Shown piece after piece: positions 1 through 64,000 of a DNA stretch of 64,000 nucleotides. The DNA lies in the IMG/VR virus record IMGVR_UViG_3300029955_000013, positions 1 through 64,000 of that record, one strand, 5' to 3'. The first letter of the stretch is position 1, and each line of letters opens with the position of its first letter. The stretch comes from a virus. The notes under the pieces are model-generated. The model was not told where the DNA came from. It saw only the letters and a program-made list of their open reading frames with translations, and ran no database searches. Made by a program: the position numbers and the translations under genes.

Positions 1-1
1 G

Positions 2-757
2 TGTTACAAAGATCCAAACACGAATGCTCTCATCTCGCTTACGCAGACGACACAAATTCCAGTGCCGGTTAGCTGGACGTCCGCAAAAATAGGTGAAGCA
101 GCAGGCATAACAAACACATCTATGCCTAACTACGTATTCGAGGCCACATTAGTGGGCGACATAGTAACACTCGACCCTTCCACCAACTCCACCGGCACTG
201 AAGGCCAAATAGCCTACGGCCAGATAAACGGACTTGATGGTTCCCCAAACAGCGATAGTATTACGATATACGGCGGCTATTTTTACTACCACAGCGGCAC
301 CTGGAATAACGACGGTTTATACCCCGCCATATATTCGATCGGTGGATCACAGCCACTGCCATACATAACAAATTATACAAACCTCCCATACAACGTAAAA
401 GAAATATTAGTACAAATCGGCACATTCCAGGGCTTTGATAGCACCGGCTCGGCCAACCCAACCAACTTCGATGGGGACTCATTGGGTATAGCAGATAGGG
501 ATGTAACTTTGCCTTTTAACGTAAGTACACAGACCATAGACGACGGGGAGATGCTTGAAAAAGTATTGGTAGTAGACTCCAATAATCCAATTGTAAGCGT
601 AGGCACCACCAATGGCGGCTCGGACATTTACGACCCTGTCCAAATGACTGGAGGCCAGTTAATACTCGCTGGTGATGTATACTTTGCTAACAGCGCCACC
701 ATATATATAAATGGTGTAACCCCAAATACAAGTCTCGTTAAAATATTTAAAAGATAA
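2..757 (+). CDS. 5'-truncated virion/fibre-associated protein (frame open from window edge)
   Basis: Frame 2 is open from base 2, upstream of the tracked GTG at 62; Gly/Thr/Asn-rich beta-type sequence next to fibre genes. Confidence 0.6.
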   Translation, partial: CYKDPNTNALISLTQTTQIPVPVSWTSAKIGEAAGITNTSMPNYVFEATLVGDIVTLDPSTNSTGTEGQIAYGQINGLDGSPNSDSITIYGGYFYYHSGTWNNDGLYPAIYSIGGSQPLPYITNYTNLPYNVKEILVQIGTFQGFDSTGSANPTNFDGDSLGIADRDVTLPFNVSTQTIDDGEMLEKVLVVDSNNPIVSVGTTNGGSDIYDPVQMTGGQLILAGDVYFANSATIYINGVTPNTSLVKIFKR

Positions 758-760
758 ATT

Positions 761-3127
761 ATGAAAAAATTATTACTGTCATTATTAATTGCATTCTCTA
801 TAATAAAGGTCGGTGCACAGAACGTCGTGCAAGCCAATATTGTGAACGCAAAGCAGACATTGATCTTAAACAGTTTCAGCTTGAACGGTGTATTGGACGA
901 TTCTTCACTCGCTGGTAACAGCCATACGACCGTGCCTACAACGTATGCGATCTATAATTACATACATAACCACATGTCTGGTGGCGGTAGTGTGGATTGG
1001 AGTTCTATAACTGGCAAGCCTAACAATATAGTTGGCTACGGAATCACTGATGCTTACCCGTTGAGCGGAAACCCATCTAATTTCCTTACTTCAATAACAA
1101 GCAGCAACGTAACAACCGCATTGGGATTTACGCCATATAATGCTACAAACCCTTCTGGATATATAACTTCATCCGCGTTGTCTTCTTATGTGCCTACTAC
1201 AACGACGATAACAATAAACGGAATCACCTATGACTTAAGTACAAACAGGAGTTGGACAATCTCTGGTGGCGGGGGTGGAACAAACTACTTCACTAAGAGC
1301 GGTAATATAGTTTCGTTGGTGACGCCTGGCGATTCGCTCGTGGCAAATGGTTTTGCAAACATTGGTGGATTCGTCCACAACGGCTTATCAAATGGTTTAA
1401 ACTACAATTTCGTCGTCTTCAATGATGACACAGTAAACATTTCCGCAAACTCTATAGCCGCACTTGGGGCTACACACATAGCTACGCTTAATGCTGGAGA
1501 TAGCGTTTTTACGCTCGGCGGAAACTATATCCTTGGCAAGGGACAAACAGCTGACTACTTCGGTCAAATAAAATCAAGACTTGGATGGCTTGATTATTCA
1601 GGTGTTTTCCACGGTGTGTATGTTAGGGACAGTACAGAAACAGACGTTTACGGCGATACACATTTAAAGAACGATTTATACTTCGATGCTCAAACCTCAT
1701 TCATTAGCGGCACCTCGTTCATTAACGCGGTAGTTCCAGGCACCGCAATAAAAAACGTCCTCAATGTGACGAGTTTGATAAATCAAAGCAGTTTTTTTAT
1801 TGGCGATGATGCTGCTAACGGTACTGTAGAAATGGGTAACTATAGTTCTACAGGTGTAGAACTCTTTAAAACACACGGTGGCAGTACACCTTATATATCA
1901 TTTAATAATAGTGGGTTTAGTATTTTCCCAAATGGAACAACTTATTTTCAAAATGGCAATAATGGACTTGGTATCTCTTCAAGTCAAGAGAATTTTACTA
2001 ACCACTATGGAACTCAAATATTTTCATGGTCAGAAGGTGCATCAACACCAAGTGTAAATCTACAAGCCAACGGAACTATATTATTTAACACTCCTGGGTC
2101 GGCTGGGAATAAAAATGATTTGATTAATCAATCAGGTTTCGCATTCACTTCTGGTGATTTTGGTTTCGCATTCGTGCCAAGCTCAACGACTGCTTATATG
2201 GGTTCGTTTCTATCGAAAACTAAAGGCGTGTCCTTCCCGCAATTAGGCCAAACCGCTCAAACCAATTTGGGAGATCTTTTCCTTACTACTTCTGGTCATG
2301 CAACAGCCGGATTTGGTGCTGGCGGATATGGCACATGGTTTAATACGGTAGATTATGTTGACAGCGCTTCATCAAGAAGGATGTACTTGTTACAATACGC
2401 ATATAGCCGTCTAAACGGCTTATACGATTTAAGGAATATTTTTGCGAGATATTCAATTGAGAGCTACAACCAGGTAGGAAGCGTAATGACCAGTTCTGTA
2501 GACAATATAAATATTTCTGATACGCTTACAATATCTCCGCTCGAGGGTAGCACATTCTATGGAAATCTATCTCAAGCAACGACTTATATTTATTTTAACA
2601 GAGGTGGAAACACAACTTTATTACAGGGGAATAAAATAAAATTTGTATTAACTAATACTTATGCTCCGGCAAGCGTTCCGACCGCCACCCAAGTTAATTT
2701 TCCTACCACATGGAGATGGGACGGGCGTAAACCTACGGCCGTTGCACCAGGCAGGGAGATAATGTTGGAAGTAACCACCAATGACACGGCCGCGGCCGCT
2801 ATTGTATATGCTCATTGGATCGATGATAGCAGCCAGACTATCATGGGTGGCATAATAAACAAAACAATATTCACTCCAACAACAGGCAGTACCATAACGG
2901 CTTTAAACAGGTATCTTAACTTAATAAGCCCTACAGGAGCGCTCGCCACCTTAACCATAAACCTTCCACTGTCACCATTGGATGGTGACGAAGTTAAATT
3001 CAAGTTTACACAAAGCATAGCAAGCTTGAGCTTTTCTGGCGCAACCGTTAAAGGCGCCCTAACAACCGCTTCGCAAGGACAAGAAATAACGCTTACCTGG
3101 GATGCGGGTACATCTTCTTACTATTAA
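761..3127 (+). CDS. Fibre/adhesin-like protein with N-terminal Sec signal peptide
   Basis: MKKLLLSLLIAFSIIKVGA|Q signal; WSSITGKP and GYGITDA tail-fibre repeat motifs; paralogue of 5119..8070. Confidence 0.7.
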   Translation: MKKLLLSLLIAFSIIKVGAQNVVQANIVNAKQTLILNSFSLNGVLDDSSLAGNSHTTVPTTYAIYNYIHNHMSGGGSVDWSSITGKPNNIVGYGITDAYPLSGNPSNFLTSITSSNVTTALGFTPYNATNPSGYITSSALSSYVPTTTTITINGITYDLSTNRSWTISGGGGGTNYFTKSGNIVSLVTPGDSLVANGFANIGGFVHNGLSNGLNYNFVVFNDDTVNISANSIAALGATHIATLNAGDSVFTLGGNYILGKGQTADYFGQIKSRLGWLDYSGVFHGVYVRDSTETDVYGDTHLKNDLYFDAQTSFISGTSFINAVVPGTAIKNVLNVTSLINQSSFFIGDDAANGTVEMGNYSSTGVELFKTHGGSTPYISFNNSGFSIFPNGTTYFQNGNNGLGISSSQENFTNHYGTQIFSWSEGASTPSVNLQANGTILFNTPGSAGNKNDLINQSGFAFTSGDFGFAFVPSSTTAYMGSFLSKTKGVSFPQLGQTAQTNLGDLFLTTSGHATAGFGAGGYGTWFNTVDYVDSASSRRMYLLQYAYSRLNGLYDLRNIFARYSIESYNQVGSVMTSSVDNINISDTLTISPLEGSTFYGNLSQATTYIYFNRGGNTTLLQGNKIKFVLTNTYAPASVPTATQVNFPTTWRWDGRKPTAVAPGREIMLEVTTNDTAAAAIVYAHWIDDSSQTIMGGIINKTIFTPTTGSTITALNRYLNLISPTGALATLTINLPLSPLDGDEVKFKFTQSIASLSFSGATVKGALTTASQGQEITLTWDAGTSSYY

Positions 3128-3137
3128 TAATTAATTT

Positions 3138-5114
3138 ATGAAAAAAATAATTTCATTTTTAGTCATAGCTATGGTGTTTTTTAAAGCTAACAGCCAAGCA
3201 ATAATAGACACATTTCCGGCCGCAGTAGGCTCAACTAAACAGTTCACAATATCTTCTAACATACAAGGTGTGATGACCAATGGGGACCCGTACGTTGTTG
3301 GTTTTAATGTCAATTATCCAGAACCTTCAAAGCCGATTGAGGTAGTAAGGATAGATATTCTAACACAACAAGTCGTAACCAAGAGGATAGACAGCTCACA
3401 GTATTACGCTGGACAGCTTTGGGCCTCTACTTACGATTCAACTGGCACCGTCTATATATCGGCAATTTACGGGCCAGGCGCTGGACACGTTTACAGACTT
3501 GACTTGAAGGACCCAGATACCATAGGCCTTCATGACCTTGGCGCACCATTTTCAGGCACTACTGTATACTCAATGGCATTAGGCAGGGATGGCAAAATAT
3601 ATATGGGCGAGGAAGGAGATAGCAAGCCTGGCTTTTACGATCCGGTTACAAAAACATTTACAACTTATTCGACAATAAACTATCTCGAAAACTACATCCT
3701 ATCGGTAACAGGAGATACCGATTGGGTTTATTCTCAAGTCGGACAGACCGATAGCATTTTTCTATATGCGACAAGGAAATCTGATGGCGTGCATTTCGAG
3801 CTGTCAAGTAATCCTGTATCAACTCGTTACAACCTAACGACAGAAAAGGGGTATTGTATGGTACAACAAGACTATGCCGGCGGTGGACTTCCAGCCGGTT
3901 TTTACTATTTGTATGGAGGCGCAATGCACACAACGCAACCACCATGGACGGTAGGGGATCCAACCGCAGGCGATCAAATAAACTATTATGAAATATACAA
4001 CACACCGGTCGCCGGATATTATTATAACACATCAATATATGACCCTATAACGAACTATGTCTTTATGACCCACGGTTTCGGCACCGGATCGGCAACGATA
4101 GATAGTGTAGTTGTACCTGCAGATAGTTTACTGCTGACCATCAGCGGCCCGATATTCACAATTGACGACACGACCATATATTATAAAGCGAACATACAAT
4201 ACGGCCCGGAATACAGCTACAATATATACACCGGCGTTGTACACCCTCTCGGTAACACACCTACCAATTTGTACTCCGCGTTAATAGACAACAGACCAGG
4301 ACACAAAGGCGTGTACCTCGGAGGCTACCCGTCTGGCGCCGTCATGTATTACGATTTCACACAGCCATGGACGACGGACAAACTAATTCAAGCACAGGTC
4401 GTCCCGTTAACCACATCGAGCAACCCGAGCCTAATAACTTACTTCAAGACGTCGAGTACTCCGCCGGCTGGTTTCCACCACACGTACACCTTGAATTATG
4501 ATTACAGCGACACCATTATAGTCGCCACCGGAGAAGTGATAAGGATAGCTAACACAATCGGTCTCGGCTGTTATAACGTAAATCAAAACCTCGCTCTCGG
4601 CATAGATTATACTATTAGGCCAAACTTGTTGTATGACGGAGGCCTCGCCTCATATAAAAAGTGGACACTGATGACATCAGGGTCCGCCGACACCACGGTT
4701 GAGAAACCTTTTATATTTTTCTATAATGCCCAAAACAACACGATAGAAGACAGCATAAACATACCTGGCTTTACAGACTATGGCAACATATTCGTCGTTG
4801 GCGATAACCTATATGGAATCAACTCGACTAAGGAATATAAGATGAATCTATTGACGAGAAAAATAATTGACACCGTGTCATACCAAAATCAATCTGGCTA
4901 TTACATACTTTCCGATGGCAGACTTCTCGGCTCAGGTATCCCGAGATCATTCTACCCTTATCAGGCAACTTTCCAAGATATAAGCATAGGTTACGAACAC
5001 AATGGGATAATATACGGCGTTAACTCTGTAGGCCAACTGGTAAGAGTTAGAAACTATATCAAAAAGAACAATACAAATTCGGCTATAGGAAGATACTTGT
5101 ATTTAAAAAAATAA
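3138..5114 (+). CDS. Signal-peptide protein, probable beta-propeller
   Basis: MKKIISFLVIAMVFFKANS|Q; blade-like repeats (YSMALGRDGKIYMG, VYLGGYPSGAVMYYD). Confidence 0.6.
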   Translation: MKKIISFLVIAMVFFKANSQAIIDTFPAAVGSTKQFTISSNIQGVMTNGDPYVVGFNVNYPEPSKPIEVVRIDILTQQVVTKRIDSSQYYAGQLWASTYDSTGTVYISAIYGPGAGHVYRLDLKDPDTIGLHDLGAPFSGTTVYSMALGRDGKIYMGEEGDSKPGFYDPVTKTFTTYSTINYLENYILSVTGDTDWVYSQVGQTDSIFLYATRKSDGVHFELSSNPVSTRYNLTTEKGYCMVQQDYAGGGLPAGFYYLYGGAMHTTQPPWTVGDPTAGDQINYYEIYNTPVAGYYYNTSIYDPITNYVFMTHGFGTGSATIDSVVVPADSLLLTISGPIFTIDDTTIYYKANIQYGPEYSYNIYTGVVHPLGNTPTNLYSALIDNRPGHKGVYLGGYPSGAVMYYDFTQPWTTDKLIQAQVVPLTTSSNPSLITYFKTSSTPPAGFHHTYTLNYDYSDTIIVATGEVIRIANTIGLGCYNVNQNLALGIDYTIRPNLLYDGGLASYKKWTLMTSGSADTTVEKPFIFFYNAQNNTIEDSINIPGFTDYGNIFVVGDNLYGINSTKEYKMNLLTRKIIDTVSYQNQSGYYILSDGRLLGSGIPRSFYPYQATFQDISIGYEHNGIIYGVNSVGQLVRVRNYIKKNNTNSAIGRYLYLKK

Positions 5115-5118
5115 ATTA

Positions 5119-8070
5119 ATGAAAAAATTATTACTGTCATTATTAATTGCATTCTCTATAATAAAAGTTGGTGCACAGAACGTCGTACAAGGTAATATTG
5201 TGAACGCGAAGCAAACACTGATCATAAACGGTTTCAGCTTGAGCGGCGTGCTGGACGATTCCTCGCTCGCTGGTAATGATCATACGACCGTGCCTACGTC
5301 TTACGCTATATACAATTACATACATAACCACATGTCTGGTGGCTCTACTGCGTGGAGCGCGATAACAGGCAAGCCAACGACACTTTCGGGTTATGGTATT
5401 ACAGATGCTTACCCGTTGAGCGGTAACCCGTCTAATTTCCTTACAGGTATTACCAGCAGCAATGTAACCACTGCTTTGGGTTATACGCCTTACAATTCAA
5501 CAAACCCAAGCGGTTATACAACACAATCAAATAACGATGCCCGTTACCCGCAATTGTCGGGTAGCTATACAAACCCAAGTTGGATTACTACATTTTCTTG
5601 GAGCAAAATTACAGGCACACCAACTACCTTAAGCGGGTACGGTATAACGGATGCCACATTGCAGGCAATAACAGGTGTTAGCGGCACAACAACAAACAGC
5701 ATAACAGCCAACGGACTTGTTACAACAGGGGTGTTTGGGCAGATAGCAGGCGCAAATAACTTTTTTGTTTACCCCAACCCAACCCCTTTAAGCACAGCCA
5801 CTACAATGTATTGGCCAAGCAAGCCCGGTGATACCTTGGCGGTAAAAAGCGATGTAACCAATGCGGTAAATACCGCCGTGCCAAGCCAAACTGGCAACAG
5901 TGGAAAGTTTTTAACCACTAACGGTACGGCCACCAGTTGGGCAGCGGCAAGCGGTGGCGGCAGTGCGGCAGCGCATGGCTTGGGTACTATATTCGCTACC
6001 AACACTTGGGTTAATACTACAAATTGGACTGCCAACGGTGCCACGCCAACTATAAGCGGCGGCAAATTGGTTGTTACGTACAGCAGTGGCAATTTGCCAA
6101 GCGCGGATTATAATTATTATTCCATGCTGGAAAAATGGAATTTCTTTGCAAGAATAATAGCAACCAACACAAGCGCAAAAATTGGGATTGGCATACACAG
6201 CACGAACGTGTATGAAGGGTTTTCATTGTATGCGCAAGTGGATGCCTCAACGGGTTACCTTACCTTGACCTCAACAGACCTGTCCGGCGGCACATATACA
6301 CCAAGCGTGCAGGCAACAAGTGCAGGACATCTGACTATTAGCACAAACGACAAGATTGTTATTGATTTGGAACGGGATATTGACAGCATATATTGTTACG
6401 CGCTTGATGCCACAACGGCAGCAGGTTGGGTTAAATGCGCATTCGCTTATAACACAAACGGAACTAACCAAGGAACACCTAACACTGGGCGTTTTGGCTT
6501 TGTTGCCAATACAGGAGCTTTTACGGTAGACAGCATGGGCATATCAAGCAACGAACTGATCGGGGCAAATATGTATGTTACATGCGACAGCAAGGGTACA
6601 TACGTAGCCAATGGTTTTAACAGCAGGTGGCCGCAAAAGTTAGCAAACTTCTTTTACCCCTCCGTAGTGGCCATAGGCGGCAGCGAAGGGGTAAGAGACG
6701 TGGTAAACAGGCTTCCCGAAATTATTTCTTTGGCACCAAAATACGTATTGCTGTGTATAGGTAGGAATGACGTTGCATATTCTTATTCAAACTTGTATAC
6801 AGATTATGGCACCATTGTAAGTACGCTCACTGCTGCTGGCATTACCGTGGTGAATATGAACCAAATTTGGGAAAATTACGGAATATCACTATCCACTTTG
6901 TCAAACTGGATTTCTACAAATTACCCAACCTCCTACATTGACACATACACGCCTACGCAGCAGCTTGGTGTCACAGGCAACTGGAGTGACCAAATACACC
7001 CCATACAGAGTGAGCATGATATTGTTTACAACACGGTAATACAGTCAAGAAAAATACCTACCACATCTGACTTTCGTTCAATGGTAAGGATGAACGTGCC
7101 GCCAACGGTTTTAAAGCTTGATAATTTTGGCGCGAACCAGTTTATAGGCGGCAGTGGAAACGACACAAGTACACAAGGAGCAACAGATAATTATGCGTGG
7201 GGACCTGGTGCATTAAGCGGCATATCTTCGGGACTGCATAATTATGCATGGGGTACCGGTGCCGGTAAAAGCGAAAATACCGGCAACTCAAATATATACA
7301 TAGGCAATTTTGCGGGGTGGCAAAATGAAGGTTCTACATATAGTATTTTTTTAGGGGACCACGCTGGGCAAAATGCACTATATCCCCCAACATATACCGC
7401 AACTGATAATTTGTTTTTAGGGAACTACTCCGGTACAAGTATAACCTCAAACGGTAGTCATAATATATTCTTAGGAAACAAGGCTGGGTTTCAAACTTCA
7501 ACCGTAAACAGTAGCCTAATAATTGGCGGCGGCCTTGACGGCTCTTCAAACCCTAATGATTTAGTTTACGGCTCTTTCAATACGGGGCAGATGAGGATAG
7601 GGTTAAACCCGGCAAATAGTACCGCGTTTTCCGCTGGCGCAACATTAGAGGTTATGGGCGGCATAAAAATTGGCGGCAACACGGTTGGCGGCACTTCCGA
7701 AGGCACGTTTTTTTATGATAACACAAAGCATACTCCTTATTGGTACAATGGAAGCAATAACACTTCTAATGTTTTAGCTAAGAGCATACTTACACCAGCA
7801 GCGGCAAGTACTGCCGTTTGTTACCCGAACACATTTACTATACTTAACCCTGCATCTTCTTTATCAAGCATGACAATGCAATTATTTACAGGCTCTTACG
7901 CAAAGGATAATGACGTTGTTGAATTTGTTGCAGAGAATACTATTAGCGGAGTGTCCTATTACGTTGCCGGGGGGAGCGGAGGCAACTTATGCGTAAATTG
8001 CCCTACAACTTTTGTTACCGGTGTCCATTACAAGATAGTGTACAATGTTGCTGACGGAAACTGGTATTAA
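5119..8070 (+). CDS. Fibre/adhesin-like protein with signal peptide and SGNH/GDSL esterase domain
   Basis: N-terminus nearly identical to 761 ORF; SGNH blocks CDS / G / GRND / DQIH; Gly-Asn 'N.F.G..AG' repeats. Confidence 0.72.
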   Translation: MKKLLLSLLIAFSIIKVGAQNVVQGNIVNAKQTLIINGFSLSGVLDDSSLAGNDHTTVPTSYAIYNYIHNHMSGGSTAWSAITGKPTTLSGYGITDAYPLSGNPSNFLTGITSSNVTTALGYTPYNSTNPSGYTTQSNNDARYPQLSGSYTNPSWITTFSWSKITGTPTTLSGYGITDATLQAITGVSGTTTNSITANGLVTTGVFGQIAGANNFFVYPNPTPLSTATTMYWPSKPGDTLAVKSDVTNAVNTAVPSQTGNSGKFLTTNGTATSWAAASGGGSAAAHGLGTIFATNTWVNTTNWTANGATPTISGGKLVVTYSSGNLPSADYNYYSMLEKWNFFARIIATNTSAKIGIGIHSTNVYEGFSLYAQVDASTGYLTLTSTDLSGGTYTPSVQATSAGHLTISTNDKIVIDLERDIDSIYCYALDATTAAGWVKCAFAYNTNGTNQGTPNTGRFGFVANTGAFTVDSMGISSNELIGANMYVTCDSKGTYVANGFNSRWPQKLANFFYPSVVAIGGSEGVRDVVNRLPEIISLAPKYVLLCIGRNDVAYSYSNLYTDYGTIVSTLTAAGITVVNMNQIWENYGISLSTLSNWISTNYPTSYIDTYTPTQQLGVTGNWSDQIHPIQSEHDIVYNTVIQSRKIPTTSDFRSMVRMNVPPTVLKLDNFGANQFIGGSGNDTSTQGATDNYAWGPGALSGISSGLHNYAWGTGAGKSENTGNSNIYIGNFAGWQNEGSTYSIFLGDHAGQNALYPPTYTATDNLFLGNYSGTSITSNGSHNIFLGNKAGFQTSTVNSSLIIGGGLDGSSNPNDLVYGSFNTGQMRIGLNPANSTAFSAGATLEVMGGIKIGGNTVGGTSEGTFFYDNTKHTPYWYNGSNNTSNVLAKSILTPAAASTAVCYPNTFTILNPASSLSSMTMQLFTGSYAKDNDVVEFVAENTISGVSYYVAGGSGGNLCVNCPTTFVTGVHYKIVYNVADGNWY

Positions 8071-8094
8071 TCAATATTTAAAACTAAAAAATAA

Positions 8095-9549
8095 ATGCAA
8101 AACAATATAATCCTGCTGGAAAAAACAACGGGCAAAAAAGTGATCCTGATCAAAGAAGATGAGCCTGTGCTTTCAGCAAGGAGGCTCGGCGCTAAACAAG
8201 CCCTTATAAAAAAAGGATTCGACGACCTTAGCGAGAGCCAATACGCTGTTCTATACATCATAAACAAATTCGGCAGGAGCTCGTTACCCAAGCCTTACAA
8301 CTCTCTCGGACGCGGACAGATCGCAAGAGAGGCCGGCATAAAGGGAAGCACTTTCGCCTTGAACGGGCAGAAGATGAAGGCCTACCTGAACGGCGACCTC
8401 GAAGCCGGCGACGGTTGGCCAAAAGGAACCGAGTTCATCGAAAAGGTCAAAGGCATGAGCGCGGCGCAACTGAGCAACCTTGCCTTACAAGCTTTCGTTA
8501 ACAACCAGAACAAGGCCGAGGTGAATAAGACTAACGACCAGATAGGAAACAAGCGCAGCCTGAAATTACTCACACCTGACGAAAGGGCAAGGGTGGATGC
8601 AAAGCGCGCGGAAATGGGCAAGGAACCAATCAACTGGGAAAAGGTTATGATGGGCGAATCAAAAAAAAAGAAACGCCATAACTACTCAGGCATAGGCTTC
8701 ATAAACGGCGTCAGAATGGGCGATTGTGGAGACTGCGGCGCGAAACAGGTCAACATATCGTCTCACGACTGCGACGAGAGTGAAGGCGCACCAGAAGCAG
8801 ATTCAGCTCCCGCAGCTTTATCTGAGGGCTCCATCAAGAACCCGAACATTTCCAACTCCGGGCTGACAAACTATCTCGCTGTTGCAAAGGCTGGCCAGAG
8901 AAACGGGCACGTAAAGAACATAATGGACGGCACCGCATACAAAGGCGAAGACCCTTACTTCACCATCGAAAAGAACGACGGCACGTATGACATGGTTGAG
9001 CTTGACCGTGGCAACGGAGCGATCGCTGTGTTTTACGACATCGAAGGAGCAATAGGCGGCAAGGACCACGACATCATGTCGATCGATGAGTTCAAGAGGT
9101 ACGTCTCTAAACTTCCAAAACAAACAGCCGCTCCAATTATGGAAGACGTTGATTTACACCAGTCTGATGAATATCCAACACTTGATAATTATTTGAAAAT
9201 AGCAATAGCTGGTTACCACAATGGCCACATTACTAACTTAGACGATTCGTCAAATTACAATGATGGCCAACACTTCTCGATGACAAAATTAAATGGTAAA
9301 ATCGACGTTGTTGAAATGGATCCAACAAGTGATACTGGGAACGCCTTGTTGCACAAAGATGTAAAGGGAAACAATTTTGAACACGATTCAACGTGGGTAG
9401 ATCAAACAAAATTCAAACAGTATGTCGCATCTCTACCAAAAGGACCGTCTCTAAAAGAAAGAACGCCATGGATGAATGGACAAAAAAATATAGAAGAAAA
9501 CACGAAAGATGAGAGAAAAGTAGAGGGCAAGAGGAACCACAACGTGTAA
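8095..9549 (+). CDS. Hypothetical late protein with two tandem ~95-aa repeats, possible internal head protein
   Basis: LTNYLAVAKAG..NGH..FKRYVSKLPK versus LDNYLKIAIAG..NGH..FKQYVASLPK; TATTTAAAA upstream. Confidence 0.6.
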   Translation: MQNNIILLEKTTGKKVILIKEDEPVLSARRLGAKQALIKKGFDDLSESQYAVLYIINKFGRSSLPKPYNSLGRGQIAREAGIKGSTFALNGQKMKAYLNGDLEAGDGWPKGTEFIEKVKGMSAAQLSNLALQAFVNNQNKAEVNKTNDQIGNKRSLKLLTPDERARVDAKRAEMGKEPINWEKVMMGESKKKKRHNYSGIGFINGVRMGDCGDCGAKQVNISSHDCDESEGAPEADSAPAALSEGSIKNPNISNSGLTNYLAVAKAGQRNGHVKNIMDGTAYKGEDPYFTIEKNDGTYDMVELDRGNGAIAVFYDIEGAIGGKDHDIMSIDEFKRYVSKLPKQTAAPIMEDVDLHQSDEYPTLDNYLKIAIAGYHNGHITNLDDSSNYNDGQHFSMTKLNGKIDVVEMDPTSDTGNALLHKDVKGNNFEHDSTWVDQTKFKQYVASLPKGPSLKERTPWMNGQKNIEENTKDERKVEGKRNHNV

Positions 9550-9638
9550 TTCAATTTTGTATATTAAAAACAAAACAATATACAATATTTAAAAATTAAA
9601 TGGATTATTAATCATCCAAAAAAATTAAAACTTAAAAA

Positions 9639-10133
9639 ATGCCAACATCTCTCTTTAGCGGGATTCCAAATGAATTTCCAATGCTCCGTAAGGACATGTG
9701 GTCCATCATATTTCCTCCTGAGATGGGTATATCAGAAAGGTTCCAGGTGAAAGCTGCGAGGCCTAAGGTGACCAACTCGTTGAAGGAAGTAAAATACAAG
9801 CTCGGGTACACGAAGTACGCGGGCTCAAGCAAGTTCGAACCTATGACAATCGTCTTCCGCGACGTCGTCGGGCCATCTGTTATGCAGAAGCTATGGCAGT
9901 GGCAGAGAGAGCACTACGACCCGGCAACCGGCTGCGGCGGCTACCCATCGATCTACAAGAAGACGCTTACGCTTCTCATGGAAGACGACTGCGGAAACCC
10001 TGTTCAGAGCTGGACGCTAAACGGCGCGTTTATCACGGAGCTCGACGGCGGTGAGCTTGACATGAACAACGACGGCGACATTGCTGAGGTATCCCTTAAT
10101 GTTTCCTACGATTCAGCGATTTTGAACTATTAA
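9639..10133 (+). CDS. T4 gp19-like tail tube protein
   Basis: 164 aa; RPK, KYAG..KFEPMTIVFRD, LWQWQ, YKKTLTL, WTLNGAF, V.YD pattern typical of gp19 tube proteins. Confidence 0.85.
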   Translation: MPTSLFSGIPNEFPMLRKDMWSIIFPPEMGISERFQVKAARPKVTNSLKEVKYKLGYTKYAGSSKFEPMTIVFRDVVGPSVMQKLWQWQREHYDPATGCGGYPSIYKKTLTLLMEDDCGNPVQSWTLNGAFITELDGGELDMNNDGDIAEVSLNVSYDSAILNY

Positions 10134-10156
10134 TTTTCGATCGAGACTATATTCTG

Positions 10157-10185
10157 GAGGACACCAAATGGTGTCCTTTTTTATT
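10157..10185 (+). terminator. Intrinsic terminator
   Basis: AGGACACCA-AA-TGGTGTCCT hairpin followed by T-tract. Confidence 0.8.
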
Positions 10186-10215
10186 TGTACAAAAGGTATT
10201 TAAAAATAAAAATAG

Positions 10216-13200
10216 ATGTTCTATCAAAATACGTACATCCCGGGCCCATACAAGCCTGATTACTACACTTCGGTCGATGAGGCTAATGCTGACATAGTTA
10301 TGCAGTCGAGGTATCCCGGCATGAGCGTATACATAATAGACACATCAAACATACTCACCGAGTACTGGTACAAGGACGACATAAGCGACGGTGGCCTGAT
10401 CCCTAAAATTCTTTCCGCGCCTGGGACGGTGACTGTTGAAGAGGATCCAGTCTGGGAGGCGGAGAAGGTAAACTACTACGAGAAAACACAAGTGGACACC
10501 TTGCTGACGGCCAAGGCCGATCTGGTGGATGGAATAGTGCCGTCTAATCAGTTGCCTGACATGATAATACCTCACCACGTCACTAACTATAGCGCGCTGC
10601 CAGACCCGACAACTGTAGCTAATCAAACATACTTCGTTCTAAATTCGCAAGGCACAAAATGGCTCCCAGGGTCGCTCGGTGGTACGTACTACCCGGTAGG
10701 CATTTATTACAGCGACGGCACCCAATGGATATACATGGGCGAGTTCGCGTACCAGGCGACACAATCGGACACGAACGCGGAAGCCAACAACACCAACTTT
10801 GTAACGCCTTTCACCCTCGGCGGATGGGCTACACAGAAAACTTTCTCGTCTGGAGATCTCGCCGGAACTGTGACGACACCTACTATAAAGGGCGGCGTCG
10901 TCATAAATGACGTTAGCGCATCAGCCGCGGCAGACTTCGCGAACAGGCAATTAAAAATAGGGGCGCTAATATCTATAGACTGGTCTTCAGCATTAAAACT
11001 ACCACAGCTTGCGAACAGTAGCTCGACATCATTTCTTCAAACCAGTGCTGACGGCACAGTATCAGCAGTACCGGTACCGGTCACAAGTGTTTTAGGGAGG
11101 ACCGGCAACGTCGCAGCGACTGACGGCGACTACGACACTTCTCTTGTAACAGAAAACGGAAACTTATATTTCCTTAACAGTAGGGCTATCGGTGCCACCC
11201 TGACCGCTTATGCCGCTGGCGCAGGCATAGTTTCATCTACAGACTCCATAATCTCGGCCATTCAAAAGTTAGACGGAAACATTGGCGGCCTTGTCACTGG
11301 CGTTAGCTCTTTTAATACAAGGGCAGGGGCGGTAACACTATCTTCAGGCGACGTAACGGGAGCTTTGGGATTCACCCCTATGAATGGCAGTGCGACTCTA
11401 CAGACTATATCCAACAATGGAAACGCCACTACAACCGCCATATCTGCACAAAATTACATAGTGACCGGCACAACGGGTAGTGGCTATATATTTTTACCTA
11501 CACAGACAGTAGCCCCTACAACGCCTATAGGTGGTGACAACTTATACCACTTATCTACTGGTCTTACTTGGATGGGTGCTTCCGGTTTCTCGAAAACGTT
11601 CTCAGGATCAGGACTAACAGCAAGCCGTGTCTACACGCTACCAGATGCTAACGGAACACTGGCTCTTGCAGCCACTACTTTGGCCGGTTACGGTATAACA
11701 GACGCGTACCCTCTTATTGGTAACCCCTCTGGTTTTATAACTTCGGCCGCGCTGCCAATATCTGCAAACCCATCTGCTTCTGTAGGGCTGACTGCTGTGA
11801 ACGGAACAGCTACCACTTTCATGACCAGTGATTCTGCTCCAGCTTTAGACCAAACAATTGCACCGACGTGGACAGGGGTACACACTTTTGACAACACTGT
11901 GTTCGTAAACAACAGTCAGTTAACATCGATAGGTACGTTCAACTCTCCTACAAGCTTGGATTCCCAGACTTCTCCTATCTACGTAAACCAAAGTGTGGTA
12001 GACACATCTACTTTGGGAACAAGTGCTAATATTTTTGCTACAGGTATCTACTTAAACGGCGGTACAGTGTCGGCAACAAATGCAGCGACTTATAGCGGTA
12101 ACTTGGGTACTGTGGTCATAAGCTCTGCACCGACTGCCGGAACAAATGTTACTTTTACGGGTAATCAGTATGCTTTAAGTATCTTAACAGGAGGCGCGAG
12201 TATCAACGGTGGTCTGACTTTAGGAGGTAACGTTAGTAAAGCAGCTTGGGGCGCTACTGGTGTAGGGTTCGCTGTTAATACTGCTATTTACACAGATACC
12301 TCTACAGCAGCAAGCGGTACAGTATCAACAACTACTGCGTTTAGTTCTTTTGCAACACCGACACTTGCCACAACAAATACTGCTGTGACTTACAATGGTG
12401 TGGTTACAAACGTATACATAGCAGGCACACCGATAGCTGGTTCAAACGTTACTATACCTAACCTTTATGCTATGTATGTAGCGGCAGGAACAAGCCAGTT
12501 TCAAGGAAACGTAGTAGCTTCTGCCAACCTACAGACAGGCTTAACACTTGCGATAGGCACTACAACAGGTGGTGCAAAATTAGCAGTAGCAGGTAACTTT
12601 GCTTCATCTACTTTGTGGGGTGCCAATGGCATACAGTCAAGATTCCAATCTGCTACTTATACAGACAATATAACTGCTGCAAGCGGTACAGTATCTACAA
12701 CAACAGTTTTCAACTCTTTTGCAACACCGACACTTGCTGCAACGAATACGGGTGTCACTTACAGCGGCATTTTAGCAAATGTTTATATCGCAAGCGCACC
12801 GATAGCGGGCACAAACGTAACTGCAACAGGTACTTTATATGCACTCTATGCTGCCAGCGGAAACGTTGGAATAGTAAATAACCTATCGGTAGGCTCTTCG
12901 CTTTCTACAGTTTCAAGGTTCTCTGTAGGTAGTGGTTTGACAATACCACAGTGGGGCACGAACGGACCAGGATTTGCTTTTCAAAACGCCACCTTTACAG
13001 ACAGTTCTACCGCCGCATCAGGAACGGTATCTGCAACAACTGGCATATATACTATAGCCACTCCAGTTATTGCAGCTACTAACACAAACGTCACATACTC
13101 AGGTACAGTTGCTTCTTTGTATTTGACTGGCGCACCTATCGCTGGAACCAACGTAACGTTTACCGGAAGCCAGTACGCTTTGTATATAGCTGGTAGTGGT

Positions 13201-16200
13201 GCATACGTAACTCACGGCCTTACAGTAGGCGCAGGCGGGAACACCTCTGCTTGGGGCATCAACGGTCCAGGTTTACAAGTGATTGGTTCTAACTACACGG
13301 ATACTTCGACTGCTGCCTCTGCGACTGTCTCCAGTGCAATGATGAACACTTTTGGCACACCAACTATAATCGCGACTAACACTGGTGTGACTTATACCAC
13401 TGCAAGTACTGTATACATAAACGCAGCTCCTGCTGCCGGAACGAATGTTACTATAACAAACCCTTACGCTTTGATAGTAAACACTGGCAACACATATCTC
13501 GGTGGTGGCCTGCTCGTGGGAAGCGCAAATACTGCACCAAGTAGTGGAAACCTTATAGTAGCAGGTGTAAGTACAGGTGTAAGATATAACCCTACGAACT
13601 TGTCTTTTGCCAGCCCTGCATCAGGATTCGTAGGATTTAGAAACGCTTATACAGCAACTACAGCACAATACACACTCACTGCAAACGATAACTATGCACA
13701 GAACATATTTGGTTACTCTTCAGTTACCACAGCAGCTACAGGCACTCATGCGATGCTTGCGAATGTAGCAATAAACCCTTTAAACAGTGTAACAAGTGGT
13801 GGTGCGACAGTTACAACAACTGCATCTTTATACGTCAATGGAGCAGGTAGTGGTGGTTCAAGTAACTACGCATATTATAGTCCAAGTGGAAATACTTATT
13901 TCGGAGGAAGAGTAGGTATTCAGTCAACTTCTATAGGTAACTCATGGCTTACGGTAGGTGGCACTGGCGGTATAGCACCGTGGGGAACTACAGGTTCAAT
14001 CTTTAACGTTGTTGCATCAACCATAACAGACAACTCAACCGCAGCAAGTGGTACTGTGTCTGCGACAACTGCTTTCAACTCGTTTGGAATACCGACGCTG
14101 GCAGCTACTAACACTGGAGTTATATACTCTGGAGCAGTGTCAACAGTCTATATAGGTGGCGCACCTACTATAGGGTCGAACGTAACCCTGTCAGGTACAG
14201 CTTATGCGTTGTATGTTGGTGCAAGTAATGTTTATTTTGGTAATTCGAGTACAACACTTACAGTAAATAGAATAAACTTACCAGGAAATTCATACTCTAC
14301 AGGTATTATCGGTACTGCAGGAAATCTTTTGTCGGTTTCAGCGGGGACTATTACTGATACTTTTACAGCAGCTTCAGGTACTGTTGCAAACTATGCCGTA
14401 AGTGGGATAGGTGCTTCAACGCTTGCAGCTTCAAATACTGCAATCACGTATACCAACGCTGCAACATTCTATATCGCCGGTGCTCCAACGACTGGAACGA
14501 ACGTGGCGATTACGAATCCGTACAGTTTGTATGTCGCTGGTGGTAACACACTTTTTGCTAGCGGTACGAGTGTAGTGTTTTCTACTATAGTATTTGGTTC
14601 AACAAACTCTTCAGGTAATGCAAACTTTTTAGCTAGTGGTGGACGTACGAGTGTATCAGCCACAGACAGTAAACTACTGTTTGGTGGTGCGACAACAGTG
14701 AACTTCCGTGGAATATTCAACGGTGACAACGCATCTGGTGGTGCTATAAGCGTTGGTTCATCCTACTCGAACGTGATAGTCGGTTCATCACCTATAACAA
14801 CGGCAGCTTCTGGCACACACTCGGTCCTCGCTAATCTTGTTGTCAACCCTCTCGGCACAGTAACATCTAGTGGCGCAACGGTAACAACTACGGCTACGTT
14901 ATATGTCAACGGTGCCGGTTCTGGTGGTTCAAGTAACTATTCGATATTCTCGCCTTCTGGTAACAACTATCTTGGAGGTAGTACTACCATAGGACTTGGA
15001 TTAACTGTTGGAGGTGCAACAGTATTAAGTGGTAATATGACCTTAGCTGCTTGGGGTACAACAGGTGTAAAGTTCAATGTAGGCGCTTCAACTTTTACTG
15101 ACAACTCAACTGCCGCATCTGGAACAGTGTCTGGCACTACCGCATTTAACACTATTCAAACACCGACGCTTGCTGCCACAAACACGAGCGTAACTTACTC
15201 AGGCGATATAGCTACTTGGTATGTAGCAGGTGCACCGACAGTAGGCACAAACATTACTTCGACGGGAAACTTGTATGCCTCTTACATAAACTCCGGAGAC
15301 GCTTATTTCGGCGGTTACGTCAACGCAATTGGCGGCATCCATACTGGATCCAAGCTTACATCTAACTTGTTTGTAGAGGGTGGCACTGGTGCGATACTTT
15401 CTCAAAGCACTACAGGCTTAACTTTTGGAGGATCTTTAAGTGTTTCTTTTAGAACAGTTTTTAACGGCTCTACTTCTACTACGCTTGCAAGTGGCAATTC
15501 ATATTCAAATGTTATTGTCGGTTCCTCGCCTATAACGACTTTCACCTCAGGAACACACTCGGTCCTTGCGAACATGGTCGTCAACCCGATAGGCACAGTA
15601 ACGTCTGGCGGCGCAACAGTAACAACTACGGCTACGTTATATGTCAACGGTTCTGGTTCTGGTGGTACTTCTAACTATGCACTATTCTCATCTGGTACAA
15701 GCTTTCTTGGTGGTAGACTTGGTGTAGGAACCAATCCAAGCATAGGTAGTTCTATTTTATCTGTGGGATATAGTAACCTTTCACAAACAACTTGGGGTAC
15801 GCTTGGTGCTATTTTTAATTCAGCAACATCTACGATAACCGATAATAGCACCGCTGCATCAGGAACAGTTTCTGCAACAACCGCTTTCAACTCTTTCCAG
15901 ACACCAACACTTGCTGCCACAAATACGAGTGTCACTTATTCAGGCAACGTTGCAAATGTCTATATAGCTGGTCCACCAACCGCAGGTACAAATGTTACGT
16001 TCACAGGAAACCCTGTTGCATTGTATGCTGGAGGCCAGATATTCTCAAATTATACGAGAAACATAACTGGCACAGGTTCGACGACAGACACATACGAAAA
16101 TGCTACCATAAACCTGAGTGGTACTGCAGGTGGTACTTTCTTCTACCGTAACCAAAAGTCCTTTACAGTAAATAACTCGAGTATCCCTACAGGTGGTACA

Positions 16201-18228
16201 AGCCTACAACACATTGATATAAGTAACAACGGTACAGTAGGAGACCTGTTATATGGATGTGACATAACTATACGTCATCAACCTACTACAGGTAGTGGTA
16301 CTTATAACTATACCACTTTCCTTACTAACTATGTCCCTGCTGCTAGCTCTACTACAGTGAACACTTGGATAGGATATGGTTCAGGTGTCAACAGTCTGTC
16401 TACTGGTACACTCACTACTATGTACGGTTTCTATAACCCAGCAATTACTGTTACTAACTCTGCGCTCGGAGGATATGTAGGACTTTTACAAGGGGATGTC
16501 GTTGGTGCGACTGGTAACGTGTATGGCTACTACAACACTATGACCGCTGGTACTAACAAGTATGCTATCTATGTAAACGGCACAGCACAGTCTTCTATCG
16601 GTGGTAAGCTTACTCTTGGAGTGAGTTCTTACAATACTGCTGCTTGGGGAACTACAGGTTCTATACTTAACGTGTCAGGTTCAGCTATAACAGATAACAG
16701 CACAGCCGCAAGTGGTACTGTGAGTACTAATACTACGTTTAACTCGTTTCAGGTCCCTACCTTAGCGGCTGCTAACACTGGAGTTATATACTCTGGAGCA
16801 GTGTCAACAGTCTATATAAGTGGCGCACCTACTATAGGGTCGAACGTAACCCTGTCAGGTACAGCTTGGGCGTTCTATGTTAATGCTGGTAATACTCAGC
16901 TTGGTGGCAATACGTTGATAGGCAACGGCGCAATTCAAGGCAACGCGAGGTTATCTATTTCTGCTGGGCCGACTGGTGCCAATACAACAACTACTGGAGT
17001 CCATCTCGCAGTCAGTGGAAACACTTACACAGACAATTCAACCGCTGTATCTGGGACAGCTACATGGGCAGTTCAATCTTCATTTGGCGTACCTATATTC
17101 AACTCTACAAACACTGGCGTAACTTACACTAATGCCGCTACAGTATTGATATTAGGTGCTCCGACAGCCGGTGCAAATGCTACAATAACAAACCCTTATG
17201 CTTTGTATGTCGCTGGAGGTCAGGCAGCTTTCTTGGGCGGTATAGCTACAAGCGCAGTAAGTACAACATCAAACTTCTATGCAGCAGGTGGAGCTACTCC
17301 AGGTGCCACTGGTACTACAACGGCACAGTTCGCAAGTTCTACAGTAGCAGGATTTAGAACAATAATAAATGGTACTACAACAGCAGTACTTAACGCAAAC
17401 AGTGTATATGCTAACTTACTTGTAGGCTCTTCTCCTATAACAACTTTCACGTCAGGCACACATAGCGTACTCGCTAATCTTGTCGTCAACCCACTTGGTA
17501 CTGTAACCTCTGGTGGTGCCACAGTAACATTGACTGCAAGCCTGTACGTGAACGGTGCAGGTACTGGTGGTACAAGTAACTACGGTATATATGTTTCAGG
17601 TGCAACCGCAAACAACTTAGGAAGTGGCACGACGACTGTTGGGACACTTACCTCTACTGCACGTATCACAACGACAAGGATAACAGCTGGCGGCATACAA
17701 AGTACCGGCTTTGCTGGCATAAGCGGTGTCAACATTGCAGTACCGACAGGTGTGATAACAGATACAACATCCACAGGTACTGTGTCTACTATATACGGAC
17801 TTAGCAGCATACTTTCATCGGCGCTTGCTGCTTCTGCAAGCGGCGTCACCTACACGACTGCTGCTTCTTTGTATATAGACGGTGCGCCGACTGCCGGCAC
17901 GAACGTTACGGCAATAACAAACCCTTATAGCTTATACATAAACAGTGGTAACTCATACCTTGGCGGTGGGCTGACAATTCCGGTAGCACAGAAGGTTAAA
18001 ATAGCAACCGGCACAAACGCAATCATAGGCCAGGTCACTTTGGTTGCTGGCACCGTGACCGTTTCAACGACTTCTGTTACCGCATCAAGCTTGATATTCC
18101 TTACCATAAGTACGATCGGTGGAACGCCTGGTTTCCATTCTTCTACTATAGTTGCAGGAACCTCTTTCACTATAAATTCTACAAGTTCAACTGACACAAG
18201 TATCATAAACTGGTGGATAGTAAACTAA
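10216..18228 (+). CDS. Giant (2670 aa) repetitive tail fibre/adhesin
   Basis: Thr/Ser/Gly/Ala-rich; many ~95-aa WG..G/TDNSTAASGTV/PTLAATNT/APTAGTNVT repeats; VSSFNTRAGAVTL and GYGITDA fibre motifs. Confidence 0.8.
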   Translation: MFYQNTYIPGPYKPDYYTSVDEANADIVMQSRYPGMSVYIIDTSNILTEYWYKDDISDGGLIPKILSAPGTVTVEEDPVWEAEKVNYYEKTQVDTLLTAKADLVDGIVPSNQLPDMIIPHHVTNYSALPDPTTVANQTYFVLNSQGTKWLPGSLGGTYYPVGIYYSDGTQWIYMGEFAYQATQSDTNAEANNTNFVTPFTLGGWATQKTFSSGDLAGTVTTPTIKGGVVINDVSASAAADFANRQLKIGALISIDWSSALKLPQLANSSSTSFLQTSADGTVSAVPVPVTSVLGRTGNVAATDGDYDTSLVTENGNLYFLNSRAIGATLTAYAAGAGIVSSTDSIISAIQKLDGNIGGLVTGVSSFNTRAGAVTLSSGDVTGALGFTPMNGSATLQTISNNGNATTTAISAQNYIVTGTTGSGYIFLPTQTVAPTTPIGGDNLYHLSTGLTWMGASGFSKTFSGSGLTASRVYTLPDANGTLALAATTLAGYGITDAYPLIGNPSGFITSAALPISANPSASVGLTAVNGTATTFMTSDSAPALDQTIAPTWTGVHTFDNTVFVNNSQLTSIGTFNSPTSLDSQTSPIYVNQSVVDTSTLGTSANIFATGIYLNGGTVSATNAATYSGNLGTVVISSAPTAGTNVTFTGNQYALSILTGGASINGGLTLGGNVSKAAWGATGVGFAVNTAIYTDTSTAASGTVSTTTAFSSFATPTLATTNTAVTYNGVVTNVYIAGTPIAGSNVTIPNLYAMYVAAGTSQFQGNVVASANLQTGLTLAIGTTTGGAKLAVAGNFASSTLWGANGIQSRFQSATYTDNITAASGTVSTTTVFNSFATPTLAATNTGVTYSGILANVYIASAPIAGTNVTATGTLYALYAASGNVGIVNNLSVGSSLSTVSRFSVGSGLTIPQWGTNGPGFAFQNATFTDSSTAASGTVSATTGIYTIATPVIAATNTNVTYSGTVASLYLTGAPIAGTNVTFTGSQYALYIAGSGAYVTHGLTVGAGGNTSAWGINGPGLQVIGSNYTDTSTAASATVSSAMMNTFGTPTIIATNTGVTYTTASTVYINAAPAAGTNVTITNPYALIVNTGNTYLGGGLLVGSANTAPSSGNLIVAGVSTGVRYNPTNLSFASPASGFVGFRNAYTATTAQYTLTANDNYAQNIFGYSSVTTAATGTHAMLANVAINPLNSVTSGGATVTTTASLYVNGAGSGGSSNYAYYSPSGNTYFGGRVGIQSTSIGNSWLTVGGTGGIAPWGTTGSIFNVVASTITDNSTAASGTVSATTAFNSFGIPTLAATNTGVIYSGAVSTVYIGGAPTIGSNVTLSGTAYALYVGASNVYFGNSSTTLTVNRINLPGNSYSTGIIGTAGNLLSVSAGTITDTFTAASGTVANYAVSGIGASTLAASNTAITYTNAATFYIAGAPTTGTNVAITNPYSLYVAGGNTLFASGTSVVFSTIVFGSTNSSGNANFLASGGRTSVSATDSKLLFGGATTVNFRGIFNGDNASGGAISVGSSYSNVIVGSSPITTAASGTHSVLANLVVNPLGTVTSSGATVTTTATLYVNGAGSGGSSNYSIFSPSGNNYLGGSTTIGLGLTVGGATVLSGNMTLAAWGTTGVKFNVGASTFTDNSTAASGTVSGTTAFNTIQTPTLAATNTSVTYSGDIATWYVAGAPTVGTNITSTGNLYASYINSGDAYFGGYVNAIGGIHTGSKLTSNLFVEGGTGAILSQSTTGLTFGGSLSVSFRTVFNGSTSTTLASGNSYSNVIVGSSPITTFTSGTHSVLANMVVNPIGTVTSGGATVTTTATLYVNGSGSGGTSNYALFSSGTSFLGGRLGVGTNPSIGSSILSVGYSNLSQTTWGTLGAIFNSATSTITDNSTAASGTVSATTAFNSFQTPTLAATNTSVTYSGNVANVYIAGPPTAGTNVTFTGNPVALYAGGQIFSNYTRNITGTGSTTDTYENATINLSGTAGGTFFYRNQKSFTVNNSSIPTGGTSLQHIDISNNGTVGDLLYGCDITIRHQPTTGSGTYNYTTFLTNYVPAASSTTVNTWIGYGSGVNSLSTGTLTTMYGFYNPAITVTNSALGGYVGLLQGDVVGATGNVYGYYNTMTAGTNKYAIYVNGTAQSSIGGKLTLGVSSYNTAAWGTTGSILNVSGSAITDNSTAASGTVSTNTTFNSFQVPTLAAANTGVIYSGAVSTVYISGAPTIGSNVTLSGTAWAFYVNAGNTQLGGNTLIGNGAIQGNARLSISAGPTGANTTTTGVHLAVSGNTYTDNSTAVSGTATWAVQSSFGVPIFNSTNTGVTYTNAATVLILGAPTAGANATITNPYALYVAGGQAAFLGGIATSAVSTTSNFYAAGGATPGATGTTTAQFASSTVAGFRTIINGTTTAVLNANSVYANLLVGSSPITTFTSGTHSVLANLVVNPLGTVTSGGATVTLTASLYVNGAGTGGTSNYGIYVSGATANNLGSGTTTVGTLTSTARITTTRITAGGIQSTGFAGISGVNIAVPTGVITDTTSTGTVSTIYGLSSILSSALAASASGVTYTTAASLYIDGAPTAGTNVTAITNPYSLYINSGNSYLGGGLTIPVAQKVKIATGTNAIIGQVTLVAGTVTVSTTSVTASSLIFLTISTIGGTPGFHSSTIVAGTSFTINSTSSTDTSIINWWIVN
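14108..14203 (+). repeat. 96-bp direct repeat, copy 1 (copy 2 at 16772-16867)
   Basis: 95/96 identical by manual comparison. Confidence 0.85.
16772..16867 (+). repeat. 96-bp direct repeat, copy 2
   Basis: See 14108-14203. Confidence 0.85.
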
Positions 18229-18249
18229 TCAATTATTTAATAAACATAA

Positions 18250-18522
18250 ATGAAAAACATACAAGCGGTCAACATTAATCAGCCTGGGCCTCCGATCGGT
18301 ATTCAAAATACCATCCAAGCAACACAGCTCGTCGTTTCAATAACATCAGACAATCTCATAGACACATGCCAAATATATTTCGAGCTACAAAACGGAAACA
18401 GTAATTGCTTATACTATGGCAACATGAGCATAACAGGCGTAGACTATCAGAACTGGGGCGGCGACAACGATTATCCTTATATCTATGTCGCAAATAGATA
18501 TTTGCTGACAATAACTTCTTAA
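18250..18522 (+). CDS. Small fibre-associated protein (possible chaperone)
   Basis: 90 aa directly after giant fibre; GNMSITGVDYQNWG..DY motif. Confidence 0.55.
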   Translation: MKNIQAVNINQPGPPIGIQNTIQATQLVVSITSDNLIDTCQIYFELQNGNSNCLYYGNMSITGVDYQNWGGDNDYPYIYVANRYLLTITS

Positions 18523-18543
18523 TATTTAAAATATAAAGCGTTA

Positions 18544-20247
18544 ATGAGTCAGCAAATAAATGATAATTTTGACATAAAAGCCGGCAAATCAGTCGACGAC
18601 AAATATGGCAAAATAGTTGGTGGTAAAACTGTACCTTACGCATCTACAACGGAAGCTAACGCGGCTATCAACATAAACTATAGATACATCGGCTTGACTG
18701 TACTCATACAAGGCGAAAACGCGGAAGAGTATTGGTACCATGCCGACGTTACAGACGAGTCACTCGTGGCCAAAAGCGTATCACAATCGCTCGCCACCGT
18801 AGCTACGAGCGGAGAATACTCAGACCTTCTCGGGCTGCCTACTATACCGAATGTACCAACCGATGTATCCGCATTTACAAACGATTCTGGTTACATAACG
18901 AGCGCGGTAACACGCTTAACAGGTATCACTAATCAAGTGAGCGTGTCGGCCCCGACAGGTTCCGTTATCATATACTTACCCCAGGATATAGCGGAAACCT
19001 CATCGCCGCTTTTTGCTGGCATGGAGTTAAACGGTAGCTTCAACAGCGCCGGCAACAAACAGGGATTGAAAATAGATCCCACTCTTACAAACGTAGGTGC
19101 AGGTGAGTCTCTGGCCGGTATCGTTGTTAACCCGACGTTTAATATGCCAACGCCAATAAACACAAGCGAAGGGGTAACTATAATCACTACGAGCAACGAC
19201 TACACCACTGGCTCTCACAACGGCTGCACGGCAACAGGCGGAACAGGTACCGGCGCTACATTCAGCGTCTCGATAGCGAGCGACCACACCATAAGCAACA
19301 TATTCGTTACAAACGGTGGTGACGGCTATCAAGTAGGTGACGTGCTAACGTTGGTTGGATCTTACGGCGGAACGCTATCAATCGTTGTGAGCGTACCAGC
19401 AGTCGGGTTCAACGGCGTATCAGCCGTTGGCATCGATATACAATCGGGCTACCTAAAAATAAACGGGAGCATACTTTACACCGCGAACAACAGTATAACT
19501 TTCGGACAAGGCAACTCGTCGGCTGGTACGAGGAACATATTTCTTGGCGTACAATCTGGCACTTTAAACAGCGGCTCGTACAACACCGCCGTAGGCTTTG
19601 GTTCGATTCTGGGTCACGATTCTGGATCATACAACACAGCCGTAGGCGACCACGGCGGCTTCAGCATTGGAGCGGGCTCGTACAACACAGCATTGGGATA
19701 CTCAGCCATAGGCGCAGCAACAATAGGCGTGCCGCAGTTGCCCGGCGACAACAACACCGGAGTCGGAGCTTTCGCGCTGAGCATAATAGGGGCTGGCGCA
19801 ACATTAAATACAGCGCTTGGCTTTAACGCCGGCGCGAACCTAATAAGCGGCCAGAGCAACATAATCATAGGCAACAACATAGACGTAGCGGACCCTAACG
19901 GAAACAACCAGCTTGCAATAGGCAGCGGAGGGACGACTTGGATAGGTGGCACCGGAGGGGCTATACAGATCCCCAACCTCGCAGGCTCAGGCTCGAGGGT
20001 TGTAGTAGCCGACGCGTCAGGAAACCTAACTGCAACACAGCAGTTATCCAACATGTTCGTAACGGACGCTGACATTGTTGCAGCAATAACTGGGGCGACT
20101 TACAACTCTGGAAACAATTTTACAGCAGCGATAACACCAGCAAGTCTTAAGGTGTTCAACCAGGGATTCTGGTACAAAGACCCGGCGTCAGCGTTCCTTT
20201 ACTATGCCGTAGCAAACAACGCTTCATTCAGAATAACAGGCAGCTAA
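18544..20247 (+). CDS. Tail fibre-like protein
   Basis: LATVATSGEYSDL and SAFTNDSGY fibre motifs, YNTAVG repeats; N-terminal module shared with 10216 ORF (EAN...RY.G..V...EYWY). Confidence 0.75.
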   Translation: MSQQINDNFDIKAGKSVDDKYGKIVGGKTVPYASTTEANAAININYRYIGLTVLIQGENAEEYWYHADVTDESLVAKSVSQSLATVATSGEYSDLLGLPTIPNVPTDVSAFTNDSGYITSAVTRLTGITNQVSVSAPTGSVIIYLPQDIAETSSPLFAGMELNGSFNSAGNKQGLKIDPTLTNVGAGESLAGIVVNPTFNMPTPINTSEGVTIITTSNDYTTGSHNGCTATGGTGTGATFSVSIASDHTISNIFVTNGGDGYQVGDVLTLVGSYGGTLSIVVSVPAVGFNGVSAVGIDIQSGYLKINGSILYTANNSITFGQGNSSAGTRNIFLGVQSGTLNSGSYNTAVGFGSILGHDSGSYNTAVGDHGGFSIGAGSYNTALGYSAIGAATIGVPQLPGDNNTGVGAFALSIIGAGATLNTALGFNAGANLISGQSNIIIGNNIDVADPNGNNQLAIGSGGTTWIGGTGGAIQIPNLAGSGSRVVVADASGNLTATQQLSNMFVTDADIVAAITGATYNSGNNFTAAITPASLKVFNQGFWYKDPASAFLYYAVANNASFRITGS

Positions 20248-21536
20248 TGATACCTTGCACGTCGTTCGTTTTTTCAGCCGGGAATCTCATACCATACATA
20301 GACGGGTCATTCGTGCTGCGAATGGTAGGTCTAAGATTCCCGCAAACTGCTTCCACAAGCGTCGTGGGGGCTATATCTTTGACATTCAGCGCCCCTACGA
20401 GCGTGTATGTTGACTTTGGAGACGGCAACTCGACTACGTATAACACTACGTCGTTTGGGGGTAATAACGTCTTCTACATGGGTGATAAAGGAATTAATTC
20501 CACCCAAACCCTGCCACCGTACGCTACGGCGGTACACGTCTATGCGGACGAAACGTCTTCGCCAAGGATAATTTCGTTTAACTTCGACAACAACCTATTA
20601 ACAGGCATAACCGTAGCGCTCATGATACTTTCGCATGGAGACCTGGACTTCGAGTTCGCTAATTACTCAAACTTGAAAACCTTCAATTTTCAGCAGGTCT
20701 CTTCTGTAGTAAATTTGAATCTTTTAAACGCGTCATTGTCGAGCCAGTTAACAAGTATATATATAAACAATACTTTTACATCGACGTCTCCGTATTACAA
20801 CTACATACCATTGGAATTGCTTAACATGCCACTCATCTCGCTTGGCGTTGGCACTGAGGGGTTCGGTGCATCAAATTTCGAAACTAACAATATGGCAAGC
20901 ATCGTAAATTGCGCCGCCACATTACAAACTCTAATAATACAGGGGGCCAACATAGGAGACGACGATCATGGCGAAGGCGCCCTGCCCGCCAACTTTGTCG
21001 ATTTAGTTAACCTGCGCAGCCTCGGTATATACGGGACCCTACACACGACATTTCCAGCCGTTATAAACAGCATGACCTGGCTAACAAGCCTCAATATGGC
21101 TTATACCGGCCACCTTACTGGTTTTGGCGACTTTTCGGCCCTTACAAACCTTACGGCCCTAAGCACCGCTTCTACCCCAAACCTTTCAGTTACGCTTCCT
21201 TCTTGGCTCAACAGCCTCATAAAATTAAAAAGCTGGAATTGGCTTGCAGTAGGCAGCACGATACCTGGCGCGCTTGACACGTTCGTCGGAAACATCTATT
21301 CTTTCGTGACGACGAACGCACCGATAACTGGCGTAAGCACGGACCCCTTCAGGAACATGTCATTCAACATCTCCCCTTACTATATCGGAGACGGCACCGA
21401 GATACCAAGCGGCACCTTCCAACAGCCAACTGGTTACATACTCGGCTCATCAAACGGATCGCCGGCATCGAGCCTGGAGATGATATGGGTCATGACGAAT
21501 CAGTACAAACACAGCTGGGTTTACAGAACAGTCTAA
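20247..21536 (+). CDS. Leucine-rich-repeat protein
   Basis: LxxLxxLxL repeats (LVNLRSLGI, MTWLTSLNM, LTNLTALS, LIKLKSW); N-terminal VDFGDG PKD-like motif. Confidence 0.75.
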   Translation: MIPCTSFVFSAGNLIPYIDGSFVLRMVGLRFPQTASTSVVGAISLTFSAPTSVYVDFGDGNSTTYNTTSFGGNNVFYMGDKGINSTQTLPPYATAVHVYADETSSPRIISFNFDNNLLTGITVALMILSHGDLDFEFANYSNLKTFNFQQVSSVVNLNLLNASLSSQLTSIYINNTFTSTSPYYNYIPLELLNMPLISLGVGTEGFGASNFETNNMASIVNCAATLQTLIIQGANIGDDDHGEGALPANFVDLVNLRSLGIYGTLHTTFPAVINSMTWLTSLNMAYTGHLTGFGDFSALTNLTALSTASTPNLSVTLPSWLNSLIKLKSWNWLAVGSTIPGALDTFVGNIYSFVTTNAPITGVSTDPFRNMSFNISPYYIGDGTEIPSGTFQQPTGYILGSSNGSPASSLEMIWVMTNQYKHSWVYRTV

Positions 21537-21556
21537 GTATATAAATAAATAAAACA

Positions 21557-22294
21557 ATGTGGAACTCAATTATCAGCTTCATTTTGGGCCTCTTCGGCTC
21601 GAATAAGGCAAACACAAGCCAAACACAACAAACGCCCGTAACGGAGCCCGTAACGCCAACCGCGAGCGTCCCTGCCGCACCTGTCGTAGAATCTCCCGCA
21701 GTTACGACGCCTGTCGCGGTCGCGCCTACCCTTGTCGTCGCGCCGGCTGTAAACTACGACAACCCTAAAATAAAAAACGCATACCCAAACGTACCCGTCA
21801 TACAATACCAGAAAACTTCCGTATCTGACGCTGACACGGTGGCGTACATGCTCGGCCTAAACCAACCACTTAACGTAAAGAGAGCCGCGTACACAATATT
21901 CTACATAGAGAGCGCTGACGGCAAGGACGGCTTGAATAACAACTACGAAGGGATTCAGGCGGACGGCGATAAGCTCGGGGAACCGTGGGACGATCTCGTA
22001 ATAGCTACGATCGTAGAGCCCGAGACGATGACCGGCAACCCGAGAAGGTTCTGCGTCTTCGCCAACTGGTCCGACCCTCTCGACTACCTTATAAACAGGG
22101 TATCAGGAAGGGGCCTTTACATAGGCGGCTACGCGCACCCCTACGCAAACATGAACGTCACCGATCCCACGTCGTTCGGCCTCGCTTACTACCGCGAATG
22201 GGTGGAGGGAGACGGAACGGCGACGCCTTCTGCAAGCGACCTAAACGACATCGTGGAGGTCTACAACAAGTCGGTAACAGTAATAACGAAATAA
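21557..22294 (+). CDS. Putative endolysin (lysozyme/glucosaminidase-like) with N-terminal hydrophobic segment and Pro/Val/Ala linker
   Basis: IES..G...NNYEGI and RRFCVF..W motifs resemble GH73-like enzymes. Confidence 0.55.
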   Translation: MWNSIISFILGLFGSNKANTSQTQQTPVTEPVTPTASVPAAPVVESPAVTTPVAVAPTLVVAPAVNYDNPKIKNAYPNVPVIQYQKTSVSDADTVAYMLGLNQPLNVKRAAYTIFYIESADGKDGLNNNYEGIQADGDKLGEPWDDLVIATIVEPETMTGNPRRFCVFANWSDPLDYLINRVSGRGLYIGGYAHPYANMNVTDPTSFGLAYYREWVEGDGTATPSASDLNDIVEVYNKSVTVITK

Positions 22295-22325
22295 AAAAGG
22301 GAGCATTTGCTCCCTTTACTTTTTG
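22293..22325. terminator. Bidirectional terminator between convergent genes
   Basis: AAAGGGAGCA-TT-TGCTCCCTTT flanked by A- and T-tracts. Confidence 0.75.
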
Positions 22326-22690
22326 CCGAACCAGTCGTTCCAACTAACCCAACCATTACCCTCGTACACCTTGTTTGGCGCCGTCGGTATGTTGTCAGGC
22401 CGCTTGCAAGACTTATAATATCTACGCCATTCGTTGAAGCTCTTTATGTTGACATCGTGTATGAACGACCTCGCTTCAACGAATGGCAAAAACGTCTTCT
22501 TATTGTTTATCCAGTCGTTCCAGTTTACCCAGCCACGACCTTTGTAGAATAAGTAAGGGTTAGCCGGCACGTTAGCAGGGCGTTTCCCAGACTCCACGTA
22601 ATCTATCCAGTCGTTGTGCGTCTTTAGTTTAAGCCCATGGACAAACTCCCTCGCCTCCTCAAATGATAAAAAATCTCTCTTAGTGTTCAT
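22316..22690 (-). CDS. Two-repeat protein resembling the 'integrase repeat' unit (putative DNA binding)
   Basis: Twice FL.F.EAR.F.H......W..Y..S.KRP.N.P..P...Y.G.GWV.WNDW. Confidence 0.7.
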   Translation of the reverse strand: MNTKRDFLSFEEAREFVHGLKLKTHNDWIDYVESGKRPANVPANPYLFYKGRGWVNWNDWINNKKTFLPFVEARSFIHDVNIKSFNEWRRYYKSCKRPDNIPTAPNKVYEGNGWVSWNDWFGKK

Positions 22691-22786
22691 AACTAAATTT
22701 TTACTCCTTCTATGTATGTGAACTTCGTCTTTCTTTCCGGTTTAAAACTTTAAATAAAAAATGTCTCGTATCTTACGAATACGAGA

Positions 22787-22794
22787 CAAATATA
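22787..22794 (-). promoter_or_regulatory. Bacteroidota-type -7 promoter element
   Basis: TATATTTG on minus strand upstream of 22690 gene. Confidence 0.5.
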
Positions 22795-22820
22795 CAAACA
22801 AATCCCTGGTGTACAGCCGC

Positions 22821-23186
22821 TTACGAACCGTAATCAATTGCAACTATTCGGCCGTTTAGCCATCCGAAGCTGTCGCTCTTGTGCTCGACCGGAATTACAT
22901 AATCGCCCATATTGCAGAACTTCTCAACTTTGAAGTGCTTAAACTCTTCGTTTTTCATCACCGCGGCCCTCCTCATGACGTTCAGCAAGCCGAGTGGCAG
23001 ACTGAATACGATCTGGCAGAATTTATCGATCGGAAACGCACCTTCTTTAGCATACTCATAAGTCTTATACTCGAATACGTTTGAACGTAGGCCTCCGAGG
23101 AAGTCGGTATAACTATGAAGGGATGGCAGCTTAAACGCGTACCTACCTAAGCAAATAACCCACCTTGTTGCGCCTTTTCGTATCAT
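22821..23186 (-). CDS. Small hypothetical protein, possibly protein-kinase-like fold
   Basis: G.TR.V...AFK.P at N-terminus and H..D.FG......IDYG at C-terminus. Confidence 0.5.
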   Translation of the reverse strand: MIRKGATRWVICLGRYAFKLPSLHSYTDFLGGLRSNVFEYKTYEYAKEGAFPIDKFCQIVFSLPLGLLNVMRRAAVMKNEEFKHFKVEKFCNMGDYVIPVEHKSDSFGWLNGRIVAIDYGS

Positions 23187-23488
23187 TTTACTTTATAGAA
23201 CCTTACAAATTGATTCGGACTGTAATACGCGGAAACTATATCGTTATCTGGATACACACCTACTGCCTGCTCGACCACGAGAATCTGATCCTTGTCGTAC
23301 TGATCGGTGTTGTAGTTGTAGTGGCTCGAGTAGAAGGCATTATAGCAATATATTTTACTGCCGTCCACCATCTCGACGCAGTAGTGTATCTCGCCTGCCT
23401 TGTAGCTCATTTTATCCTCTGTTATGAGAATAAACATAAACAGCCAGATGAAAGCGATAAGTATAAGAATATCACGTATGAACCTCAT
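23183..23488 (-). CDS. Hypothetical membrane-anchored protein
   Basis: N-terminal hydrophobic helix; overlaps neighbours in operon. Confidence 0.55.
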   Translation of the reverse strand: MRFIRDILILIAFIWLFMFILITEDKMSYKAGEIHYCVEMVDGSKIYCYNAFYSSHYNYNTDQYDKDQILVVEQAVGVYPDNDIVSAYYSPNQFVRFYKVK

Positions 23489-24144
23489 TAGTTGTAGAAG
23501 TTGATTAGCTTGTAACCGAGACGCCCTTCGACGCTATCTTTAGTAAGGTCGAGCCTTATCAGGCTGATGTCGTTCTTGGCGTAAATCTTGTTGGCCGCGA
23601 GGAACTCCTCCTTGTGGCCCTTGTAGACGAGTATCTTGTAGTAGTAGTCCGGTATGCTCAACTTGCCGAGCTTCTTGTCAGAGTAGATACAGCCAGTCGT
23701 AACGAAGACGCTATCGTACTGTAAAGCGACCTTCCTGGTGTAGTTCTCCACCATCCTCCACAAACCGCGGTTAAAACTCTTCACCTGCGGTGCGGCGTTC
23801 GTGTAAAGCATAGACTCGGCCTGTGCGATGCTGTCAAACCTAAAGTCGTCGTCTGGTGCGAGGTGACCGCGATCGTAAATGTCGTTGTACTCACTGCCGT
23901 TGCTCTGCAGCCTCTTAGGCAGTGAAGTATCCATCTTGAACGGCGTCCTGTCGTAAGTGCCTACTTCGTGAGCCTTAGTCAACCAATACTCGGTGTAAAG
24001 TGGAACGAACCTCGTCGTGTCGAAATCGCTAACGTAAAAATGCTTCCTCAAAACCACCGAAGGCGAACCGCCATCGTCGAAAGACAACATCAAGCAGACC
24101 ACAAAGAGATACACACAAGTCAATAAACCAATAATCCTCTTCAT
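23488..24144 (-). CDS. DNA/RNA non-specific endonuclease (NucA/EndoG type) with N-terminal signal/anchor
   Basis: YDRGHLAP, TNAAPQ..FNRGLW..VE, IPDYYYK motifs. Confidence 0.9.
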   Translation of the reverse strand: MKRIIGLLTCVYLFVVCLMLSFDDGGSPSVVLRKHFYVSDFDTTRFVPLYTEYWLTKAHEVGTYDRTPFKMDTSLPKRLQSNGSEYNDIYDRGHLAPDDDFRFDSIAQAESMLYTNAAPQVKSFNRGLWRMVENYTRKVALQYDSVFVTTGCIYSDKKLGKLSIPDYYYKILVYKGHKEEFLAANKIYAKNDISLIRLDLTKDSVEGRLGYKLINFYN

Positions 24145-24157
24145 TCATAAATTTTTA

Positions 24158-24165
24158 CAAATGTA
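24158..24165 (-). promoter_or_regulatory. Bacteroidota-type -7 promoter element
   Basis: TACATTTG on minus strand 13 bp before the nuclease start. Confidence 0.6.
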
Positions 24166-24213
24166 GTACAAAATCCTTGAATATGTCAAAACTGGAGTTA
24201 CATAACACCACAC

Positions 24214-24270
24214 CTGGAACTTTCTATTATAATATATACAATATATCCGTATATAGTGCGCGGATTTCAC
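24214..24270. repeat. 57-bp perfect inverted repeat, left copy
   Basis: CTGGAACTTTCTATTATAATATATACAATATATCCGTATATAGTGCGCGGATTTCAC is the exact reverse complement of 42974-43030. Confidence 0.95.
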
Positions 24271-24276
24271 GGCCAG

Positions 24277-24285
24277 TATTTAAAA
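24277..24285 (+). promoter_or_regulatory. Putative phage late promoter TATTTAAA(A), representative copy
   Basis: Same motif shortly before starts at 744, 5100, 8075, 9586, 10197, 18523, 24747, 28224, 28673, 29942, 42945(-), 43356, 43817, 45418, 62766. Confidence 0.65.
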
Positions 24286-24290
24286 ATAAG

Positions 24291-24746
24291 ATGAAAGCAA
24301 AGAAACTAAAACCTCTTAAGCCGCTGAAAACCATTGCAAAGATCAAAAAAAAGAGGAAAAAGAGGCCAATAACGAAGGAAACAGTAGGAACTTCTAAACT
24401 CGAAAAAAAATTCGGGGAATTCATGAATAGCATCGGGATTGAGTTTGATACACAGTTTCAGCTTTCGTGGAAATTCTACGACTTCATCATAAAGGACACC
24501 AATATAGTTGTAGAAATGGATGGTGACTTCTGGCACTGCAACCCTGCGGTTTACAAAAATGGTCCAATAAACAGCCAACAAAAGAAGGCAAAAAAAAACG
24601 ACAAGCTTAAAAATCACTTGGCGGAAGTGGCCGGCTACGACTTAGTAAGAATATGGGAAAAAGACTTCAAAGACAACCAAGACATGGTTAAAGAACTGTT
24701 ACTTAAAAAGCTCGAAAAGTATCATGAGAAGAAGAAAAATAAGTAA
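24291..24746 (+). CDS. DUF559/Vsr-like PD-(D/E)xK endonuclease
   Basis: TSKLEK, YDF, VEMDGDFWH, LVRIWE; ATG at 24291 follows the late motif. Confidence 0.8.
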   Translation: MKAKKLKPLKPLKTIAKIKKKRKKRPITKETVGTSKLEKKFGEFMNSIGIEFDTQFQLSWKFYDFIIKDTNIVVEMDGDFWHCNPAVYKNGPINSQQKKAKKNDKLKNHLAEVAGYDLVRIWEKDFKDNQDMVKELLLKKLEKYHEKKKNK

Positions 24747-24765
24747 TATTTAAAATAAAAAATCA

Positions 24766-25419
24766 ATGTGTGATATAAACAAAAGCTGTTCTTGCGGTTG
24801 CAAAAAAGATCTTAAAGAGAGCATAGAAACCAAAAAGTTCATGATACTCGCGAAAGATCCTGACGGTTCGCTTGAGAGTATAATGAAGGCATTACAAACG
24901 AGAGGAAACACTGGTCACTCATTCTCTGTGGAAATGGACAAAGATGATGATGATGGCGGGGAAATTTTCGGTTGGGATGGCGACGGTGGAGCATACATAA
25001 AGAGCATCGAGGTGGAAACCATCGACGATAAGAAGAAGAAGAACAAGGAGGAACTCGACGAGGACGTGAAGGCTGACGATGCCGCGTATTACGAGAAGGA
25101 AGCAAAGGCCCTCGCCAAGAACGGCTACAAGAGGGAGGCGGCTAAAGTGAAAAACAAAGCTAAGCTCGCAGCGCAAGGCAAGCTCGTAGACGGTGAGCTC
25201 GTCGAGGCGAAGATGAACCTTAAGATCACGTCGAATACGAAGAGGGAGCTCATCAAGCAGGCCAAGACCGCGCTCGACTCGATATACAACATATACAACA
25301 TTTGCGAGAAGCAAGGCATAACTGTAGCGGCGTTCATGAGGGACCTTGACATGGCTTTCGAGGGGACAAACGAGATGCTGACCGCCTTGGTTATACAGGA
25401 CTCTGTGGAAAAGAAATAA
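24766..25419 (+). CDS. Hypothetical late protein, possible internal head protein
   Basis: Late motif upstream; highly charged; LKE/LDE/LVE motifs. Confidence 0.55.
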   Translation: MCDINKSCSCGCKKDLKESIETKKFMILAKDPDGSLESIMKALQTRGNTGHSFSVEMDKDDDDGGEIFGWDGDGGAYIKSIEVETIDDKKKKNKEELDEDVKADDAAYYEKEAKALAKNGYKREAAKVKNKAKLAAQGKLVDGELVEAKMNLKITSNTKRELIKQAKTALDSIYNIYNICEKQGITVAAFMRDLDMAFEGTNEMLTALVIQDSVEKK

Positions 25420-25533
25420 ATACTGATAAAAATGATTATAAATGACGACAATTAGTCGTCATTTTTTATTTATGATGAAATAAAATAAATTCAAAATAAT
25501 TAAAAAATAGCATATATAACCGGATATAAATAA

Positions 25534-28188
25534 ATGGCAAATAAAAAGAGTAATTTCTTCAACAATATGAGTAATTTCTTCAAAAAGGTCGACGGCAGCG
25601 ATCTGATGAAGTTTACAGACAACGGCATTAAGACGTTCGATACGCCTATCTCAAGGAGAGAACTCGATAAGAAAAGGGAACTCCAGGTGTTCAGGCAGTA
25701 CCTCCAGTCGAAGAACTGGACCCAGAAGCACATAGAGTTGTATGACGAATACAGGAGGATGGACAACACGTTCCCTATAATAAATGCAGCTATAAGGTTG
25801 TACGGCCAAGAGGTATGTTTGACTGGGGATACGATAGTTACCACGCCTGGCGGTGACAAGACCATAAGGGAGTTATACAATACTAAGAAGGACTCATTCT
25901 ACGTGAAGTCATTTGACAAGATGTTCAACAGGGTAGAGTGGAATGAGGCGACCAACATACAGAACAATGGTGTCAAGCCGGTATTCAAGGTTACCGTCGC
26001 GAGGAACATAAGCTACGACTCCGCGGAGTGGGACAACAAGCTCGAGGCGTCGTTCAAGTGCACCGACAACCACGAGATAATGGTCGGGCCTGGGTTGTTC
26101 AAGCAACTCAAGGACCTTAGGGTGGGCGACAAGATATGGTCTATGTATTACTCTGTAGACCCCGCATGTAGTTGTAAGGTGGCAAACTTCAACACTACTG
26201 TGATAGAGAGTATAGAATCGGCCGGCGAGGAGGAAGTATTCGATCTCGTACACGTGGTCCCTAACCACCACTTTATGATTAAGTTGACTGATAGCTTCTA
26301 TGTTAGCGTGCATAACTGTACGAAGGACACGGATGGTAACGTTATCAAGATCATAACGGAGGACAAGAGGATAAAGAAACTGCTCGAAGACTGCTTCTAC
26401 AAAAACCTAAAAATAAATTCAACATCGTATTACCACGTAAGGAGCCTGCTGAAATTCGGCAACCACTATTCCTTCTTGGACACGAGGCAGGGTGTAGGTG
26501 TACTTGATCTAATCCATCTGCCACCAGAGTCGATAAGGATACAACTTCTTGACAATTCAGCGAGCCTCGATGATTTCAAGTACACTTGGTACGGTCATGG
26601 TCTTGAGTTCGAGCCTTGGGAGATAGTTCACTGGAAGAACATAGAGGATCTTGAAACTGAGCCGTACGGCCAGTCGATCTTGAGGTCTATAGTAGACACC
26701 TACAGAAGGATAATACTGATGAGGGAGGCTATGATAATATACAGGATTACTCGTGCACCACAGAGGCTCCTTTTCAAAATAGATACTACTGGTCTTGGTG
26801 CTGACGATGCGCTTAGGTATGCTGCAGAGTTGAAGAAGCAGATGATGAAGAGGCCGCTTGTTAATCCAATGACAGGTGAGCTTGACTACAAGCATAATCC
26901 GATCTCTATTATGGAGAACCTTTACATGCCAACTGTTGAGGGTGATACGTCTGACGTTAGGGTGCTCGAAGGTGCAACTAATATGGGCGACCTCGAGGAC
27001 TACAAGATAATAAAGGACGATTTGTTTGCCGGCCTATTGATACCTAAGAGTTACTTGACGTTTGAGGAGGATTTGTGCCTTAGGGAGAACACAAAGATAC
27101 TTACCACAGACGGCGTCCTAACTATAGGCGAGATTTCGAGGCTCCTGGAGAGCGACGAGCCGAAGAAGATATACTCTTTATCTTCAAACAAGTATGGCAT
27201 CATACTTAGCGGCAAGATACTTTGGTGTAAAAAGACAAAAGTCGTGGATATGCTTTATAGGATAACCATAAATGGTAAGCACATAGTTGAATCGACGGAT
27301 AACCACCCATTCATGCTCGAAAACTTGAGCTACAGGAGGGCGGATGAGCTTAAGATCGGTGATAGGTTAAAAAACATATTTGATGAGGACTATTACGTTT
27401 CAGACATAGAGGTTTTGAATCTCGATGTCGAAGAATACGTGTATGACCTTGAGGTTGATGAGTATCACAACTTTGCTCTTGAGAGTGGTGTATTTGTTCA
27501 CAATAGTAACAAAGCCGCCCTCGCGCAAGAGGATTTGCGTTTCGCTGGTGCGATTAGGCAGTATCAGGGCAACTACATAGAGGGGTTGCTGCACATAGCA
27601 CTTGTCCATCTACACATGAATGGCTGTTCGCAAGAGGAACTCGGGTCGTTCCAGATACAGATGAACATAAACTCAACCCTTGCCGAGAAGACTAAGAATG
27701 AACTGTTGCAGCAGAGAATAGACCTTGTTAAGAGTGCTTGGGATCCTTCTAATCCTGGTCTAAATGTTATGTCTTACACTGATAGTTTGAAGGAGTTGCT
27801 TCACTACACCGACGAGGAGATTGAGAAGACTTTCAAGGACCAGATGATAGAGAAAAAGATAAACTGGAGACTTTCACAGTTGAATGAGAATGGGTTCTAC
27901 GAGGAGCCTGCAAGCGAGCAAAGGAAAGCATCGCTGCTTGGTATGAGCAGTGAGAACAACGTGTTTTCAAACCTTAACTTCGAGGGTGTTGATAGTACAC
28001 CAGATATTAAGAGAATACTAACAGAGAAGCTCAATATGGAAATAAATGCGTTGCTGCACAAGGTGACTGCGTCCCCGTCCTTGAAGATGATAGAGTCTGT
28101 TATAAGCGAGAATTATAATTATACGAGCAAGCTTAGCAAGACGAGGAGGAACGCAATACGTGTCAAGAAGGAATTGGGTCTCGATTAA
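25534..28188 (+). CDS. T4 gp20-like portal protein containing two inteins (574 aa after splicing)
   Basis: PYGQSIL, LMREAMIIYRITRAPQR..FKID, EDYK..KDDLFAGLLIPKSYL, LAQEDLRFA motifs. Confidence 0.92.
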   Translation: MANKKSNFFNNMSNFFKKVDGSDLMKFTDNGIKTFDTPISRRELDKKRELQVFRQYLQSKNWTQKHIELYDEYRRMDNTFPIINAAIRLYGQEVCLTGDTIVTTPGGDKTIRELYNTKKDSFYVKSFDKMFNRVEWNEATNIQNNGVKPVFKVTVARNISYDSAEWDNKLEASFKCTDNHEIMVGPGLFKQLKDLRVGDKIWSMYYSVDPACSCKVANFNTTVIESIESAGEEEVFDLVHVVPNHHFMIKLTDSFYVSVHNCTKDTDGNVIKIITEDKRIKKLLEDCFYKNLKINSTSYYHVRSLLKFGNHYSFLDTRQGVGVLDLIHLPPESIRIQLLDNSASLDDFKYTWYGHGLEFEPWEIVHWKNIEDLETEPYGQSILRSIVDTYRRIILMREAMIIYRITRAPQRLLFKIDTTGLGADDALRYAAELKKQMMKRPLVNPMTGELDYKHNPISIMENLYMPTVEGDTSDVRVLEGATNMGDLEDYKIIKDDLFAGLLIPKSYLTFEEDLCLRENTKILTTDGVLTIGEISRLLESDEPKKIYSLSSNKYGIILSGKILWCKKTKVVDMLYRITINGKHIVESTDNHPFMLENLSYRRADELKIGDRLKNIFDEDYYVSDIEVLNLDVEEYVYDLEVDEYHNFALESGVFVHNSNKAALAQEDLRFAGAIRQYQGNYIEGLLHIALVHLHMNGCSQEELGSFQIQMNINSTLAEKTKNELLQQRIDLVKSAWDPSNPGLNVMSYTDSLKELLHYTDEEIEKTFKDQMIEKKINWRLSQLNENGFYEEPASEQRKASLLGMSSENNVFSNLNFEGVDSTPDIKRILTEKLNMEINALLHKVTASPSLKMIESVISENYNYTSKLSKTRRNAIRVKKELGLD
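25816..26316 (+). mobile_element. Mini-intein 1 in portal (167 aa)
   Basis: Starts CLTGDT, block B TDNH, ends VSVHN followed by Cys; too short for an endonuclease. Confidence 0.9.
27076..27504 (+). mobile_element. Mini-intein 2 in portal (143 aa)
   Basis: Starts CLRENT, TDNHPF, VYDLEV..YHNF...GVFVHN followed by Ser. Confidence 0.92.
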
Positions 28189-28248
28189 GTGTGTTCGCGT
28201 AGTTTAAAAAACAACGAGAATACTATTTAAAAAAGAAAATTATTAGTA

Positions 28249-28623
28249 ATGAGCATCTTACTGGACACGGGTATTATACAAGGCCTTGGTAATGATATTT
28301 TGGTATCCATAGGTGCTGCCGCTGCTTCATTGATTGGCGGTTACATACTTATCAGGGAGAGGATCCTGAAGAACGAGTTGAAAACCAACGCTATGTCAGA
28401 GTACATCGACGGGAAGTATCAGTTGCTCGAGAACAAGATAGCGGAACTGCAAAAAGACATATTAGAGTTCAAGCAGCTTAACAAGGAGACGACCAACTCG
28501 CTGATAGAAAATACGGCGGCCATAAGGGAATTAAAGGCTGTTCTCTACATACTAAAGGAACAGCTTGGCGTCAAGGGCGCCAGGAAGGTTCGGAACATGA
28601 TTGAAGATGAAATTGAAAATTAA
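28249..28623 (+). CDS. Membrane protein with one TM helix and coiled coil (holin-like candidate)
   Basis: Hydrophobic residues ~17-34, then heptad-rich region. Confidence 0.5.
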   Translation: MSILLDTGIIQGLGNDILVSIGAAAASLIGGYILIRERILKNELKTNAMSEYIDGKYQLLENKIAELQKDILEFKQLNKETTNSLIENTAAIRELKAVLYILKEQLGVKGARKVRNMIEDEIEN

Positions 28624-28632
28624 TATAAATAC

Positions 28633-28661
28633 GAGGCCACCTTATGGTGGCCTCTTTGTTT
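28633..28661 (+). terminator. Intrinsic terminator
   Basis: GAGGCCACC-TTAT-GGTGGCCTC then TTTGTTT. Confidence 0.8.
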
Positions 28662-28691
28662 ACTCTAATTAGTATTTAAAATTAAAATGCA

Positions 28692-29147
28692 ATGAGTCAG
28701 CCATCCGGTTTTAATACTTTTACTACTGATTACGACAAGGTTGATCTTATAGACATAAACACTTGGGCGTACAAGAAGACTTACGATGAGAAGCCTTTCC
28801 TTGTTGTGCCGAATTATAAGTTTAACTTAAAGCTCGGCGACACGATGCCTTGTTTCAGATGCTTCGTAAAGAAACTTGGGGAGCAATTCGGCGACCCAAT
28901 AACGTTGCCGAACTTGGACCAGTACGTTATATACTTGAATGTATTTAACTACAGCGACAACATAATATTCAAGGGCAGGATGAATATAGTTAATCTTTCG
29001 TTGGGTGAGCTTGGCTATCAGATGACGCACCTGGACTTCTCTTGCGCTGGTGTTTATTACGCCGAAGTGGAATTCACAGACCCTAACGGGATGATATTTA
29101 CGCTGCCGGACACGCATATTAAGTATGAAATAATAGTAAGAGAGTAA
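28692..29147 (+). CDS. BppU-like baseplate/virion Ig-fold protein
   Basis: LKLGDT.P, G...Y....DF..AG.Y.AEVEFT...G...T.P pattern. Confidence 0.6.
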   Translation: MSQPSGFNTFTTDYDKVDLIDINTWAYKKTYDEKPFLVVPNYKFNLKLGDTMPCFRCFVKKLGEQFGDPITLPNLDQYVIYLNVFNYSDNIIFKGRMNIVNLSLGELGYQMTHLDFSCAGVYYAEVEFTDPNGMIFTLPDTHIKYEIIVRE

Positions 29148-29569
29148 TGTCAAGAGGCCAAACAAACTTTTGGAACAACGGCCAGGTTAAGTGGGTCGAC
29201 AAGACCAACAACACGCCTGCACAAGCTGCCGTGGTGCCTTCGTACAACGACATATTAACGCAGAACCTGATAGGCTGTGATGTTAAGACGGACATCGTAA
29301 ACGTGTCCATGAAGATAGAAAAGAATGGCACCATACTGAAGCTTTTCAACATAGCTGATATAGTTTCTTGGCAGATTGACAACAACATAATAAAGCTGTT
29401 TATGAAGTCTTCGGCTCCTTATTCACTTCTGTTCATATCGGTTGCGCAAGCCGTGAAGGCGGACCTGAGGATGTATCTCATTACAAACGGGAACGACATA
29501 CAAGGCTGCGACGATGACCAGGCTTACGTTTGTGGCTCTATTGGAAACTTAAACGCAATATTTGAATAA
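29147..29569 (+). CDS. Hypothetical virion-region protein
   Basis: TAATG-coupled; similar layout to next ORF (C.V...PY...F......A..R......NG). Confidence 0.6.
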   Translation: MSRGQTNFWNNGQVKWVDKTNNTPAQAAVVPSYNDILTQNLIGCDVKTDIVNVSMKIEKNGTILKLFNIADIVSWQIDNNIIKLFMKSSAPYSLLFISVAQAVKADLRMYLITNGNDIQGCDDDQAYVCGSIGNLNAIFE

Positions 29570-29934
29570 TGCTTACAGGATCAGATTTTTTCTCGGATGG
29601 CAGCCCGATGTGGAGCCCGGTGTACAACAGCTCAAAGGCGGTTACAATAATTCCCGTTTCGCAGGGCCAGAACAACGTCCTGGAGGGGCTCGTGTGTAAC
29701 GACGTGGAGGTGGACAGCAACACGGCTTGTTTCACTGTTAATAAAAACACACAGTTCATATTCGTGGAGAGGGCGCAGATAAACGTCATACAGGTACAGG
29801 GGTCCATGCTGACGGTAAATACGATGGACAACGTGCCGTACGTCATGGTGTTCGTTGACTCCGCCAATATGAATTCGGCATTGACGAGAATAACCGCGAT
29901 GATGAATGGCGAATTTGATCCAGGTTGTGCATAA
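29569..29934 (+). CDS. Hypothetical protein, probable paralogue of 29147 ORF
   Basis: TAATG-coupled; shared motif pattern. Confidence 0.6.
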   Translation: MLTGSDFFSDGSPMWSPVYNSSKAVTIIPVSQGQNNVLEGLVCNDVEVDSNTACFTVNKNTQFIFVERAQINVIQVQGSMLTVNTMDNVPYVMVFVDSANMNSALTRITAMMNGEFDPGCA

Positions 29935-29963
29935 TAGTTAATATTTAAAAAACAAATTAATAA

Positions 29964-30677
29964 ATGAGCTTATATTCAGCGAAACAGATTAATAAAATAA
30001 TCACCGCGCCTATTAAAATAACAAACCTTTCGGTGGGCTCCGGTTCGCTGAGTGTGTCTGTCACCTCCGCCCTTACGTCCGCACTGGCTATAGCCGGAAA
30101 CAACGGTGTATCAGTGCCCGTGCAGGTAAGCACTGACGTGTTTACTACTGGCATCATCACGTCTTCGCCTCTCAACAAGGCCGAGGTATTCGATTCCACG
30201 AGCAAGGAGAAACTGTCTACTAATACGAACAATGAAGTGTACGGTAGAATAACCTACTCATCGGGCTACGTGCTTAGTTTCTATTACCTCGACAGTTCTG
30301 GCATAGAGCAGACTTACACGTTTTCCGCCACGCAGAACGTTGATTTCGATTTCGTCTACAGGTTTACTTTCGCGACGCTACCGACAGATGCACTGGTCTC
30401 TTCCGTTTCGAGAAACATAAACCAGGATCCGGTCGGGGCGAGTTCTATACCAAAGACGGAATTGTTGACCGTGACGGCTCTAAATGTTGTGTCCAACCTC
30501 TCTCTGACACCTAACAACGCAGCCAATGTTACTCTTATCGTTAATGGGAAGACGGAGTTTGCTGTTGGGTCGGGCCCTTCGTTCGGCGTCGCCTCTACTA
30601 CGATAACTTGGAACTCATCCAACGCCGGGTACAATCTCGAGACGACGGATATTGTTTACGCACAATACTACATTTAA
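29964..30677 (+). CDS. Virion structural protein (beta-rich)
   Basis: Late motif upstream; NEVYGRIT, YNLETTDIV.A.Y. Confidence 0.6.
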   Translation: MSLYSAKQINKIITAPIKITNLSVGSGSLSVSVTSALTSALAIAGNNGVSVPVQVSTDVFTTGIITSSPLNKAEVFDSTSKEKLSTNTNNEVYGRITYSSGYVLSFYYLDSSGIEQTYTFSATQNVDFDFVYRFTFATLPTDALVSSVSRNINQDPVGASSIPKTELLTVTALNVVSNLSLTPNNAANVTLIVNGKTEFAVGSGPSFGVASTTITWNSSNAGYNLETTDIVYAQYYI

Positions 30678-31024
30678 TGGCAGGATACAAGGCTAAACAG
30701 TTAGATATTAGTGACGTGTCCAATGGTATTGGAGCGGCTGTTCAAGATTCCCAAACGCTTAGGAATATGTACAACTACAGCCAGTATTCTGCTTACTTCT
30801 TGCAGTCGGCAGCACAGCTAACTGTGGGCCAGGTTAACGTGGATGTCATATATGGTGGTGGCACACCGGCATATTATTTTCTTTTCAGGAACGGCTTGAA
30901 ACTAATAGATACCGTGGATTTTACAGTCACCGTGGCGGATGGATTTAACAACCCGAGATTTGTATTAACAAACCCAATAAATAACAGCGGGACGGAAACG
31001 GTCGAGGCCATTCTGTTCACATAA
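30677..31024 (+). CDS. Hypothetical virion protein
   Basis: ATG at 30677 coupled to previous TAA; LFRNGLKL...DF motif. Confidence 0.6.
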   Translation: MAGYKAKQLDISDVSNGIGAAVQDSQTLRNMYNYSQYSAYFLQSAAQLTVGQVNVDVIYGGGTPAYYFLFRNGLKLIDTVDFTVTVADGFNNPRFVLTNPINNSGTETVEAILFT

Positions 31025-31034
31025 TAAACAATAA

Positions 31035-31583
31035 ATGTCTACAGCAAACCTATCTTGGGATCCAGCCAGTGGAGCGGTCGATTATAAAGTTGAGTATAAG
31101 CTAAGCTCCGATTCCTCATACACGTTGTTCAATGCTCACAATTCGACTACGTCTTGTGTAATCACAGGCTTGTCGGAGGGTAATTCCTATGACTTCAGGG
31201 TGACGACGAACTGTTCATCAGGAAGCGCGTCTGGGGTCGTATACACGGCATCAACACCTTGTCTCGACGTTACCGATTACGTAGCATCTTTCTCTGGCAC
31301 TACGGCCAATTTGCAGTGGGACAAAAAACCGACGGCAATATCTTACGCCATAAGTTACAAGCTGCACTCGGATTCGGTCTACACGACTGCATCCGGCTCG
31401 CCACTGTCAAACACAGGTGCGCCAGACCCGGTCCTTTTCTCGATAAGCGGGCTGACATCAGGCGCCGCCTATGACTTCATGGTCGTTGTAAACTGTATAG
31501 ACAGCGCATCATCTGCTGGAGAGGTTGTGTCCGCCACATCTACTTGTCCGAATGTTACTACCTTAACGGCTACTTTTTCTTAA
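31035..31583 (+). CDS. Protein with two fibronectin type III domains
   Basis: LSWD..SGA..Y.V.Y...ITGL..G..YDFRV pattern twice. Confidence 0.8.
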   Translation: MSTANLSWDPASGAVDYKVEYKLSSDSSYTLFNAHNSTTSCVITGLSEGNSYDFRVTTNCSSGSASGVVYTASTPCLDVTDYVASFSGTTANLQWDKKPTAISYAISYKLHSDSVYTTASGSPLSNTGAPDPVLFSISGLTSGAAYDFMVVVNCIDSASSAGEVVSATSTCPNVTTLTATFS

Positions 31584-31600
31584 TAGCTAAATAAGAATAG

Positions 31601-31864
31601 ATGACAAAAGAAATGGTGAACCTTTACCTCAGGAAGACCATGGGTGTTCCCATAGAATTCAAAGCTGAAGAAGAGGTGCTTTACATAAAATTCGACTTCC
31701 TGCCTTATAGGGTGAGATCGTTCATACACGCCAAACCAGACTACGATCCATCTAAAATGAAGAAGATGGAGAGGGAGTGTGCTTGTGGGCAAGCTTATTT
31801 CTATGAGGCGGATAGCTTTTACAATTACTTAACAGATTACGAGGATCCAAAATTCACACCATAA
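31601..31864 (+). CDS. Hypothetical protein
   Basis: Fills the gap within the operon. Confidence 0.55.
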   Translation: MTKEMVNLYLRKTMGVPIEFKAEEEVLYIKFDFLPYRVRSFIHAKPDYDPSKMKKMERECACGQAYFYEADSFYNYLTDYEDPKFTP

Positions 31865-31867
31865 CAA

Positions 31868-33322
31868 ATGTCAACTGTAAACTTATCTTGGGACGCGGCA
31901 AGCGGAGCGGTAGGCTACCAGGTTGACTACCGGATAACCGGTGCTGGCGCCTGGACAAACTCCACTCCAAACGAGCCGAACACTACTTGGAGTATTTCAG
32001 GCCTAACTGACAATACGGATTACGACTTTAGGGTCATAACTATTTGTGCATCCGGTACTTCTACCGGAACGGTCATTGGCAGTGTCATAACGCCAAACTA
32101 CGTGTGGATAGAAGACACCTACGTCTGCGAGCAGGAAGAGGTGTTCGATCTGATTAACTATTGGACAGGCTTTAGTTCGCCGGCATATCTTTTTTATGAT
32201 AGCACGAGCGGCTTGATATATTGCATTGATGAGGATGACGCGACGAGTAACGTGTTTAGTTTCGACCCGGCCGTTCTATCTGCGATTAGCTCCCACTCCG
32301 GTGGATTCAGCAGCGTGACTCATAGGATAGGCCTGACGGATTATATATACGCCGCCAAAATTGATCCTGACAATAGAAGGCTTTATATGGTTGGTAAAAA
32401 TACCGGCGGCTTGGCTGTGTACGACATCAATTCGGATTCTTTTATTCTGCCCTCCTCAAATGCAAATCTCGCCTATGGTTGGGATGTGAACACACACACC
32501 TCAACCGGCAATGGGTTTAACAGATTAAGCTTGTCTTTGTTCAGCACCCAAATAATAGCATACGACGATTATTCTGTTACCTTAACGGTATTTGACAGGG
32601 TGTCGCTTACTAAGACGCTTGATAATGTTGCAATATCGACCATAACAGATGGCTCATCCTATATAGACGGCGGCACTCTGTATTTCGAGGTAAACGGAAA
32701 GGCATGGGTTTTGGTGAATGAATCTTCTGCGGCCGGTCATGATTACATCGCCATATACAACCTCGACTTCTCCGGGACCCCTTCGACTATTAACATCGGT
32801 GCATATAGAGCAGTTGCTTTTTACGGCTCTCAGTATTGGTGTTCTGGTTTTTTTGACAGCTATTACCAAAAGCTTTACATATTCGACTTCGGTTCTAACA
32901 TGATGTTTGTTGTTGATACCGACTCCACGTCTGGTACATACCAGACGGTTGTATACAGTTATACCTTTAACAACAGGCAGGGAAAAAGCAACATATCGTT
33001 TGGCATAATCCAGGACCCTATAACCGGAGAGCTATTTGTATCTGGCAATTACTCTGAAGGCAATCCTGGTGCGGACGGATCACCAATATCCGTTACGTAC
33101 AAAATACAGCGAGATCCGTCCGCACCGGACGCTTACAAAATACAGGAATTATATGCTAACACTGTTTTTTCCACATTGACCCAGGTTGGTGGTACGAACA
33201 CGCTTTTCGGCGCTGCACCAGGGGCACCAAAGTGGTCATACGCAACGAGCTGGGGAACAGTAGATACTGCCTCCTCATCGGTGTGGTCGACCGACGGTCA
33301 AATATCACAATATTCGAGATAA
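31868..33322 (+). CDS. FN3 domain plus probable beta-propeller protein
   Basis: N-terminal FN3 like 31035 ORF; YD...GLIY, IDPDNRRLY blade motifs. Confidence 0.7.
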   Translation: MSTVNLSWDAASGAVGYQVDYRITGAGAWTNSTPNEPNTTWSISGLTDNTDYDFRVITICASGTSTGTVIGSVITPNYVWIEDTYVCEQEEVFDLINYWTGFSSPAYLFYDSTSGLIYCIDEDDATSNVFSFDPAVLSAISSHSGGFSSVTHRIGLTDYIYAAKIDPDNRRLYMVGKNTGGLAVYDINSDSFILPSSNANLAYGWDVNTHTSTGNGFNRLSLSLFSTQIIAYDDYSVTLTVFDRVSLTKTLDNVAISTITDGSSYIDGGTLYFEVNGKAWVLVNESSAAGHDYIAIYNLDFSGTPSTINIGAYRAVAFYGSQYWCSGFFDSYYQKLYIFDFGSNMMFVVDTDSTSGTYQTVVYSYTFNNRQGKSNISFGIIQDPITGELFVSGNYSEGNPGADGSPISVTYKIQRDPSAPDAYKIQELYANTVFSTLTQVGGTNTLFGAAPGAPKWSYATSWGTVDTASSSVWSTDGQISQYSR

Positions 33323-33765
33323 TGGCAAACACAGGAAATAAAATAGTCTTATTGCTTAAGCAGGTCGACAGTAATCACGGGGACACGCCTACCGGACTAA
33401 CGGAGGCGAACACGGTAGACGTCGCGGGTAGCGATTATATCCCGCCGTACCAGAACCTGACCGAGTGCCCTCTGTCATCGCCAACTACCGATTGCCCTAT
33501 TCCTGTGTATGTGACGAATACGTCGAGCACTACCGTGTTCAATTTTGAGTTCTCACTCAACAGCACGACGTTTACAAACTCTAATATAGCGAAGATAACC
33601 GCTACGATAACCGCATCAGGTCACCCTACATACTCGGTTGACTTTACAATGCCTATGACGAACAACTACTTTTCGGGTTCGTTTACCGGGCTGTCTAACG
33701 CGAGTCTGTACACTCTCGTATTGACATATTACGACGCGAGCAACACACTACTACAAACATGCTAA
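33322..33765 (+). CDS. Hypothetical virion protein
   Basis: ATG at 33322 coupled to previous stop; DYIPPYQNLTECP motif. Confidence 0.6.
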   Translation: MANTGNKIVLLLKQVDSNHGDTPTGLTEANTVDVAGSDYIPPYQNLTECPLSSPTTDCPIPVYVTNTSSTTVFNFEFSLNSTTFTNSNIAKITATITASGHPTYSVDFTMPMTNNYFSGSFTGLSNASLYTLVLTYYDASNTLLQTC

Positions 33766-33899
33766 TGAAACAAGCATTAATAAAGTTATTTATAAGGACC
33801 GTAAACCTTATATTTAAGTCCAACCTTTTCTACTTGTACTCTGACGATAACTTCAAGGAGTTAAGGTACAAACACAAAACTGAAGTTGGTAATGGATAA
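33765..33899 (+). CDS. Small 44-aa protein (not in ORF track)
   Basis: TAATG-coupled start; MKQALIKLFIRTV...; overlaps next start. Confidence 0.45.
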   Translation: MKQALIKLFIRTVNLIFKSNLFYLYSDDNFKELRYKHKTEVGNG

Positions 33900-34086
33900 A
33901 GATATTAATACTGAGTTGGCGGAAGTGTTCGACGAGTTACAGAGCAGTAAATCATTCATAATAAATACCGTGAAGTGTTTTGACGGCAACACGGCTTACA
34001 TAGGTATGCAATTAGGGCTTCTGTTGTGCCAACTGACGGATCTCCAGAATAAAATTAAGTCTATAGTAAAAAAGGACGATGAGTAA
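33892..34086 (+). CDS. Hypothetical protein
   Basis: Overlapping operon arrangement. Confidence 0.5.
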   Translation: MDKDINTELAEVFDELQSSKSFIINTVKCFDGNTAYIGMQLGLLLCQLTDLQNKIKSIVKKDDE

Positions 34087-35167
34087 AACAAGCATGCACT
34101 TCGTATCAGAGATGGCTGGATCCATAGGAGAAGTAACCGGTGATCTGTCCGAGTGTTTCGAAAAGGAATTCGAGCTTACAAAAGAATGGGAAAAACAGCA
34201 GCCTTCGAATAAAGAACTGCTGTTTTGTCATTTTATACAGCCAGAGTTTGTCAAGAGCGAAGACTTCCAAGGCTATGACGTCAAAGTGATCATTCAGCCG
34301 ATCGACGGCACCTCAATAAAGGATGATGTGGTAGACATGCTCAACATGTTCGACCTGATAATCACACCAGGCACCGCAGGTAGGTCCATAATGCTCCAGA
34401 ACGGAGTTTTAAAGCCCATTGTGGTCATACCAAACTTTTTTAAGCCTAACATACTGCGTGCGGAAACAAGCCAAGAATTCAAGTCCTATGTCGACCGTGA
34501 GGTAGGCGATAGAACCGTCATATACCACGAGTCGACGTTTCACCCAAGAAAGGGGATAGAAATACTTTACGAGTCTTACATAAAGGCGTTTTCAGACAAG
34601 GTGTATACCAAAGACGTCGTACTGCTGCTCAAAGACTCCAAGCTAAGCCCTGGGACGATTCTAAACAACGAGAGCATGAAGATGAATGCGGTGAGACTAC
34701 AGAGGAAGTACAAACACCCGGCGAAGATATTGAAGATTTCCTGCAACCTGGAAGAAGACGAGCTCGCATACCTGTGGGACCGGTGCGATATATACGCCTC
34801 CTTCTCGAAGATGGAGGGGTTTGGCATCCCGTTGATGAGGATGATGGTGATGGGAAAACCCATTATAACGCTCAATAGCGAAAATAACGGATATATGGAT
34901 TATTTAAACAATGATAACGCGATACTCGTCCCAACAAAAGACGTCGTTGCGAAGGAGGAGTTCATGTGGCTTTACAAGGAAGACACCAAGTGGTCCGTCC
35001 CGAACATAGACGATTGCGTATCAGGATTCGAAAAAATCTATAGTTCTTTAAAGGAAGTAGACTACATAAAAACAAGTAAGGAAGTTTATAGATTCAGCTT
35101 CGAGAATGTTTGCAATATGTACGTCAGCACATTGAAAAGTCTTATAAAATCAAAAAAAATTAAATGA
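34079..35167 (+). CDS. GT-B (GT4-like) glycosyltransferase
   Basis: PRKGIE.L, CDIY...S..EGFGIP...M..GKPII. Confidence 0.88.
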   Translation: MSKTSMHFVSEMAGSIGEVTGDLSECFEKEFELTKEWEKQQPSNKELLFCHFIQPEFVKSEDFQGYDVKVIIQPIDGTSIKDDVVDMLNMFDLIITPGTAGRSIMLQNGVLKPIVVIPNFFKPNILRAETSQEFKSYVDREVGDRTVIYHESTFHPRKGIEILYESYIKAFSDKVYTKDVVLLLKDSKLSPGTILNNESMKMNAVRLQRKYKHPAKILKISCNLEEDELAYLWDRCDIYASFSKMEGFGIPLMRMMVMGKPIITLNSENNGYMDYLNNDNAILVPTKDVVAKEEFMWLYKEDTKWSVPNIDDCVSGFEKIYSSLKEVDYIKTSKEVYRFSFENVCNMYVSTLKSLIKSKKIK

Positions 35168-35799
35168 GCGAAAAGTTTTTTGCGGAGAAGTTGAAGTATT
35201 CTTCGGAATTCGGCGTTAGGTTCGACAGCAGGGTTATACATGTGTTCGGTGAGCTCACAGAGGACATAGGCTCGATACTCAGGATAAAGTATGAACTAAT
35301 AAAACAGTGGTGGAAAGTAGTAGAGAACAAAGATTTTAACGACATAACGCTCGACATATCGAGCTGCGGCGGCTCGATATATTCTATATCGGCCGCGCTT
35401 GATTTTTACGACGAGCTGAAGAGGGAGGACGGTGTAATAGTTAACACTAAAGCGCAGGGTATATGCATGAGCGCGGCCACTATATTGCTCGCCGGCGGAA
35501 CGGGTGTGAGGTCCGCTACAAAGAGGTGTAAGTTCATGTTACACGACATGCAGATTGAGGGTGTCGGCGGCACAGCGAATCAGGTACAGAACACTGTAAA
35601 AAACATATCTGACGAGCAGCTCGAGTTGTTTGCGCTGTACGCTCACTACTCGCGAAAGGGCCAAGAGGACCTTTCCGAAAAGGAACTCGTAAAAGAGGCG
35701 AAGAAATGGCTCAAGCAGTACACCAAAGACGGGTTCGATCATTACGTCAGCGCGGAGGAAGTACTCGGTCTGAATCTTATAGATAAGATTTTAGTTTAA
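35164..35799 (+). CDS. clpP: ClpP-family protease subunit
   Basis: SSCGGS, G.CMSAA (catalytic Ser), FMLH (His), D.Y.SAEE...L.LID. Confidence 0.85.
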   Translation: MSEKFFAEKLKYSSEFGVRFDSRVIHVFGELTEDIGSILRIKYELIKQWWKVVENKDFNDITLDISSCGGSIYSISAALDFYDELKREDGVIVNTKAQGICMSAATILLAGGTGVRSATKRCKFMLHDMQIEGVGGTANQVQNTVKNISDEQLELFALYAHYSRKGQEDLSEKELVKEAKKWLKQYTKDGFDHYVSAEEVLGLNLIDKILV

Positions 35800-35825
35800 T
35801 ATAACTATGTATCATATTTGTATTT

Positions 35826-36371
35826 ATGGAGAAAGAAAAAATGTCTAACAAAAAAGAATCGGTATTCGAAAACATACCAGAAAGAACAATAGCGCCGGAA
35901 ATGAAGGCACCCATACAACAGGGTGCCTTCGCTGGCGCAGAACTCGAGGTTGTCAACAAGCAGAATAAAATATATTCCATCATGTCCGGCAAGGATGAAG
36001 GCGAGTATTACTCGTTCAACCTGCCAACGTTCGCCGACGGCGAGCTAATAGTGCACGAATACTTCAAAAAGGGTGTCATATCTCAGAAGATACTTAACGA
36101 GAACATAGAGGAGTACTATTGCGACTGGCCAGATGACGAGGACATGAAAATGAGTCTCGACTTCGGCATATTCATGCAGGCATACGAGATCGACAGTATA
36201 TATTGGCTAAACAACACGGTCGTGACGGCGAATCAGAGTCTGCAAGCGAAGGTTATAGAGAAGTACCAAGCGATCGTCCCCAATCTGATTCAGAGGATAA
36301 CAAACCTCGAGAGCCAGCCGGCACACAATAACGTAAAACAAAGGCAGCAGAGCAACCTAATAGAACTTTAA
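35826..36371 (+). CDS. Hypothetical protein
   Basis: ORF with AT-rich leader. Confidence 0.6.
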   Translation: MEKEKMSNKKESVFENIPERTIAPEMKAPIQQGAFAGAELEVVNKQNKIYSIMSGKDEGEYYSFNLPTFADGELIVHEYFKKGVISQKILNENIEEYYCDWPDDEDMKMSLDFGIFMQAYEIDSIYWLNNTVVTANQSLQAKVIEKYQAIVPNLIQRITNLESQPAHNNVKQRQQSNLIEL

Positions 36372-36589
36372 TGACTCGTGAAACGGAGATAGAGAAGATA
36401 CTTGATATATGCGAGCTGCTCGCAGAAGTGTGCGCGATGATACCTGACAACCCTGGCGTAACACTGCTTGCGGAGGTGGAGGCGAAAATAGCCGCGATGC
36501 GATTGGTCGAGCTTACTGTGATAGCCAGGCAGGACCTTGCCGCTCTTGATTCTAATCAGATCATAAAGAAAATAAACGATATAAAATGA
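36371..36589 (+). CDS. Hypothetical protein
   Basis: TAATG-coupled. Confidence 0.55.
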   Translation: MTRETEIEKILDICELLAEVCAMIPDNPGVTLLAEVEAKIAAMRLVELTVIARQDLAALDSNQIIKKINDIK

Positions 36590-36948
36590 TAATGATAAAA
36601 CAAAAGGCAAAGAAGAAGAAGATGCTGGATTATTTTGTATCGTTTAGGAAGAAACAAAATTTTATGGAGACTGACGATTCGTCAATATATTCCATAATAC
36701 CTATAGGTACGGCGCTTAAGTTTAACGTGCTAATAAAGGACTTCTTGCTTCACTCACTTCTTGTCAAGAAGAGGAAATTCTACGAGGATATTGAATTTAT
36801 AACTACTAAGAAAGAGCTTATTGAAATAATAACTAAGGTGCTTGATCTGGAGCTCGTAAAGGAGCCTGGTAAGAGCGAGATGAGCGACGATGCAATCAAC
36901 GAACTCGTCGCGGCGCATACAAGATTAACTAAGAAAAAAGCTAAGTAA
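36586..36948 (+). CDS. Hypothetical protein
   Basis: Overlap-coupled in operon. Confidence 0.55.
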   Translation: MIMIKQKAKKKKMLDYFVSFRKKQNFMETDDSSIYSIIPIGTALKFNVLIKDFLLHSLLVKKRKFYEDIEFITTKKELIEIITKVLDLELVKEPGKSEMSDDAINELVAAHTRLTKKKAK

Positions 36949-37403
36949 TGGTGAACCAGTATATGTTTGAGGTGGTAGACCAGGTTATCATATTCTCACA
37001 GCAGTTTGCGGCCGAGATAAGGCGGGAAGCGGATGGTCTCGCCAAGTATTACAACAACAACAGGAGCGGTCTTATAGACTCTATGCTGGAGATAAAGAGC
37101 GTCGACGACCAAGACGACTACTACACCAACTACTTTCAGGATGCCGCCGGTAAGGTCATAGAGAACATTGGCAATAATAAATTCAGCTTCAAGGATGAAT
37201 ACCTCATAGACAGCTACGATAAGATACTAAAGCAGATAAACAAAATACCGATAGCCCACAGGCTCGAGAACCCGGTCGTGAAGGTTTTCTTCTACGACCT
37301 GCTCGAGAGCCCAGCAGAGGACACAAACCTGAAGATAATATTGTCCTCTATGTCAATACAGTGGGTCATGTTCCTCGACTTCTATCAAAGGAAGCTTAAT
37401 TAG
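36948..37403 (+). CDS. Hypothetical protein
   Basis: TAATG-coupled. Confidence 0.6.
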   Translation: MVNQYMFEVVDQVIIFSQQFAAEIRREADGLAKYYNNNRSGLIDSMLEIKSVDDQDDYYTNYFQDAAGKVIENIGNNKFSFKDEYLIDSYDKILKQINKIPIAHRLENPVVKVFFYDLLESPAEDTNLKIILSSMSIQWVMFLDFYQRKLN

Positions 37404-37423
37404 TTGTCGCCACAATTATAATC

Positions 37424-40150
37424 TTAGAAGGCTGGCTGGAAATCATTGTAATCGCTAATCGGTTGAGCGATGTTTGTGTTTGCGTTTTCTTGCGCATAGT
37501 ATGCTGCCTTCTTCTGGCTGTTCAGCAGTGAATTGTAATCTTCTGTACCTATTGATTTCACGCAGCTTATTTCGGAAATAAATTTTCCATCTTCACTTAG
37601 TATGTGTTTAACCGTAGAGATCACATACTGTCCGTCGAATAATCCGGTCCCTTTCATAAAGGCAGGATCCCCAACACTCAGCCAAGGGTGGGCAATTGCT
37701 TTTATGTCAGCGTTTCTAAGAGTAGTTAAATAATAATTCTGTTCTGTTCTTTTCTGTTCGAACGTTATAGCGCCTGTAGTCGGCACATCCGGCGGGTTAA
37801 TCACGTCTTTGTTTATGTTGTTCGCCGCGTTCTGCGCGCCCTGTATCCCTGGACCAGTAGGAGTCGGATTGCCTTTTATTTTTATATCCTCCACAAGCGA
37901 CCCCATAAATCTGAATGAAAACACATCGTCCGGTATGACGAGCCTGTTGGTGCCGGTGACACCTATAAACTGTGTTTGTGAAGTGGATAATATGCTGCTT
38001 TGTTTTATAACGGATTCGTCTGTTAGCTGGACAGGGTCGTCCCATATAATAAAGAACCTTCCGTTAGGATTTGCCAGGTCAGAGTCGCCAGGCCCGCTTA
38101 CTGTCATGTGGTTGTTAGACAACACTGTTTGCACCCAAGTCAACAGAAGTGTGTCGCTGTTTTTGGCATTTATGTTAGTTGTCAAAAACTTCACATCATC
38201 GCCAGTTATATTTATGTGTATGTCGTGCGGCGGCGTTGTTATATTTTGGTGGTTCACCCTCCTAACCTGTAACCACGACGAATCATAAACAGCTGTCGGC
38301 CTTTGATTGTGAGCATAACTCGTATTGATGCCATTAGGATTAGTGTAGGCAGATGAATTTGGATTTATAGCGTTGTTAGAGTACTGACTATAGTTTTGGT
38401 CTTGCTTTAAAAATGCAAAGTTATCGTTTAGGAATGCACTTATAAAGTCGAGCAAGTTTGTAGTCAGACCGTTTTTATCATTTGCAAGCTTATGCATGTT
38501 CATTGCAAGATTTATAGGGCAGAAGCAGTTTGCAAAAGTATTATTGTAACGATAGTGGACGTCTGCGCTAAGCGATCCATCTTGTGAATTAACCGTTATG
38601 TCTGAAGACAGTATAGAAATCAATCCATAGTGTTCTATAGTCAATTGCCTATCTATCTGAAAGACGGCTATGTCGTCAACAGTTTTAATCGTATACCCGG
38701 GGTACCAAAGCGAGTTTATGGAATTTGACTGCGTAAGCGATATTGTATAATCGTTAGCCGCCGCCTTGTTCATTATGTCTTGCTTCAAGGTGCCATTGTC
38801 AAAAAGTATCCAGCCAGGGTGATTCCAGAACTTATAGGCAGAGCTGTTTATGTCCTTATCATCCTTCGGTATCCTTAGCTGCCATCCGTACCTGAAATAG
38901 AAATCGCCGGCCTGCTTCGGCGGGTTTATAAGGAAAGACCACGGTGAAGCTATGTCAAAGAATTTGTTTCCCTGTACGTCAAGAAGTTTTAGGGTTATTA
39001 AAGAGAGGCCCTTGCCGAGCTGCAAGCCGGCTTGTACCTCTATCGACTTAAAGCCAATAGCTCCAGCTTTAGATGTAGAGCCGACGTTTGCCGAAGGGCT
39101 CATGACCAAGCTGCCTAAAATTCTATAGCCGAACCCTCTGCCTGTTGACGTGCTCTTTAATGCCGTGTTCGCGGCGTTGTCCATGTATAACCCGGTAGAG
39201 TAATCTTGAAACGGGTCGAGCGTCATTAAATCTATGCCGCCGTTAGCCTGTATACCACTACTTCCGTCAGCGCCTATCAAAGAAGTCCTCATTGCATTAA
39301 ACCTGCTAATGTCATTTGTATTTAGATCTGTTTCAAGAGCACTCATCCCGGCGTTAGACGCCTGTGGCTGGTCTATGAAAAACACAGGTATCAACTCCAC
39401 AAACGGTATAAACGATTGCGGGTAATACCTTGACGCAAGATACATTATGAACTGCCTCAAACCAATCCAGTCAGAACTTTCGCCCTTATCGGACCGCGAG
39501 CCCCATGTAACATAAGAATTATCGTTCTCTATGTTACTAATGTTTGCATTGAGGTTTGCCAGTTCGTTTAACAACGACAAGTCGTTCGGTGGAGCAATCG
39601 AAGGCGCACTGTAAGGTTTTAAGAAATCTGAAGCATAGTTTACATTCGTTACATCCGATGCAGTGTTAGATAACGGTCCCAGCCCTTTATTCCTGTAATA
39701 GTTAGAACTTACACCACTCAAGTAGTCGGCAGTCTTCCCTGCCACATCTTCCCCAGGTGTGCCATTCAAGAAATAAGAATTCTTAGCGAGTGCGTTTACA
39801 TAACTTGTCGGATCTGTAACGGTAGAAAAATCCGAGTAATGGCGATTCAAGTATCTACCTATTTCCGCCCCTGAGTCAGTAACGTTCGGATAAGCGGCAT
39901 AATAACCGCCACCAGGCTGCGGCCGCCCTTGTGTTATACCGCCAGTCGTCTGACCCACATAGTTATAACCGAACACGTTGTTATCACTCGAGGTGGCCTC
40001 TATCGAATTCCAGTTCTGTCCGCTCTCTTGCTGCGATTGTGCCACGGCAAGGTTAGCGAGCAGGGTCGCCTGATCTGTTGTGTATGGTCCGAATGGCGGC
40101 GCTAATTGTGAATATACGCCATTGTATATCTGATTACCGTAGTCTGGCAT
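37424..40150 (-). CDS. Baseplate hub (gp27/GPD-like) with N-terminal glucosaminidase-like domain
   Basis: N-term AQSQQESG..NNVFG..YAAY...YVNAL...Y; C-term HPWL.VGD....G.GLFDGQY.I..VKH. Confidence 0.65.
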   Translation of the reverse strand: MPDYGNQIYNGVYSQLAPPFGPYTTDQATLLANLAVAQSQQESGQNWNSIEATSSDNNVFGYNYVGQTTGGITQGRPQPGGGYYAAYPNVTDSGAEIGRYLNRHYSDFSTVTDPTSYVNALAKNSYFLNGTPGEDVAGKTADYLSGVSSNYYRNKGLGPLSNTASDVTNVNYASDFLKPYSAPSIAPPNDLSLLNELANLNANISNIENDNSYVTWGSRSDKGESSDWIGLRQFIMYLASRYYPQSFIPFVELIPVFFIDQPQASNAGMSALETDLNTNDISRFNAMRTSLIGADGSSGIQANGGIDLMTLDPFQDYSTGLYMDNAANTALKSTSTGRGFGYRILGSLVMSPSANVGSTSKAGAIGFKSIEVQAGLQLGKGLSLITLKLLDVQGNKFFDIASPWSFLINPPKQAGDFYFRYGWQLRIPKDDKDINSSAYKFWNHPGWILFDNGTLKQDIMNKAAANDYTISLTQSNSINSLWYPGYTIKTVDDIAVFQIDRQLTIEHYGLISILSSDITVNSQDGSLSADVHYRYNNTFANCFCPINLAMNMHKLANDKNGLTTNLLDFISAFLNDNFAFLKQDQNYSQYSNNAINPNSSAYTNPNGINTSYAHNQRPTAVYDSSWLQVRRVNHQNITTPPHDIHINITGDDVKFLTTNINAKNSDTLLLTWVQTVLSNNHMTVSGPGDSDLANPNGRFFIIWDDPVQLTDESVIKQSSILSTSQTQFIGVTGTNRLVIPDDVFSFRFMGSLVEDIKIKGNPTPTGPGIQGAQNAANNINKDVINPPDVPTTGAITFEQKRTEQNYYLTTLRNADIKAIAHPWLSVGDPAFMKGTGLFDGQYVISTVKHILSEDGKFISEISCVKSIGTEDYNSLLNSQKKAAYYAQENANTNIAQPISDYNDFQPAF

Positions 40151-40155
40151 TCCTG

Positions 40156-40428
40156 TTATATGTCTTTATTGATTAACCATGTCGATGTCACTCTCGTTAG
40201 AGGGTACGGTATCCTTAAAACTGCGTTTATCGGTACCTCGAACTCGTTGTCGAACTGAGGGTTGCCGTACATTATTATCCACGACAAACCAGGGTCGAGG
40301 TAATACACATTAGCAAGATTATCAAGCCTCTCGCCCATCTTGAGCGTATGAAATAGGTCCGTGTTCGCCGGCAATATCTGCCTGATCGGCTGCGGCACGT
40401 CTGTACTTAAGTCATATCTATTAATCAT
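40156..40428 (-). CDS. LysM-like baseplate wedge protein (gp53-like)
   Basis: GERLDNLA..YY.DP.L.WII...NP...LRIP. Confidence 0.8.
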   Translation of the reverse strand: MINRYDLSTDVPQPIRQILPANTDLFHTLKMGERLDNLANVYYLDPGLSWIIMYGNPQFDNEFEVPINAVLRIPYPLTRVTSTWLINKDI

Positions 40429-40458
40429 TGTTGTTAAGATTAAAAATACGTAAAAAAA

Positions 40459-42924
40459 TTAACCAACGTTACTCCCAATATAACTACCAGTGTTAACAAT
40501 ATCGCCTGCCTGACTCGCAGGCGGAATGGCGTTGCTTATAGGTGTTAACTGCGTGCTCGGTGCCGAAGGCGTTGTCTTGACGCTCTTGTTTATTATGTCC
40601 TGCAGTGTTTGAGGCTGGGATACGAGAGGGGCGGTAGTCGATATGTTGTTCGCAGACTTAGGTATCACCACCGGGCTTCCATTTATTATCAAGTCCGTGT
40701 TCGTTATATCTTGGTTACTCGCGCTGCTGCTGTATTGTTTGCTCTGCGTGGTAGTACTGTTGCTGTTCTGAGGGATGGACGCGCCGCCTATGACGGAAAC
40801 ACTGTTGCTACCGATGCCCATTTGCGCGGCTATCTGGTTGGCCACGTAAGCCACCCTTATGTATGCGTTCATAGCATCCTGCGCCGCCTGTTTTGCGGCC
40901 AAAGAGCTCGTTGTATTTTGCGTCACAGTCGTTAAGTTGTTGTAAGAGCTTTTATATGAGCTCAATTGGTTATTGTAATTAGCCGTGCCGTTCTGCAACA
41001 CAGAAGGGTTCGCGCTGGTGCCGTTAACCGGATTCGTCGTAGAGGACCCGGAAGAGTTGTTGTTGTCTATACTCAACAACCCCACACCAGTCTGCCTGCT
41101 TATTTCGCCGTTGTCGAACTCCCTTCTGTTATAGAAACCGAAATAGTTCGACGAAGGCTCGTCGTCGTGTATTACCTGGAGGTTCATATTGACTTTAACG
41201 GCCATTGGTACGTGGCCTATATACGATGGATTCAAGTCGATCATGTTGCTGAAATCGTTGAAGTCGAGTGTATAGTCTTTTATGGTGCAAACGAGGTCGA
41301 ACATGTCGGTTACCCTCAGTCTGATCAGCGGCTGCTCTTTCATTTTGCCGTCAGTTCTGTAGTAAGGATACACGCACTGGGCCAAGAAGTTCAACTTGAG
41401 CCACAACGTGTTAGGTGTGTCCGAATACTTGCCGGGTATGTGGTTTCCTACCTGGCCATCATATTTCTGTATTGGTGGTATCATGTAGCCGTTTCCCCAG
41501 TCGAGCTTTGCGTCCTGTATTGCTTGTATTTGATCGACAACATTCGTCGAGTTGGCGATCGCTTGATTCAATTGCTGCATAGCAGCGAAGTAGTCGAGCG
41601 AGAAGTCTGCGATTATAGAAAAGGATATGCTCATTGACCTCGTAGTGTTCTTATACATGGAAACACTCTCCCCCCTTCCAAGGAAATTGTACTCAGACTT
41701 CTGAGAAGAAAACTGGTCAGAAAACCCATCTATGTAGGCGGAGAAAACCATCCTGTTGCTCAAGTTGTTGTTGCCTGTTATGCCGAGCTGTGACGCAATA
41801 GGGTTCTTCTTATAAGGGTCACCATTGTCGTACCTTCCGTGCAGTTTTTCTATAAAAAATCTGTAGGCTCCTGGAGGGGTGTCGATGCTTGCCTTGCCGT
41901 ACATTTGCTGTATGGAATCGTTTATCTCCTGGCTGAATGGCGTGTCCTTCGTGCTCATCTTGGCCGCGTCTGGTATAAATTTCTTGCCCTTAGGCGTCGT
42001 CCTGCTGGCCCAACCCTTGAATAGCGTTGGGTCGTTTTGAGTGCTTGATGCGCCGTAAAACTGTACGTGTTGCGGGTTGAAGTCCTGATTATTAGCGTTG
42101 AAATCCGATATGTTCTGCATCAGATTGTTATACACGTAATCTTTACCATGTATGGGATAGTTGTCGAGCGGTTGAAATGTATCGACCGTTTTATTGGTCC
42201 CAGAATGAGATATGTCCATGGACCCTGGCGTCTGCTCAAGGTCAAAGCCAACGTTGGTGACGCCTGGAGTGTTAATGTATATTTTTTTGTTGTCTTGTTG
42301 TGATGTAGTGGCTGCGTCTTTGTTTATGTTATAACTATCAGTTGTGTTTCTATTTATAAGTTCAGTATGTACGTGATCGGACACCGCGAGCCAAAGCGGC
42401 TGGATGTCACCGTTGTTGAAGTCTGTGTTTATGTACTGGCTCGTATCAATCGTCTTGTCGTACTTTAACGGGTTCTGAACCGACGGGTCTGGAGCCTGTG
42501 TTATGCTATCAATGTTGTATACGAGCACATCATCAGAAATGTCGCTGGTGTTTGCCAGGTAGTTACTTATGTCACTATTCTGAGAGTTCATCGCATCAAA
42601 TACGTTCGAGTACTGGCTGTCAGCAAGCATCTGGCCGGCCACACCAGCGATTTCGACGTCTTGTACCGCTATTTGAATTCTGCTGTCGGCGTAGTATGCG
42701 AGAGTTGTGGCCTCTATTTCTGTCAGAACCTTAATGTAGTTCTCGTCCATCGTATCGGTAGGGCTGAACAGGCTCGCGCTCGTCTGGTTTATGAGCGCGA
42801 GCAATGCTCCATAAGTCGGGTCAACTCCCGTAACTGCATCCGTCACCGGCAATAGGGCGTTCGTCACGACCGAAGGCACACTGACTGGTATCGATAAGGG
42901 AAGACCTGGAATGTTTATAGGCAT
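40459..42924 (-). CDS. Baseplate/tail-tube initiator-like protein
   Basis: FSAYIDGFSDQFS......FLGRGE.V..Y..TTRS.SISF; P.IRLR..D. Confidence 0.65.
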   Translation of the reverse strand: MPINIPGLPLSIPVSVPSVVTNALLPVTDAVTGVDPTYGALLALINQTSASLFSPTDTMDENYIKVLTEIEATTLAYYADSRIQIAVQDVEIAGVAGQMLADSQYSNVFDAMNSQNSDISNYLANTSDISDDVLVYNIDSITQAPDPSVQNPLKYDKTIDTSQYINTDFNNGDIQPLWLAVSDHVHTELINRNTTDSYNINKDAATTSQQDNKKIYINTPGVTNVGFDLEQTPGSMDISHSGTNKTVDTFQPLDNYPIHGKDYVYNNLMQNISDFNANNQDFNPQHVQFYGASSTQNDPTLFKGWASRTTPKGKKFIPDAAKMSTKDTPFSQEINDSIQQMYGKASIDTPPGAYRFFIEKLHGRYDNGDPYKKNPIASQLGITGNNNLSNRMVFSAYIDGFSDQFSSQKSEYNFLGRGESVSMYKNTTRSMSISFSIIADFSLDYFAAMQQLNQAIANSTNVVDQIQAIQDAKLDWGNGYMIPPIQKYDGQVGNHIPGKYSDTPNTLWLKLNFLAQCVYPYYRTDGKMKEQPLIRLRVTDMFDLVCTIKDYTLDFNDFSNMIDLNPSYIGHVPMAVKVNMNLQVIHDDEPSSNYFGFYNRREFDNGEISRQTGVGLLSIDNNNSSGSSTTNPVNGTSANPSVLQNGTANYNNQLSSYKSSYNNLTTVTQNTTSSLAAKQAAQDAMNAYIRVAYVANQIAAQMGIGSNSVSVIGGASIPQNSNSTTTQSKQYSSSASNQDITNTDLIINGSPVVIPKSANNISTTAPLVSQPQTLQDIINKSVKTTPSAPSTQLTPISNAIPPASQAGDIVNTGSYIGSNVG

Positions 42925-42973
42925 TAACTATTTTTATTTTAAATAAGACAGAAGGCTCGTTTTTTACGTTTTT

Positions 42974-43030
42974 GTGAAATCCGCGCACTATATACGGATA
43001 TATTGTATATATTATAATAGAAAGTTCCAG
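42974..43030. repeat. 57-bp perfect inverted repeat, right copy
   Basis: Exact reverse complement of 24214-24270. Confidence 0.95.
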
Positions 43031-43100
43031 AAAATATGGAGCTGTGGTGTGTTCTTCTATCTTATTTGTGCTTTTTGAAACTTATGTACATATTTGCTCT

Positions 43101-43310
43101 ATGAAAAGGAATAGCAAAACATACTTGATTTTCGTAGCGTTAATGCTCGTTTGTATTTTATTGGAAGATTTTTTTTGTCGGCTCGCTTTCGGCACTTGGC
43201 GCGTACAGGAATACCCCGTGTTCGGCATTGTCATTTGGCTATTCAGTTTGATCTGGATCGGGCGAGAGTGTGCAGACCTGAGCATAATTCTTACTGAAAA
43301 CGAAAAATAA
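43101..43310 (+). CDS. Small two-TM membrane protein
   Basis: ATG at 43101; two hydrophobic segments. Confidence 0.55.
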   Translation: MKRNSKTYLIFVALMLVCILLEDFFCRLAFGTWRVQEYPVFGIVIWLFSLIWIGRECADLSIILTENEK

Positions 43311-43334
43311 ATTTTTTTATTTCGGAATTACCCA

Positions 43335-43363
43335 TATCTTTGTCTTCTAATTGGGTATTTAAA
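43335..43363 (+). promoter_or_regulatory. Tandem host-type (TATCTTTG) and late-type (TATTTAAA) promoter motifs for tmRNA
   Basis: Both motifs within 50 bp upstream of tmRNA. Confidence 0.55.
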
Positions 43364-43384
43364 GTATTAGTTCTTTTACATTAT

Positions 43385-43797
43385 GGGGCCAAACAGGTTA
43401 TCGACTTAACGGTGTATGAGTCAGTAGTCATGCAGGGACAATTCGAATTGAGTTCCTCTAATAAATACATTCGATGCTATAAACGCAAAAAACAAAAGAA
43501 TCGCTGAAGGCGGCGCAATTCTAAGAAACATTTTCAGCAAGTCCGAAGCACCTTGTGCTATCGCAGCCTAATAAGCTTGCTGGAGAGTGCGCAAACTACT
43601 AAGTGTTTGCCAAGTGTGGTCGGGTAAATGTGGTTTCGCTTTTCTGCCATTGAGCGTAACTGCAGCACTTAGCAAAATGCTGTTATACCGAGATATAAAT
43701 GCAATCTGATATTCTCCTGGAAGAAACCAGCGATAAGCATGTGAGTTCCTACAGAACGTAAACGTTAAACACGAGGGTTCGACTCCCTCTGGCTCCA
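43385..43797 (+). ncRNA. ssrA: tmRNA; predicted tag AKNKRIAEGGAILRNIFSKSEAPCAIAA (43485-43571)
   Basis: GGGGCCA/TGGCTCC-A acceptor with G3.U70, 5' GGTTATCGAC, T-arm GAGGG-TTCGACT-CCCTC, ATAAAC|GCA resume context, tag ending IAA then TAATAA. Confidence 0.93.
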
Positions 43798-43838
43798 CCG
43801 AACCTAAATTTAATAGTATTTAAAGTGTAAAGTTTTGA

Positions 43839-44762
43839 ATGAATTTGAATTTAGGTAAACAGAAATTTTTTGTGATCTATCAGATTACCAATTTATTGAA
43901 TGGTAAGATTTATGTCGGTGCACATTGTACTTATGATGTGAATGATAAGTACATGGGTAGCTCCAAACACCTCAAAAAAGATATTAAAGAGTTAGGCCGA
44001 CAGAATTTTGCGAAGGAGATTTTACATGTCTTTGACAATAAAGAAGACATGATGGCAAAAGAGGCAGAAATTGTTGATCAAGAGTTCTGTCATCGAACTG
44101 ATACTTACAATCGTATGATTGGCGGGATAACAGAAATGTTATGGAATAATATGGTTTCGGTTCGAGATAAGGATGGAAACTATTTGAAAGTGTATAATGA
44201 TGATCCGCGTTATCTTTCCGGAGAATTTGTTGGTTGTACTAATGGTTTTGTTCCAGTAAAAGATGTTGAAGGAAATTTTTTACAAGTTGCTAAAGATGAC
44301 CCACGTTATTTGTCTGGTGAATTAGTTAGTTCTGCAAAAGGAATTTTTAACGCCAAGGATAAAGACGGTAATGTTTATCAAATCAGTAATAAAGATATAA
44401 GGTGGTTATCTGGAGAGTTGGTTGGATTAACTGCTGGTTTACATGGCAATTGTGCGTTCAGTGGTAAAAAACATTCAGAAGAAACAAAAGCCAAGATCGG
44501 AAAGAAAAATTCTTTAGCTCAAAGTGGAAGTGGTAATTCAATGTTTGGTAAAAAGCAAACAAAAGAATCTAACGATAAACGGCTTGATAAGATGGGTAAA
44601 AGTTTTTTTGTATTTGATACTGATGGCAATTTTATTTCGCAAGAATTTGGAATAAATCAATATGCGAATAAAAATAACTTAACTGCCACAAGCATTGTTC
44701 AGTGTTTGAAAGGTAAACAAATAAGTCATAAAGGTTTTAAGTTTTTATACGAAAATATTTGA
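43839..44762 (+). CDS. GIY-YIG homing endonuclease with NUMOD-type repeats
   Basis: VIYQITNLLNGKIYVG, YMGS; D.R.LSGE.VG x3; GKKHSEETKAKI, NSMFGKK. Confidence 0.85.
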   Translation: MNLNLGKQKFFVIYQITNLLNGKIYVGAHCTYDVNDKYMGSSKHLKKDIKELGRQNFAKEILHVFDNKEDMMAKEAEIVDQEFCHRTDTYNRMIGGITEMLWNNMVSVRDKDGNYLKVYNDDPRYLSGEFVGCTNGFVPVKDVEGNFLQVAKDDPRYLSGELVSSAKGIFNAKDKDGNVYQISNKDIRWLSGELVGLTAGLHGNCAFSGKKHSEETKAKIGKKNSLAQSGSGNSMFGKKQTKESNDKRLDKMGKSFFVFDTDGNFISQEFGINQYANKNNLTATSIVQCLKGKQISHKGFKFLYENI

Positions 44763-44766
44763 GATT

Positions 44767-45015
44767 ATGGGTAGTTTCAGGATTGAGATTAATGCAGTCG
44801 GTGGTCATGGTGTCGATAGGGATGTAAAGGATGGAGAAATTGTAAACTTCTTTAAGGAGGGAAGTACTACTCCAGATGCGATTGCAAAGTCGATTGTTTT
44901 GATCTTACAGCACCACGGCGTTATGGTTGACACTGCTACTCTAACACACTGGCCGGGCCAGGAAGGAGAAGTCCAGGACAATCTGATAACCGGCAAGCGA
45001 AAAGGAAATTTTTAA
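44767..45015 (+). CDS. Hypothetical protein
   Basis: Clean ORF. Confidence 0.6.
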   Translation: MGSFRIEINAVGGHGVDRDVKDGEIVNFFKEGSTTPDAIAKSIVLILQHHGVMVDTATLTHWPGQEGEVQDNLITGKRKGNF

Positions 45016-45050
45016 TTTGAAGCCCAACCTCATCGGAATTGGACTGATGT

Positions 45051-45251
45051 TTGGGTTTTTTAATTTTATTAATGTATGTAGTTATATTCATTTTTACGGT
45101 AGGAATGCTTTTGGTAATTGAACGGTTAATAAAGCGAACACTCGAGGTCAAGCAACATTTGTTTGGTCTCAGGGATGAATTCAAAAAATTAACCGACGAT
45201 ATGATTAAAAGTGATTTTGCTATGAATGAAAAGGCTGCTCTACAAGATTAA
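45051..45251 (+). CDS. Small membrane protein (start uncertain)
   Basis: N-terminal TM helix. Confidence 0.5.
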   Translation: MGFLILLMYVVIFIFTVGMLLVIERLIKRTLEVKQHLFGLRDEFKKLTDDMIKSDFAMNEKAALQD

Positions 45252-45372
45252 ATGTGAATGGTTTAAAGTCCACACCTTTAAACGTGATTCTATTTATTTT
45301 TTTAGAGGCAATTTGATCAGGAGGTACAGGTGCATACATTGCGGCGAGACGGTTATAGTGGAGAAGAAATAA
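45226..45372 (+). CDS. 48-aa putative zinc-binding protein (not in ORF track)
   Basis: MKRLLYKIKCEWFKVH...RCIHCG: C-x5-H and CxxC. Confidence 0.55.
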   Translation: MKRLLYKIKCEWFKVHTFKRDSIYFFRGNLIRRYRCIHCGETVIVEKK

Positions 45373-45378
45373 AGCAAA

Positions 45379-45402
45379 CGGACACATTTTTGTGTCCTTT
45401 TC
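45379..45402 (+). terminator. Probable intrinsic terminator
   Basis: GGACACA-TTTT-TGTGTCC then T-tract. Confidence 0.65.
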
Positions 45403-45439
45403 TATTTATAACTCTAATATTTAAAATATAAATACTTAA

Positions 45440-46933
45440 ATGGCCAGTAGGGAATTTGCTGAACAATTACAGACAAGACGTTTTGAAGAGGTAAAGGCGC
45501 TTTTCGCGAGTGTTATCAAAAAGGCGAGAATACTTCAGAAAGGCCTTGACAAGGAAAAGAGGTCTACGGACGACTTTGCATACATGATCGGCGAGCTGCT
45601 TGAGATACAGGAGCACTTCCAGAATTACAGCAAGGAAAAAACTGTTGCCGCACCGAGGGAGAACAACTTCGAGTACTTTAAGGCACTTGCCCGCAACGTA
45701 ATGGTCAGCGTTTCAAATCTTTACAAAGAGCTTGTCAAAGGCGGCTATACCACCGACGATCTCGGCTACGTCAAAGGCATCCTCAGGGACCTTAACAATA
45801 GGCTTTCCGGGTATGACACTATAAAGGAGGGCAGGACGCCGGTTGTTCGCACGAACAGGGTTAGGAGTATTATAAACAAGTTCTCTGGCAACATACTTAC
45901 GATAGAGGACGTCGAGGCTTTCTTCGCCGCGCTTACCAACCAACTTGGTATAGATTTTCACCCAGAAGACAGCTTCTATGATTACATAGACAATAACGGC
46001 CACATGACATTCTCGCCTGCGGACGCAACAGACCTCGACGAGATCATGTCCAATTGCGATGATGTTTGTTCGAGTAAAGGCTTGGATGTAAACCAGGTGG
46101 CGCTCGATACGGTCAATAATAACAAAAGCAACCCGCCTGCGGATGATGACGCCTCACAAGTAGAGGACGAGCAGCCGCTTGAGGAAGAGGACGAGCCGGA
46201 TTATAGCGACGAGGACAACGAGCATGAAAATTCACAGCAGGTCGATGACTTCATTTACAACCTTAAGACGGCCGCAGCGGGTAACCCTAACGCCCTCATC
46301 AAGAAGGCGCAAGAGCTTTCACAGAATTTCAGTTTGGATTTCATGGAATACCTAATAGACGTGCTCGAGCAGAATAATTACAGGGCTGCGGCGGCTGGCG
46401 TAAAGCAGAGCTTCGAGCAGAGGAGCAAAAGCGAGGAGTATAATCACTTCAAGGACAAGATTGATATGAACAGTCGCCTGAATTCTTCTAACTTCAACGA
46501 GAGCGAGTTTGATGATTTCGATACACAGCAACAACCTGAGGAGCAGGATGTCGAGGACTATGGCGACATGGACCAAGAGCCAGTATCGCAGGACGTGATT
46601 GACGAGCTTGAGCACTTCATCAAGCAGGTGAAGATAAACGCGTTGAGGAACCAAAATAATATAAACGACGAGGCTGGCGCCGCGTTCGCCCAATCTTCAG
46701 GTTATAGCAAAGAGGAGCTTGCTGAGTTTTTAAAGGTCCTGAAAGATCACGGAGGTTTCGACCAGATTGTCAAAGGCATAACTGAGGCGATGAGCGACGA
46801 CGGTAGCAACGATGAGGCGCCTATGTGTCATGCATGCAACGGTACTGGAGAGGGGCCTGCGAGCGGTACTTCCTGCCGTTCATGTGGAGGAAGCGGCGTG
46901 GAAGATGTAAGAAATACCTACCAGGACTATTAA
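45440..46933 (+). CDS. Acidic late protein with C-terminal DnaJ-type CxxCxGxG zinc finger
   Basis: CHACNGTG..CRSCGGSG; late motif upstream. Confidence 0.65.
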   Translation: MASREFAEQLQTRRFEEVKALFASVIKKARILQKGLDKEKRSTDDFAYMIGELLEIQEHFQNYSKEKTVAAPRENNFEYFKALARNVMVSVSNLYKELVKGGYTTDDLGYVKGILRDLNNRLSGYDTIKEGRTPVVRTNRVRSIINKFSGNILTIEDVEAFFAALTNQLGIDFHPEDSFYDYIDNNGHMTFSPADATDLDEIMSNCDDVCSSKGLDVNQVALDTVNNNKSNPPADDDASQVEDEQPLEEEDEPDYSDEDNEHENSQQVDDFIYNLKTAAAGNPNALIKKAQELSQNFSLDFMEYLIDVLEQNNYRAAAAGVKQSFEQRSKSEEYNHFKDKIDMNSRLNSSNFNESEFDDFDTQQQPEEQDVEDYGDMDQEPVSQDVIDELEHFIKQVKINALRNQNNINDEAGAAFAQSSGYSKEELAEFLKVLKDHGGFDQIVKGITEAMSDDGSNDEAPMCHACNGTGEGPASGTSCRSCGGSGVEDVRNTYQDY

Positions 46934-47002
46934 GGAAAACGGGTTTCTGGGAAAAAAACAAGAAAATTTTTGAAAAAATTTTTTTATTCTGGAAAAGTAC
47001 CG

Positions 47003-47010
47003 TACATTTG
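47003..47010 (+). promoter_or_regulatory. Bacteroidota-type -7 promoter of leader/tRNA operon
   Basis: TACATTTG preceded by long A/T tracts. Confidence 0.7.
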
Positions 47011-47055
47011 TACTCTAAATAGCAAATAAGCAAATTTAAAGTATATAAAATATAT

Positions 47056-47148
47056 ATGAACAACAAGGTAAACATATTGATATTAGGCACCGAAGGCACA
47101 ACAGAGATTCTCGAAGGAATCCACTGGCTCCCAGCTCTATGTTCGTAA
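47056..47148 (+). CDS. Putative attenuator leader peptide MNNKVNILILGTEGTTEILEGIHWLPALCS
   Basis: 30 codons between promoter and terminator; 3' end overlaps predicted antiterminator; codons match downstream tRNAs. Confidence 0.7.
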   Translation: MNNKVNILILGTEGTTEILEGIHWLPALCS

Positions 47149-47170
47149 GTTTACATTATGAATAAATTCG

Positions 47171-47205
47171 AAGCCTGGGAATAATCACCCAGGCTTTTTT
47201 ATTTT
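47171..47205 (+). terminator. Intrinsic terminator (attenuator) immediately before first tRNA
   Basis: AAGCCTGGG-AATAATCA-CCCAGGCTT then TTTTATTTT. Confidence 0.85.
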
Positions 47206-47208
47206 AAC

Positions 47209-47284
47209 GGGAAAATCGCATAGTCAGGTCTATTGCCTCTGCCTTCCAAGCAGGTGTTCGTCGGTTCGAATCCGTCTTTTCCCT
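47209..47284 (+). tRNA. tRNA-Gly(TCC)
   Basis: GGGAAAA/TTTTCCC acceptor, U73, TCTGC-CT TCC AA-GCAGG. Confidence 0.85.
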
Positions 47285-47341
47285 CACACGGGGCTCAGAT
47301 ACAAAGGTATCGTCTGCCCATGTTCTTTGACATATTATTAA

Positions 47342-47420
47342 GCCATGGTGGCACAGTGGTCGACTGCACCGGTCTTGTAAACCGGAATACAACACGTGGG
47401 TTCGAATCCCACCCATGGCT
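47342..47420 (+). tRNA. tRNA-Thr(TGT)
   Basis: GCCATGG/CCATGGC, CCGGT-CT TGT AA-ACCGG. Confidence 0.9.
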
Positions 47421-47426
47421 CATTAT

Positions 47427-47498
47427 CATCCTGTAGTCTAACGGTTAGGACGTCAGATTTTCACTCTGGAGATGGGGGTTCGATTCTCCCCAGGATGG
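47427..47498 (+). tRNA. tRNA-Glu(TTC)
   Basis: CATCCTG/CAGGATG, TCAGA-TT TTC AC-TCTGG. Confidence 0.9.
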
Positions 47499-47531
47499 CG
47501 ATTTTTAAAAGCTAATTTATAAATTCGTTTT

Positions 47532-48251
47532 ATGGAAAATCTTTATGACATTAACGGCCTCGTTTTCTGGAGCAAGAGGGAGATACAGTTTAGGAGGTAT
47601 GCGCAGGAATTTTTTTCGAGGGAGATAAGTGACCTGCTCATATTTGAGAACAAGAGCTGGTCTTTCCATGAGACTGAAGGCCCGCTGCTCATTCCTAAGT
47701 CCTTAATCAACGCCGATTATACCAACGAGGACATTTGGGTACAGGAAGTAATTGGCGACGATAACGAGCTCGTATTGAGGCCTGAGACTACTCCAAGCTC
47801 TTTCCGGTATGCGGTTTCTTTGATAAATAACTATGTTTCGCTCCCACCTATGGTTGTGGAGCAGACCGGCAAGTCATTCAGGCGGGAGCAGGATCAGGTC
47901 TCAAAGAACATGAGGCTCAAGGAATTCTACCAGCAGGAGTTCCAGTGCATTTATGCGGCGGACACCTTTAATGATTATCAGTCTAAGATATTGCCCGGCT
48001 TGGTGGCGGTTTTCCAAAAGCTGATTGGTAAGCCTTGCAGGATGGTAGATAGCGACAGGCTGCCTTCTTACAGCTTAAGGACTGTCGATGTGGAGGTGAA
48101 TAATGGTAACAAGTGGATGGAGGTTTGTTCTGTTTCAAAACGTACGGATTTTCCTATTCAAGTTAAGTTTGGTTCCAAGGAACCGAAGCCTATGCTGGTT
48201 CTCGAGATCGCGATAGGCCTTGACAGGTGCGTTTACAATTACTTTTTATAA
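47532..48251 (+). CDS. glyS: Minimal glycyl-tRNA synthetase-like protein (alpha2-type catalytic core only, 239 aa)
   Basis: LRPET, motif 2 GKSFRRE..RLKEFYQQEFQ, TVDVE, motif 3 VLEIAIGLDR; ends before the anticodon-binding domain. Confidence 0.75.
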   Translation: MENLYDINGLVFWSKREIQFRRYAQEFFSREISDLLIFENKSWSFHETEGPLLIPKSLINADYTNEDIWVQEVIGDDNELVLRPETTPSSFRYAVSLINNYVSLPPMVVEQTGKSFRREQDQVSKNMRLKEFYQQEFQCIYAADTFNDYQSKILPGLVAVFQKLIGKPCRMVDSDRLPSYSLRTVDVEVNNGNKWMEVCSVSKRTDFPIQVKFGSKEPKPMLVLEIAIGLDRCVYNYFL

Positions 48252-48268
48252 TATTTTGCGGCCGAAAA

Positions 48269-48339
48269 GCATTTGTAGTTCAGTGATAGAACATGCCTCT
48301 CGTAAAGGTAAAACAGCAGTTTGATTCTGCTCTAATGCT
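48269..48339 (+). tRNA. tRNA-Thr(CGT), slightly degenerate
   Basis: TGCCT-CT CGT AA-AGGTA; T-loop TTTGATT; one acceptor mismatch. Confidence 0.7.
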
Positions 48340-48396
48340 CATAAAGTTTTATTACTCTGGGGATTTCGATGTACATTTGCTTTGAAACATTATTCT

Positions 48397-48915
48397 ATGT
48401 ACAACATAAACAAGCGAGCGTTGGATATAAGGAAGATGTTTGGTGAGATTGCAGACATGAACAGTCCTTATGCTGGAACTCTGGATCTCGTTGTTAGGGA
48501 GGAAAAGATTTTCTGCATACTTGCCGAGTCGGTTAGCCAAACGCAGGCGAACTTCATGGTTCAAGAAATCTCAATGTCTTTCTTCCAGGACACGAAGAAC
48601 ATGTTGCTGTCGCAGGCCAAACTGATGCAGAATTTCATAGACACTTATTCTTCGTACGGTCCTGAGTTTAAGATAATAGAAGGGCAGCGAATGGCGTACC
48701 AGAATATGCTTAATTCAATAAATGGTTTGATCGAAGATGTTGACTCACATATAGAATTGTACACTCAATATATTGCGACCAACAACATAATAAAGAAAAG
48801 TATGAAGAAGACTATGAGGGAATGGAAGAAGAACGGTTTTCCTGATCGTTTTGCCGACTCGAGAGATATTCAGATAGTTCCAGACATAATGGGTAATGGT
48901 ACCACACCACCATAA
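48397..48915 (+). CDS. Hypothetical protein
   Basis: ATG at 48397 downstream of TACATTTG (48372). Confidence 0.6.
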   Translation: MYNINKRALDIRKMFGEIADMNSPYAGTLDLVVREEKIFCILAESVSQTQANFMVQEISMSFFQDTKNMLLSQAKLMQNFIDTYSSYGPEFKIIEGQRMAYQNMLNSINGLIEDVDSHIELYTQYIATNNIIKKSMKKTMREWKKNGFPDRFADSRDIQIVPDIMGNGTTPP

Positions 48916-48923
48916 ATTAAAAT

Positions 48924-48995
48924 GCTCCGCTCTTCTAACGGTTAGGATGTGACCCTCTCACGGTTACGATACGGGTTCGATTCCCGTGCGGAGTA
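48924..48995 (+). tRNA. tRNA-Glu(CTC)
   Basis: GCTCCGC/GCGGAGT, TGACC-CT CTC AC-GGTTA. Confidence 0.9.
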
Positions 48996-49010
48996 CAAAA
49001 AATAATTGAA

Positions 49011-49208
49011 ATGGGTTGGAAATGTACGCAGATTTTGACGAGACAGGAGGCGATAAATTTGATTGTTAGGTTGTCTGATGTGAGCATCTTGGAGAGCCTT
49101 TCTGACGACGATTTGTCAAACGTGGTTGACGGATTTTGTGGAGATAACATGGATATGCCTTATTATGGCTGCAACTTCATGGTCTCCGATGTTATAGATA
49201 ATGATTAA
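49011..49208 (+). CDS. Hypothetical protein
   Basis: ORF filling inter-tRNA space. Confidence 0.55.
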   Translation: MGWKCTQILTRQEAINLIVRLSDVSILESLSDDDLSNVVDGFCGDNMDMPYYGCNFMVSDVIDND

Positions 49209-49212
49209 ATAA

Positions 49213-49284
49213 GCAGGAATAGCACAATGGCCAGTGTACGGGTTTGCCAAATCTGATATGGGAGTTCGATTCTCCCCTCCTGCT
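49213..49284 (+). tRNA. tRNA-Gly(GCC)
   Basis: CGGGT-TT GCC AA-ATCTG, U73. Confidence 0.85.
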
Positions 49285-49364
49285 CTGTGTGTGCAAATAA
49301 AGTTCGAATCTTTACCTTATGTACCGGTTAGGGTAGGGTTAGTTCAATTGGTAGAACGGCACAG
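49285..49364 (+). ncRNA. Circularly permuted tRNA-like RNA (T-arm precedes D-arm; YrlA-like topology)
   Basis: TGTGC...T-arm TAAAG-TTCGAAT-CTTTA...CCTTAT/GTAGGG stem...D-arm GTTC-AATTGGTA-GAAC...GCACA closing stem. Confidence 0.6.
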
Positions 49365-49368
49365 TGTC

Positions 49369-49441
49369 GGGCATGTAACTCAGCGGTTAGAGTAGTTCGC
49401 TCATAACGAAAAGGTCGTAGGTTCGATTCCTACCTCGCCCA
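49369..49441 (+). tRNA. tRNA(CAT), probably Ile2 (lysidine type) rather than Met
   Basis: TTCG-CT CAT AA-CGAA; GGGC/GCCC-A acceptor with C4-G69; no initiator features. Confidence 0.8.
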
Positions 49442-49461
49442 CCTTAAAAGCAAGAATACGA

Positions 49462-49671
49462 ATGGATAAAAATGAGTTAAAGAAGGTTATTTACAAGACA
49501 CAACCGATTGCGATTTTGCTTAATGTCAGGAAAGACGGATTGTCTTATGCTGCGAGTGTCGATAACAAGATAGTAAAGTTCTTTATACCATACGATGAGA
49601 TTGGTGAAGTGGTTTGGTTTGCAGAGATGCCGGCAAAGTTGCTGATAAGGTATTTGATAGATGTTGATTAA
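49462..49671 (+). CDS. Hypothetical protein
   Basis: Clean ORF. Confidence 0.6.
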   Translation: MDKNELKKVIYKTQPIAILLNVRKDGLSYAASVDNKIVKFFIPYDEIGEVVWFAEMPAKLLIRYLIDVD

Positions 49672-49680
49672 ATATTTTTT

Positions 49681-49962
49681 ATGGAAGCCAAAGAGAAAAG
49701 ATTTCAGGGCCCTAATGGCGAGTTCGTACCGAGTAAACCGCTCAAGAAAGGCTACCTTTCTATAAAGCAAGCTGATGAAATATGTGAGTGGGTTTATTGT
49801 CACGACTCGTTTAGCGACGAAGAGAAGTTAAAAATGATACTTGGGGTGGAGACGCTGATCGGGGACATAATATCTGAGAACCTTGGAGACTTCAATGTGG
49901 CTTATGTTCCAACCTGGTCAACAAAGTTTAATGACAAAACGCCAATATCGTCTAACGGTTAG
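49681..49962 (+). CDS. Hypothetical protein (3' end runs into tRNA-Glu)
   Basis: Stop codon lies in D-arm of next tRNA. Confidence 0.55.
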   Translation: MEAKEKRFQGPNGEFVPSKPLKKGYLSIKQADEICEWVYCHDSFSDEEKLKMILGVETLIGDIISENLGDFNVAYVPTWSTKFNDKTPISSNG

Positions 49963-50013
49963 GATTGCTCGTTTTCAGCGAGAAAGATGTCGGTTCGAAT
50001 CCGTCTATTGGTT
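49941..50013 (+). tRNA. tRNA-Glu(TTC)
   Basis: GCCAATA/TATTGGT; CTCG-TT TTC AG-CGAG; D-arm like the other Glu tRNAs. Confidence 0.75.
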
Positions 50014-50098
50014 CAAAACTTGGAGGAATCTGGGTCTATCCTGAATTAATAAAGTGCGAGCAAGTGTACATATCTCGCCGCAATAAAGTAAGAGGGAT

Positions 50099-50170
50099 CG
50101 TGGATTAGCTCAGTGGTAGAGTAGCAGGCTGATGGACTGTTGGTCGGTGGTTCAAATCCACCATCCACAA
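50099..50170 (+). tRNA. Atypical tRNA-Ile(GAT)
   Basis: Good D and T arms; loop CT GAT GG, weak anticodon stem, C1-A72 mismatch. Confidence 0.55.
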
Positions 50171-50252
50171 CAAACCAGATAGGAATGTCTGGTGTGCTCT
50201 GGTAATGAGAGTGTGAATAAGCGCGAATAAAACACACTGGTAAGAAACAGAG

Positions 50253-50324
50253 TGTACTATAGGGTAGTGGTAGCCCGTCGGCATCAACAGCCGAAGATCT
50301 CAGGTTCGATTCCTGGTAGTGCAA
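50253..50324 (+). tRNA. Atypical tRNA with CAA anticodon (Leu) on Gln-like body
   Basis: TGTACTA/TAGTGCA-A; TCGGC-AT CAA CA-GCCGA; short variable loop. Confidence 0.6.
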
Positions 50325-50330
50325 CAATTT

Positions 50331-50669
50331 ATGGCTGAATATTATCATATAACTAATAGTAAAAACCTTAGTAATATCCTTACGGAAGGCCTGATACCAA
50401 ACAAGGGATATGGCATGAGCCGTAGGTTAATAAAGCATAACAAAAACTTTATTACGGATAATATTGCCTACATAATTCATAAGCAGATAGGCTTCAAAAG
50501 GTTTATTACAAAAGATTATGTAGTTCTTAATATCGAGCCATACGGTTTAAATATCAAAGAACACACTTATTGGGATCATATAAACCATAAACATGAAGTT
50601 GCAAAGCATGAGTTTGTTTGTTTTGACGTAATATTACCGAACAAAATTAGTGTAATGCAGAACAATTAA
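50331..50669 (+). CDS. ADP-ribosyltransferase/Tpt1-like NAD-binding domain protein
   Basis: YYHIT...NL..IL.EGL.P; C-terminal E.......I.P..I. Confidence 0.5.
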   Translation: MAEYYHITNSKNLSNILTEGLIPNKGYGMSRRLIKHNKNFITDNIAYIIHKQIGFKRFITKDYVVLNIEPYGLNIKEHTYWDHINHKHEVAKHEFVCFDVILPNKISVMQNN

Positions 50670-50678
50670 AATAATTTT

Positions 50679-51551
50679 ATGAACACACGTATTGCGCCTT
50701 CCCCAACAGGCTTTTTTCATCTGGGGACTGCACGGACAGCTTATCACAACTGGCTTGTGGCTCGCGCAACGGGTGGCTTGTTCACCCTGAGGATCGACGA
50801 CACCGACGACGACAGGAACGATGAGGGTCATGTACAGATGATCTACGACTGCATGGACTGGCTTGGTCTCGATTATGACGATACTTTCAGGCAGAGCGAC
50901 CGGAACAAGATTTATGTTGATTACGCTCAGTTCCTTTTGGACATTGATTATGCTACTGTTGCCGACAATGGTGCTATAATGTTTAGATTTCGTGATGAAG
51001 ATTTAATTCACTTTTTTAACGACACTATCGCCGGCAAGATAGAAACTAAGCAGGATGACATCGACAATCTTAGGAGCCTTGTTCTTATGAAGTCTGATGG
51101 TAACCCTACTTATAACTTCTGTTCCATTGTCGACGACTACCTAAGCAAGATAGACTGGATAATTCGTGGCGCCGATCACATAAAGAATACGATAAAACAG
51201 CTACATGTCATAGAGGCAGTTCAGTCTTTGGATAATCCGGTTAATTATTGGAAACCAAAGTTCACCCATGTGGGCCTTATACACGACATGAGCAACAAGA
51301 AGCTGTCCAAGAGGACCGGTGCGAAAAGCGTGCTCGACTACAAGAACGAAGGCGTAAAGCCGGGTGCTCTGCTCAACACGCTGCTTAGGATTGGCTGGGC
51401 GCCTACCGACCCGAACTTCGACTCGAAGCATAAGATCGTGACGAAGGACATGGCGGTGGACATGATACTCAAGGAAGGTAACTTCAGGTCTGCTCCCGGT
51501 AAGTTCGATCCGATGAAACTCGCATACTACAATAAAAAGCATAGTAATTAA
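50679..51551 (+). CDS. gltX: Minimal glutamyl-tRNA synthetase-like protein (catalytic domain only, 290 aa; GluRS/GluQ family)
   Basis: TRIAPSPTG..HLGT, LRIDDTD, QSDR..Y, PTYNF..VDD, IRGADH, KLSKR; no anticodon-binding domain. Confidence 0.85.
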   Translation: MNTRIAPSPTGFFHLGTARTAYHNWLVARATGGLFTLRIDDTDDDRNDEGHVQMIYDCMDWLGLDYDDTFRQSDRNKIYVDYAQFLLDIDYATVADNGAIMFRFRDEDLIHFFNDTIAGKIETKQDDIDNLRSLVLMKSDGNPTYNFCSIVDDYLSKIDWIIRGADHIKNTIKQLHVIEAVQSLDNPVNYWKPKFTHVGLIHDMSNKKLSKRTGAKSVLDYKNEGVKPGALLNTLLRIGWAPTDPNFDSKHKIVTKDMAVDMILKEGNFRSAPGKFDPMKLAYYNKKHSN

Positions 51552-51579
51552 AAAAATGTCGCACATCAGTGCGACACTC

Positions 51580-51650
51580 GCCCGTATAATTTAATGGAAG
51601 ACTAATCCTTTGGTATGGGATATGCATCAGTTCGATTCTGATTATGGGCT
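51580..51650 (+). tRNA. tRNA-Thr(GGT)
   Basis: GCCCGTA/TATGGGC; ATCCT-TT GGT AT-GGGAT; weak D stem. Confidence 0.7.
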
Positions 51651-51666
51651 CATAAAATTTCAATTA

Positions 51667-51837
51667 ATGCAGTTATCGTTTGGTATTGGTGATACGGTTT
51701 ACGCGAACGTTGGTGGCCAGGAGATGAAAATATTGGATGTCTCTGGCAACACGTATATTTGTCAGGTAATTGTTGACGGTAAGACGGAAAAGGTTAACTT
51801 CGAAAAGGGAACAGTACACAAGAAAATAAGGAAATAA
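51667..51837 (+). CDS. YodC/DUF2158-like small protein
   Basis: F.IGD.V....GG..M...C; start at 51667 because the tracked start overlaps a tRNA. Confidence 0.6.
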   Translation: MQLSFGIGDTVYANVGGQEMKILDVSGNTYICQVIVDGKTEKVNFEKGTVHKKIRK

Positions 51838-51891
51838 TTTATAAATGGAAAACATTCACGTCTCGTCTGGATAGCTCATCATTGATCAACA

Positions 51892-52095
51892 ATGATGACT
51901 ACAATTACAAGAACTCGATTTTGGAGAGTCGAGTGGATCCATAGAAATGGATACCGTGCACCACATTCGTTTGTGGAAGCAAAAAACAAGAAAGAGGCTG
52001 TGAAAATAGCCCAAGATAATTCCAGGTTTACTGATTTTCCCAAGACTTGGTCCTTTAATCTTGTCCGCTTAGTGGAGAAGGGAGAGGAAGAATAA
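51892..52095 (+). CDS. Hypothetical protein
   Basis: VEA.NK.EA pattern common in small phage proteins. Confidence 0.55.
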   Translation: MMTTITRTRFWRVEWIHRNGYRAPHSFVEAKNKKEAVKIAQDNSRFTDFPKTWSFNLVRLVEKGEEE

Positions 52096-52213
52096 ATGAC
52101 TTAAAACCGAACGGGTTTGTGGACAAGCAACAACCTGCTCCTGGCCAGCAATGGTATATGGAAAAACCACTTTAAATATGTTGTCGTGAAAGGGGGCGGT
52201 GACCCTTTCAAAT

Positions 52214-52284
52214 GCGGGAGTAGCACAATGGTAGTGCACGGGCTTGCCAAGTCTGATACGAGGGTTCGATTCCCTTCTCCCGCT
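52214..52284 (+). tRNA. tRNA-Gly(GCC)
   Basis: Canonical GCGGGAG/CTCCCGC-U; TT GCC AA loop. Confidence 0.93.
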
Positions 52285-52319
52285 CAGGGTTAAAAAGAGT
52301 TTAAAATAAAAACAATTCT

Positions 52320-52592
52320 ATGAGTAATTTAAAGATACCTTCTTTTGAAGAGGTATTAGCGAATGATGGCAAGGCTGAAGACCTTGAGCTTATTAAGATA
52401 GAAAAGCAATCTCAGCTTGACACCCAGGTCAGGACCATAGAGGTTAAGATAGCAAGGGCACGCAAGCTTTTTGCGAAGTCTGTGATCGACCCGAAGATTG
52501 ACACTTTGGCGATTGCCTCAGAACTAAAGATATTGACTGCGGAACTCGAGCTTGCGAAGGAAATAAGAGAGGCGGTTTTCCCAAAAAATTAA
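52320..52592 (+). CDS. Hypothetical coiled-coil protein
   Basis: Clean ORF. Confidence 0.6.
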   Translation: MSNLKIPSFEEVLANDGKAEDLELIKIEKQSQLDTQVRTIEVKIARARKLFAKSVIDPKIDTLAIASELKILTAELELAKEIREAVFPKN

Positions 52593-52596
52593 TTTG

Positions 52597-53376
52597 ATGA
52601 GCGTTATTGATGAACTTTGGAAACCTCAGCAAGAATCCGTTCACGATTATGACGACACTGTAAAAGAACTGCATCCGTACAAGGATTATATCCAGGAGAA
52701 GTATCGGCCGGAGCCTTGCGATTACAACAATTCGCCGCCTCGTTTTTATTATGGTTATGGCAACAGTTCTATTTTAATCACCAAGCAGCGTGGAAGGCGT
52801 AGGCATCTTGGGAAGCATATCATCATCAAAAAGACGCTTAAAAGCACCTATCTCGATTTTGAGCTTCCTGACAAACTTTACGTTACTGTAGAGGGTTTGA
52901 TCGTACATGAAAGCGATTTCTATTGTACTGATGACTCGTTCATGGAGGCGGAATACTTTACTAACAAGTCCATTTACCTGCAGTTTAAAGACGTTAGTTG
53001 CGACATCAACTTAATAGCTTATTTCTTGACCAATAAGGAGTATGATGATTACGAGAAGGAAGACTATCGGTATAGGAGCATGGGCATGATGAGTCCTGTG
53101 CTGGAAATTTACAAGTATCTGCACGAGGGTCGTTCGAAGATAGAGATCGTTTACTGCAATACCTTCTTTGATGATCCGAACAAGCATGTCATAAATAACA
53201 TGTTAAATACGAGTAAGTTTTTGATAGACCCGGTGGCCCCAATCGTACAAAGTGTTTGTGATCTCGGCCGGCATCTGTTCGTCAGCTCTAATGGTTACAT
53301 CTGTCACTGGAAGTTTTATACCAGATTAGATACAGACTTACTGATAAGACATGCTAAAAAACTTGTATTTCTATGA
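52597..53376 (+). CDS. Hypothetical protein
   Basis: Long ORF coupled to next gene. Confidence 0.6.
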   Translation: MSVIDELWKPQQESVHDYDDTVKELHPYKDYIQEKYRPEPCDYNNSPPRFYYGYGNSSILITKQRGRRRHLGKHIIIKKTLKSTYLDFELPDKLYVTVEGLIVHESDFYCTDDSFMEAEYFTNKSIYLQFKDVSCDINLIAYFLTNKEYDDYEKEDYRYRSMGMMSPVLEIYKYLHEGRSKIEIVYCNTFFDDPNKHVINNMLNTSKFLIDPVAPIVQSVCDLGRHLFVSSNGYICHWKFYTRLDTDLLIRHAKKLVFL

Positions 53377-53864
53377 ACATATTTGTGCTCGGCGGTACCA
53401 AGTCCGGTAAATCCACCATTGCGAAGTATATTGCTGATACGTATGGCTTCAAACTCATACAGATGTCCAAGCCGCTGAAAGATAGGTTCGAGCGTGGGGA
53501 TCTGAACATAGACGTTTACACGAACATGTTGGTTAAGACCACGCTTAGTTACATAGGTTCCAAAGAGAGGCGTAAATCTGAGTATTTCTTGAATTACGCT
53601 TTGCTGGAAATGGGGCCTAATAATGTGTTCGACGGTGTGCGGAACCCTCGTGACTTCATGAGGCTTTTCAATCACTTCGAGGACATGGTTATAAAGATGC
53701 CTGGCGAAGGCATAAATGCTTTTGAGGTGGATGGCTTAAGAGCTATATTCGGCTGCCACAGGTATATGTACAAGTACATGAGCGCAAAGCCGCTGATCAA
53801 GTACCATTACGATCTGGAGCTATCCATAGAGGAGAATTTCCAGAACAACAAAATAGTCATTTAA
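53373..53864 (+). CDS. P-loop nucleoside monophosphate kinase-like protein
   Basis: GGTKSGKST Walker A; DGVRN..D. Confidence 0.7.
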   Translation: MNIFVLGGTKSGKSTIAKYIADTYGFKLIQMSKPLKDRFERGDLNIDVYTNMLVKTTLSYIGSKERRKSEYFLNYALLEMGPNNVFDGVRNPRDFMRLFNHFEDMVIKMPGEGINAFEVDGLRAIFGCHRYMYKYMSAKPLIKYHYDLELSIEENFQNNKIVI

Positions 53865-53873
53865 AAGTAGCTT

Positions 53874-55085
53874 ATGGTTTCTAAATTCGCAATGGACGAC
53901 GCTTATGCTGTACAGGCAGACATTATAGAAGGTTGGTACACGAAGTACAAGTCCATGGATTTGCCTAACGGCTTCAAGAGGGTGTTGTATAGCTTTTCTA
54001 AAAGCGGCGTATCTGTTGCTCTCGGCAGGAATGAAAAATACGGGTATTTCATCTGCGCTTACGGTCAGGGCGAATATTCTTTCGTGATGACAGAAGCTGA
54101 TAGCGAGAACATTCCTGCCGAGGAAGTCTTTGACGTTAAAACTAAGGAAGGATTTATAAAGCATTTCGAGAGGTTTTGCAGGGAGTATAATTACTTGGAT
54201 TTCGAGGTAGTCGATAATGTAAGAGCCTATGATGACACGACGCTTTTCTGCCCGGCCGGGATGCAGAAGTATAAGAACGTGTTTAAGGCGGAGTGCCCAG
54301 AGGATGCTGACAAGGCCGTAAGGCGTCAGTACATGAAGCTAAATGAGAGTGTTATAGCAAATATTCAACCTTGCATAAGGATGAACGATTTGGATGATAT
54401 TGGTGACGGCACGCATTTGCTTTACTTCAACATGATGGGCCTTTTTGCATTTAGGACTCCTGGCTTTGGTGTTAGGCATGCTGTAAAATTTTGGCTTGAT
54501 TTCCTTGAGACGATCGGCTTGAAACCGGATCTTGTTACTGTCCACCCAGACAAGCAAGATTGGATATTTTATTACCAAGATGAAACGGTAGAGCAGAAAT
54601 ATGTAGACGATTTTCTTCAGTATAACGGGCCTGATTTCCTGCTCGATCCAGATTGCACGTGGACTGATGGCGAGATTGGAGGTTACTGTACGGAGTTCTA
54701 CATAAAGGACGTGGAGATAGGCAACATTGTGAATCCGCTTGGTAACTGCATAGATTGCGGCTTTGGCCTCGAGAGGATTCTGTATATACTCAATAATGAG
54801 TTGACTATCGCAACCGATTTGGACACGCTTAAGGAAACCATACTTAAGATATTAGACAGCGGTTACACGCCATCTAATCTCAAACAGGGCTATGTTTTAA
54901 GGAAGCTGTTGAGGGAGTTCGTCAAGAAGGGCGGCGAGATGGATCACGAGGTGTTTCTCGACGAGAAGGATAGGCAGCGAAAAATATATGACAGGTGGCT
55001 GCTGCTCAAGGATAAGCACAAGGACAAGAGCCCTGAATGGTGGTATGATACGCACGGGATTGATTTGAAAATGATAAACGGTTAA
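53874..55085 (+). CDS. alaS: Minimal alanyl-tRNA synthetase-like protein (no editing or C-Ala domains)
   Basis: D.TTLFCPAGMQ, QPCIR.NDLD.IG...H..YF.M.G, GYCTEF, IDCGFGLERI, PSN..QGYVLRKLLR, YDTHG. Confidence 0.85.
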   Translation: MVSKFAMDDAYAVQADIIEGWYTKYKSMDLPNGFKRVLYSFSKSGVSVALGRNEKYGYFICAYGQGEYSFVMTEADSENIPAEEVFDVKTKEGFIKHFERFCREYNYLDFEVVDNVRAYDDTTLFCPAGMQKYKNVFKAECPEDADKAVRRQYMKLNESVIANIQPCIRMNDLDDIGDGTHLLYFNMMGLFAFRTPGFGVRHAVKFWLDFLETIGLKPDLVTVHPDKQDWIFYYQDETVEQKYVDDFLQYNGPDFLLDPDCTWTDGEIGGYCTEFYIKDVEIGNIVNPLGNCIDCGFGLERILYILNNELTIATDLDTLKETILKILDSGYTPSNLKQGYVLRKLLREFVKKGGEMDHEVFLDEKDRQRKIYDRWLLLKDKHKDKSPEWWYDTHGIDLKMING

Positions 55086-55088
55086 TTT

Positions 55089-55406
55089 ATGACCAAAGCG
55101 CCTTTTGACGTCTTCTTTACTTTTGATATAAGTTTGAATATTGTGTCTTATGATTCGGATAGTGATACAATGAATTGGTTTAGCCGGTCTGTTCGTAATC
55201 AGATTAAGCTTCACGAGGAAGTTGGAAAGAAGATGGAAGACAGAGGCTATCTTTATGGCTGGTATGAAATATTGGAGACTGATTTTAACTTTCTCACACC
55301 GGCTAAAGAGTCGATCCAGGATAAAAAGGTAAAAGTAAAAGTCGGCGCCTATAAGGATGAACAGTTTATGTATTCTAAGAAAGAATTGGAAAAAATGGTA
55401 AGTTGA
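55089..55406 (+). CDS. Hypothetical protein
   Basis: Clean ORF. Confidence 0.55.
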   Translation: MTKAPFDVFFTFDISLNIVSYDSDSDTMNWFSRSVRNQIKLHEEVGKKMEDRGYLYGWYEILETDFNFLTPAKESIQDKKVKVKVGAYKDEQFMYSKKELEKMVS

Positions 55407-55416
55407 TAAGTAAGAT

Positions 55417-55492
55417 GGGCGATTACTCCCTCACCCTTATAAGGTGTTGAAAGGATAGTTGGTACAGTTCGGTTCGATCCCGAAATCGCCTA
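55417..55492 (+). tRNA. Non-canonical tRNA-Ile(TAT) lacking a conventional D-arm
   Basis: GGGCGAT/ATCGCCT-A acceptor, CACC-CT TAT AA-GGTG, T-arm TTCGG-TTCGATC-CCGAA; D-loop-like AGTTGGTA lies after the anticodon arm. Confidence 0.7.
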
Positions 55493-55494
55493 CA

Positions 55495-55971
55495 ATGATT
55501 TACGATGAATTGTGTGGAGAGATTTATGACGAGGTGATAAAGTTTAATATTTTTAAACAGTACCTCGAGAATTACGATGTAGATTTGCCTAAGTTAAGAG
55601 TTGAGACGCTCGATTTTTGTTCACAGACAGTCGATGGCAGGGATGCGGATTATATGGCCAGGATTGCCGCGGCAAAGCCGAAGATTTATTTCGCTACTCT
55701 TATAAAGAGCAAGATACTTGGCGAGCTCGTTAAAATCAAGAAACGTCAAGATTTACTCGAGAAATGGCAGGCATCAGGCATATTGGATGGCTTACACCAG
55801 GGAGTTAACACTAATATTGTTGCATTGATGGAAAGCCAGTCGGAGCAGAGTATTACTGAAAACAGGAGCGCTGAGTTCTATTGGGACACAGTAAGGCTTC
55901 CGCTCGTAAGGAGTGTGTTAATTGATTCTTTAATCAAAGAAGCAGAGCATGACCAGGAAGAAAAGGTATGA
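55495..55971 (+). CDS. Protein with C-terminal segment resembling the N-terminus of T4-like major capsid proteins
   Basis: LLEKW..SG.LDGL.......ALMESQ...LPLVR; true start 55495. Confidence 0.55.
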   Translation: MIYDELCGEIYDEVIKFNIFKQYLENYDVDLPKLRVETLDFCSQTVDGRDADYMARIAAAKPKIYFATLIKSKILGELVKIKKRQDLLEKWQASGILDGLHQGVNTNIVALMESQSEQSITENRSAEFYWDTVRLPLVRSVLIDSLIKEAEHDQEEKV

Positions 55972-56329
55972 ACTTACGAAATCGTCTGCCGATAAATTGA
56001 CAGACGCCATTGGGTGCAAGATAGATTTTAAGATAAAAGAGCTTGTAGTTTATCTTAACTTAAATAAGTTCGTTACATTTGCATCTTGTCAGGGACATAG
56101 GAGTCACGGCTTGCGTTACCCTTGGATTGATTTCGACATAAAGTCATACAATGGTTTATTCGATTTTATAAAGAGGCACAAAATCGTCGGCCTTGAAATA
56201 AAGCTCTTGGAAAGCGGTGATGGTTTCGTTATGAGGCTACAACCGGTAGACAAGACCAGGATAAAGGCGGCGAGGGATATTTTTCACATGCTTGAGAAGA
56301 AGTTAAGTAAAAGTTTTTGGAATAAATAA
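55949..56329 (+). CDS. Hypothetical protein
   Basis: ID..I..LV..LN.....T.ASC.GH...PWI.F conserved-looking motif. Confidence 0.6.
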   Translation: MTRKKRYELTKSSADKLTDAIGCKIDFKIKELVVYLNLNKFVTFASCQGHRSHGLRYPWIDFDIKSYNGLFDFIKRHKIVGLEIKLLESGDGFVMRLQPVDKTRIKAARDIFHMLEKKLSKSFWNK

Positions 56330-56380
56330 GTGATTCTTAGTTTCATCGCTGTAGGGATTCTATTAATCAAAACAGTTAAA

Positions 56381-56734
56381 ATGAAAGATCTAAGAATGGC
56401 CTTTGAGGGTTTGAGGAAAAACCCAGTATTCGTTGAAAATTTCTCTTGTGTAGAAGACGTCTTTAATGGTTTTGTCACATCGGAAGAACAAGAGCAGGGA
56501 GTAGAGATACTATATGCTGCTTACCATAGACCAGATTGGGAAGGCTATGCTACAGTTTACTTCTACAATGCGATCTCCGGAAAGTATTACGAGGTACACG
56601 GCTCACACTGTTCCTGCTACGGCTTGGAAGGTCAATGGGTCCCAGAGGAATTATCGTTAGAGGGATTGCAATACATCCTCGACAATGGTAATTCACACGA
56701 GTATGACGACTTTAGAGAAATCTTGGGAAGTTAA
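56381..56734 (+). CDS. Hypothetical phage protein
   Basis: YEVHGSHCSCYGLEGQW motif. Confidence 0.7.
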   Translation: MKDLRMAFEGLRKNPVFVENFSCVEDVFNGFVTSEEQEQGVEILYAAYHRPDWEGYATVYFYNAISGKYYEVHGSHCSCYGLEGQWVPEELSLEGLQYILDNGNSHEYDDFREILGS

Positions 56735-56787
56735 AAAAATGGTATCAAAGTATTGGGTGAGATTCCCAGTATTCCCTGATACCAAAC

Positions 56788-56860
56788 AGGCCTGTATATC
56801 ATCGGTTAGATAGCCATGCTGATAACATGGAAGCAGTTGGTTCGACTCCAACCTGGCCTA
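56788..56860 (+). tRNA. tRNA-Ile(GAT)
   Basis: CCATG-CT GAT AA-CATGG; AGGCC/GGCCT-A. Confidence 0.88.
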
Positions 56861-56875
56861 CACTAAAAGAATTTT

Positions 56876-58042
56876 ATGAAAGTAGATGTTAACCAGTTCA
56901 AGGAGATACCTTCTCCTCACGGAGTTGGATTGTGTGTCTACGGCGGCATGAGCGATGAAATCAAGGCATGGACCGAGTATCACGATATAAAGACAGAATT
57001 CCACGGAAGATTTACTAATTTTCTGTTTGACGGCCAGGATCTCGATAATTGTTTCAACGAGGGGAAGGTGTACGATTACGTGGATGGTTTTTCGCCGAAT
57101 CTTAATAAGCATTTGCACCTCGGTCATGCGTCTAATTTTGTAATAGCGAAAGCGTTGCAGAACATGGGAATTGGCAAGAAGTACATTGCGAACCTTGGTG
57201 ATACTGTTACTGGAGCTGTTGATAAGTTCGAGGCGCTCGAGGCTTTGAGTGACCTTTGGGACAAGTTTGATTACAAGGTCGATAAGATTTACTTCGCTAC
57301 ACAATTGGTAGGCGATGTTGAGATGGAGGATGGTACTGGCGATTATGTCGGCACGAAGGTTTTCGACGTGAACGGTCAGAAGATAGTTGGCCAGAAGAGC
57401 AACGGTAATTATAGTTACTTTTACCATGACGTCGTTCTCGCGAGCAAGTTGAAAGGCGAGACTCTGTATATGACCGGTTTCGAGCAGAAGGAGCACTTTG
57501 AGAGCTTGAAGTGTCTTTACCCCGGCACTAACCACCTGATGCTTGGCCTCGTGACGATCGACGGCAGGAAGATGTCGAGTAGCGAGGGTAACGTGATTAT
57601 GTTGGCGGACGTCATGGACACGCTCAGGACCGAATTTGGAGACGATCACCTTGCTTGGAATGTTTTGAGTGGTTATATACTCAAGTCAGACGTGGACTCG
57701 GTTAAGGACATCAATATGGCCAACATAGACAACCCACGACAGTCTCTCGGTTTGTACTTCAGTTACACGCTCGCAAAGTTGAAGAGCGCCGGCATGAATG
57801 TGGAGCTGAAGGAAAAGTTTAATTCTTTTCGGATGCAGTACAAGTTCTTGAAGGCAAAGACGAACCTGCAGCCGAGAATATTGTTCGACGGCATTTTCGA
57901 TGTTGCAAAGAAGATTAGTACTCTATACGTAAACCACCACATAGCAGGCAACAAGAAAAACCAGGAGCTGTACCAGCCTTTGATGGAGGATTTGCTGCTC
58001 GGCATGGTAAAGCTTGGCATGTTTGACGTAGATAAGGTTTAA
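56876..58042 (+). CDS. argS: Shortened arginyl-tRNA synthetase-like protein (388 aa)
   Basis: SPNLNK.LHLGH, KS.G...Y...D, EQ.EHF, KMSSSEGNVI, DALR-like G.Y..YT.A. Confidence 0.85.
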   Translation: MKVDVNQFKEIPSPHGVGLCVYGGMSDEIKAWTEYHDIKTEFHGRFTNFLFDGQDLDNCFNEGKVYDYVDGFSPNLNKHLHLGHASNFVIAKALQNMGIGKKYIANLGDTVTGAVDKFEALEALSDLWDKFDYKVDKIYFATQLVGDVEMEDGTGDYVGTKVFDVNGQKIVGQKSNGNYSYFYHDVVLASKLKGETLYMTGFEQKEHFESLKCLYPGTNHLMLGLVTIDGRKMSSSEGNVIMLADVMDTLRTEFGDDHLAWNVLSGYILKSDVDSVKDINMANIDNPRQSLGLYFSYTLAKLKSAGMNVELKEKFNSFRMQYKFLKAKTNLQPRILFDGIFDVAKKISTLYVNHHIAGNKKNQELYQPLMEDLLLGMVKLGMFDVDKV

Positions 58043-58149
58043 AGATAGTGCACCGGGATGGGATACCGGAACAGAATGCGATCCTCAAAGAATATAGCAA
58101 TTAGGCCGCCTGTGGCTATGTGTTAAATGGTATGAGGCATCCCAACAAT

Positions 58150-58223
58150 GGGGAGGTGGCCAAATGGTGAAGGCACTTGACTGATAATCAAGAGATGTGT
58201 GAGTTCGAGCCTCACTCTCCCCA
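58150..58223 (+). tRNA. tRNA-Ile(GAT)
   Basis: CTTGA-CT GAT AA-TCAAG; GGGGAGG/TCTCCCC-A. Confidence 0.88.
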
Positions 58224-58368
58224 CGAGGCAATAGCAGGTAGCTCATGTACGTACCCTTCTGCAGACGTGGTCAAATCGTGAGCGAAGCATCAATCGTACC
58301 TGTCCACTGTAACGTGCAGTAGTAGCTGACTAAAAATACGAGACAAGTTGCGGAGAGACGCAACAAAC

Positions 58369-58447
58369 GGTGAGGTGATGGAATTGGCAGACATTGGGGA
58401 TAGGATTCCCCTGCGCAAGCGTGGAGGTTCGAGTCCTCCCCTTACCA
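58369..58447 (+). tRNA. Leu-type tRNA body with aberrant 6-nt anticodon loop (TAGGAT)
   Basis: TGATGGAATTGGCAGACAT D-arm, variable arm GCGCAAGCGT, A73; anticodon unreadable. Confidence 0.55.
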
Positions 58448-58462
58448 CTTAAATTTAACGTT

Positions 58463-58729
58463 ATGACAAGTTTATTGAAGTTTAACAAGTCTGTTACCGA
58501 CAGGTTTACGCCTGCCGAGATCGGTGACATGTTGGTTGGCGAAAAGAAGTATGCCTTAGAGGTTGAGGGTGGTAACCGCGAGCCTACGGGCATCTTTAAG
58601 GACGAGGATGGCGACCTGTATGTTACCATACATGGTTACAAGGTTGGCCGCACAGACCTCGAGGTAGAGTTCGTGGTATTTCCACAATATGACAATCACA
58701 CAATTTTTCAAGCGAGGGTACAGATTTAA
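58463..58729 (+). CDS. Hypothetical protein
   Basis: True start 58463 (tracked start overlaps tRNA). Confidence 0.55.
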   Translation: MTSLLKFNKSVTDRFTPAEIGDMLVGEKKYALEVEGGNREPTGIFKDEDGDLYVTIHGYKVGRTDLEVEFVVFPQYDNHTIFQARVQI

Positions 58730-58812
58730 TGGTAAAGAAGATATTGAGATTTTTCGGTTTGTGTAAACCAGAGAGCGTAGAAGATTTTAAACAGCGTATA
58801 TCCAATAGGTAA
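58729..58812 (+). CDS. 27-aa peptide MVKKILRFFGLCKPESVEDFKQRISNR
   Basis: TAATG-coupled at both ends. Confidence 0.45.
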   Translation: MVKKILRFFGLCKPESVEDFKQRISNR

Positions 58813-59234
58813 TGGCAAACTATTTCACGGTTCGGGATCTTATTGAGTTCATAACGAATAACAACATCCCAATGGATGCAAGGATTTATATGCAGCGTGT
58901 GGAAGACGTCTATTTCAACGGAGTGGATATTGGTGGGTGTGGCGGCTATGTGGACGATAACGGTGTTCGCAGTTGTTTTCCGCCTGGTTCTAAAGCTGAT
59001 GGGTGGAAGACTGTCAAGAAAGAGGGTTATGCTTATCGTAAGGCTTTGGAGTTGAACAGAAGGGTAGATGCTGGAGATTTTCACAACAAGGAAGATTTCC
59101 CGGATCTGGAAGACCCTGAGGTTTTAAGGTCGAGCGAGGAAAGGCTCGAGGAGCTCAAGGAACAGTATTATCCTTGCTTCTCTCCGGTTTACTATGCTGA
59201 TCAGAAGGATTTGTTTTTGGATGCACACTATTAA
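58812..59234 (+). CDS. Hypothetical protein
   Basis: Clean ORF. Confidence 0.65.
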   Translation: MANYFTVRDLIEFITNNNIPMDARIYMQRVEDVYFNGVDIGGCGGYVDDNGVRSCFPPGSKADGWKTVKKEGYAYRKALELNRRVDAGDFHNKEDFPDLEDPEVLRSSEERLEELKEQYYPCFSPVYYADQKDLFLDAHY

Positions 59235-59245
59235 ATAAAAATTAT

Positions 59246-59464
59246 ATGGGATTGGTAGTTAACGTTACTTCTAAAGAGATTATTAGTGGCAAGTTTATGA
59301 AAACGCTCATGAAGTTGCAGGGTTATATTCAGGAAGCCAAGGGTGACATTGAGGTTAGCCAGAGTTACAGTGCTAAAGCTGTGCACTCACGGATGGAGCG
59401 GATCATGGAACTTATGGAAGAAGACATGACCGCATTGGCAAACTCGATACAATTACCAGAATGA
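59246..59464 (+). CDS. Hypothetical protein
   Basis: Clean ORF. Confidence 0.55.
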   Translation: MGLVVNVTSKEIISGKFMKTLMKLQGYIQEAKGDIEVSQSYSAKAVHSRMERIMELMEEDMTALANSIQLPE

Positions 59465-59706
59465 ACAAGTTTCTGCAAGAGGATTTTAAGGAAATTATTG
59501 ATCAGTTGTCAGAAAAGCTTGATCCAGGTAGCAAAAAAGTATTGCAAGAGGTGATAATGGATAATCTTGTCGAAATAAAAGAGAAATATCGTCTTTACAA
59601 GAATTCAGGCTCTGGCAGGATTAGCCTTAATTATACCCGTATTGCTATTGATTACTGGAGCCAAGTGCCTCATTTGATTGAGTTTCTTGAAAAATTTTTA
59701 GAGTAA
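59461..59706 (+). CDS. Hypothetical protein
   Basis: ATGA overlap. Confidence 0.55.
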   Translation: MNKFLQEDFKEIIDQLSEKLDPGSKKVLQEVIMDNLVEIKEKYRLYKNSGSGRISLNYTRIAIDYWSQVPHLIEFLEKFLE

Positions 59707-59707
59707 T

Positions 59708-59780
59708 GGCACTGTAGACCAACGGGAGAGTCAACGGCTTTAAACCCCGTCAAGTGTCGGTTCGAGTCCGACCAGTGCTA
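59708..59780 (+). tRNA. tRNA-Leu(TAA), short variable loop
   Basis: ACGGC-TT TAA AC-CCCGT; GGCACTG/CAGTGCT-A. Confidence 0.8.
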
Positions 59781-59794
59781 CAAAAAATAAAAGC

Positions 59795-60328
59795 ATGCCG
59801 CAATCTACGATTGAGTTAAGGGATAAGTTTTGGCACAGGGACGAAGATGGTGTTCCAACGTCGGATGGGATAGAGGAGTGTGAGGACATACTAAGGAAGT
59901 ATGGCGTTACATTTGCTCGTGGGTACATAAGTACCACCGGAATCGATGTTGACATATCTGAAGAACTTAACGATGCCATCGAGTTCTTGGTTTATGAGTG
60001 GGACTATGCTTTCGACGGTTACGTCCAGGACAGGAGTCCGGAGAAAGAGACAGTATCAATATCCAAGGAACTTGCGATAGAGATCATAAAGGTCATAACT
60101 GATAAGACGGATAACGGTTATGAGTGGCGCAATCTCGCAGGCATAGAGTATGAGTTGTTCAAGTTCATGTTCATAGAGGAGATGCCTTATAACTCATACA
60201 AGGACCTAAGCGACGACGAGCTGCGTAAAGCAGTTCACATCTATGCGAAGGACAATCAGTACAGGTGGTATGGTCAGCCCATAGATCAAATAGAAGACGT
60301 GGAAGTAAATGCGGAGGATTTTGGTTAA
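59795..60328 (+). CDS. Hypothetical protein
   Basis: Clean ORF. Confidence 0.6.
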   Translation: MPQSTIELRDKFWHRDEDGVPTSDGIEECEDILRKYGVTFARGYISTTGIDVDISEELNDAIEFLVYEWDYAFDGYVQDRSPEKETVSISKELAIEIIKVITDKTDNGYEWRNLAGIEYELFKFMFIEEMPYNSYKDLSDDELRKAVHIYAKDNQYRWYGQPIDQIEDVEVNAEDFG

Positions 60329-60434
60329 TAAAGTCGGTGGCATTGTTTGACTTGTGATTTTTTAGTGTAATAAAGTCGGTGCGAATTCTGGATTCGAGTT
60401 GTAAACCGAATAATAAAAACTAAAATTGAAGCAA

Positions 60435-60791
60435 ATGTTTAAGTATGTGTCTATTGACGAGTTAGTTGGTAAGGTCTTTAAAGAAGTAACTGCAAGTGTT
60501 GACGAAATGTATTTTATCGCGGAGACGGGAGAGAGATACACGTTCTATCACGACCAGGACTGTTGTGAGTGTGTTAGCATAGAGGATATTGATGGAGACA
60601 TCAGTGATCTTGTTTGCACTCCGATCACGATGGCTGAGGAGACTGTAATGGCAGCAACGGAAGAAGAGTGTAGTGAAAGTGGCACCTGGACTTACTACCG
60701 TTTTGCGACTGTAAGAGGTTACGTTACGGTTAGGTGGTTTGGTTCTTCTAACGGCTATTATTCTGAGGGCGTTTCGTTCGTGAAGTGTTAA
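60435..60791 (+). CDS. Hypothetical phage protein
   Basis: H.QDCCE.V.IEDI, TWT.Y...T..G.V..RW.G.SNGYYSE. Confidence 0.75.
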   Translation: MFKYVSIDELVGKVFKEVTASVDEMYFIAETGERYTFYHDQDCCECVSIEDIDGDISDLVCTPITMAEETVMAATEEECSESGTWTYYRFATVRGYVTVRWFGSSNGYYSEGVSFVKC

Positions 60792-60820
60792 GATGTTTGG
60801 GGTGAAACTCCCCATAAATT

Positions 60821-60893
60821 GGTCCTGTAGCCCAATGGCAGAGGCGATAGGCTTAGAACCTATTTAGTGTCAGTTCGAGTCTGACCAGGACTA
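60821..60893 (+). tRNA. tRNA-Leu(TAG), short variable loop
   Basis: ATAGG-CT TAG AA-CCTAT; GGTCCTG/CAGGACT-A. Confidence 0.88.
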
Positions 60894-60908
60894 CTTTAAA
60901 ATGAGCAA

Positions 60909-61067
60909 ATGGGTGTTGTAATTTTCTTTGCGTTATTGTTAGCAGCTTTTTTGATCGCTATGGTTATCGTTGCTTATGATTTTTACTGCGAGAGGAAGGA
61001 GAAAGATGGCAACTTGACATGGAAGCAATATTTTGATAACAAGAAACCTGATATGGGTGACTATTAA
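60909..61067 (+). CDS. 52-aa single-TM protein (not in ORF track)
   Basis: MGVVIFFALLLAAFLIAMVIVAY... Confidence 0.55.
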   Translation: MGVVIFFALLLAAFLIAMVIVAYDFYCERKEKDGNLTWKQYFDNKKPDMGDY

Positions 61068-61095
61068 CGTTTAATATTGCTCTATAAATAATTTT

Positions 61096-61557
61096 ATGAA
61101 AGATTTTGTTAAGAAGATCGACTCTATAGATCAGTTTCCGCCAGAATGTCTTGCGGAATGTTTGCCTGATTTTTTAAAGAAGTCTCGTTCGAAAGATAAT
61201 GAGCTTGAGTTGGACGATCTGATAGAGGTCATAGTTTGTTATGGCGATCGCGAGGAGTCAATCGAATCGCTTTACGTTAATTTCACTTATAGCTACACAA
61301 CAAAGAACTGGTTGTTCCAAGCTTTCGGTAGCCAGTATCGTAAGGGTGATTTGCTTTGTGATGAGGAAAATGAAAACTACATAACGGTTACAGACATTGC
61401 TGCGAAGAATAAGTACAATGAAGAGCGGCATGATAAGAAGAAGGAGGCTCGCATAAGGCAGTGGGGTGATTTGTTTTCGAGGCACACGAAAGAAGAGTTA
61501 CTTGTAGTGCTGAGCCAAATTGATTTCCCTAAAAGCATTATCGGCAAGATAAGATAG
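61096..61557 (+). CDS. Hypothetical protein
   Basis: Clean ORF. Confidence 0.6.
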   Translation: MKDFVKKIDSIDQFPPECLAECLPDFLKKSRSKDNELELDDLIEVIVCYGDREESIESLYVNFTYSYTTKNWLFQAFGSQYRKGDLLCDEENENYITVTDIAAKNKYNEERHDKKKEARIRQWGDLFSRHTKEELLVVLSQIDFPKSIIGKIR

Positions 61558-61570
61558 TTATAAAAATGTT

Positions 61571-61642
61571 AATCGAGTACCTCAGAGGCCAGAGGCCAGA
61601 GGGATCGACGGAAAGTCGGTGGTTCGACTCCACTCTCGATTT
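61571..61642 (+). pseudogene. tRNA-like RNA with intact acceptor, D and T arms but no anticodon stem
   Basis: AATCGAG/CTCGATT; CCTC/GAGG; GGTGG-TTCGACT-CCACT; CAGAGG repeated 3 times. Confidence 0.6.
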
Positions 61643-61657
61643 CAATAAATTATTCAC

Positions 61658-61966
61658 ATGATAGTCAAGAAGAGATTTCCAAGTTTTTTCAGCGGCTACG
61701 AGGCCGACAAGACGATACACGAGGTATCTACGCATGATGAGCTGATGGAAATAAATTGGGTAAAGGACAAGGTTAAAATTCCAGGTCACATTGGGATTTT
61801 CTACTCGAAGATTCACTTGAACGATACGCCTTATTATCTCATGGCTCTTTCCAAAAGTGATAAAGAAATTATTTATTCTGTTATAGGATACGTGTACGGT
61901 GATGCGGCCCTTTTAGGTTTGACCGACTATACAGACTATATCAAGAAATACAACAGTACCAAGTGA
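61658..61966 (+). CDS. Hypothetical protein
   Basis: Clean ORF. Confidence 0.6.
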   Translation: MIVKKRFPSFFSGYEADKTIHEVSTHDELMEINWVKDKVKIPGHIGIFYSKIHLNDTPYYLMALSKSDKEIIYSVIGYVYGDAALLGLTDYTDYIKKYNSTK

Positions 61967-62012
61967 AATTAGCTGTACCGCTTCAAGAGATAGTGGAGTT
62001 TGCGGTACGAAT

Positions 62013-62114
62013 GCCCGGTTGGCGAAACTGGTAGACGCACTGCCTTGTACTTTTAACGAGGAACAAGGTGGCAGCGCCCGAAAGGGTGTGGGAGTTCGAA
62101 TCTCCCATCGGGTA
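62013..62114 (+). tRNA. tRNA-Leu with 25-nt anticodon loop; Leu(GAG) if 62048-62065 is removed
   Basis: Canonical Leu D-arm, long variable arm, A73; CTGCC/GGCAG stem encloses TTG[18 nt]AGGT. Confidence 0.7.
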
Positions 62115-62184
62115 GGAGTATAAAGTTAATACCTGCACGTGGTATGCTCTGCACACAGATTTATTCTGTGACTAAATTTAACTT

Positions 62185-62421
62185 ATGATCGCGGAATTTA
62201 CTGACGACCTGGTTGATTTCGTCGATCACCATGATTGTTCCATGCACCTCGACATGTTCGACAGCGCCAAGGATAAGGTTTTTAAGTTCGGCGACTGGAA
62301 GCTTAGGTTTGTCCACGACGAAATTGCTGATTGTGATGTTTTTTACGTTTCTTTGATCTCAGATTTAAAGAGACTGAACAATGAGTACAAGCCATACCCG
62401 AATTCCGGAAAGCCTCGATGA
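62185..62421 (+). CDS. Hypothetical protein
   Basis: ORF with AT-rich leader. Confidence 0.5.
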   Translation: MIAEFTDDLVDFVDHHDCSMHLDMFDSAKDKVFKFGDWKLRFVHDEIADCDVFYVSLISDLKRLNNEYKPYPNSGKPR

Positions 62422-62785
62422 GGCGGTAGACATAATAGTATCAAGCACCTCGCCGGAGGTGATAGAGAAATACAAGACCCTCACTGAAAAAGAGATCCTC
62501 AGCGGATCGCACCACTCGCTCGGCATGAGCATTAGGAACAACTGGCACCTATGGTGGGAGGAAAGTCATACTTACGATGAGTGGCCAAAAGAAAAACCAA
62601 AGTTAGTAGAAGAGTTTAATGCGCTCGGCATATACCATGCAGACGACATGAGCGGCATCATATTGTCTTCCGCCATAAGGCGGATACAGGACAAGCCACG
62701 TAAGCTCAATGAGGAAGTTGCGAAGTACAAGAAGTTCTGGGCGAAGCAGGGCTTCGAGGATGGGATATTTAAACCTAAAAAATAA
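62381..62785 (+). CDS. Hypothetical protein (DUF6794-like)
   Basis: P..LDEA, HH.LGM.IRN.W.LW, GI.H.DDMS.II. Confidence 0.7.
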   Translation: MSTSHTRIPESLDEAVDIIVSSTSPEVIEKYKTLTEKEILSGSHHSLGMSIRNNWHLWWEESHTYDEWPKEKPKLVEEFNALGIYHADDMSGIILSSAIRRIQDKPRKLNEEVAKYKKFWAKQGFEDGIFKPKK

Positions 62786-62800
62786 TTATATTTTACATAA

Positions 62801-63937
62801 ATGTTTGGACAGATTAACACAAGGAAGGACTTGCCGCACTATGGTTACCCTTCGATCGAGCAGTTTAGGACGGTGATACACAATGTGAACCACAAGGCTC
62901 ACTACGTTGGCCAGGACGAGAACGGAGATGCCATATACGATCAGACGAGACAGAAGCCGACGCTAAAATTCATCGGTACCACGAAGCTGCATGGCACTAA
63001 CTGCGCGGTGGTAATTGACATCAAGAACGAGATAGTTTACTTCCAGTCGAGAGATAACGTGATAACGCCGGCTGAGGACAATGCGGGAGCAGCTACTTAC
63101 CTCGCCTCTATACAGCAGGACATTGTGAATATGGTTAAGGAGGTGATCCAGGAAGAATTCTACGCAAACGAAGTGTATAATTTCACGATACTCGAGACTA
63201 TGCACAAAGAGGACAAGAACAAGTTCGATACGATAGTTATTTACGGCGAGTGGTGCGGCGGCAGCATTCAGAAGGGAGTGGCTTTGAACGGGCTTGACAA
63301 GATGTTCGTAGTGTTCGACGTCGCCTTCATAGACAGCACCGCCGAGATAAAGCACAAGCGCTGGAAGTCTTACGATTTCGTGCAGAGGATCAAGTTGCCA
63401 AGCAAGAGGGTTTACAACATACTCGACTACAAGGTTTGGGACATCGACATCGATTTTAAGGCGCCTACGTTGTCGCAAAATGATTTGATTGACATAACTA
63501 CTGAGGTTGAGGCTCACTGTCCCGTTGGGCTTGCTTTTGGCAAGGATGGCATAGGAGAGGGAGTTGTTTGGAAGTGCATTACGCCGCCCTACGACGGTGA
63601 TTCGGGCTACTGGATGAAGGTCAAGGGGGAGAAACACTCTTCCTCGAAGGTGAAGACAATTGCGGCAGTCGATGTTGAGAAAGTAAGGAACGTGATTGAG
63701 TTCGTCGACAACGTCGTGACGGAGAGCAGGTGTCTGCAGTCGATCGACAAATTGAGGGAGGCTGGCAAGCCGCTGACGAGAGCGAGCCTCGGCGATTACC
63801 TCAGGTGGATATTCAACGACATCGTAAAGGAGGAGACCGACACGATGGTCGCGAACGGCATAGAGGCCAAGGCTGTTGGCGGTGCGATTTCCAACAAGGC
63901 GAGGGAGTGGTTCTTCGCGAACGAGTTGAATTTTTAA
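62801..63937 (+). CDS. RNA ligase, Rnl2 family
   Basis: Motif I TKLHGTN, FQSR, YGEWCG, FVVFDV, EGVV, KVK; C-terminal helical domain. Confidence 0.88.
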   Translation: MFGQINTRKDLPHYGYPSIEQFRTVIHNVNHKAHYVGQDENGDAIYDQTRQKPTLKFIGTTKLHGTNCAVVIDIKNEIVYFQSRDNVITPAEDNAGAATYLASIQQDIVNMVKEVIQEEFYANEVYNFTILETMHKEDKNKFDTIVIYGEWCGGSIQKGVALNGLDKMFVVFDVAFIDSTAEIKHKRWKSYDFVQRIKLPSKRVYNILDYKVWDIDIDFKAPTLSQNDLIDITTEVEAHCPVGLAFGKDGIGEGVVWKCITPPYDGDSGYWMKVKGEKHSSSKVKTIAAVDVEKVRNVIEFVDNVVTESRCLQSIDKLREAGKPLTRASLGDYLRWIFNDIVKEETDTMVANGIEAKAVGGAISNKAREWFFANELNF

Positions 63938-63948
63938 ACATAATAAAT

Positions 63949-63980
63949 GGGAGGAGGCATAAAGGCTTCCTTCCTCTTTT
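63949..63980 (+). terminator. Probable intrinsic terminator
   Basis: Imperfect GC-rich hairpin (GGGAGGAGGC...GCTTCCTTCC) then T-rich tail. Confidence 0.5.
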
Positions 63981-64000
63981 AAGCATGAAACCTATACTGG

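Follow-up and report, generated by a model that had tools for sequence, protein, structure and literature searches.

Candidate leader-gated operons of tRNA and minimal synthetase genes in a huge phage

Why would a phage carry, side by side and in one orientation, a tmRNA, many tRNA genes, several cut-down synthetase homologues and an RNA ligase? The preliminary description of the window (i.e. the whole 64,000-nt stretch analysed, part of an 83.9-kb IMG/VR record) had answered with a translation-rescue island which replaces, recharges and repairs tRNA and frees stalled ribosomes, under control of a leader at position 47056. The reading which we favour, with somewhat better than even confidence, is that of demand-gated operons supplying tRNAs plus minimal charging enzymes. 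The phage, from peat, is a huge one of about 200 kb, and its host is probably a member of the Bacteroidota.

Extent and content of the block

Searches with ARAGORN, Rfam, Pfam and PHROG bore out most of the described gene content: the block is co-oriented on the + strand and comprises a tmRNA, 28 tRNA genes, four synthetase homologues (Gly, Glu, Ala and Arg type) and an Rnl2-like ligase. It does not end at 63937, as had been thought, but extends past the reported 20 kb: between 64.9 and 78 kb, the same record has 10 further tRNAs and a second leader/terminator, the tRNA content reaching about 78 kb. The identities represented are Gly, Thr, Glu, Ile, Leu, Cys, Trp, Ser and Met. Terminator-like sites of 9 to 12 pairs are present on the + strand at the operon boundaries (47170, 66476, 67794 and 78065). 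Apart from the separately promoted tmRNA, the region would consist of two long + strand operons, from about 47.0 to 66.5 kb (operon 1) and from about 67.7 to 78.1 kb (operon 2) of the record, each opening with a promoter motif of the host type, followed by a short leader ORF and then a strong intrinsic terminator. Synteny of the island as a whole, sought in other phages, was absent.

The tmRNA gene (43385..43799, +; ARAGORN; Rfam RF00023, 60.8 bits for a cut-off of 47) specifies a 28-residue tag ending in AIAA, and its acceptor stem, as read from the sequence, contains G3:U70. A TAnnTTTG motif of the Bacteroidota -7 type, located 43 nt upstream (43335..43342, +), may be its promoter; in the motif scan, 32 such motifs were counted on the + strand of 43-84 kb versus 16 expected. 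SmpB, sought on the 83.9-kb partial record, was not found. Two other + strand genes separate the tmRNA from operon 1: a GIY-YIG/NUMOD homing endonuclease (43839..44762; Pfam PF19835, PF07460 and PF01541) and a 497-aa ORF of unknown function (45440..46933), without match in Pfam, NCBIfam, PHROG or Atlas.

Within the window, 18 tRNA genes at or above the Rfam cut-off are spread over the + strand from 47209 to 62114; all were detected by ARAGORN and Rfam unless otherwise stated. The redundancy reported for Gly, Glu and Thr, three genes each, was confirmed: tRNA-Gly(UCC) at 47209..47285 (53.6 bits) and tRNA-Gly(GCC) at 49213..49285 and 52214..52285 (67.5 bits); tRNA-Glu(UUC) at 47427..47499 (63.6 bits) and 49941..50014, and tRNA-Glu(CUC) at 48924..48996; tRNA-Thr(UGU) at 47342..47421 (61.2 bits), tRNA-Thr(CGU) at 48269..48340 and tRNA-Thr(GGU) at 51580..51651. 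The 'up to five' Ile genes come down to three with anticodon GAU (50099..50171, by ARAGORN; 56788..56861; 58150..58224, 66.6 bits) and one CAU tRNA (49369..49443), which could be Met or Ile2. For the 'up to five' of Leu type, we found CAA (50253..50325, by ARAGORN), UAA (59708..59781), UAG (60821..60894) and a Leu-like tRNA of class II whose anticodon loop is longer by about 18 nucleotides (62013..62114, 38.9 bits).

At least six tRNA-like genes had been considered altered, and this had been put down to selection rather than decay. Clearly aberrant ones number about four: the Ile gene at 50099 (G37, G38 and a C1/A72 mismatch), the CAA gene at 50253 (short variable arm in a body of 73 nt; aberrant A32 and C37), a gene whose D arm is Leu-like and whose anticodon loop is irregular (58369..58448; ARAGORN, covariance model 35.2 bits) and the insertion-bearing gene at 62013. 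To these are added the UAA and UAG tRNA-Leu, both of 74 nt with a short variable arm; this type, the only one compared, is seen in 23 of 54 tRNA-Leu of other huge phages, which for it speaks in favour of selection. The two most exotic tRNA-like candidates proposed in this stretch (49285-49364 and 55417-55492) gave no match with E <= 1 to the tRNA covariance model.

Leader ORFs and terminators ahead of the tRNA genes

A promoter/leader-ORF/terminator module stands ahead of each of two tRNA blocks (47003-47205 and 67668-67820 of the record). In the first, the promoter-like motif TACATTTG (47003..47010, +; motif scan), which also precedes the leaders of five other phage loci (L079, L177, L219, L178 and L182), is followed by a 30-codon ORF (47056..47148, +). 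Codons 7-22 of this leader read ILILGTEGTTEILEGI, and W, C and S codons occur among the next eight. The 16-residue run of G, T, E, I and L (expected 0.0005) has no equal in any of the six frames of the 84-kb record, where the next longest such run counts 9 residues. The strong intrinsic terminator (47170-47197 or, as annotated, 47170..47205, +) has a 10-bp stem and a T run, and lies 4 nt upstream of the first tRNA; its 5' arm can alternatively pair with 47128-47136 to form an antiterminator (duplex z = -1.5). In the second module, a leader reading SSYSSSWSWSS and its terminator precede two Trp and four Ser tRNAs. The amino acids of both leaders match the downstream tRNAs, i.e. Gly/Thr/Glu/Ile/Leu for operon 1 and Ser/Trp for operon 2. 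The match may extend to the odd genes. An Ile2 CAU anticodon reads AUA after lysidine modification; since leader 1 contains two ATA codons and no internal ATG, Ile2 is the favoured identity of the CAU tRNA. The same leader has two CTC codons, and the tRNA at 62013, rid of its extra nucleotides, would read as GAG.

Matching leaders recur in distant phages with different amino-acid sets. Among 25 leader candidates, taken unfiltered from the fetched loci, the longest run matching the phage's own array averages 7.7, versus 2.4 for other arrays (z = 13), and none of 50,000 permutations reached the observed value; these loci were found via synthetase genes, and related phages among them are non-independent samples. 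Three candidates (L058, L009 and L266) had no match to their own arrays. The terminators lie directly 5' of the first tRNA and, in 19 leaders, complementarity of their 5' arms to the leader 3' half is above that of shuffled sequences (mean z = -1.9, p = 6e-6). In eight loci (L079, L120, L177, L178, L219, L109, L257 and L301), a mini-synthetase gene comes right after the presumably gated array, and the amino acid of that synthetase occurs in the leader.

The trp, his, leu, thr and ilvGMEDA operons are governed by leader-peptide transcription attenuators, and the pheST leader places a synthetase under attenuator control. The phage modules have the same parts: promoter, ORF of regulatory codons, stop codon in the pairing segment and alternative hairpins, the multivalent phage leader resembling those of ilv and thr. 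They differ from the classic cases in that they would regulate tRNA genes and minimal synthetases rather than amino-acid biosynthesis genes, in a probable Bacteroidota host, and in that a leader samples up to about 12 codons, matching individual isoacceptors. On the model of the trp, his and ilv attenuators, we infer attenuation at both leaders: scarcity of the aminoacyl-tRNAs for the leader codons would stall the ribosome in the leader, the antiterminator would then replace the terminator, and transcription would continue into the tRNA genes. No published account of such phage leader attenuators came up in a literature search, and no run containing the sequence was found among the RNA sequencing runs searched.

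For the genes behind the terminator, the proposed control by the leader is thus strongly supported by comparison. It does not hold for the tmRNA, which the leader cannot control since it lies upstream, outside the putatively gated operons, with a promoter-like motif of its own. A 19-kb operon depending on one attenuator is unusual, and further promoters may exist within the block, as TAnnTTTG motifs there suggest.

Minimal synthetases and their cognate tRNAs

All four synthetase homologues, encoded on the + strand, fall short of the canonical enzymes in length, and none reaches its NCBIfam equivalog cut-off. The GlyRS-like protein (47532..48251, 239 aa) is a class II catalytic core without anticodon-binding domain; its 1532 relatives, at 54-72% identity, are of about 240 aa, and motifs 2 and 3 do not vary among them (RPET, FRRE and GLDR in family alignment A2). 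The mini GluRS (50679..51551, 290 aa; Pfam, NCBIfam) is a catalytic domain alone, likewise devoid of anticodon-binding domain, with intact HIGH-type and KLSKR motifs; its best 120 relatives (280-365 aa, on contigs of up to 607 kb) have invariant catalytic residues. For the AlaRS-related core (53874..55085, 403 aa; Pfam, NCBIfam), the part from about residue 95 to residue 403 matches a family with 1033 relatives, typically of about 278 aa, and the N-terminal 95 residues are unique to this copy. The compact class I ArgRS-like enzyme (56876..58042, 388 aa) contains the motifs HLGH and KMSSS, ends in a short helical domain and lacks the N-terminal ArgRS domain; its family counts 170 clusters of about 400 aa (profile versus ArgRS structures, 4.5e-16), and the structure closest to its model (pLDDT 93) is ArgRS (TM 0.73). 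No published account of the mini-GlyRS family was found in a literature search.

These families are common in huge phages. Among dereplicated IMG/VR loci having any tRNA within 1.5 kb, the cognate one was present within that distance in 10 of 20 for Glu, 8 of 18 for Gly, 9 of 16 for Ala and 12 of 15 for Arg; for all four families it is the commonest tRNA neighbour. In the window, the GlyRS-like gene is preceded by a tRNA-Gly at a distance of 250 nt, and the GluRS-like gene by a tRNA-Glu at 665 nt; for the AlaRS-like and ArgRS-like genes, the available 84 kb contain no cognate tRNA. Stand-alone catalytic cores of this kind are also those of GluQRS (YadB), EpmA/PoxA, HisZ and carrier-protein ligases. 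The mini GluRS shares the domain layout of GluQRS, is short of some 40 residues in the inserted domain, and scores 256 bits as GluRS versus 136 as GluQRS (cut-off 277). Members of the Gly- and Ala-like families are present in some bacteria as well, in chromosomes of Phenylobacterium, Devosia, Paraburkholderia and Rhizobium, without tRNA or phage context, so that a non-tRNA function is possible, as for EpmA, HisZ and carrier-protein ligases. For the phage families, the location beside cognate tRNAs points to tRNA charging instead of the other known substrates. Replacing and recharging tRNA, as first suggested, is plausible given the good tRNA scores, the conserved catalytic motifs and the conserved families adjoining cognate tRNAs. 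The minimal synthetases, devoid of part or all of the anticodon-reading parts, would charge the new phage tRNAs, most likely via their acceptor and D arms.

RNA repair and alternative readings

The ligase (62801..63937, +, 378 aa; Pfam PF09414, 63 bits; PHROG 548, 207 bits) carries the motifs KLHGTN, EGVVWK and KVKGEK. It is the basis of the earlier proposal of tRNA repair by the island, as the tmRNA is of that of ribosome rescue; both roles are hypothetical. The ART/Tpt1-like domain previously reported was absent from all island ORFs (Pfam to E = 10), as was PF01885 from the whole record, and searches of the record yielded neither a Pnkp-like end-healing enzyme nor RtcB. A small P-loop kinase-like protein (53373..53864, +, 163 aa) gave a weak match, to dNMP kinases rather than Pnkp. 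In T4, tRNA cut by PrrC is repaired by Pnkp and Rnl1; to our knowledge, the natural substrate of Rnl2-type ligases is unknown even in T4. With that repair and with nuclease-evading phage tRNAs (PMC10264068, PMC11555353) the present block shares a phage RNA ligase, tRNAs and some odd anticodon loops; it differs by the absence of Pnkp, by the Rnl2 type of the ligase and by tRNA identities other than those of known nuclease targets, to which no tie was found. The Anabaena L-array trn operon is a normally silent extra tRNA array induced by impaired translation (Santamaria-Gomez et al. 2021, PMC8421152; TrcR, PMC10272220), linked by regulation to RtcB, a ligase thought to repair tRNAs (PMC8421152). 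Control there is by promoter repeats and a repressor and not by a leader peptide ('attenuat' and 'leader' occur 0 times each in the text searched), the ligase is RtcB and not Rnl2, and the array, on a cellular megaplasmid and not in a phage, is without mini-synthetases.

Could the block be a counter-defence island against tRNA-cleaving systems, where phage tRNAs of altered anticodon loop stand in for cut host tRNAs, the ligase reseals cut tRNAs, synthetases recharge them and the tmRNA frees stalled ribosomes? Phage tRNAs are indeed a known way around anticodon nucleases and retron effectors (PMC10264068, PMC11555353), ligation of cleaved tRNAs has been suggested in huge phages (PMC7162821), an intact ligase is included in operon 1, four tRNAs have unusual anticodon loops, an RnlB-antitoxin-like gene is found among the Ser tRNAs (L001:6990-7340), and an attenuator sensing decoding failure would respond to tRNA cleavage too. 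We nevertheless hold this unlikely: the end-healing enzyme, RtcB, Tpt1/ART and SmpB were all missing from the searches above, of the other phage loci examined, roughly 250 in number, just 2 have the ligase near such arrays, the 84-kb part has none of the tRNAs known to be nuclease targets (Lys, Tyr, Asn, Asp, His and Arg), most tRNAs of the block have canonical anticodon loops, and the tmRNA is outside the putatively gated operons.

That translation genes are found in huge phages is already published. Al-Shayeb et al. 2020 (PMC7162821) described phages of about 200 kb or more with many tRNAs, synthetases, tmRNA and RNA ligase, and suggested that such phages charge tRNA variants of their own and rejoin cleaved tRNAs; 'truncated' and 'anticodon' occur 0 times each in that paper, and leader attenuators and synthetase/cognate-tRNA linkage are unmentioned. 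Compared with those repertoires, the present case has catalytic-core-only synthetase families inside putatively gated tRNA operons. Since such clusters are common, ours might be an ordinary one, for codon-usage compensation or for supply late in infection, with leaders that sense nothing and synthetase-like paralogues that regulate or act on non-tRNA substrates, as GluQRS, EpmA and HisZ do and as the lone Gly- and Ala-like genes of bacterial chromosomes might. This we regard as quite improbable, for the leader/array match far exceeds chance and recurs with different amino-acid sets, the terminators immediately precede the first tRNA, and the cognate tRNA is the most frequent neighbour of all four families. 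Decay of horizontally acquired host genes, which short proteins below equivalog cut-offs and several aberrant tRNAs could suggest, is very hard to believe: it is contradicted by intact frames, by catalytic motifs that do not vary among hundreds to thousands of equally short relatives, and also by the confidently predicted compact fold of the ArgRS-like protein and by the recurrence of short-arm tRNA-Leu.

To return to demand-gated operons: with leaders spelled in the codons of its own tRNAs, the phage probably turns on tRNA supply when ribosomes run short. If operon 1 is gated in this way, both tRNA and charging capacity would be delivered on demand.

Extent of the block and its tRNA complement

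The source record in IMG/VR is linear, 83.9 kb long and, according to CheckV, 41% complete, so that the phage genome should be of about 200 kb. Near-identical DNA is present in 19 peat metagenome runs, with no RNA run among the listed holders; the metagenome contigs matching the stretch are near-identical and fragmentary, with few variants. A longer copy reaches 146 kb; nearest in sequence is an NCBI contig of 60 kb, with 72-75% identity. The whole block gave no match when compared by megablast with 50,697 phage records, a close relative was not found in an IMG/VR scan using the GluRS-like protein as single query, and a metagenome scan with P0003 as query returned distant relatives only.

Structural genes are found between 1 and 43 kb (portal, virion proteins and a 2670-aa single ORF at 10216-18228). 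From 43.3 kb onward, all sizeable ORFs and all RNA genes are on the + strand. The tmRNA, tRNAs, four synthetase homologues and RNA ligase that the preliminary description had placed there on one strand are indeed present, as judged from ARAGORN, Rfam, Pfam, NCBIfam and PDB comparisons, and that description was largely right save for an ART/Tpt1 domain (see below) and the boundaries. The window carries 18 tRNA genes within 47209-62114, on which ARAGORN and Rfam agree, but the block does not end at 63937: ten more tRNAs (Leu, Cys, two Trp, four Ser and two Met) lie past the window end, in the 64001-83900 segment of the record (L001), for a total of 28. Two tRNA-like candidates (49285-49364 and 55417-55492) were discarded since, at E ≤ 1, the tRNA model did not detect them. 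A GIY-YIG homing endonuclease gene comes after the tmRNA, and the two largest ORFs without known function had no usable match in the Atlas.

A few oddities were revealed among the tRNAs. A short variable arm (≤78 nt) characterizes 23 of the 54 tRNA-Leu, as defined by anticodon, of the huge-phage loci (50253, 59708 and 60821 in the window, plus 20 cases in fetched loci); the long arm is kept in 42 of 44 tRNA-Ser and 30 of 30 tRNA-Tyr. The class II Leu-like tRNA at 62013-62114, 690 nt upstream of the RNA ligase gene, has about 18 extra bases inside its anticodon loop. On L001, two small S4-domain proteins resembling the C-terminal domain of TyrRS (L001:8615-8986 and L001:11386-11688) are encoded among and after the Ser tRNAs and may bind tRNA or the ribosome. 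Around the two tRNA-Met (L001:11732-14725) is a cluster of nucleotide-metabolism genes, for an MGS-like domain, an NT5C 5'-nucleotidase, a nucleoside deoxyribosyltransferase-like protein and a Ham1 ITPase.

Leaders and terminators in front of the tRNA genes

The promoter motif TACATTTG, at 47003, fits TAnnTTTG, the -7 promoter consensus of Bacteroidota. Behind it lie a 30-codon leader ORF (47056-47148) and a terminator (47170-47197) made of a 10-bp hairpin and a T run, which ends 4 nt before the first tRNA. Codons 7-22 of this leader spell ILILGTEGTTEILEGI, and the first twelve tRNAs after it are Gly, Thr, Glu, Thr, Glu, Gly, CAU, Glu, Ile, Leu, Thr and Gly. Such a run of G, T, E, I and L is unique in the six frames of the record (next longest, 9; 0.0005 expected). 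A matching tRNA exists for the leader codons GGA, GGC, ACA, ACC, GAA, GAG, ATT, ATC, TTG, TTA and CTA. CTC, the codon expected to be read by a GAG anticodon, also occurs twice: the tRNA at 62013 fits if its insert is ignored. The ATA codons would fit the CAU tRNA if the latter is of the Ile2 type.

A second module spans 67668-67820 of the record (L001:3668-3820), with the promoter motif TATATTTG, a 25-codon ORF and a strong terminator. The encoded peptide contains SSYSSSWSWSS (over the whole ORF, Ser is encoded nine times, by five different codons, and Trp three times), and the terminator stands directly before two tRNA-Trp, followed by four tRNA-Ser. This is the anatomy of a leader-peptide attenuator, i.e. 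a codon-matched short ORF and an intrinsic terminator directly before tRNA genes. The first leader is predicted to fold into a long helix around the ORF plus the terminator; when the 3' arm of the terminator is removed, 47128-47136 is predicted to pair with its 5' arm, and antiterminator pairing is predicted for both leaders.

The succession of promoter motif, short ORF and terminator was also found upstream of tRNA arrays in fetched loci of distant phages, and there too the peptide follows the array: I/Y/G/A/E for Glu-Tyr-Gly-Ile-Ala arrays (L079, L177 and L219), I/A/V/E/G for Glu-Ala-Ile-Val-Gly (L120), A/D/C/E for Asp-Cys-Glu-Ala (L178), Q/P/D for Pro-Asp-Gln (L293) and T/R/H for a His-Arg-Arg-Thr array which precedes an ArgRS-like gene (L257). 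All 25 candidates from an automatic scan, poor ones included, were used to evaluate the match. The longest leader run matching the leader's own array was on the average 7.7, versus 2.4 for the other arrays (z = 13), and the matched fraction was 0.42 versus 0.22 for amino acids and 0.35 versus 0.18 for codons; none of 50,000 permutations reached the observed match. For 19 leaders, complementarity between the mid-leader-to-terminator segment and the 5' arm of the terminator exceeded that of shuffles (mean z = -1.9, p = 6e-6). A mini-synthetase gene directly follows the presumably gated array in at least eight loci.

The terminator-like sites of 9 to 12 pairs on the + strand that delimit the operons are those of the two predicted attenuators (47170 and 67794), one at 66476 after tRNA-Cys, and one at 78065 after the last tRNA-Met. 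Given the sites at 47170 and 66476, the first operon would comprise 20 tRNA genes together with the four synthetases and the ligase, and further promoters may be provided by TAnnTTTG motifs within the block. Control of the whole island by the leader at 47056 had been proposed. The recurrent leader/array match supports it for the genes behind the terminator and not for the tmRNA, which escapes this control because it lies upstream of the leader; a promoter-like motif of its own is present at 43335. The + strand motifs number 32 versus 16 in shuffles (window 43-64 kb plus L001), and a Shine-Dalgarno sequence is missing at the ORF starts inspected, in the leader regions of both modules: these two features are consistent with a Bacteroidota host.

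Four families of minimal synthetases

The GluRS-like protein (50679-51551, +; 290 aa) matches PF00749 at 192 bits and has a class I catalytic domain with HIGH-type and KMSKS motifs. It retains the glutamate-pocket residues; its HLGTAR, KLSKR and RGADH motifs align with GluRS structures and, like the catalytic columns, are invariant across the family. It stops where the anticodon-binding domain would start and is missing about 40 residues of the inserted domain; it scores 256 bits against TIGR00464, below the cut-off of 290, and covers the first ~315 of 470 positions. A GluQRS (YadB) identity was rejected, the PDB match being at E = 2e-15 for YadB versus 2e-51 for GluRS and the score against the GluQRS model TIGR03838 being 136 bits for a cut-off of 277. 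The best 120 relatives are all of 280-365 aa and occur on contigs of up to 607 kb. The D arm of tRNA-Glu is a contact site of GluRS cores, and the phage tRNA-Glu genes retain a D arm of the tRNA-Glu type.

The GlyRS-like protein (47532-48251, +; 239 aa) ends just past motif 3, without an anticodon-binding domain. It has class II motifs 2 and 3 and GlyRS-type active-site segments: RPET, GKSFRRE, EFYQQEFQ, SKRTDF and GLDR align with alpha2-type GlyRS structures and are invariant in the family alignment. The score against NF003211 is 49 bits (cut-off 312). The family comprises 1532 relatives of about 240 aa with 54-72% identity, RPET, FRRE and GLDR being invariant. In the AlaRS-like protein (53874-55085, +), FCPAGMQ, CIRMND..GDG.H, IDCGFGLER and GYVLRKLLR align with the AlaRS class II core and are likewise invariant in its alignment. 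About the first 190 of the 847 positions of TIGR00344 match (74 bits, cut-off 457), and the full tRNA-recognition, editing and C-Ala domains are lacking. NCBI names this family 'alanine--tRNA ligase-related protein', with a typical length of ~278 aa; the window copy is unique in its 95-residue N-terminal extension (53874-54160), which has no Pfam match, and carries two insertions also missing from the other 19 aligned members. The ArgRS-like protein (56876-58042, +; 388 aa against about 580 for ArgRS) has a class I fold with HLGH and KMSSS motifs and a short helical, DALR-like C-terminal domain, and scores 42.7 bits against TIGR00456 (cut-off 262). Its family profile aligns with ArgRS structures over the stretch between the HIGH motif and the C-terminus (E = 4.5e-16), and the structure closest to its AlphaFold model (pLDDT 93) is ArgRS, with a TM of 0.73; the N-terminal ArgRS domain is absent. 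This family is small, with 170 clusters among 1.8 billion representatives. The 'cut-down' synthetases all belong to conserved families and are not degraded remnants.

Two to four of these families often share one IMG/VR contig. To evaluate their linkage to tRNA genes, IMG/VR loci of the four families (75, 58, 77 and 48 loci) were scanned with ARAGORN. Among the dereplicated loci in which at least one tRNA lies no more than 1.5 kb from the synthetase gene, which are not phylogenetically independent, a cognate tRNA lies within that distance in 10/20 for Glu, 8/18 for Gly, 9/16 for Ala and 12/15 for Arg. In all four families the commonest tRNA neighbour is the cognate one, often as tandem isoacceptors directly upstream. 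In the window, tRNA-Gly(UCC) precedes the GlyRS-like gene by 250 nt, and tRNA-Glu(UUC) precedes the GluRS-like gene by 665 nt; neither tRNA-Ala nor tRNA-Arg is present on the available 84 kb of the record. Linkage to cognate tRNA genes argues, indirectly, that the mini-synthetases may charge tRNA. Synteny of the island as a whole was not observed: scattered cases excepted, the mini-synthetases of some 250 loci have none of the other island proteins within 10 kb.

The Gly- and Ala-like families also occur, at native G+C content and with no adjacent tRNA, in cultured Alphaproteobacteria and Paraburkholderia: the carriers are Phenylobacterium, Devosia, Caulobacter, Paraburkholderia, Rhizobium and Sinorhizobium (L135-L175, e.g. 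L141, L146 and L168; P0493-P0503). These bacterial loci have no conserved neighbours, and those of the GlyRS-like genes give no functional clue. A function other than on tRNA is therefore conceivable for these two families.

Two other arrangements were noted. Mini GlyRS-like and AlaRS-related genes stand side by side directly after a presumably gated tRNA array in three other phage contigs (L079/L184, L113/L237 and L078/L250). In eight huge-phage loci (L082, L088, L089, L090, L094, L095, L097 and L098; GlyRS-like match at 10001), an amber-suppressor tRNA with a CUA anticodon, G73 and a Lys-like body precedes the mini GlyRS-like gene by ~100-2000 nt. With G73 and that body, and without Gly acceptor features, it was not retained as Gly-like; the two genes could form a dedicated TAG-recoding pair, or merely reflect the gene order of one clade.

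Proposed roles: supply versus repair and rescue

The tmRNA gene (43385-43799; ARAGORN and Rfam agree) covers positions 1-374 of the 374 of RF00023, at 60.8 bits for a cut-off of 47. Its tag ends with AIAA and two stops. The acceptor, GGGGCCA / TGGCTCC, is tRNA-Ala-like with a G3:U70 pair, the identity pair of AlaRS, and no other RNA with G3:U70 was noticed on the record. In L202, L226 and L248, a tmRNA lies within ~2 kb of an AlaRS-related gene; since it adjoins the family in these three loci only, an AlaRS-like enzyme dedicated to tmRNA was kept as no more than a side idea. A search of the 83.9-kb record, which is ~41% of the genome, did not detect SmpB (PF01668), and host SmpB could serve.

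The RNA ligase (62801-63937, +) is Rnl2-like: nucleotidyltransferase motifs I, IV and V read KLHGTN, EGVVWK and KVKGEK, with the lysine nucleophile. It matches PF09414 (63 bits) and PHROG 548 (207 bits), scores 40 bits against TIGR02307 (cut-off 197) and has no match at E ≤ 0.01 among PDB sequences. Neither an end-healing kinase/phosphatase (Pnkp), as in a T4-type tRNA repair pathway, nor RtcB was found alongside the ligase on the record: a whole-record search did not find RtcB, and the sole kinase-like ORF is a small P-loop protein with a weak dNMP-kinase match, which is not Pnkp and has no phosphatase domain. The proposed ART/Tpt1-like domain was not recovered either: PF01885 is absent from the record, ART families are absent from the island ORFs up to E = 10, and Pfam, NCBIfam and PHROGs gave no match. 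Of the functions first attributed to the island, supply, charging and leader control are supported by comparison, and repair and rescue are not.

From what is observed, namely the gene anatomy, the family conservation, the linkage to tRNAs and the agreement between leaders and arrays, the most likely mode of action can be outlined. Ribosomes stalling at hungry codons would free the antiterminator and open the operon, and the mini-enzymes would then aminoacylate the phage tRNAs regardless of the anticodon. A domain reading the anticodon is missing from the Gly- and Glu-type enzymes, AlaRS never reads it, and the Arg type retains a short domain. Since attenuation responds to the charged tRNA available at the ribosome, co-induction of tRNA and charging enzyme is coherent. 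Huge phages would in this way possess a self-contained, demand-driven aminoacyl-tRNA supply, in which codon-matched attenuators sense slow decoding and command operons of phage tRNAs and recurring minimal, largely anticodon-blind Gly/Glu/Ala/Arg-type synthetases, charging by way of features of the acceptor and D arm, with no need for host enzymes or for anticodon modification. We put this more general reading forward tentatively, as a proposal with somewhat less than an even chance of being right. Another purpose of the block could be to counter tRNA-targeting defences. The attenuator would respond to tRNA cleavage too, and a gene between two tRNA-Ser (L001:6990-7340) encodes an RnlB-antitoxin-like protein (PF15933, 65.7 bits), which may be a phage countermeasure against RnlA/LsoA-type RNase toxins; we found no specific support for such a role of the block.

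A demand-driven supply can be compared with known systems. Huge phages were reported to carry tRNAs, synthetases, tmRNA/SmpB and tRNA-ligation genes, and charging of their own tRNAs was proposed (Al-Shayeb 2020, PMC7162821), with no mention of truncation or of attenuators. In Anabaena, the L-array is a tRNA operon that stays silent until translational stress switches it on and that is regulated jointly with RtcB, but its control relies on promoter repeats and a repressor instead of a leader attenuator. Full-text literature searches retrieved nothing published on attenuators preceding phage tRNA genes, or on phage synthetases that lack anticodon domains. We concluded that this is a huge-phage translation module with two features not found in print: putative codon-matched attenuators, and recurring minimal synthetases coupled to cognate tRNAs.

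If the proposal is correct, the common view that a phage RNA ligase beside tRNAs means tRNA repair would be tempered. The mini-enzymes would rank with the smallest enzymes known to charge tRNA in nature; they form four widespread uncharacterised families, made directly testable by their genomic coupling to cognate tRNAs, and would bear on minimal tRNA recognition, on the origin of synthetase domains and on compact orthogonal pairs for genetic-code engineering. Attenuation, a textbook principle, would be extended to tRNA and synthetase genes, and a virus would regulate its own tRNA pool by gauging decoding speed directly with a test peptide.

Follow-up and report, generated by a model that had tools for sequence, protein, structure and literature searches.

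The stretch of DNA analysed here (64 kb; hereafter the window) is the first part of an 83.9-kb virus contig. This contig carries portal, tail and structural genes together with a co-oriented translation island, in which about 30 tRNA genes are accompanied by a tmRNA gene, an RNA ligase gene and genes for four cut-down homologues of aminoacyl-tRNA synthetases. The tmRNA gene (window positions 43335-43799; Rfam, 60.8 bits) has a TAnnTTTG motif 50 nt upstream and is directly followed by a GIY-YIG/NUMOD homing-endonuclease-like gene at 43839-44762. From this type of promoter motif only, the host is presumed to belong to the Bacteroidota. The four synthetase genes stand among the tRNA genes at 47532-48251, 50679-51551, 53874-55085 and 56876-58042 and encode proteins of 239 to 403 aa: a class II core (239 aa), a GluRS catalytic domain (290 aa), an AlaRS-like protein (403 aa) and a class I-like protein (388 aa). 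Relatives of the class II core with 42-67% identity occur across more than 100 giant-phage contigs. Since its homologues are found in uncultured phages of 400-560 kb, the present contig is regarded as a fragment of a giant-phage genome.

Within the island, a TAnnTTTG promoter, a 30-codon ORF, a strong intrinsic terminator and a tRNA-Gly gene follow one another in this order. The ORF is referred to below as leader 1, and the genes behind the terminator as block 1. The features of this region are:

47003..47010, + strand: promoter -7 element TACATTTG of the Bacteroidota-type TAnnTTTG, 53 nt ahead of the leader ATG; putative function
47056..47148, + strand: leader 1 ORF of 30 codons; it starts with MN, as most cassettes do, and lies in A/T-rich, unstructured surroundings; presumably translated
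47068..47154, + strand: long imperfect hairpin across the ORF in the ribosome-free fold (region 1:2 pairing, candidate anti-antiterminator)
47074..47121, + strand: putative regulatory codons 7-22, ILILGTEGTTEILEGI, in which 12 different triplets encode Ile, Leu, Gly, Thr and Glu
47126..47136, + strand: region 2, formed by codons 24-27 at the 3′ end of the ORF; its sequence is complementary to that of the terminator 5′ arm
47140..47164, + strand: small hairpin between stop codon and terminator, inside the antiterminator helix
47170..47205, + strand: intrinsic terminator with a 10-bp stem (47170-47197; 6 G-C pairs), an 8-nt loop and a T-tract, about -17.5 kcal/mol
47209..47285, + strand: tRNA-Gly(tcc), the first gated gene, beginning 4 nt past the T-tract
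47342..47499, + strand: tRNA-Thr(tgt) and tRNA-Glu(ttc)
47532..48251, + strand: class II aminoacyl-tRNA synthetase core (239 aa; family G, H, P, S, T), with which the protein genes of block 1 begin
48269..63937, + strand: rest of block 1, with tRNAs, mini synthetases and RNA ligase
62801..63937: RNA ligase family gene (Pfam RNA_ligase, 4.5e-17), the last gene of block 1
63949..63974, + strand: next strong terminator, the probable end of the unit

The coordinates in the preliminary description of this locus proved to be correct, both for the larger elements (TACATTTG at 47003-47010, the ORF at 47056-47148 and the tRNA-Gly(tcc) start at 47209) and for the short segments of the proposed alternative pairing (TCCCAGCT at 47129-47136, TTCG at 47142-47145, AGTTTA at 47148-47153 and the complementary stretch at 47163-47180). 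A scan for the sigma-70 consensus gave hits at chance level. The terminator of leader 1 is the strongest terminator-like site across 44-64 kb and is terminator-like on the minus strand as well. In the ribosome-free fold, it stands by itself beside the 47068-47154 hairpin, and the RNA from 47020 to 47210 is more stable than 200 of 200 shuffled versions (z = -3.56). The 4-nt gap between the T-tract and tRNA-Gly is too short for a separate promoter, and no promoter motif was found between the leader promoter and this gene. Further downstream, block 1 contains internal TAnnTTTG motifs, so the extent to which the block depends on the leader is uncertain, and the distal tRNAs may have promoters of their own. 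At the far end of the block, the strong terminator comes immediately after the RNA ligase gene (62801-63974 for the two together).

The tRNAs encoded between 48269 and 63937 are Thr, Glu, Gly, Met/Ile2(cat), Glu, Ile, Leu, Thr, Gly, two Ile, a questionable Pro(agg) and two Leu, in addition to atypical ones. Interspersed protein genes code for the GluRS-, AlaRS- and class I-like mini synthetases and the RNA ligase. Codons 7-22 of leader 1 are indeed 16 consecutive codons, spread over 12 triplets, for Ile, Leu, Gly, Thr and Glu only, and every one of them has a cognate anticodon in the block behind, where ATA and CTC rely on atypical tRNAs. The broader claim that all tRNAs of the window behind the leader serve these five amino acids was borne out for 15 of 17 standard ARAGORN calls; the exceptions are Pro(agg) and Met(cat), the latter of which may be Ile2. 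The Pro(agg) call at 58369-58448 is weak (ARAGORN; Rfam, 35 bits), and the tRNA-Ile with the TAT anticodon at 55401-55493 is found by ARAGORN only at a relaxed threshold. The tRNA at 62012-62115 has a length of 102-104 nt and an insert in the anticodon region; ARAGORN reads it as Val(aac) with an insert and not as the Leu(gag) that had been proposed. Leader 1 contains ATA, CTC and CCA codons, which may help to identify the atypical tRNAs of block 1. When the leader was compared with 6,940 other small ORFs from this genome and the related loci, none of them had a 16-residue run within the amino-acid set of the block. The longest run in these ORFs was 13 residues for the set of the block and 10 residues for the strict five-letter set.

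Beyond the window, the array continues with Leu(caa), Cys, two Trp, four Ser and two Met tRNAs. The preliminary description had regarded other tRNA types in the full array as evidence against a meaningful codon match. The outcome was the opposite, as the Trp and Ser tRNAs have a Ser/Trp-rich leader of their own. This second cassette is built like that of leader 1 and consists of (contig coordinates):

67668-67831: second cassette, with TATATTTG at 67668, ORF, terminator and tRNAs
67694-67771: leader 2 ORF of 25 codons, in which codons 5-15 read SSYSSSWSWSS
67794-67828: leader 2 terminator
67832: start of the first tRNA-Trp; two tRNA-Trp genes are followed by four tRNA-Ser genes

The predicted antiterminator of leader 2 (-21.6 kcal/mol, versus -14.2 kcal/mol for its terminator) is stronger than that of leader 1. 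An unbiased scan for terminators at most 40 nt from a tRNA gene returned exactly two sites in the 83.9-kb contig, and both follow a TAnnTTTG motif and an ORF of 25-30 codons. The tRNAs thus appear to be sorted into blocks that each lie behind a codon-matched cassette. The contig tRNAs without a cassette directly ahead are Leu (caa, at 64952), Cys and the two Met.

No orthologous copy of leader 1 was found. Peat metagenomes contain near-identical DNA, and contigs from four peat metagenome runs that cover 46900-47600 were identical to the window, with zero variants of leader or terminator. A blastn search of 45440-48300 against 50,697 phage records returned fragments of tRNA or synthetase genes only, an exact search of IMG/VR for the leader 1 terminator gave no match, and the 497-aa protein encoded upstream of leader 1 had no relatives in IMG/VR. 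The comparison with relatives used 110 loci around homologues of the mini synthetase, and then the tRNA regions of the contigs of five relatives. The same scan identified 14 further cassettes in four related giant phages. Recurrence of a small ORF plus hairpin ahead of tRNA arrays in related phages, and leader codons that track tRNA content, had been named in the preliminary description as the observations to look for, and both were made: the composition of each leader follows the block behind it, as listed here (leader, then tRNAs behind it).

K-rich leader: three Lys
SSSRSS.SS leader: Arg, Ser, Arg, Ser
SRSRSSRS leader: Ser, Arg, Ser, Ser, Arg, Ser
YEGYYYEEE leader: Tyr, three Glu, two Tyr
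QQQQQQ leader: five Gln
QQVQQQQ leader: four Gln
QVQPTQQPDQDPD leader (Q/P/D): Pro, Asp, Gln, Asp, Pro
HKHFSKSNKWFSHS leader (H/K/F/W/S): His, Lys, Trp, Phe, His, Phe, three Lys
IYIGYIAEGGYEAG leader (I/Y/G/A/E): three Glu, two Tyr, three Gly, Ile, two Ala
IINISTAIIAGGAG leader (I/A/G): Ile, Gly, Met/Ile2, Gly, two Ala
SYSYCYYGSSSSS...YGYESEEGS leader (S/Y/C/G/E): Glu, Ser, Tyr, Gly, Cys
Two leaders, T/L/V/N/M and N/L/T/V: Leu, Asn, Thr, Val, Ile, Met

The I/Y/G/A/E and I/A/G leaders belong to two related phages and have nearly the same terminators. Where the Glu and Tyr tRNAs lie behind the leader, the leader contains Y and E; in the other phage, where they lie ahead of the leader, it does not. 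A prospective test was possible for one leader at the end of a locus, of which the first 19 codons were available. Before the DNA behind it was obtained, these codons led us to predict Asn, Leu, Thr, Met and Val tRNAs. The tRNAs subsequently found were Leu, Leu, Asn, Ser, Ile, Asn, Cys, Val, Thr, Val and Thr, so that the prediction was largely met, with Met absent. Across the relatives, the cassettes together cover nearly all amino acids.

Altogether, 16 cassettes could be compared for their geometry. The leader ORFs have 18-43 codons, the stop codon lies 19-27 nt before the terminator, and the terminator lies 6-30 nt before the tRNA; a TAnnTTTG motif is located 24-121 nt ahead of the ATG in 12 of the leaders. 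For one leader, that of phage G003, the terminator was assigned manually. A terminator before Thr tRNAs in the 430-kb phage G005 was considered and rejected as a cassette, as it has a 76-aa Lys-rich ORF ahead and no leader. The terminator scan revealed no cassettes in the regions of G005 that it covered (L121-L123), which hold many tRNA blocks, nor in locus L119 (G004:C1:16500-25000, minus strand), which holds Phe/His, Lys x4 and Arg/Ser blocks. In these blocks of G004 and G005, either the gate is absent or the terminators are of another form.

The relatives' tRNA regions also showed two unusual types of tRNA. In many relatives, a tRNA with a CTA anticodon (an amber suppressor, labelled Pyl by ARAGORN) precedes the gene for the mini class II synthetase homologue by 100-2000 nt (loci L006, L012-L014, L018-L022, L047-L049, L055, L060-L063 and L074). 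It is conceivable that TAG is read as a sense codon in these phages or that tRNA and synthetase form a dedicated suppressor system. In addition, ARAGORN reported tRNAs with a four-base anticodon (ggaa) in two giant phages, at L030:12061-12135 (the same as L121:18375) and at L116:2199. One of them stands directly before three tRNA-Thr genes. Possibly, these are frameshift-type or otherwise unusual tRNAs.

The specificity of the match between leader and block was assessed against a null set of the 6,940 other ATG-started ORFs of 15-50 codons in the same DNA. For the best 8-residue window within the amino-acid set of the own block, 15 of the 16 leaders were in the top 4% of this null set, and most of them ranked at 0.2% or better. 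When leaders were permuted among blocks, the observed summed z of 68.4 compared with 4.3 ± 8.0 for the permutations, the maximum of which was 45.4; none of 20,000 permutations reached the observed value. Because several cassettes in two of the phages are homologous to each other, fewer than 16 independent events underlie this figure. Shared ancestry nevertheless does not account for the specificity, because the blocks differ.

Six leaders were folded in detail and displayed the same layout: the ORF ends in codons (region 2) whose sequence complements the terminator's 5′ arm; the arrangement of a small hairpin within the antiterminator helix, as described for leader 1, is the same in the other five. 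The terminator stems vary among cassettes, and region 2 varies along with them. Own pairs of region 2 and terminator arm had a mean duplex energy of -9.9 kcal/mol, versus -6.5 kcal/mol for cross pairs, a difference reached in none of 20,000 permutations. Furthermore, two homologous leaders differ in the terminator arm and show concomitant changes in region 2. In two leaders of phage G001 (Q/P/D and Q), no antiterminator was predicted within the ORF. For leader 1, the preliminary description had claimed two mutually exclusive hairpins. Its simple duplex (-8.7 kcal/mol) is the weakest antiterminator compared and is equalled by 17% of random 39-nt windows, and by itself it is therefore within chance. 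It is nonetheless correctly positioned, and the position-specific model described below gave the result that the claim predicts.

In this model, a ribosome with a 30-nt footprint occupied the nascent transcript at a stage when the 3′ arm of the terminator had yet to be synthesised. The pairing of the terminator arm with region 2 was used as the measure, in place of a generic measure of the terminator arm being paired with anything, which was flat for leader 1 and one relative. For leader 1, the pairing was 0.17 with codons 2-5 in the A site, about 0.7 with codons 6-20, and 0 from codon 21 onwards. For leader 2, it was 0.8 with codons 2-12, and no such pairing (0) remained from codon 14 onwards. 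The stretch over which a stalled ribosome would promote read-through thus falls together with the matched codons. In the 16 leaders taken together, 59% of the residues in the permissive window were matched, versus 37% elsewhere (Fisher p = 6e-6). In these footprint computations, a ribosome stalled on the regulatory codons permits the antiterminator, and a ribosome at the stop codon prevents it.

We propose, with a probability of about 0.8, that leader 1 is part of a transcription attenuator of the ribosome-mediated, leader-peptide type, which controls entry into a block of genes for phage tRNAs and cut-down synthetases. This interpretation, which had already been put forward for the locus, is supported by the co-variation of leaders with tRNAs, by that of region 2 with the terminator, and by the modelled geometry. 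That the leader is translated and that read-through responds to tRNA supply we infer from the anatomy and the comparison among phages. In the proposed mechanism, transcription would start from the TAnnTTTG promoter and the 30-codon leader would be translated at once. If codons 7-22 are read without delay, the ribosome would reach the end of the ORF and cover region 2 (47126-47136), upon which the terminator (47170-47205) would form and transcription would end 4 nt short of tRNA-Gly. If matching charged tRNAs are scarce, slow decoding of any of the codons 7-22 would stall the ribosome upstream, and the free region 2 would pair with the 5′ arm of the terminator and allow the RNA polymerase to enter the tRNA block. 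RNase P and other processing enzymes would then release the tRNAs. The products would be the very tRNAs whose shortage is sensed, which would make the cassette a negative-feedback supply controller for that set. Since the sensed molecule is the output, such a loop should keep the supply of the tRNA set near a set point. The second cassette would do the same for the Trp and Ser tRNAs, and the relatives would have one cassette per tRNA block. The position of the RNA ligase gene also fits the idea that tRNA repair is part of the gated unit.

Conceivably, as the preliminary description had suggested, the same attenuator could have a specific role in counter-defence, where cleavage or depletion of cognate host tRNAs by anticodon nucleases or similar defences triggers a rescue regulon made up of replacement tRNAs, mini synthetases and RNA ligase. 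The gated block does hold an RNA ligase (62801-63937) and the four cut-down synthetases, and the tmRNA gene is located just upstream. T4 RNA ligase repairs tRNA-Lys that has been cut by PrrC, and host tRNAs lost during infection can be replaced by phage tRNAs. The sequence, however, does not separate nuclease damage from phage codon demand or host shut-off, and any lack of decodable tRNA, simple demand-driven feedback included, would agree with the evidence from the leaders. Moreover, the cassettes cover nearly all amino acids, far beyond the known nuclease targets, so that general supply control fits better than nuclease sensing. We consider a role restricted to counter-defence unlikely. A wider version, which we offer as a tentative conjecture, is that codon-matched cassettes regulate the translation islands of giant phages in general. 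The loss of one host tRNA set, whether through defence nucleases, host shut-off or demand, would be detected by a cassette dedicated to it, which would switch on the matching tRNAs, minimal synthetases and RNA ligase. The phage would thereby sense the host tRNA pool at the level of single codons and repair it selectively.

Two other explanations dispense with the ribosome-mediated gate altogether. The small ORF and the terminator could be an independent unit, either a gene for a small protein or a short RNA that ends at 47205, with the tRNAs transcribed from other promoters or by constitutive read-through and with the codon match arising by chance or as a by-product of composition. The strength and the bidirectional appearance of the terminator, the antiterminator duplex of leader 1, which taken alone is within chance, and the promoter-like motifs inside the block would all be compatible with this explanation. 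It is, however, very improbable in view of the mere 4 nt between T-tract and tRNA-Gly, with no promoter motif from the leader promoter to this tRNA, the block-specific matching in 16 cassettes that no permutation reproduced, the largely successful prospective prediction of tRNAs, and the co-variation of region 2 with the terminator arm. The other explanation is an RNA-only sensor like a T-box, in which the in-frame codons would serve as specifier triplets that bind the anticodons of uncharged tRNAs without translation. This would likewise tie tRNA status to the choice between terminator and antiterminator upstream of translation genes. A cmscan search of 43000-64000 at E <= 1, however, returned tRNA, tmRNA and chance matches only, and no Trp_leader, His_leader, Leu_leader, Thr_leader, T-box or other Rfam leader family. 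The matched triplets lie in one frame that runs from an ATG to a stop codon at a constant 19-27 nt before the terminator, which indicates reading by a ribosome, and the 8-16 specifiers for up to seven amino acids would be without precedent among T-boxes. An RNA-only sensor is therefore hardly credible, and ribosome-mediated attenuation remains the preferred reading.

The presence of dozens of tRNA genes in large phages, and the way in which these are put to use, still calls for an explanation. If the attenuator reading is true, phage tRNAs would be a demand-regulated supply, controlled block by block, rather than constitutive baggage. The succession of promoter, mini-ORF, terminator and tRNA would offer a simple signature for annotating tRNA operons in uncultured phages, and the leader may help to assign the identities of atypical tRNAs in the block behind it. 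The attenuator reading also leads to testable predictions about the depletion of host tRNAs in the course of infection. Being compact and modular, cassettes that sense specific tRNA pools could furthermore serve as reporters.

Among known systems, T-box riboswitches resemble the phage cassette in that tRNA status decides between terminator and antiterminator upstream of translation-related genes. They differ in that they bind one tRNA directly, without translation, through a conserved T-box sequence, whereas the reading-frame features of the phage leaders argue for a ribosome. A long tRNA array is found in the trn operon of Anabaena sp. PCC 7120, where it is silent until translation is impaired (PMC8421152). 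This cellular array, which is not phage-borne, resembles the proposed role of the phage cassettes in providing accessory tRNAs on demand under translational stress. Its control has been attributed to the transcriptional repressor TrcR (PMC10272220), and the words attenuator, leader and terminator are absent from the report on the array (PMC8421152). In a full-text search of the literature outside subscription journals, no description of leader-peptide control of tRNA genes was found for phages or cells. On the literature searched, this would be the first report of leader-peptide attenuation for tRNA genes.

In phage T4, the tRNA cluster adjoins a homing endonuclease and an RNA ligase, as in the present contig; we know of no leader-peptide gate described for the T4 tRNA genes. 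The pheM leader of Escherichia coli pheST is an example of attenuation of genes for the translation apparatus, and the gated phage block likewise holds synthetase homologues; pheM senses one amino acid and controls synthetase rather than tRNA genes. The closest parallels in layout are the enterobacterial attenuators ilvGMEDA (Ile/Leu/Val), thr (Thr/Ile), trpL, hisL, leuL and pheL. Like the phage cassettes, these combine a short ORF close to the promoter, which carries a run of regulatory codons, with an intrinsic terminator and with an alternative antiterminator that has its 5′ strand at the end of the ORF. They also share the 1:2 pairing in the untranslated RNA and the sensing of several amino acids per leader. 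To our knowledge, all leader-peptide attenuators described so far regulate genes for amino-acid biosynthesis or synthetases. Leader 1 departs from this, as the first genes that it would gate are tRNAs, with the synthetase homologues after them. The phage leaders also differ from the enterobacterial ones in that they are phage-borne, with up to 12 triplets for five to seven amino acids and one cassette per block, and in that the enterobacterial attenuators gate biosynthetic enzymes, whereas the phage cassettes would gate tRNA genes and mini synthetases, so that their output would replenish the sensed molecule itself. Together, the sequence comparisons support the view that a known kind of control, ribosome-mediated attenuation, may act here on a new class of genes, the tRNA genes.

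Follow-up and report, generated by a model that had tools for sequence, protein, structure and literature searches.

The window, a 64,000-nucleotide stretch of viral DNA (IMGVR_UViG_3300029955_000013), is part of a large phage encoding a portal and virion proteins. It carries a translation island composed of a tmRNA, 27 tRNA genes and an RNA ligase, inside which lie four synthetase-like ORFs, resembling the glycine, glutamate, alanine and arginine enzymes (Table 1). In line with the original prediction, all four are synthetase-like and have intact frames; all are encoded on the + strand. The contig as a whole (83.9 kb) is a fragment, estimated by CheckV to be 41% complete, and tRNAs or domains missing from it therefore prove little on their own.

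None of the four ORFs is a one-off truncation: each is a member of a large family whose short length is fixed. These families occur mainly on contigs of huge phages, the longest reaching 780 kb, and the complete 635-kb phage LR745206.1 contains all four genes plus a gene for a full-length GluRS. The Gly-like gene is also present in cultured phages, among them Phosso, XbC2, CcrBL9 and the vB_BpoS phages; in Sinorhizobium phage Phosso it is located beside genes for an RNA ligase, CysRS, a tRNA and peptidyl-tRNA hydrolase. The catalytic motifs, expected from the initial reading to be kept in all four proteins, are under strong conservation across relatives. Each protein scores far below the curated NCBIfam cut-off.

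Table 1. Features of the translation island (positions counted from the first nucleotide of the window).
Feature	Position	Strand	Basis or remark
Phage tmRNA, G3:U70, A73	43385..43799	+	ARAGORN, Rfam RF00023, sequence itself
tRNA-Gly(UCC), G1:C72, U73, upstream of Gly-like gene	47209..47285	+	ARAGORN, Rfam
tRNA-Glu(UUC), 33 nt upstream of Gly-like gene	47427..47499	+	ARAGORN, Rfam
Gly-like minimal class II synthetase, 239 aa	47532..48251	+	PF00587, NF003211, AF2 model
tRNA-Glu(CUC)	48924..48996	+	ARAGORN, Rfam
tRNA-Gly(GCC), U73	49213..49285	+	ARAGORN, Rfam
tRNA-Glu(UUC)	49941..50014	+	ARAGORN
Short Glu-like class I synthetase, 290 aa	50679..51551	+	PF00749, TIGR00464, PDB 7k86
tRNA-Gly(GCC), G1:C72, C2:G71, G3:C70, U73	52214..52285	+	ARAGORN, Rfam
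Ala-like class II synthetase, 403 aa	53874..55085	+	PF01411
Ala-like N-terminal extension, residues 1-92	53874-54149	+	Open frame
Compact Arg-like class I synthetase, 388 aa	56876..58042	+	TIGR00456, AF2, Foldseek, VIA
RNA ligase (PF09414)	62801..63937	+	Far side of tRNA island, context only

Domain content of the four proteins

Fold, domain content, conservation and family size are established, as is the lack of split-off standard domains in complete relatives. The Gly-like protein consists of the GlyRS catalytic core only (motifs 1-3), the insertion and anticodon-binding domains being absent. As originally read, its C-terminus directly follows motif 3 (GLDRCVYNYFL-stop); 27 relatives in IMG/VR terminate at the same point, and the motifs RPETT, KSFRxE, RLKEFYQQEFQ and LExAxGxDR are invariant. 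Sequence matches are to PF00587 (E 3e-8) and GlyRS (NF003211, E 3e-13), the score on the GlyRS HMM being 49 bits against a cut-off of 312, and a profile search of the PDB also returns GlyRS (E 1e-12). In the AF2 model (pLDDT 91), 233 of the 239 residues align to the GlyRS catalytic domain only (VIA Z 23.4, rmsd 2.7, 233 aligned, against Mycobacterium GlyRS residues 18-336), and the best 18 structural matches are all GlyRS.

The dimeric (alpha2) GlyRS of Mycobacterium (8slg/8u2p) and Thermus (1ati), the best match in both structure and sequence, share with the Gly-like protein a class II core with motifs 1-3 and the glycine-site motifs RPET and EFxQxE, but are 440-690 aa long and possess an insertion domain between motifs 1 and 2 as well as a C-terminal HGTP anticodon-binding domain. 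A homodimer is predicted here too: the model scored 0.86 versus 0.00 for the best control. Of proteins with solved structures, 20 of 30 pairs and 1 of 23 single chains attain this mark. The runs agreed in at least 98% of their contacts, partner pLDDT was at least 90, and the modelled interface involves motif 1 (residues 46-55). Since many class II dimers have been solved, the predictor may simply have reproduced a known arrangement. We know of no class II enzyme this small for which tRNA charging has been demonstrated. The protein has none of the appended tRNA-binding modules of known GlyRS, which counts against tRNA charging.

The Glu-like protein corresponds to the catalytic half of GluRS, with HIGH (HLGT) and KMSKS (KLSKR) signatures (PF00749, E 1e-56; PDB GluRS 7k86, E 2e-51). 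Consistent with the original prediction, it has neither an anticodon-binding domain nor the zinc/CP insert; in alignment it ends near residue 315 of E. coli GltX. As originally proposed, two of the four proteins, Gly-like and Glu-like, lack an anticodon-binding domain. The nearest Glu-like relatives measure 280-315 aa, and lengths of Glu-type proteins in IMG/VR are bimodal (230-328 versus 442-541 aa). Invariant motifs are HxG, RIDDTD, RGxDH and KLSKR; the HIGH, KMSKS and glutamate-site motifs are common to bacterial GluRS. The truncation point matches that of an engineered N-terminal fragment of E. coli GluRS, which we take to end near residue 314. When cut off ahead of the anticodon domain, E. 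coli GluRS reportedly stays specific for tRNA-Glu (Dubois et al. 2009, cited in PMC3927822). In contrast to such an engineered form and to bacterial GluRS, the Glu-like protein is a natural, conserved and phage-borne truncation that has lost the zinc/CP insert.

Separate genes for the missing domains were searched for in complete relatives, and none was found. HGTP_anticodon is absent from three genomes carrying the Gly-like gene, namely G003 and G004 (both CheckV 100%) and LR745206.1; Anticodon_2 is absent from G003, whose sole Glu-type gene is the short Glu-like one; and LR745206.1 has no second AlaRS.

For the Arg-like protein, the proposed loss of the N-terminal domain did not hold. Residues 1-65 form a small alpha/beta module aligning with the ArgRS N-terminal region, a Rossmann core bearing HIGH (HLGH) and KMSSSEG follows, and the C-terminal part is a helical anticodon-binding domain. 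By sequence, the protein matches only TIGR00456 (E 2e-11; 43 bits versus a cut-off of 262). The AF2 model (pLDDT 92) retrieves ArgRS 1f7u with Foldseek (E 1e-15) and, over residues 1-388, aligns 365 residues to yeast ArgRS 23-607 (VIA Z 25.9). Homologues number at least 300, nearly all of 389-394 aa, with invariant SPN, HxGH and arginine-pocket equivalents N75, Y181 and D185. Canonical ArgRS (yeast 1bs2/1f7u, E. coli 4oby) has the same domain order end to end and shares the arginine-site residues, the HIGH motif and the MSxxxG loop, but comprises 550-610 aa rather than about 390, the Arg-like N-terminal domain having shrunk to about 65 aa and the Rossmann-fold insertions having been removed. 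The loss concerns insertion sequence inside the domains and not the domains themselves, and the protein is a compact, otherwise ordinary ArgRS with all three domains.

Residues 93-403 of the Ala-like protein comprise the AlaRS aminoacylation domain (PF01411, E 5e-20) and the initial portion of the helical tRNA-recognition domain. The editing domain is missing, as had been noticed, and so is the C-Ala domain. The N-terminal extension proved to be a real open frame, of about 92 aa instead of the approximately 85 claimed; it is absent from every relative examined and gave no usable match. Homologues (n = 1033) are typically 276-285 aa long, cover query residues 93-403, have invariant equivalents of R169, N284, D294 and G296, and end in a family-specific conserved motif, RQ...WW.DTHGID. 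When the family profile is compared with AlaRS in the PDB, its position 236 (of 277) corresponds to about AlaRS residue 320, and the protein stops soon after the GYVLRK helix, near AlaRS residue 320-360. E. coli AlaRS 1-368 is reported to make the adenylate without charging tRNA, and fragments with known aminoacylation activity (about 435-461 aa) extend roughly 75-100 residues further than the Ala-like family does, which counts against charging. AlaRS never reads the anticodon, so describing the Ala-like protein as anticodon-blind adds nothing. Reading of the acceptor stem only, as by the Tupanvirus mini-AlaRS (PMC10036535) and AlaRS fragments (E. coli 1-441, Aquifex 1-453), is expected for it likewise. 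Its family core of about 280 aa is, however, about 150 aa shorter than these, and unlike the mini-AlaRS it has its own conserved C-terminal motif and, in the window copy, the extra extension.

Linkage to tRNA genes

As originally described, tRNA-Gly and tRNA-Glu genes detected by ARAGORN flank the Gly-like and Glu-like genes. The three tRNA-Glu have the D-arm TCTAACGGTTAGGA in common and differ in acceptor stem and discriminator base. The view that the tmRNA is the sole alanine-type acceptor holds for the contig, and the apparent lack of tRNA-Arg extends to its full length: neither tRNA-Ala nor tRNA-Arg was found by ARAGORN and Rfam on the whole 83.9 kb. We attribute this to the fragmentary contig, since relatives have tRNA-Ala (G3:U70) and tRNA-Arg beside these genes. 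In LR745206.1 the order is tRNA-Gly, tRNA-Met, tRNA-Gly, Gly-like, Ala-like, tRNA-Gly, tRNA-Ala (G3:U70, A73), and a tRNA-Arg lies 1.4 kb upstream of the Arg-like gene.

Across IMG/VR, the nearest tRNA to the Arg-like gene is tRNA-Arg in 9 of 14 clusters (p 7e-8), and tRNA-Ala occurs within 6 kb of the Ala-like gene in 9 of 13 clusters versus 8 of 50 for the other families (p 4e-4). Among 90 tRNAs neighbouring short Glu-like genes, 20 are tRNA-Glu, compared with a 3.3% baseline, and tRNA-Asp is not enriched. Counted per locus, tRNA-Glu linkage of the short Glu family (8/18) is indistinguishable from that of other families (13/38; Fisher p 0.33), and linkage of the Gly-like gene to tRNA-Gly is not significant (4/11 clusters, p 0.16). 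Cognate tRNA linkage is established for the Arg-like and Ala-like families, and for the short Glu family against the genome baseline only. Members of the Ala-like family are found on Rhizobium plasmids as well, next to toxin-antitoxin genes. No tRNA gene is listed near these plasmid copies, which says little, as the PLSDB tables omit RNA genes.

Charging of tRNA by miniaturised enzymes and competing readings

We estimate at about 50% the probability that the four ORFs are active miniaturised synthetases charging phage and host tRNAs in the course of infection, recognition being achieved with far less protein than in cellular enzymes. Amino-acid activation, tRNA charging and the mode of recognition are what we infer here from sequences and models. 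The two high-confidence models, Arg-like and Gly-like, match their cognate synthetases best. The Arg-like protein would act canonically, as a compact but complete ArgRS. In the Ala-like protein, the residues for adenylate formation and the beginning of the tRNA-recognition domain are retained; its target would be the acceptor stem (G3:U70), that of phage tRNA-Ala and possibly also that of the phage tmRNA. The Gly-like protein would be a homodimeric bare class II core whose reach is limited to the acceptor end (U73 and the first base pairs), and the Glu-like protein would retain the acceptor- and D-arm-binding half of GluRS, with the anticodon out of reach.

Alternatively, the proteins could be paralogues with a new function, passing the activated amino acid to a modified tRNA base, a protein, a small molecule or a nucleotide. 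There are well-known precedents for shortened synthetase paralogues with other tasks, such as GluQRS, PoxA, HisZ and AcmF (PMC9437257, PMC12945691). We regard this as possible though clearly less probable; it would apply above all to the short Glu-like protein and perhaps to the Gly-like and Ala-like ones. GluQRS (YadB; glutamyl-queuosine tRNA-Asp synthetase) likewise consists of the GluRS catalytic half (about 300 aa), has no anticodon-binding domain and ends at the same position. Moreover, because LR745206.1 encodes a full-length GluRS (492 aa, with Anticodon_2) alongside the short protein, the latter may be a paralogue serving a separate purpose; G003 carries it with no tRNA-Glu detected by ARAGORN. 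Nevertheless, the Glu-like protein scores 256 bits on the GluRS HMM (TIGR00464) and 136 on that of GluQRS (TIGR03838, cut-off 277), the family profile gives 278 bits for E. coli GltX and 120 for GluQ, and the zinc cluster carried by both E. coli GluRS and GluQRS is missing. In a tree containing one GluQRS, the short Glu family formed its own single clade within GluRS (SH-aLRT 99), separate from GluQRS; this separation, on a stem of 0.93 substitutions per site, would fit a changed function. Of the GluQ-type role originally put forward, the presence of both the short form and a full-length GluRS in a single complete phage speaks in favour, while the position outside the GluQRS HMM family and the proximity to tRNA-Glu, not tRNA-Asp, speak against. 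For the Gly-like protein, the model resembles amino acid:carrier-protein ligases (Bradyrhizobium Bll0957, 3mf1/4h2s), class II cores of about 300 aa that lack tRNA-binding domains and activate glycine (Z about 20). These derive from SerRS, however, and the Gly-like protein matches GlyRS better; no PP-binding carrier protein was found in five phage genomes with the Gly-like gene, leaving the earlier suggestion of protein aminoacylation unsupported. The charging of nicked tRNAs, also suggested earlier, likewise gained no support. The plasmid copies place the Ala-like family outside an obvious translation context, yet the canonical alanine-site Asn and Asp are retained in it, unlike in AcmF (PMC12945691), and the phage genes are located within tRNA islands.

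Charging might also depend on a helper in trans, be it a phage protein of the Trbp111/Arc1p type, a novel partner or host synthetase subunits in mixed dimers. Yeast Arc1p, which contains the tRNA_bind domain, assists GluRS and MetRS. Truncated E. coli GluRS is said to be stimulated by its own free distal domain (Dubois et al. 2009, cited in PMC3927822). LR745206.1 has a free-standing tRNA_bind ORF (PF01588, E 2e-14) about 1.8 kb from the short Glu-like gene, and G003 a weak match, but the former adjacency is a single case. With no tRNA_bind ORF in G000, G004 or Phosso, no conserved neighbour of the Gly-like gene in 29 loci and nothing tRNA-binding by Pfam among 20 neighbouring ORFs in the window, a helper appears improbable. 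Even less probable is that the enzymes and adjacent tRNAs supply aminoacyl-tRNA for non-ribosomal use, such as modification of phage DNA or the cell envelope. Phage Mu Mom, which modifies adenine in DNA using Gly-tRNA-Gly (PMC13219725), demonstrates that phages can divert Gly-tRNA, and the Gly-like gene has tRNA-Gly genes around it; against this, no Mom-like or other aminoacyl-tRNA-dependent transferase was detected among the neighbours scanned, translation functions are nearby (the tmRNA in the island, peptidyl-tRNA hydrolase in a relative) and four different amino acids are concerned. That the ORFs are decaying, functionless remnants of captured host synthetase genes, to which their shortness and sub-threshold scores might point, is contradicted by hundreds to thousands of same-length homologues with 45-75% identity, invariant catalytic residues and intact frames, in phages from many samples including cultured ones, and we give it almost no weight.

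If the four ORFs are indeed miniaturised synthetases, the Gly-like and Glu-like proteins, devoid of the part that reads the anticodon, would represent natural test cases for the minimal protein needed to charge a tRNA.

Four short synthetase-like families of huge phages

All four synthetase-like ORFs of the original prediction are intact at the positions expected, and Pfam and NCBIfam assign them to a GlyRS-type class II core, a GluRS catalytic domain, an AlaRS domain and, weakly, ArgRS. Each scores far below the curated cut-off for the full-length family, as is expected of shortened proteins: 49.3 versus 312 bits for the Gly-like ORF (alpha2-type GlyRS, NF003211/TIGR00389), 256.4 versus 289.95 bits for the short Glu-like ORF (bacterial GluRS, TIGR00464), 74 versus 457 bits for the Ala-like ORF (AlaRS, TIGR00344) and 42.7 versus 261.65 bits for the Arg-like ORF (ArgRS, TIGR00456).

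The window covers the start of an 83.9-kb IMG/VR record with a CheckV completeness estimate of 41%, and the window's own proteins also appear in the database on a contig as long as 146 kb. Among the products encoded in the window are a portal protein (phrog_213, E = 3e-41) and virion proteins. The translation island starts at about 43 kb and comprises a tmRNA, tRNA genes, a homing endonuclease, an RNA ligase and the four synthetase-like ORFs; 17 tRNA genes lie within the window and 10 more across the remainder of the contig. No GenBank phage matched the region by megablast, and a Pfam or NCBIfam scan detected no tRNA-binding function among 20 neighbouring window ORFs. Coordinates are collected in the table. 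The small ORF preceding the Ala-like gene, whose N-terminus weakly resembles P-loop nucleotide kinases (DNMK and AAA_17, below cut-offs), overlaps the stop codon of a preceding 260-aa ORF of no known family. Upstream of the two starts examined, those of the Gly-like gene (47520-47534, ataaattcgttttATG) and the Ala-like gene (53862-53876, aaaagtagcttATG), no Shine-Dalgarno-like purine run is found, which may hint that the host does not use such sites.

Coordinates of the synthetase-like ORFs and of features discussed with them
Feature	Sequence	Position	Strand	Remark
Gly-like ORF	window	47532-48251	+	239 aa
Short Glu-like ORF	window	50679-51551	+	290 aa
Ala-like ORF	window	53874-55085	+	403 aa
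Arg-like ORF	window	56876-58042	+	388 aa
GIY-YIG/NUMOD homing-endonuclease-like ORF	window	43839-44762	+	directly 3' of tmRNA gene
Small ORF, weakly nucleotide-kinase-like	window	53373-53864	+	ends 10 nt before Ala-like gene
Gly-like homologue of phage Phosso (locus L097)	PV764938.1	172390-173142		labelled 'serine-tRNA synthetase'
Second, smaller class II core	G003	157155-157529		PF00587
Second, smaller class II core	G004	3625-3993		PF00587
Second, smaller class II core	LR745206.1	345620-345898		PF00587
Second, smaller class II core	PV764938.1	4225-4593		PF00587
tRNA(CUA)	L007	4053-4126		within ~2 kb upstream of Gly-like gene (at 6001)
Free-standing tRNA_bind ORF	LR745206.1	21352-21576		L101:1133-1663; ~1.8 kb from short Glu-like gene
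Ala-like gene of plasmid pRle248c (locus L044)	NZ_CP048283.1	46830-47756		Rhizobium leguminosarum

Homologues of the Arg-like protein number at least 300, nearly all 389-394 aa long and encoded on contigs that reach 780 kb, and the Ala-like protein has 1033, typically 276-285 aa long and aligned to query residues 93-403 only. The closest relatives of the Glu-like protein measure 280-315 aa, and every one of the 31 IMG/VR relatives of the Gly-like protein, found on contigs as large as 561 kb, stops just past motif 3. For the Glu-, Ala- and Arg-like proteins, IMG/VR pattern scans based on the single sequence gave zero matches; profile-based scans gave 42-80 loci each. When ORF lengths were re-measured at the IMG/VR loci, the Gly (~240-280 aa), Arg (~385-440 aa) and Ala (~260-310 aa) ranges were recovered, and the Glu ORFs proved bimodal (n = 54 at 230-328 aa, n = 23 at 442-541 aa). 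As originally predicted, the catalytic motifs are kept, being invariant or nearly so in all four family alignments, and this conservation rules out that the ORFs are decaying pseudogenes.

Gly-like genes also occur in cultured jumbo phages, namely Sinorhizobium phage Phosso, Xanthomonas phage XbC2, five Brevundimonas vB_BpoS phages and the Caulobacter CcrBL9/CcrSC group, where they are labelled 'serine-tRNA synthetase', 'aminoacyl-tRNA synthetase', 'RNA synthetase class II' or 'hypothetical protein'. The Phosso gene, neighboured by an RNA ligase, a CysRS, a tRNA and a peptidyl-tRNA hydrolase, encodes a protein with 56% identity to that of the window; judged by its sequence, it is a member of the short GlyRS-like family, and its serine label is probably wrong. 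Huge phages encode up to 15 synthetases (PMC7162821), and phage synthetases are reported in Al-Shayeb 2020, with no mention of truncation in the passages covered. In the literature covered, outside subscription journals, no description of the short phage families was found. Parallels are the mini-AlaRS of Tupanvirus (PMC10036535) and GluQRS together with other truncated paralogues (PMC9437257).

Domain content and active sites

The Gly-like protein is a class II core with motifs 1, 2 and 3 (PF00587, E = 3e-8), in which KSFRxE and GxDR are invariant. In its AF2 model (pLDDT 91), 233 of the 239 residues align to the catalytic domain of Mycobacterium GlyRS (18-336; Z 23.4, rmsd 2.7), and all 18 top matches of the structural search are GlyRS. 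The domain mapping called for at the outset thus returned the GlyRS catalytic domain alone, with nothing beyond it. About 80 residues corresponding to the GlyRS insertion domain are absent between motifs 1 and 2, and the chain stops 9 residues past motif 3, lacking the HGTP anticodon-binding domain, so that a bare class II core is left. RPET and EFxQxE, candidate motifs for the acidic residues of the glycine pocket, align to the equivalent motifs of Mycobacterium GlyRS; a putative third pocket element, LE.A.G.DR compared with EPS.G.xR, would carry Ala in place of Ser. A homodimer model with an interface through motif 1 scored 0.86 (best control 0.00), with at least 98% of contacts in common between runs and pLDDT of at least 90. 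Among proteins of solved structure, 20 of 30 pairs and 1 of 23 single chains attain the mark it passes, and since solved structures include many class II dimers, the predictor may owe this pass to memorised examples. Relatives also encode a second, smaller class II core (181-218 aa open frames with a match to PF00587 over positions 3-133), which was not found on the window's contig.

The Arg-like protein was originally predicted to lack the N-terminal domain, and here the prediction has to be corrected. Its AF2 model (pLDDT 92) can be aligned with ArgRS over the whole length (model 1-388 versus yeast 1bs2 23-607; VIA Z 25.9, rmsd 3.8, 365 aligned), starting at model residue 1, whereas the alignments with CysRS and MetRS begin only at about residue 58 (CysRS Z 22.9). 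In a profile search of the PDB, the parts of ArgRS that were matched are the HIGH and catalytic regions and the very end of the C-terminus. Together, the end-to-end alignment and the C-terminal match indicate that both a small N-terminal module and the anticodon-binding domain are present. N75 (SPN), Y181 and D185 (YxxxD) and H81..H84 (HIGH) are invariant, the first three aligning to yeast N153, Y347 and D351, which we take to be arginine-site residues.

In the Ala-like protein (PF01411, E = 5e-20) the alanine/ATP-site residues R169, N284 and D294 are invariant, as is G296. The family profile aligns with AlaRS catalytic fragments as far as residue ~320 (position 236 of the 277 in the profile), indicating an aminoacylation domain plus the first tRNA-recognition helices; it ends at about AlaRS residue 320-360, with an incomplete tRNA-recognition domain, without the editing domain and C-Ala, and with a conserved tail of its own (RQ...WW.DTHGID). 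In AcmF the catalytic Asn and Asp are lost (PMC12945691), whereas in the Ala-like family the adenylate site keeps both canonical residues, Asn and Asp, without variation. The N-terminal 92 residues of the window's protein are absent from every relative examined and gave no Pfam match and no usable feature match in the ESM Atlas, where only weak structural look-alikes, an OB fold among them, were found (TM ≤0.59 over ~50 residues). Members of the family on Rhizobium plasmids, labelled 'alanine--tRNA ligase-related protein' (93 records, core ~280-310 aa), place it in a cellular, non-phage context; on plasmid pRle248c the gene lies beside an Xre-like antitoxin and VapC/Phd toxin-antitoxin genes.

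An alignment to GltX and GluQ of E. coli shows that the short Glu-like protein keeps HIGH (as HLGT), RIDDTD, DGxPTYNF, RGxDH and KLSKR; HLGT, KLSKR, RIDDTD and RGxDH are conserved across the family, and the zinc/CP insert with its zinc-binding Cys cluster is deleted throughout. The chain ends at about GltX residue 315, without Anticodon_2. Like GluQRS, it is thus a GluRS catalytic half, of 290 aa, that shares the C-terminal boundary of E. coli GluQ and has no anticodon domain. Assignment to the GluQRS family, the source of the tRNA modification originally suggested, is nevertheless rejected: the protein scores 136.4 bits against the TIGR03838 cut-off of 276.7, has no zinc cluster, and belongs to a family whose profile prefers GltX (278 bits) to GluQ (120 bits). 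In a tree of 44 sequences, which included E. coli GluQRS as the only GluQRS, the 33 short forms fall into a single clade (SH-aLRT 99) separate both from the main full-length phage GluRS clade and from the very long branch of the E. coli GluQRS.

tRNA linkage and the missing domains

Linkage to tRNA genes in IMG/VR was scored 6 kb either side of each gene, with one representative per 80%-identity cluster. The tRNA nearest to the Arg-like gene is a tRNA-Arg in 9 of the 14 clusters having any tRNA (baseline 7%, p = 7e-8), and a tRNA-Arg is present in 10/14 clusters compared with 11/49 for the other families (Fisher p = 0.001). Likewise, tRNA-Ala accompanies the Ala-like gene in 9/13 clusters versus 8/50 (p = 4e-4). 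For the short Glu-like gene, tRNA-Glu makes up 20 of 90 flanking tRNAs against a baseline of 3.3% (p = 1e-11), a count-based value which, like others of its kind, overstates independence because tRNA genes lie in tandem clusters; in the safer locus-level test the difference is not significant (8/18 clusters versus 13/38 in other families, Fisher p = 0.33). Neither tRNA-Asp near the short Glu-like gene (5/90 flanking tRNAs) nor tRNA-Gly near the Gly-like gene (4/11 clusters) reached significance. At the locus level, cognate links therefore hold for the Arg-like and Ala-like genes only.

The complete 635-kb phage genome LR745206.1, which carries all four families, has the order tRNA-Gly, tRNA-Met, tRNA-Gly, Gly-like gene, Ala-like gene, tRNA-Gly, tRNA-Ala, and a tRNA-Arg lies 1.4 kb upstream of its Arg-like gene. 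Its single tRNA-Ala has G3:U70 and A73. The window's tmRNA has the G3:U70 pair noted in the original prediction and also A73, making it a plausible substrate of the putative Ala-like enzyme. All three tRNA-Gly of the window have G1:C72 and U73. The D-arm is identical in its three tRNA-Glu, which differ in acceptor stem and discriminator, a pattern that would fit D-arm recognition by the GluRS half.

An amber-suppressor tRNA(CUA), called 'Pyl' by ARAGORN and carrying G73, lies directly upstream of the Gly-like gene, within about 2 kb, at locus L007 and at seven further loci (L013, L014, L015, L019, L020, L022 and L023). The eight loci are mutually related within one clade and may represent a single inherited arrangement. 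No clear sign of TAG reassignment, which might have accounted for the suppressor, was seen in G000, G003, G004 and LR745206.1, where TAG readthrough raised ORF coverage no more than readthrough of other stop codons. Given G73 in the suppressors, compared with U73 in the phage tRNA-Gly, there is no direct sign that these tRNAs accept glycine.

The original prediction would fall if the missing domains were encoded as separate genes; for the standard domains, complete or near-complete relatives give no such genes. HGTP_anticodon (PF03129) is absent from G003 (543 kb), G004 (465 kb) and LR745206.1, all of which carry the Gly-like gene, and also from G000; its matches in relatives sit inside ORFs of 375-665 aa rather than in a small stand-alone gene. 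Anticodon_2 (PF19269) is absent from G000 and G003 and is matched solely within full-length GluRS ORFs of 433-543 aa. No tRNA_SAD editing domain was found in G000, G003, G004 or LR745206.1, the last of which has no second AlaRS; the single tRNA_SAD match lies within a 665-aa ORF of Phosso. A carrier-protein partner was rejected for the phage genomes, PP-binding (PF00550) being absent from LR745206.1, G000, G003, G004 and Phosso; a host carrier protein is possible. In LR745206.1 a free-standing tRNA_bind ORF (Trbp111/Arc1p-type, PF01588, E = 2e-14) encodes a candidate helper that could bind tRNA in trans; G003 has a weak match. The Gly-like gene has no conserved neighbour except the Ala-like gene, which adjoins it at loci L004 and L030 and in LR745206.1; at L003 a partial Ala-like match lies ~1 kb downstream.

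Predicted function of the minimal enzymes

The likeliest reading, to which we assign a probability of about 0.5, is that the four ORFs encode putatively active minimal synthetases that would serve the phage's tRNA island. Confidence in it is highest for the Arg-like enzyme, moderate for the Ala-like enzyme and lowest for the Gly-like and short Glu-like enzymes. Its main rival, which we consider rather unlikely, is that at least one of the four, the short Glu form especially, has turned to a new function. In its favour, LR745206.1 encodes a short form (285 aa) alongside a full-length GluRS (492 aa, with Anticodon_2), and in G003, where the short form is the sole Glu enzyme, ARAGORN found neither tRNA-Glu nor tRNA-Asp; together these make a non-canonical role for the short form conceivable. 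Against a GluQRS-type role stand the profile scores and the missing zinc cluster. Use of Gly-tRNA outside translation has a precedent in Mom, which employs it for DNA modification (PMC13219725). It is also possible that a helper from no known family stands in for the lost domains.

A bolder reading, which we consider unlikely, is that the Gly-like and short Glu-like proteins are natural anticodon-blind synthetases relying solely on an 'operational code' of acceptor stem or D-arm, by which a huge phage would charge tRNAs of any anticodon. Their substrates could be anticodon-altered or suppressor tRNAs, such as the tRNA(CUA) upstream of the Gly-like gene, or tRNAs cut in the anticodon loop by nucleases of host defence and rejoined by the island's RNA ligase. 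If so, no natural tRNA synthetase smaller than the 239-aa Gly-like protein would be known. The original prediction stands in what it observed, apart from the Arg-like domain content, and is borne out in part in its interpretation.

Synthetases are usually seen as large multi-domain enzymes, whose minimal size has mostly been probed with engineered fragments ('urzymes', minihelix charging). In huge phages, evolution appears to have run the minimal-synthetase experiment four times, the small sizes being fixed by selection across hundreds of genomes. As the Gly-like gene is carried by cultured Sinorhizobium, Xanthomonas, Brevundimonas and Caulobacter phages, the question is decidable either way. 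If tRNA is not charged, the families would represent new synthetase-derived enzymes, widespread in phages, with a chemistry to be found. If tRNA is charged, they would define natural minimal modes of recognition, bear on an acceptor-stem code predating anticodon reading, provide very compact enzymes, maybe orthogonal to cellular systems, for genetic-code engineering, and help to explain how huge phages keep up translation on their own tRNAs.
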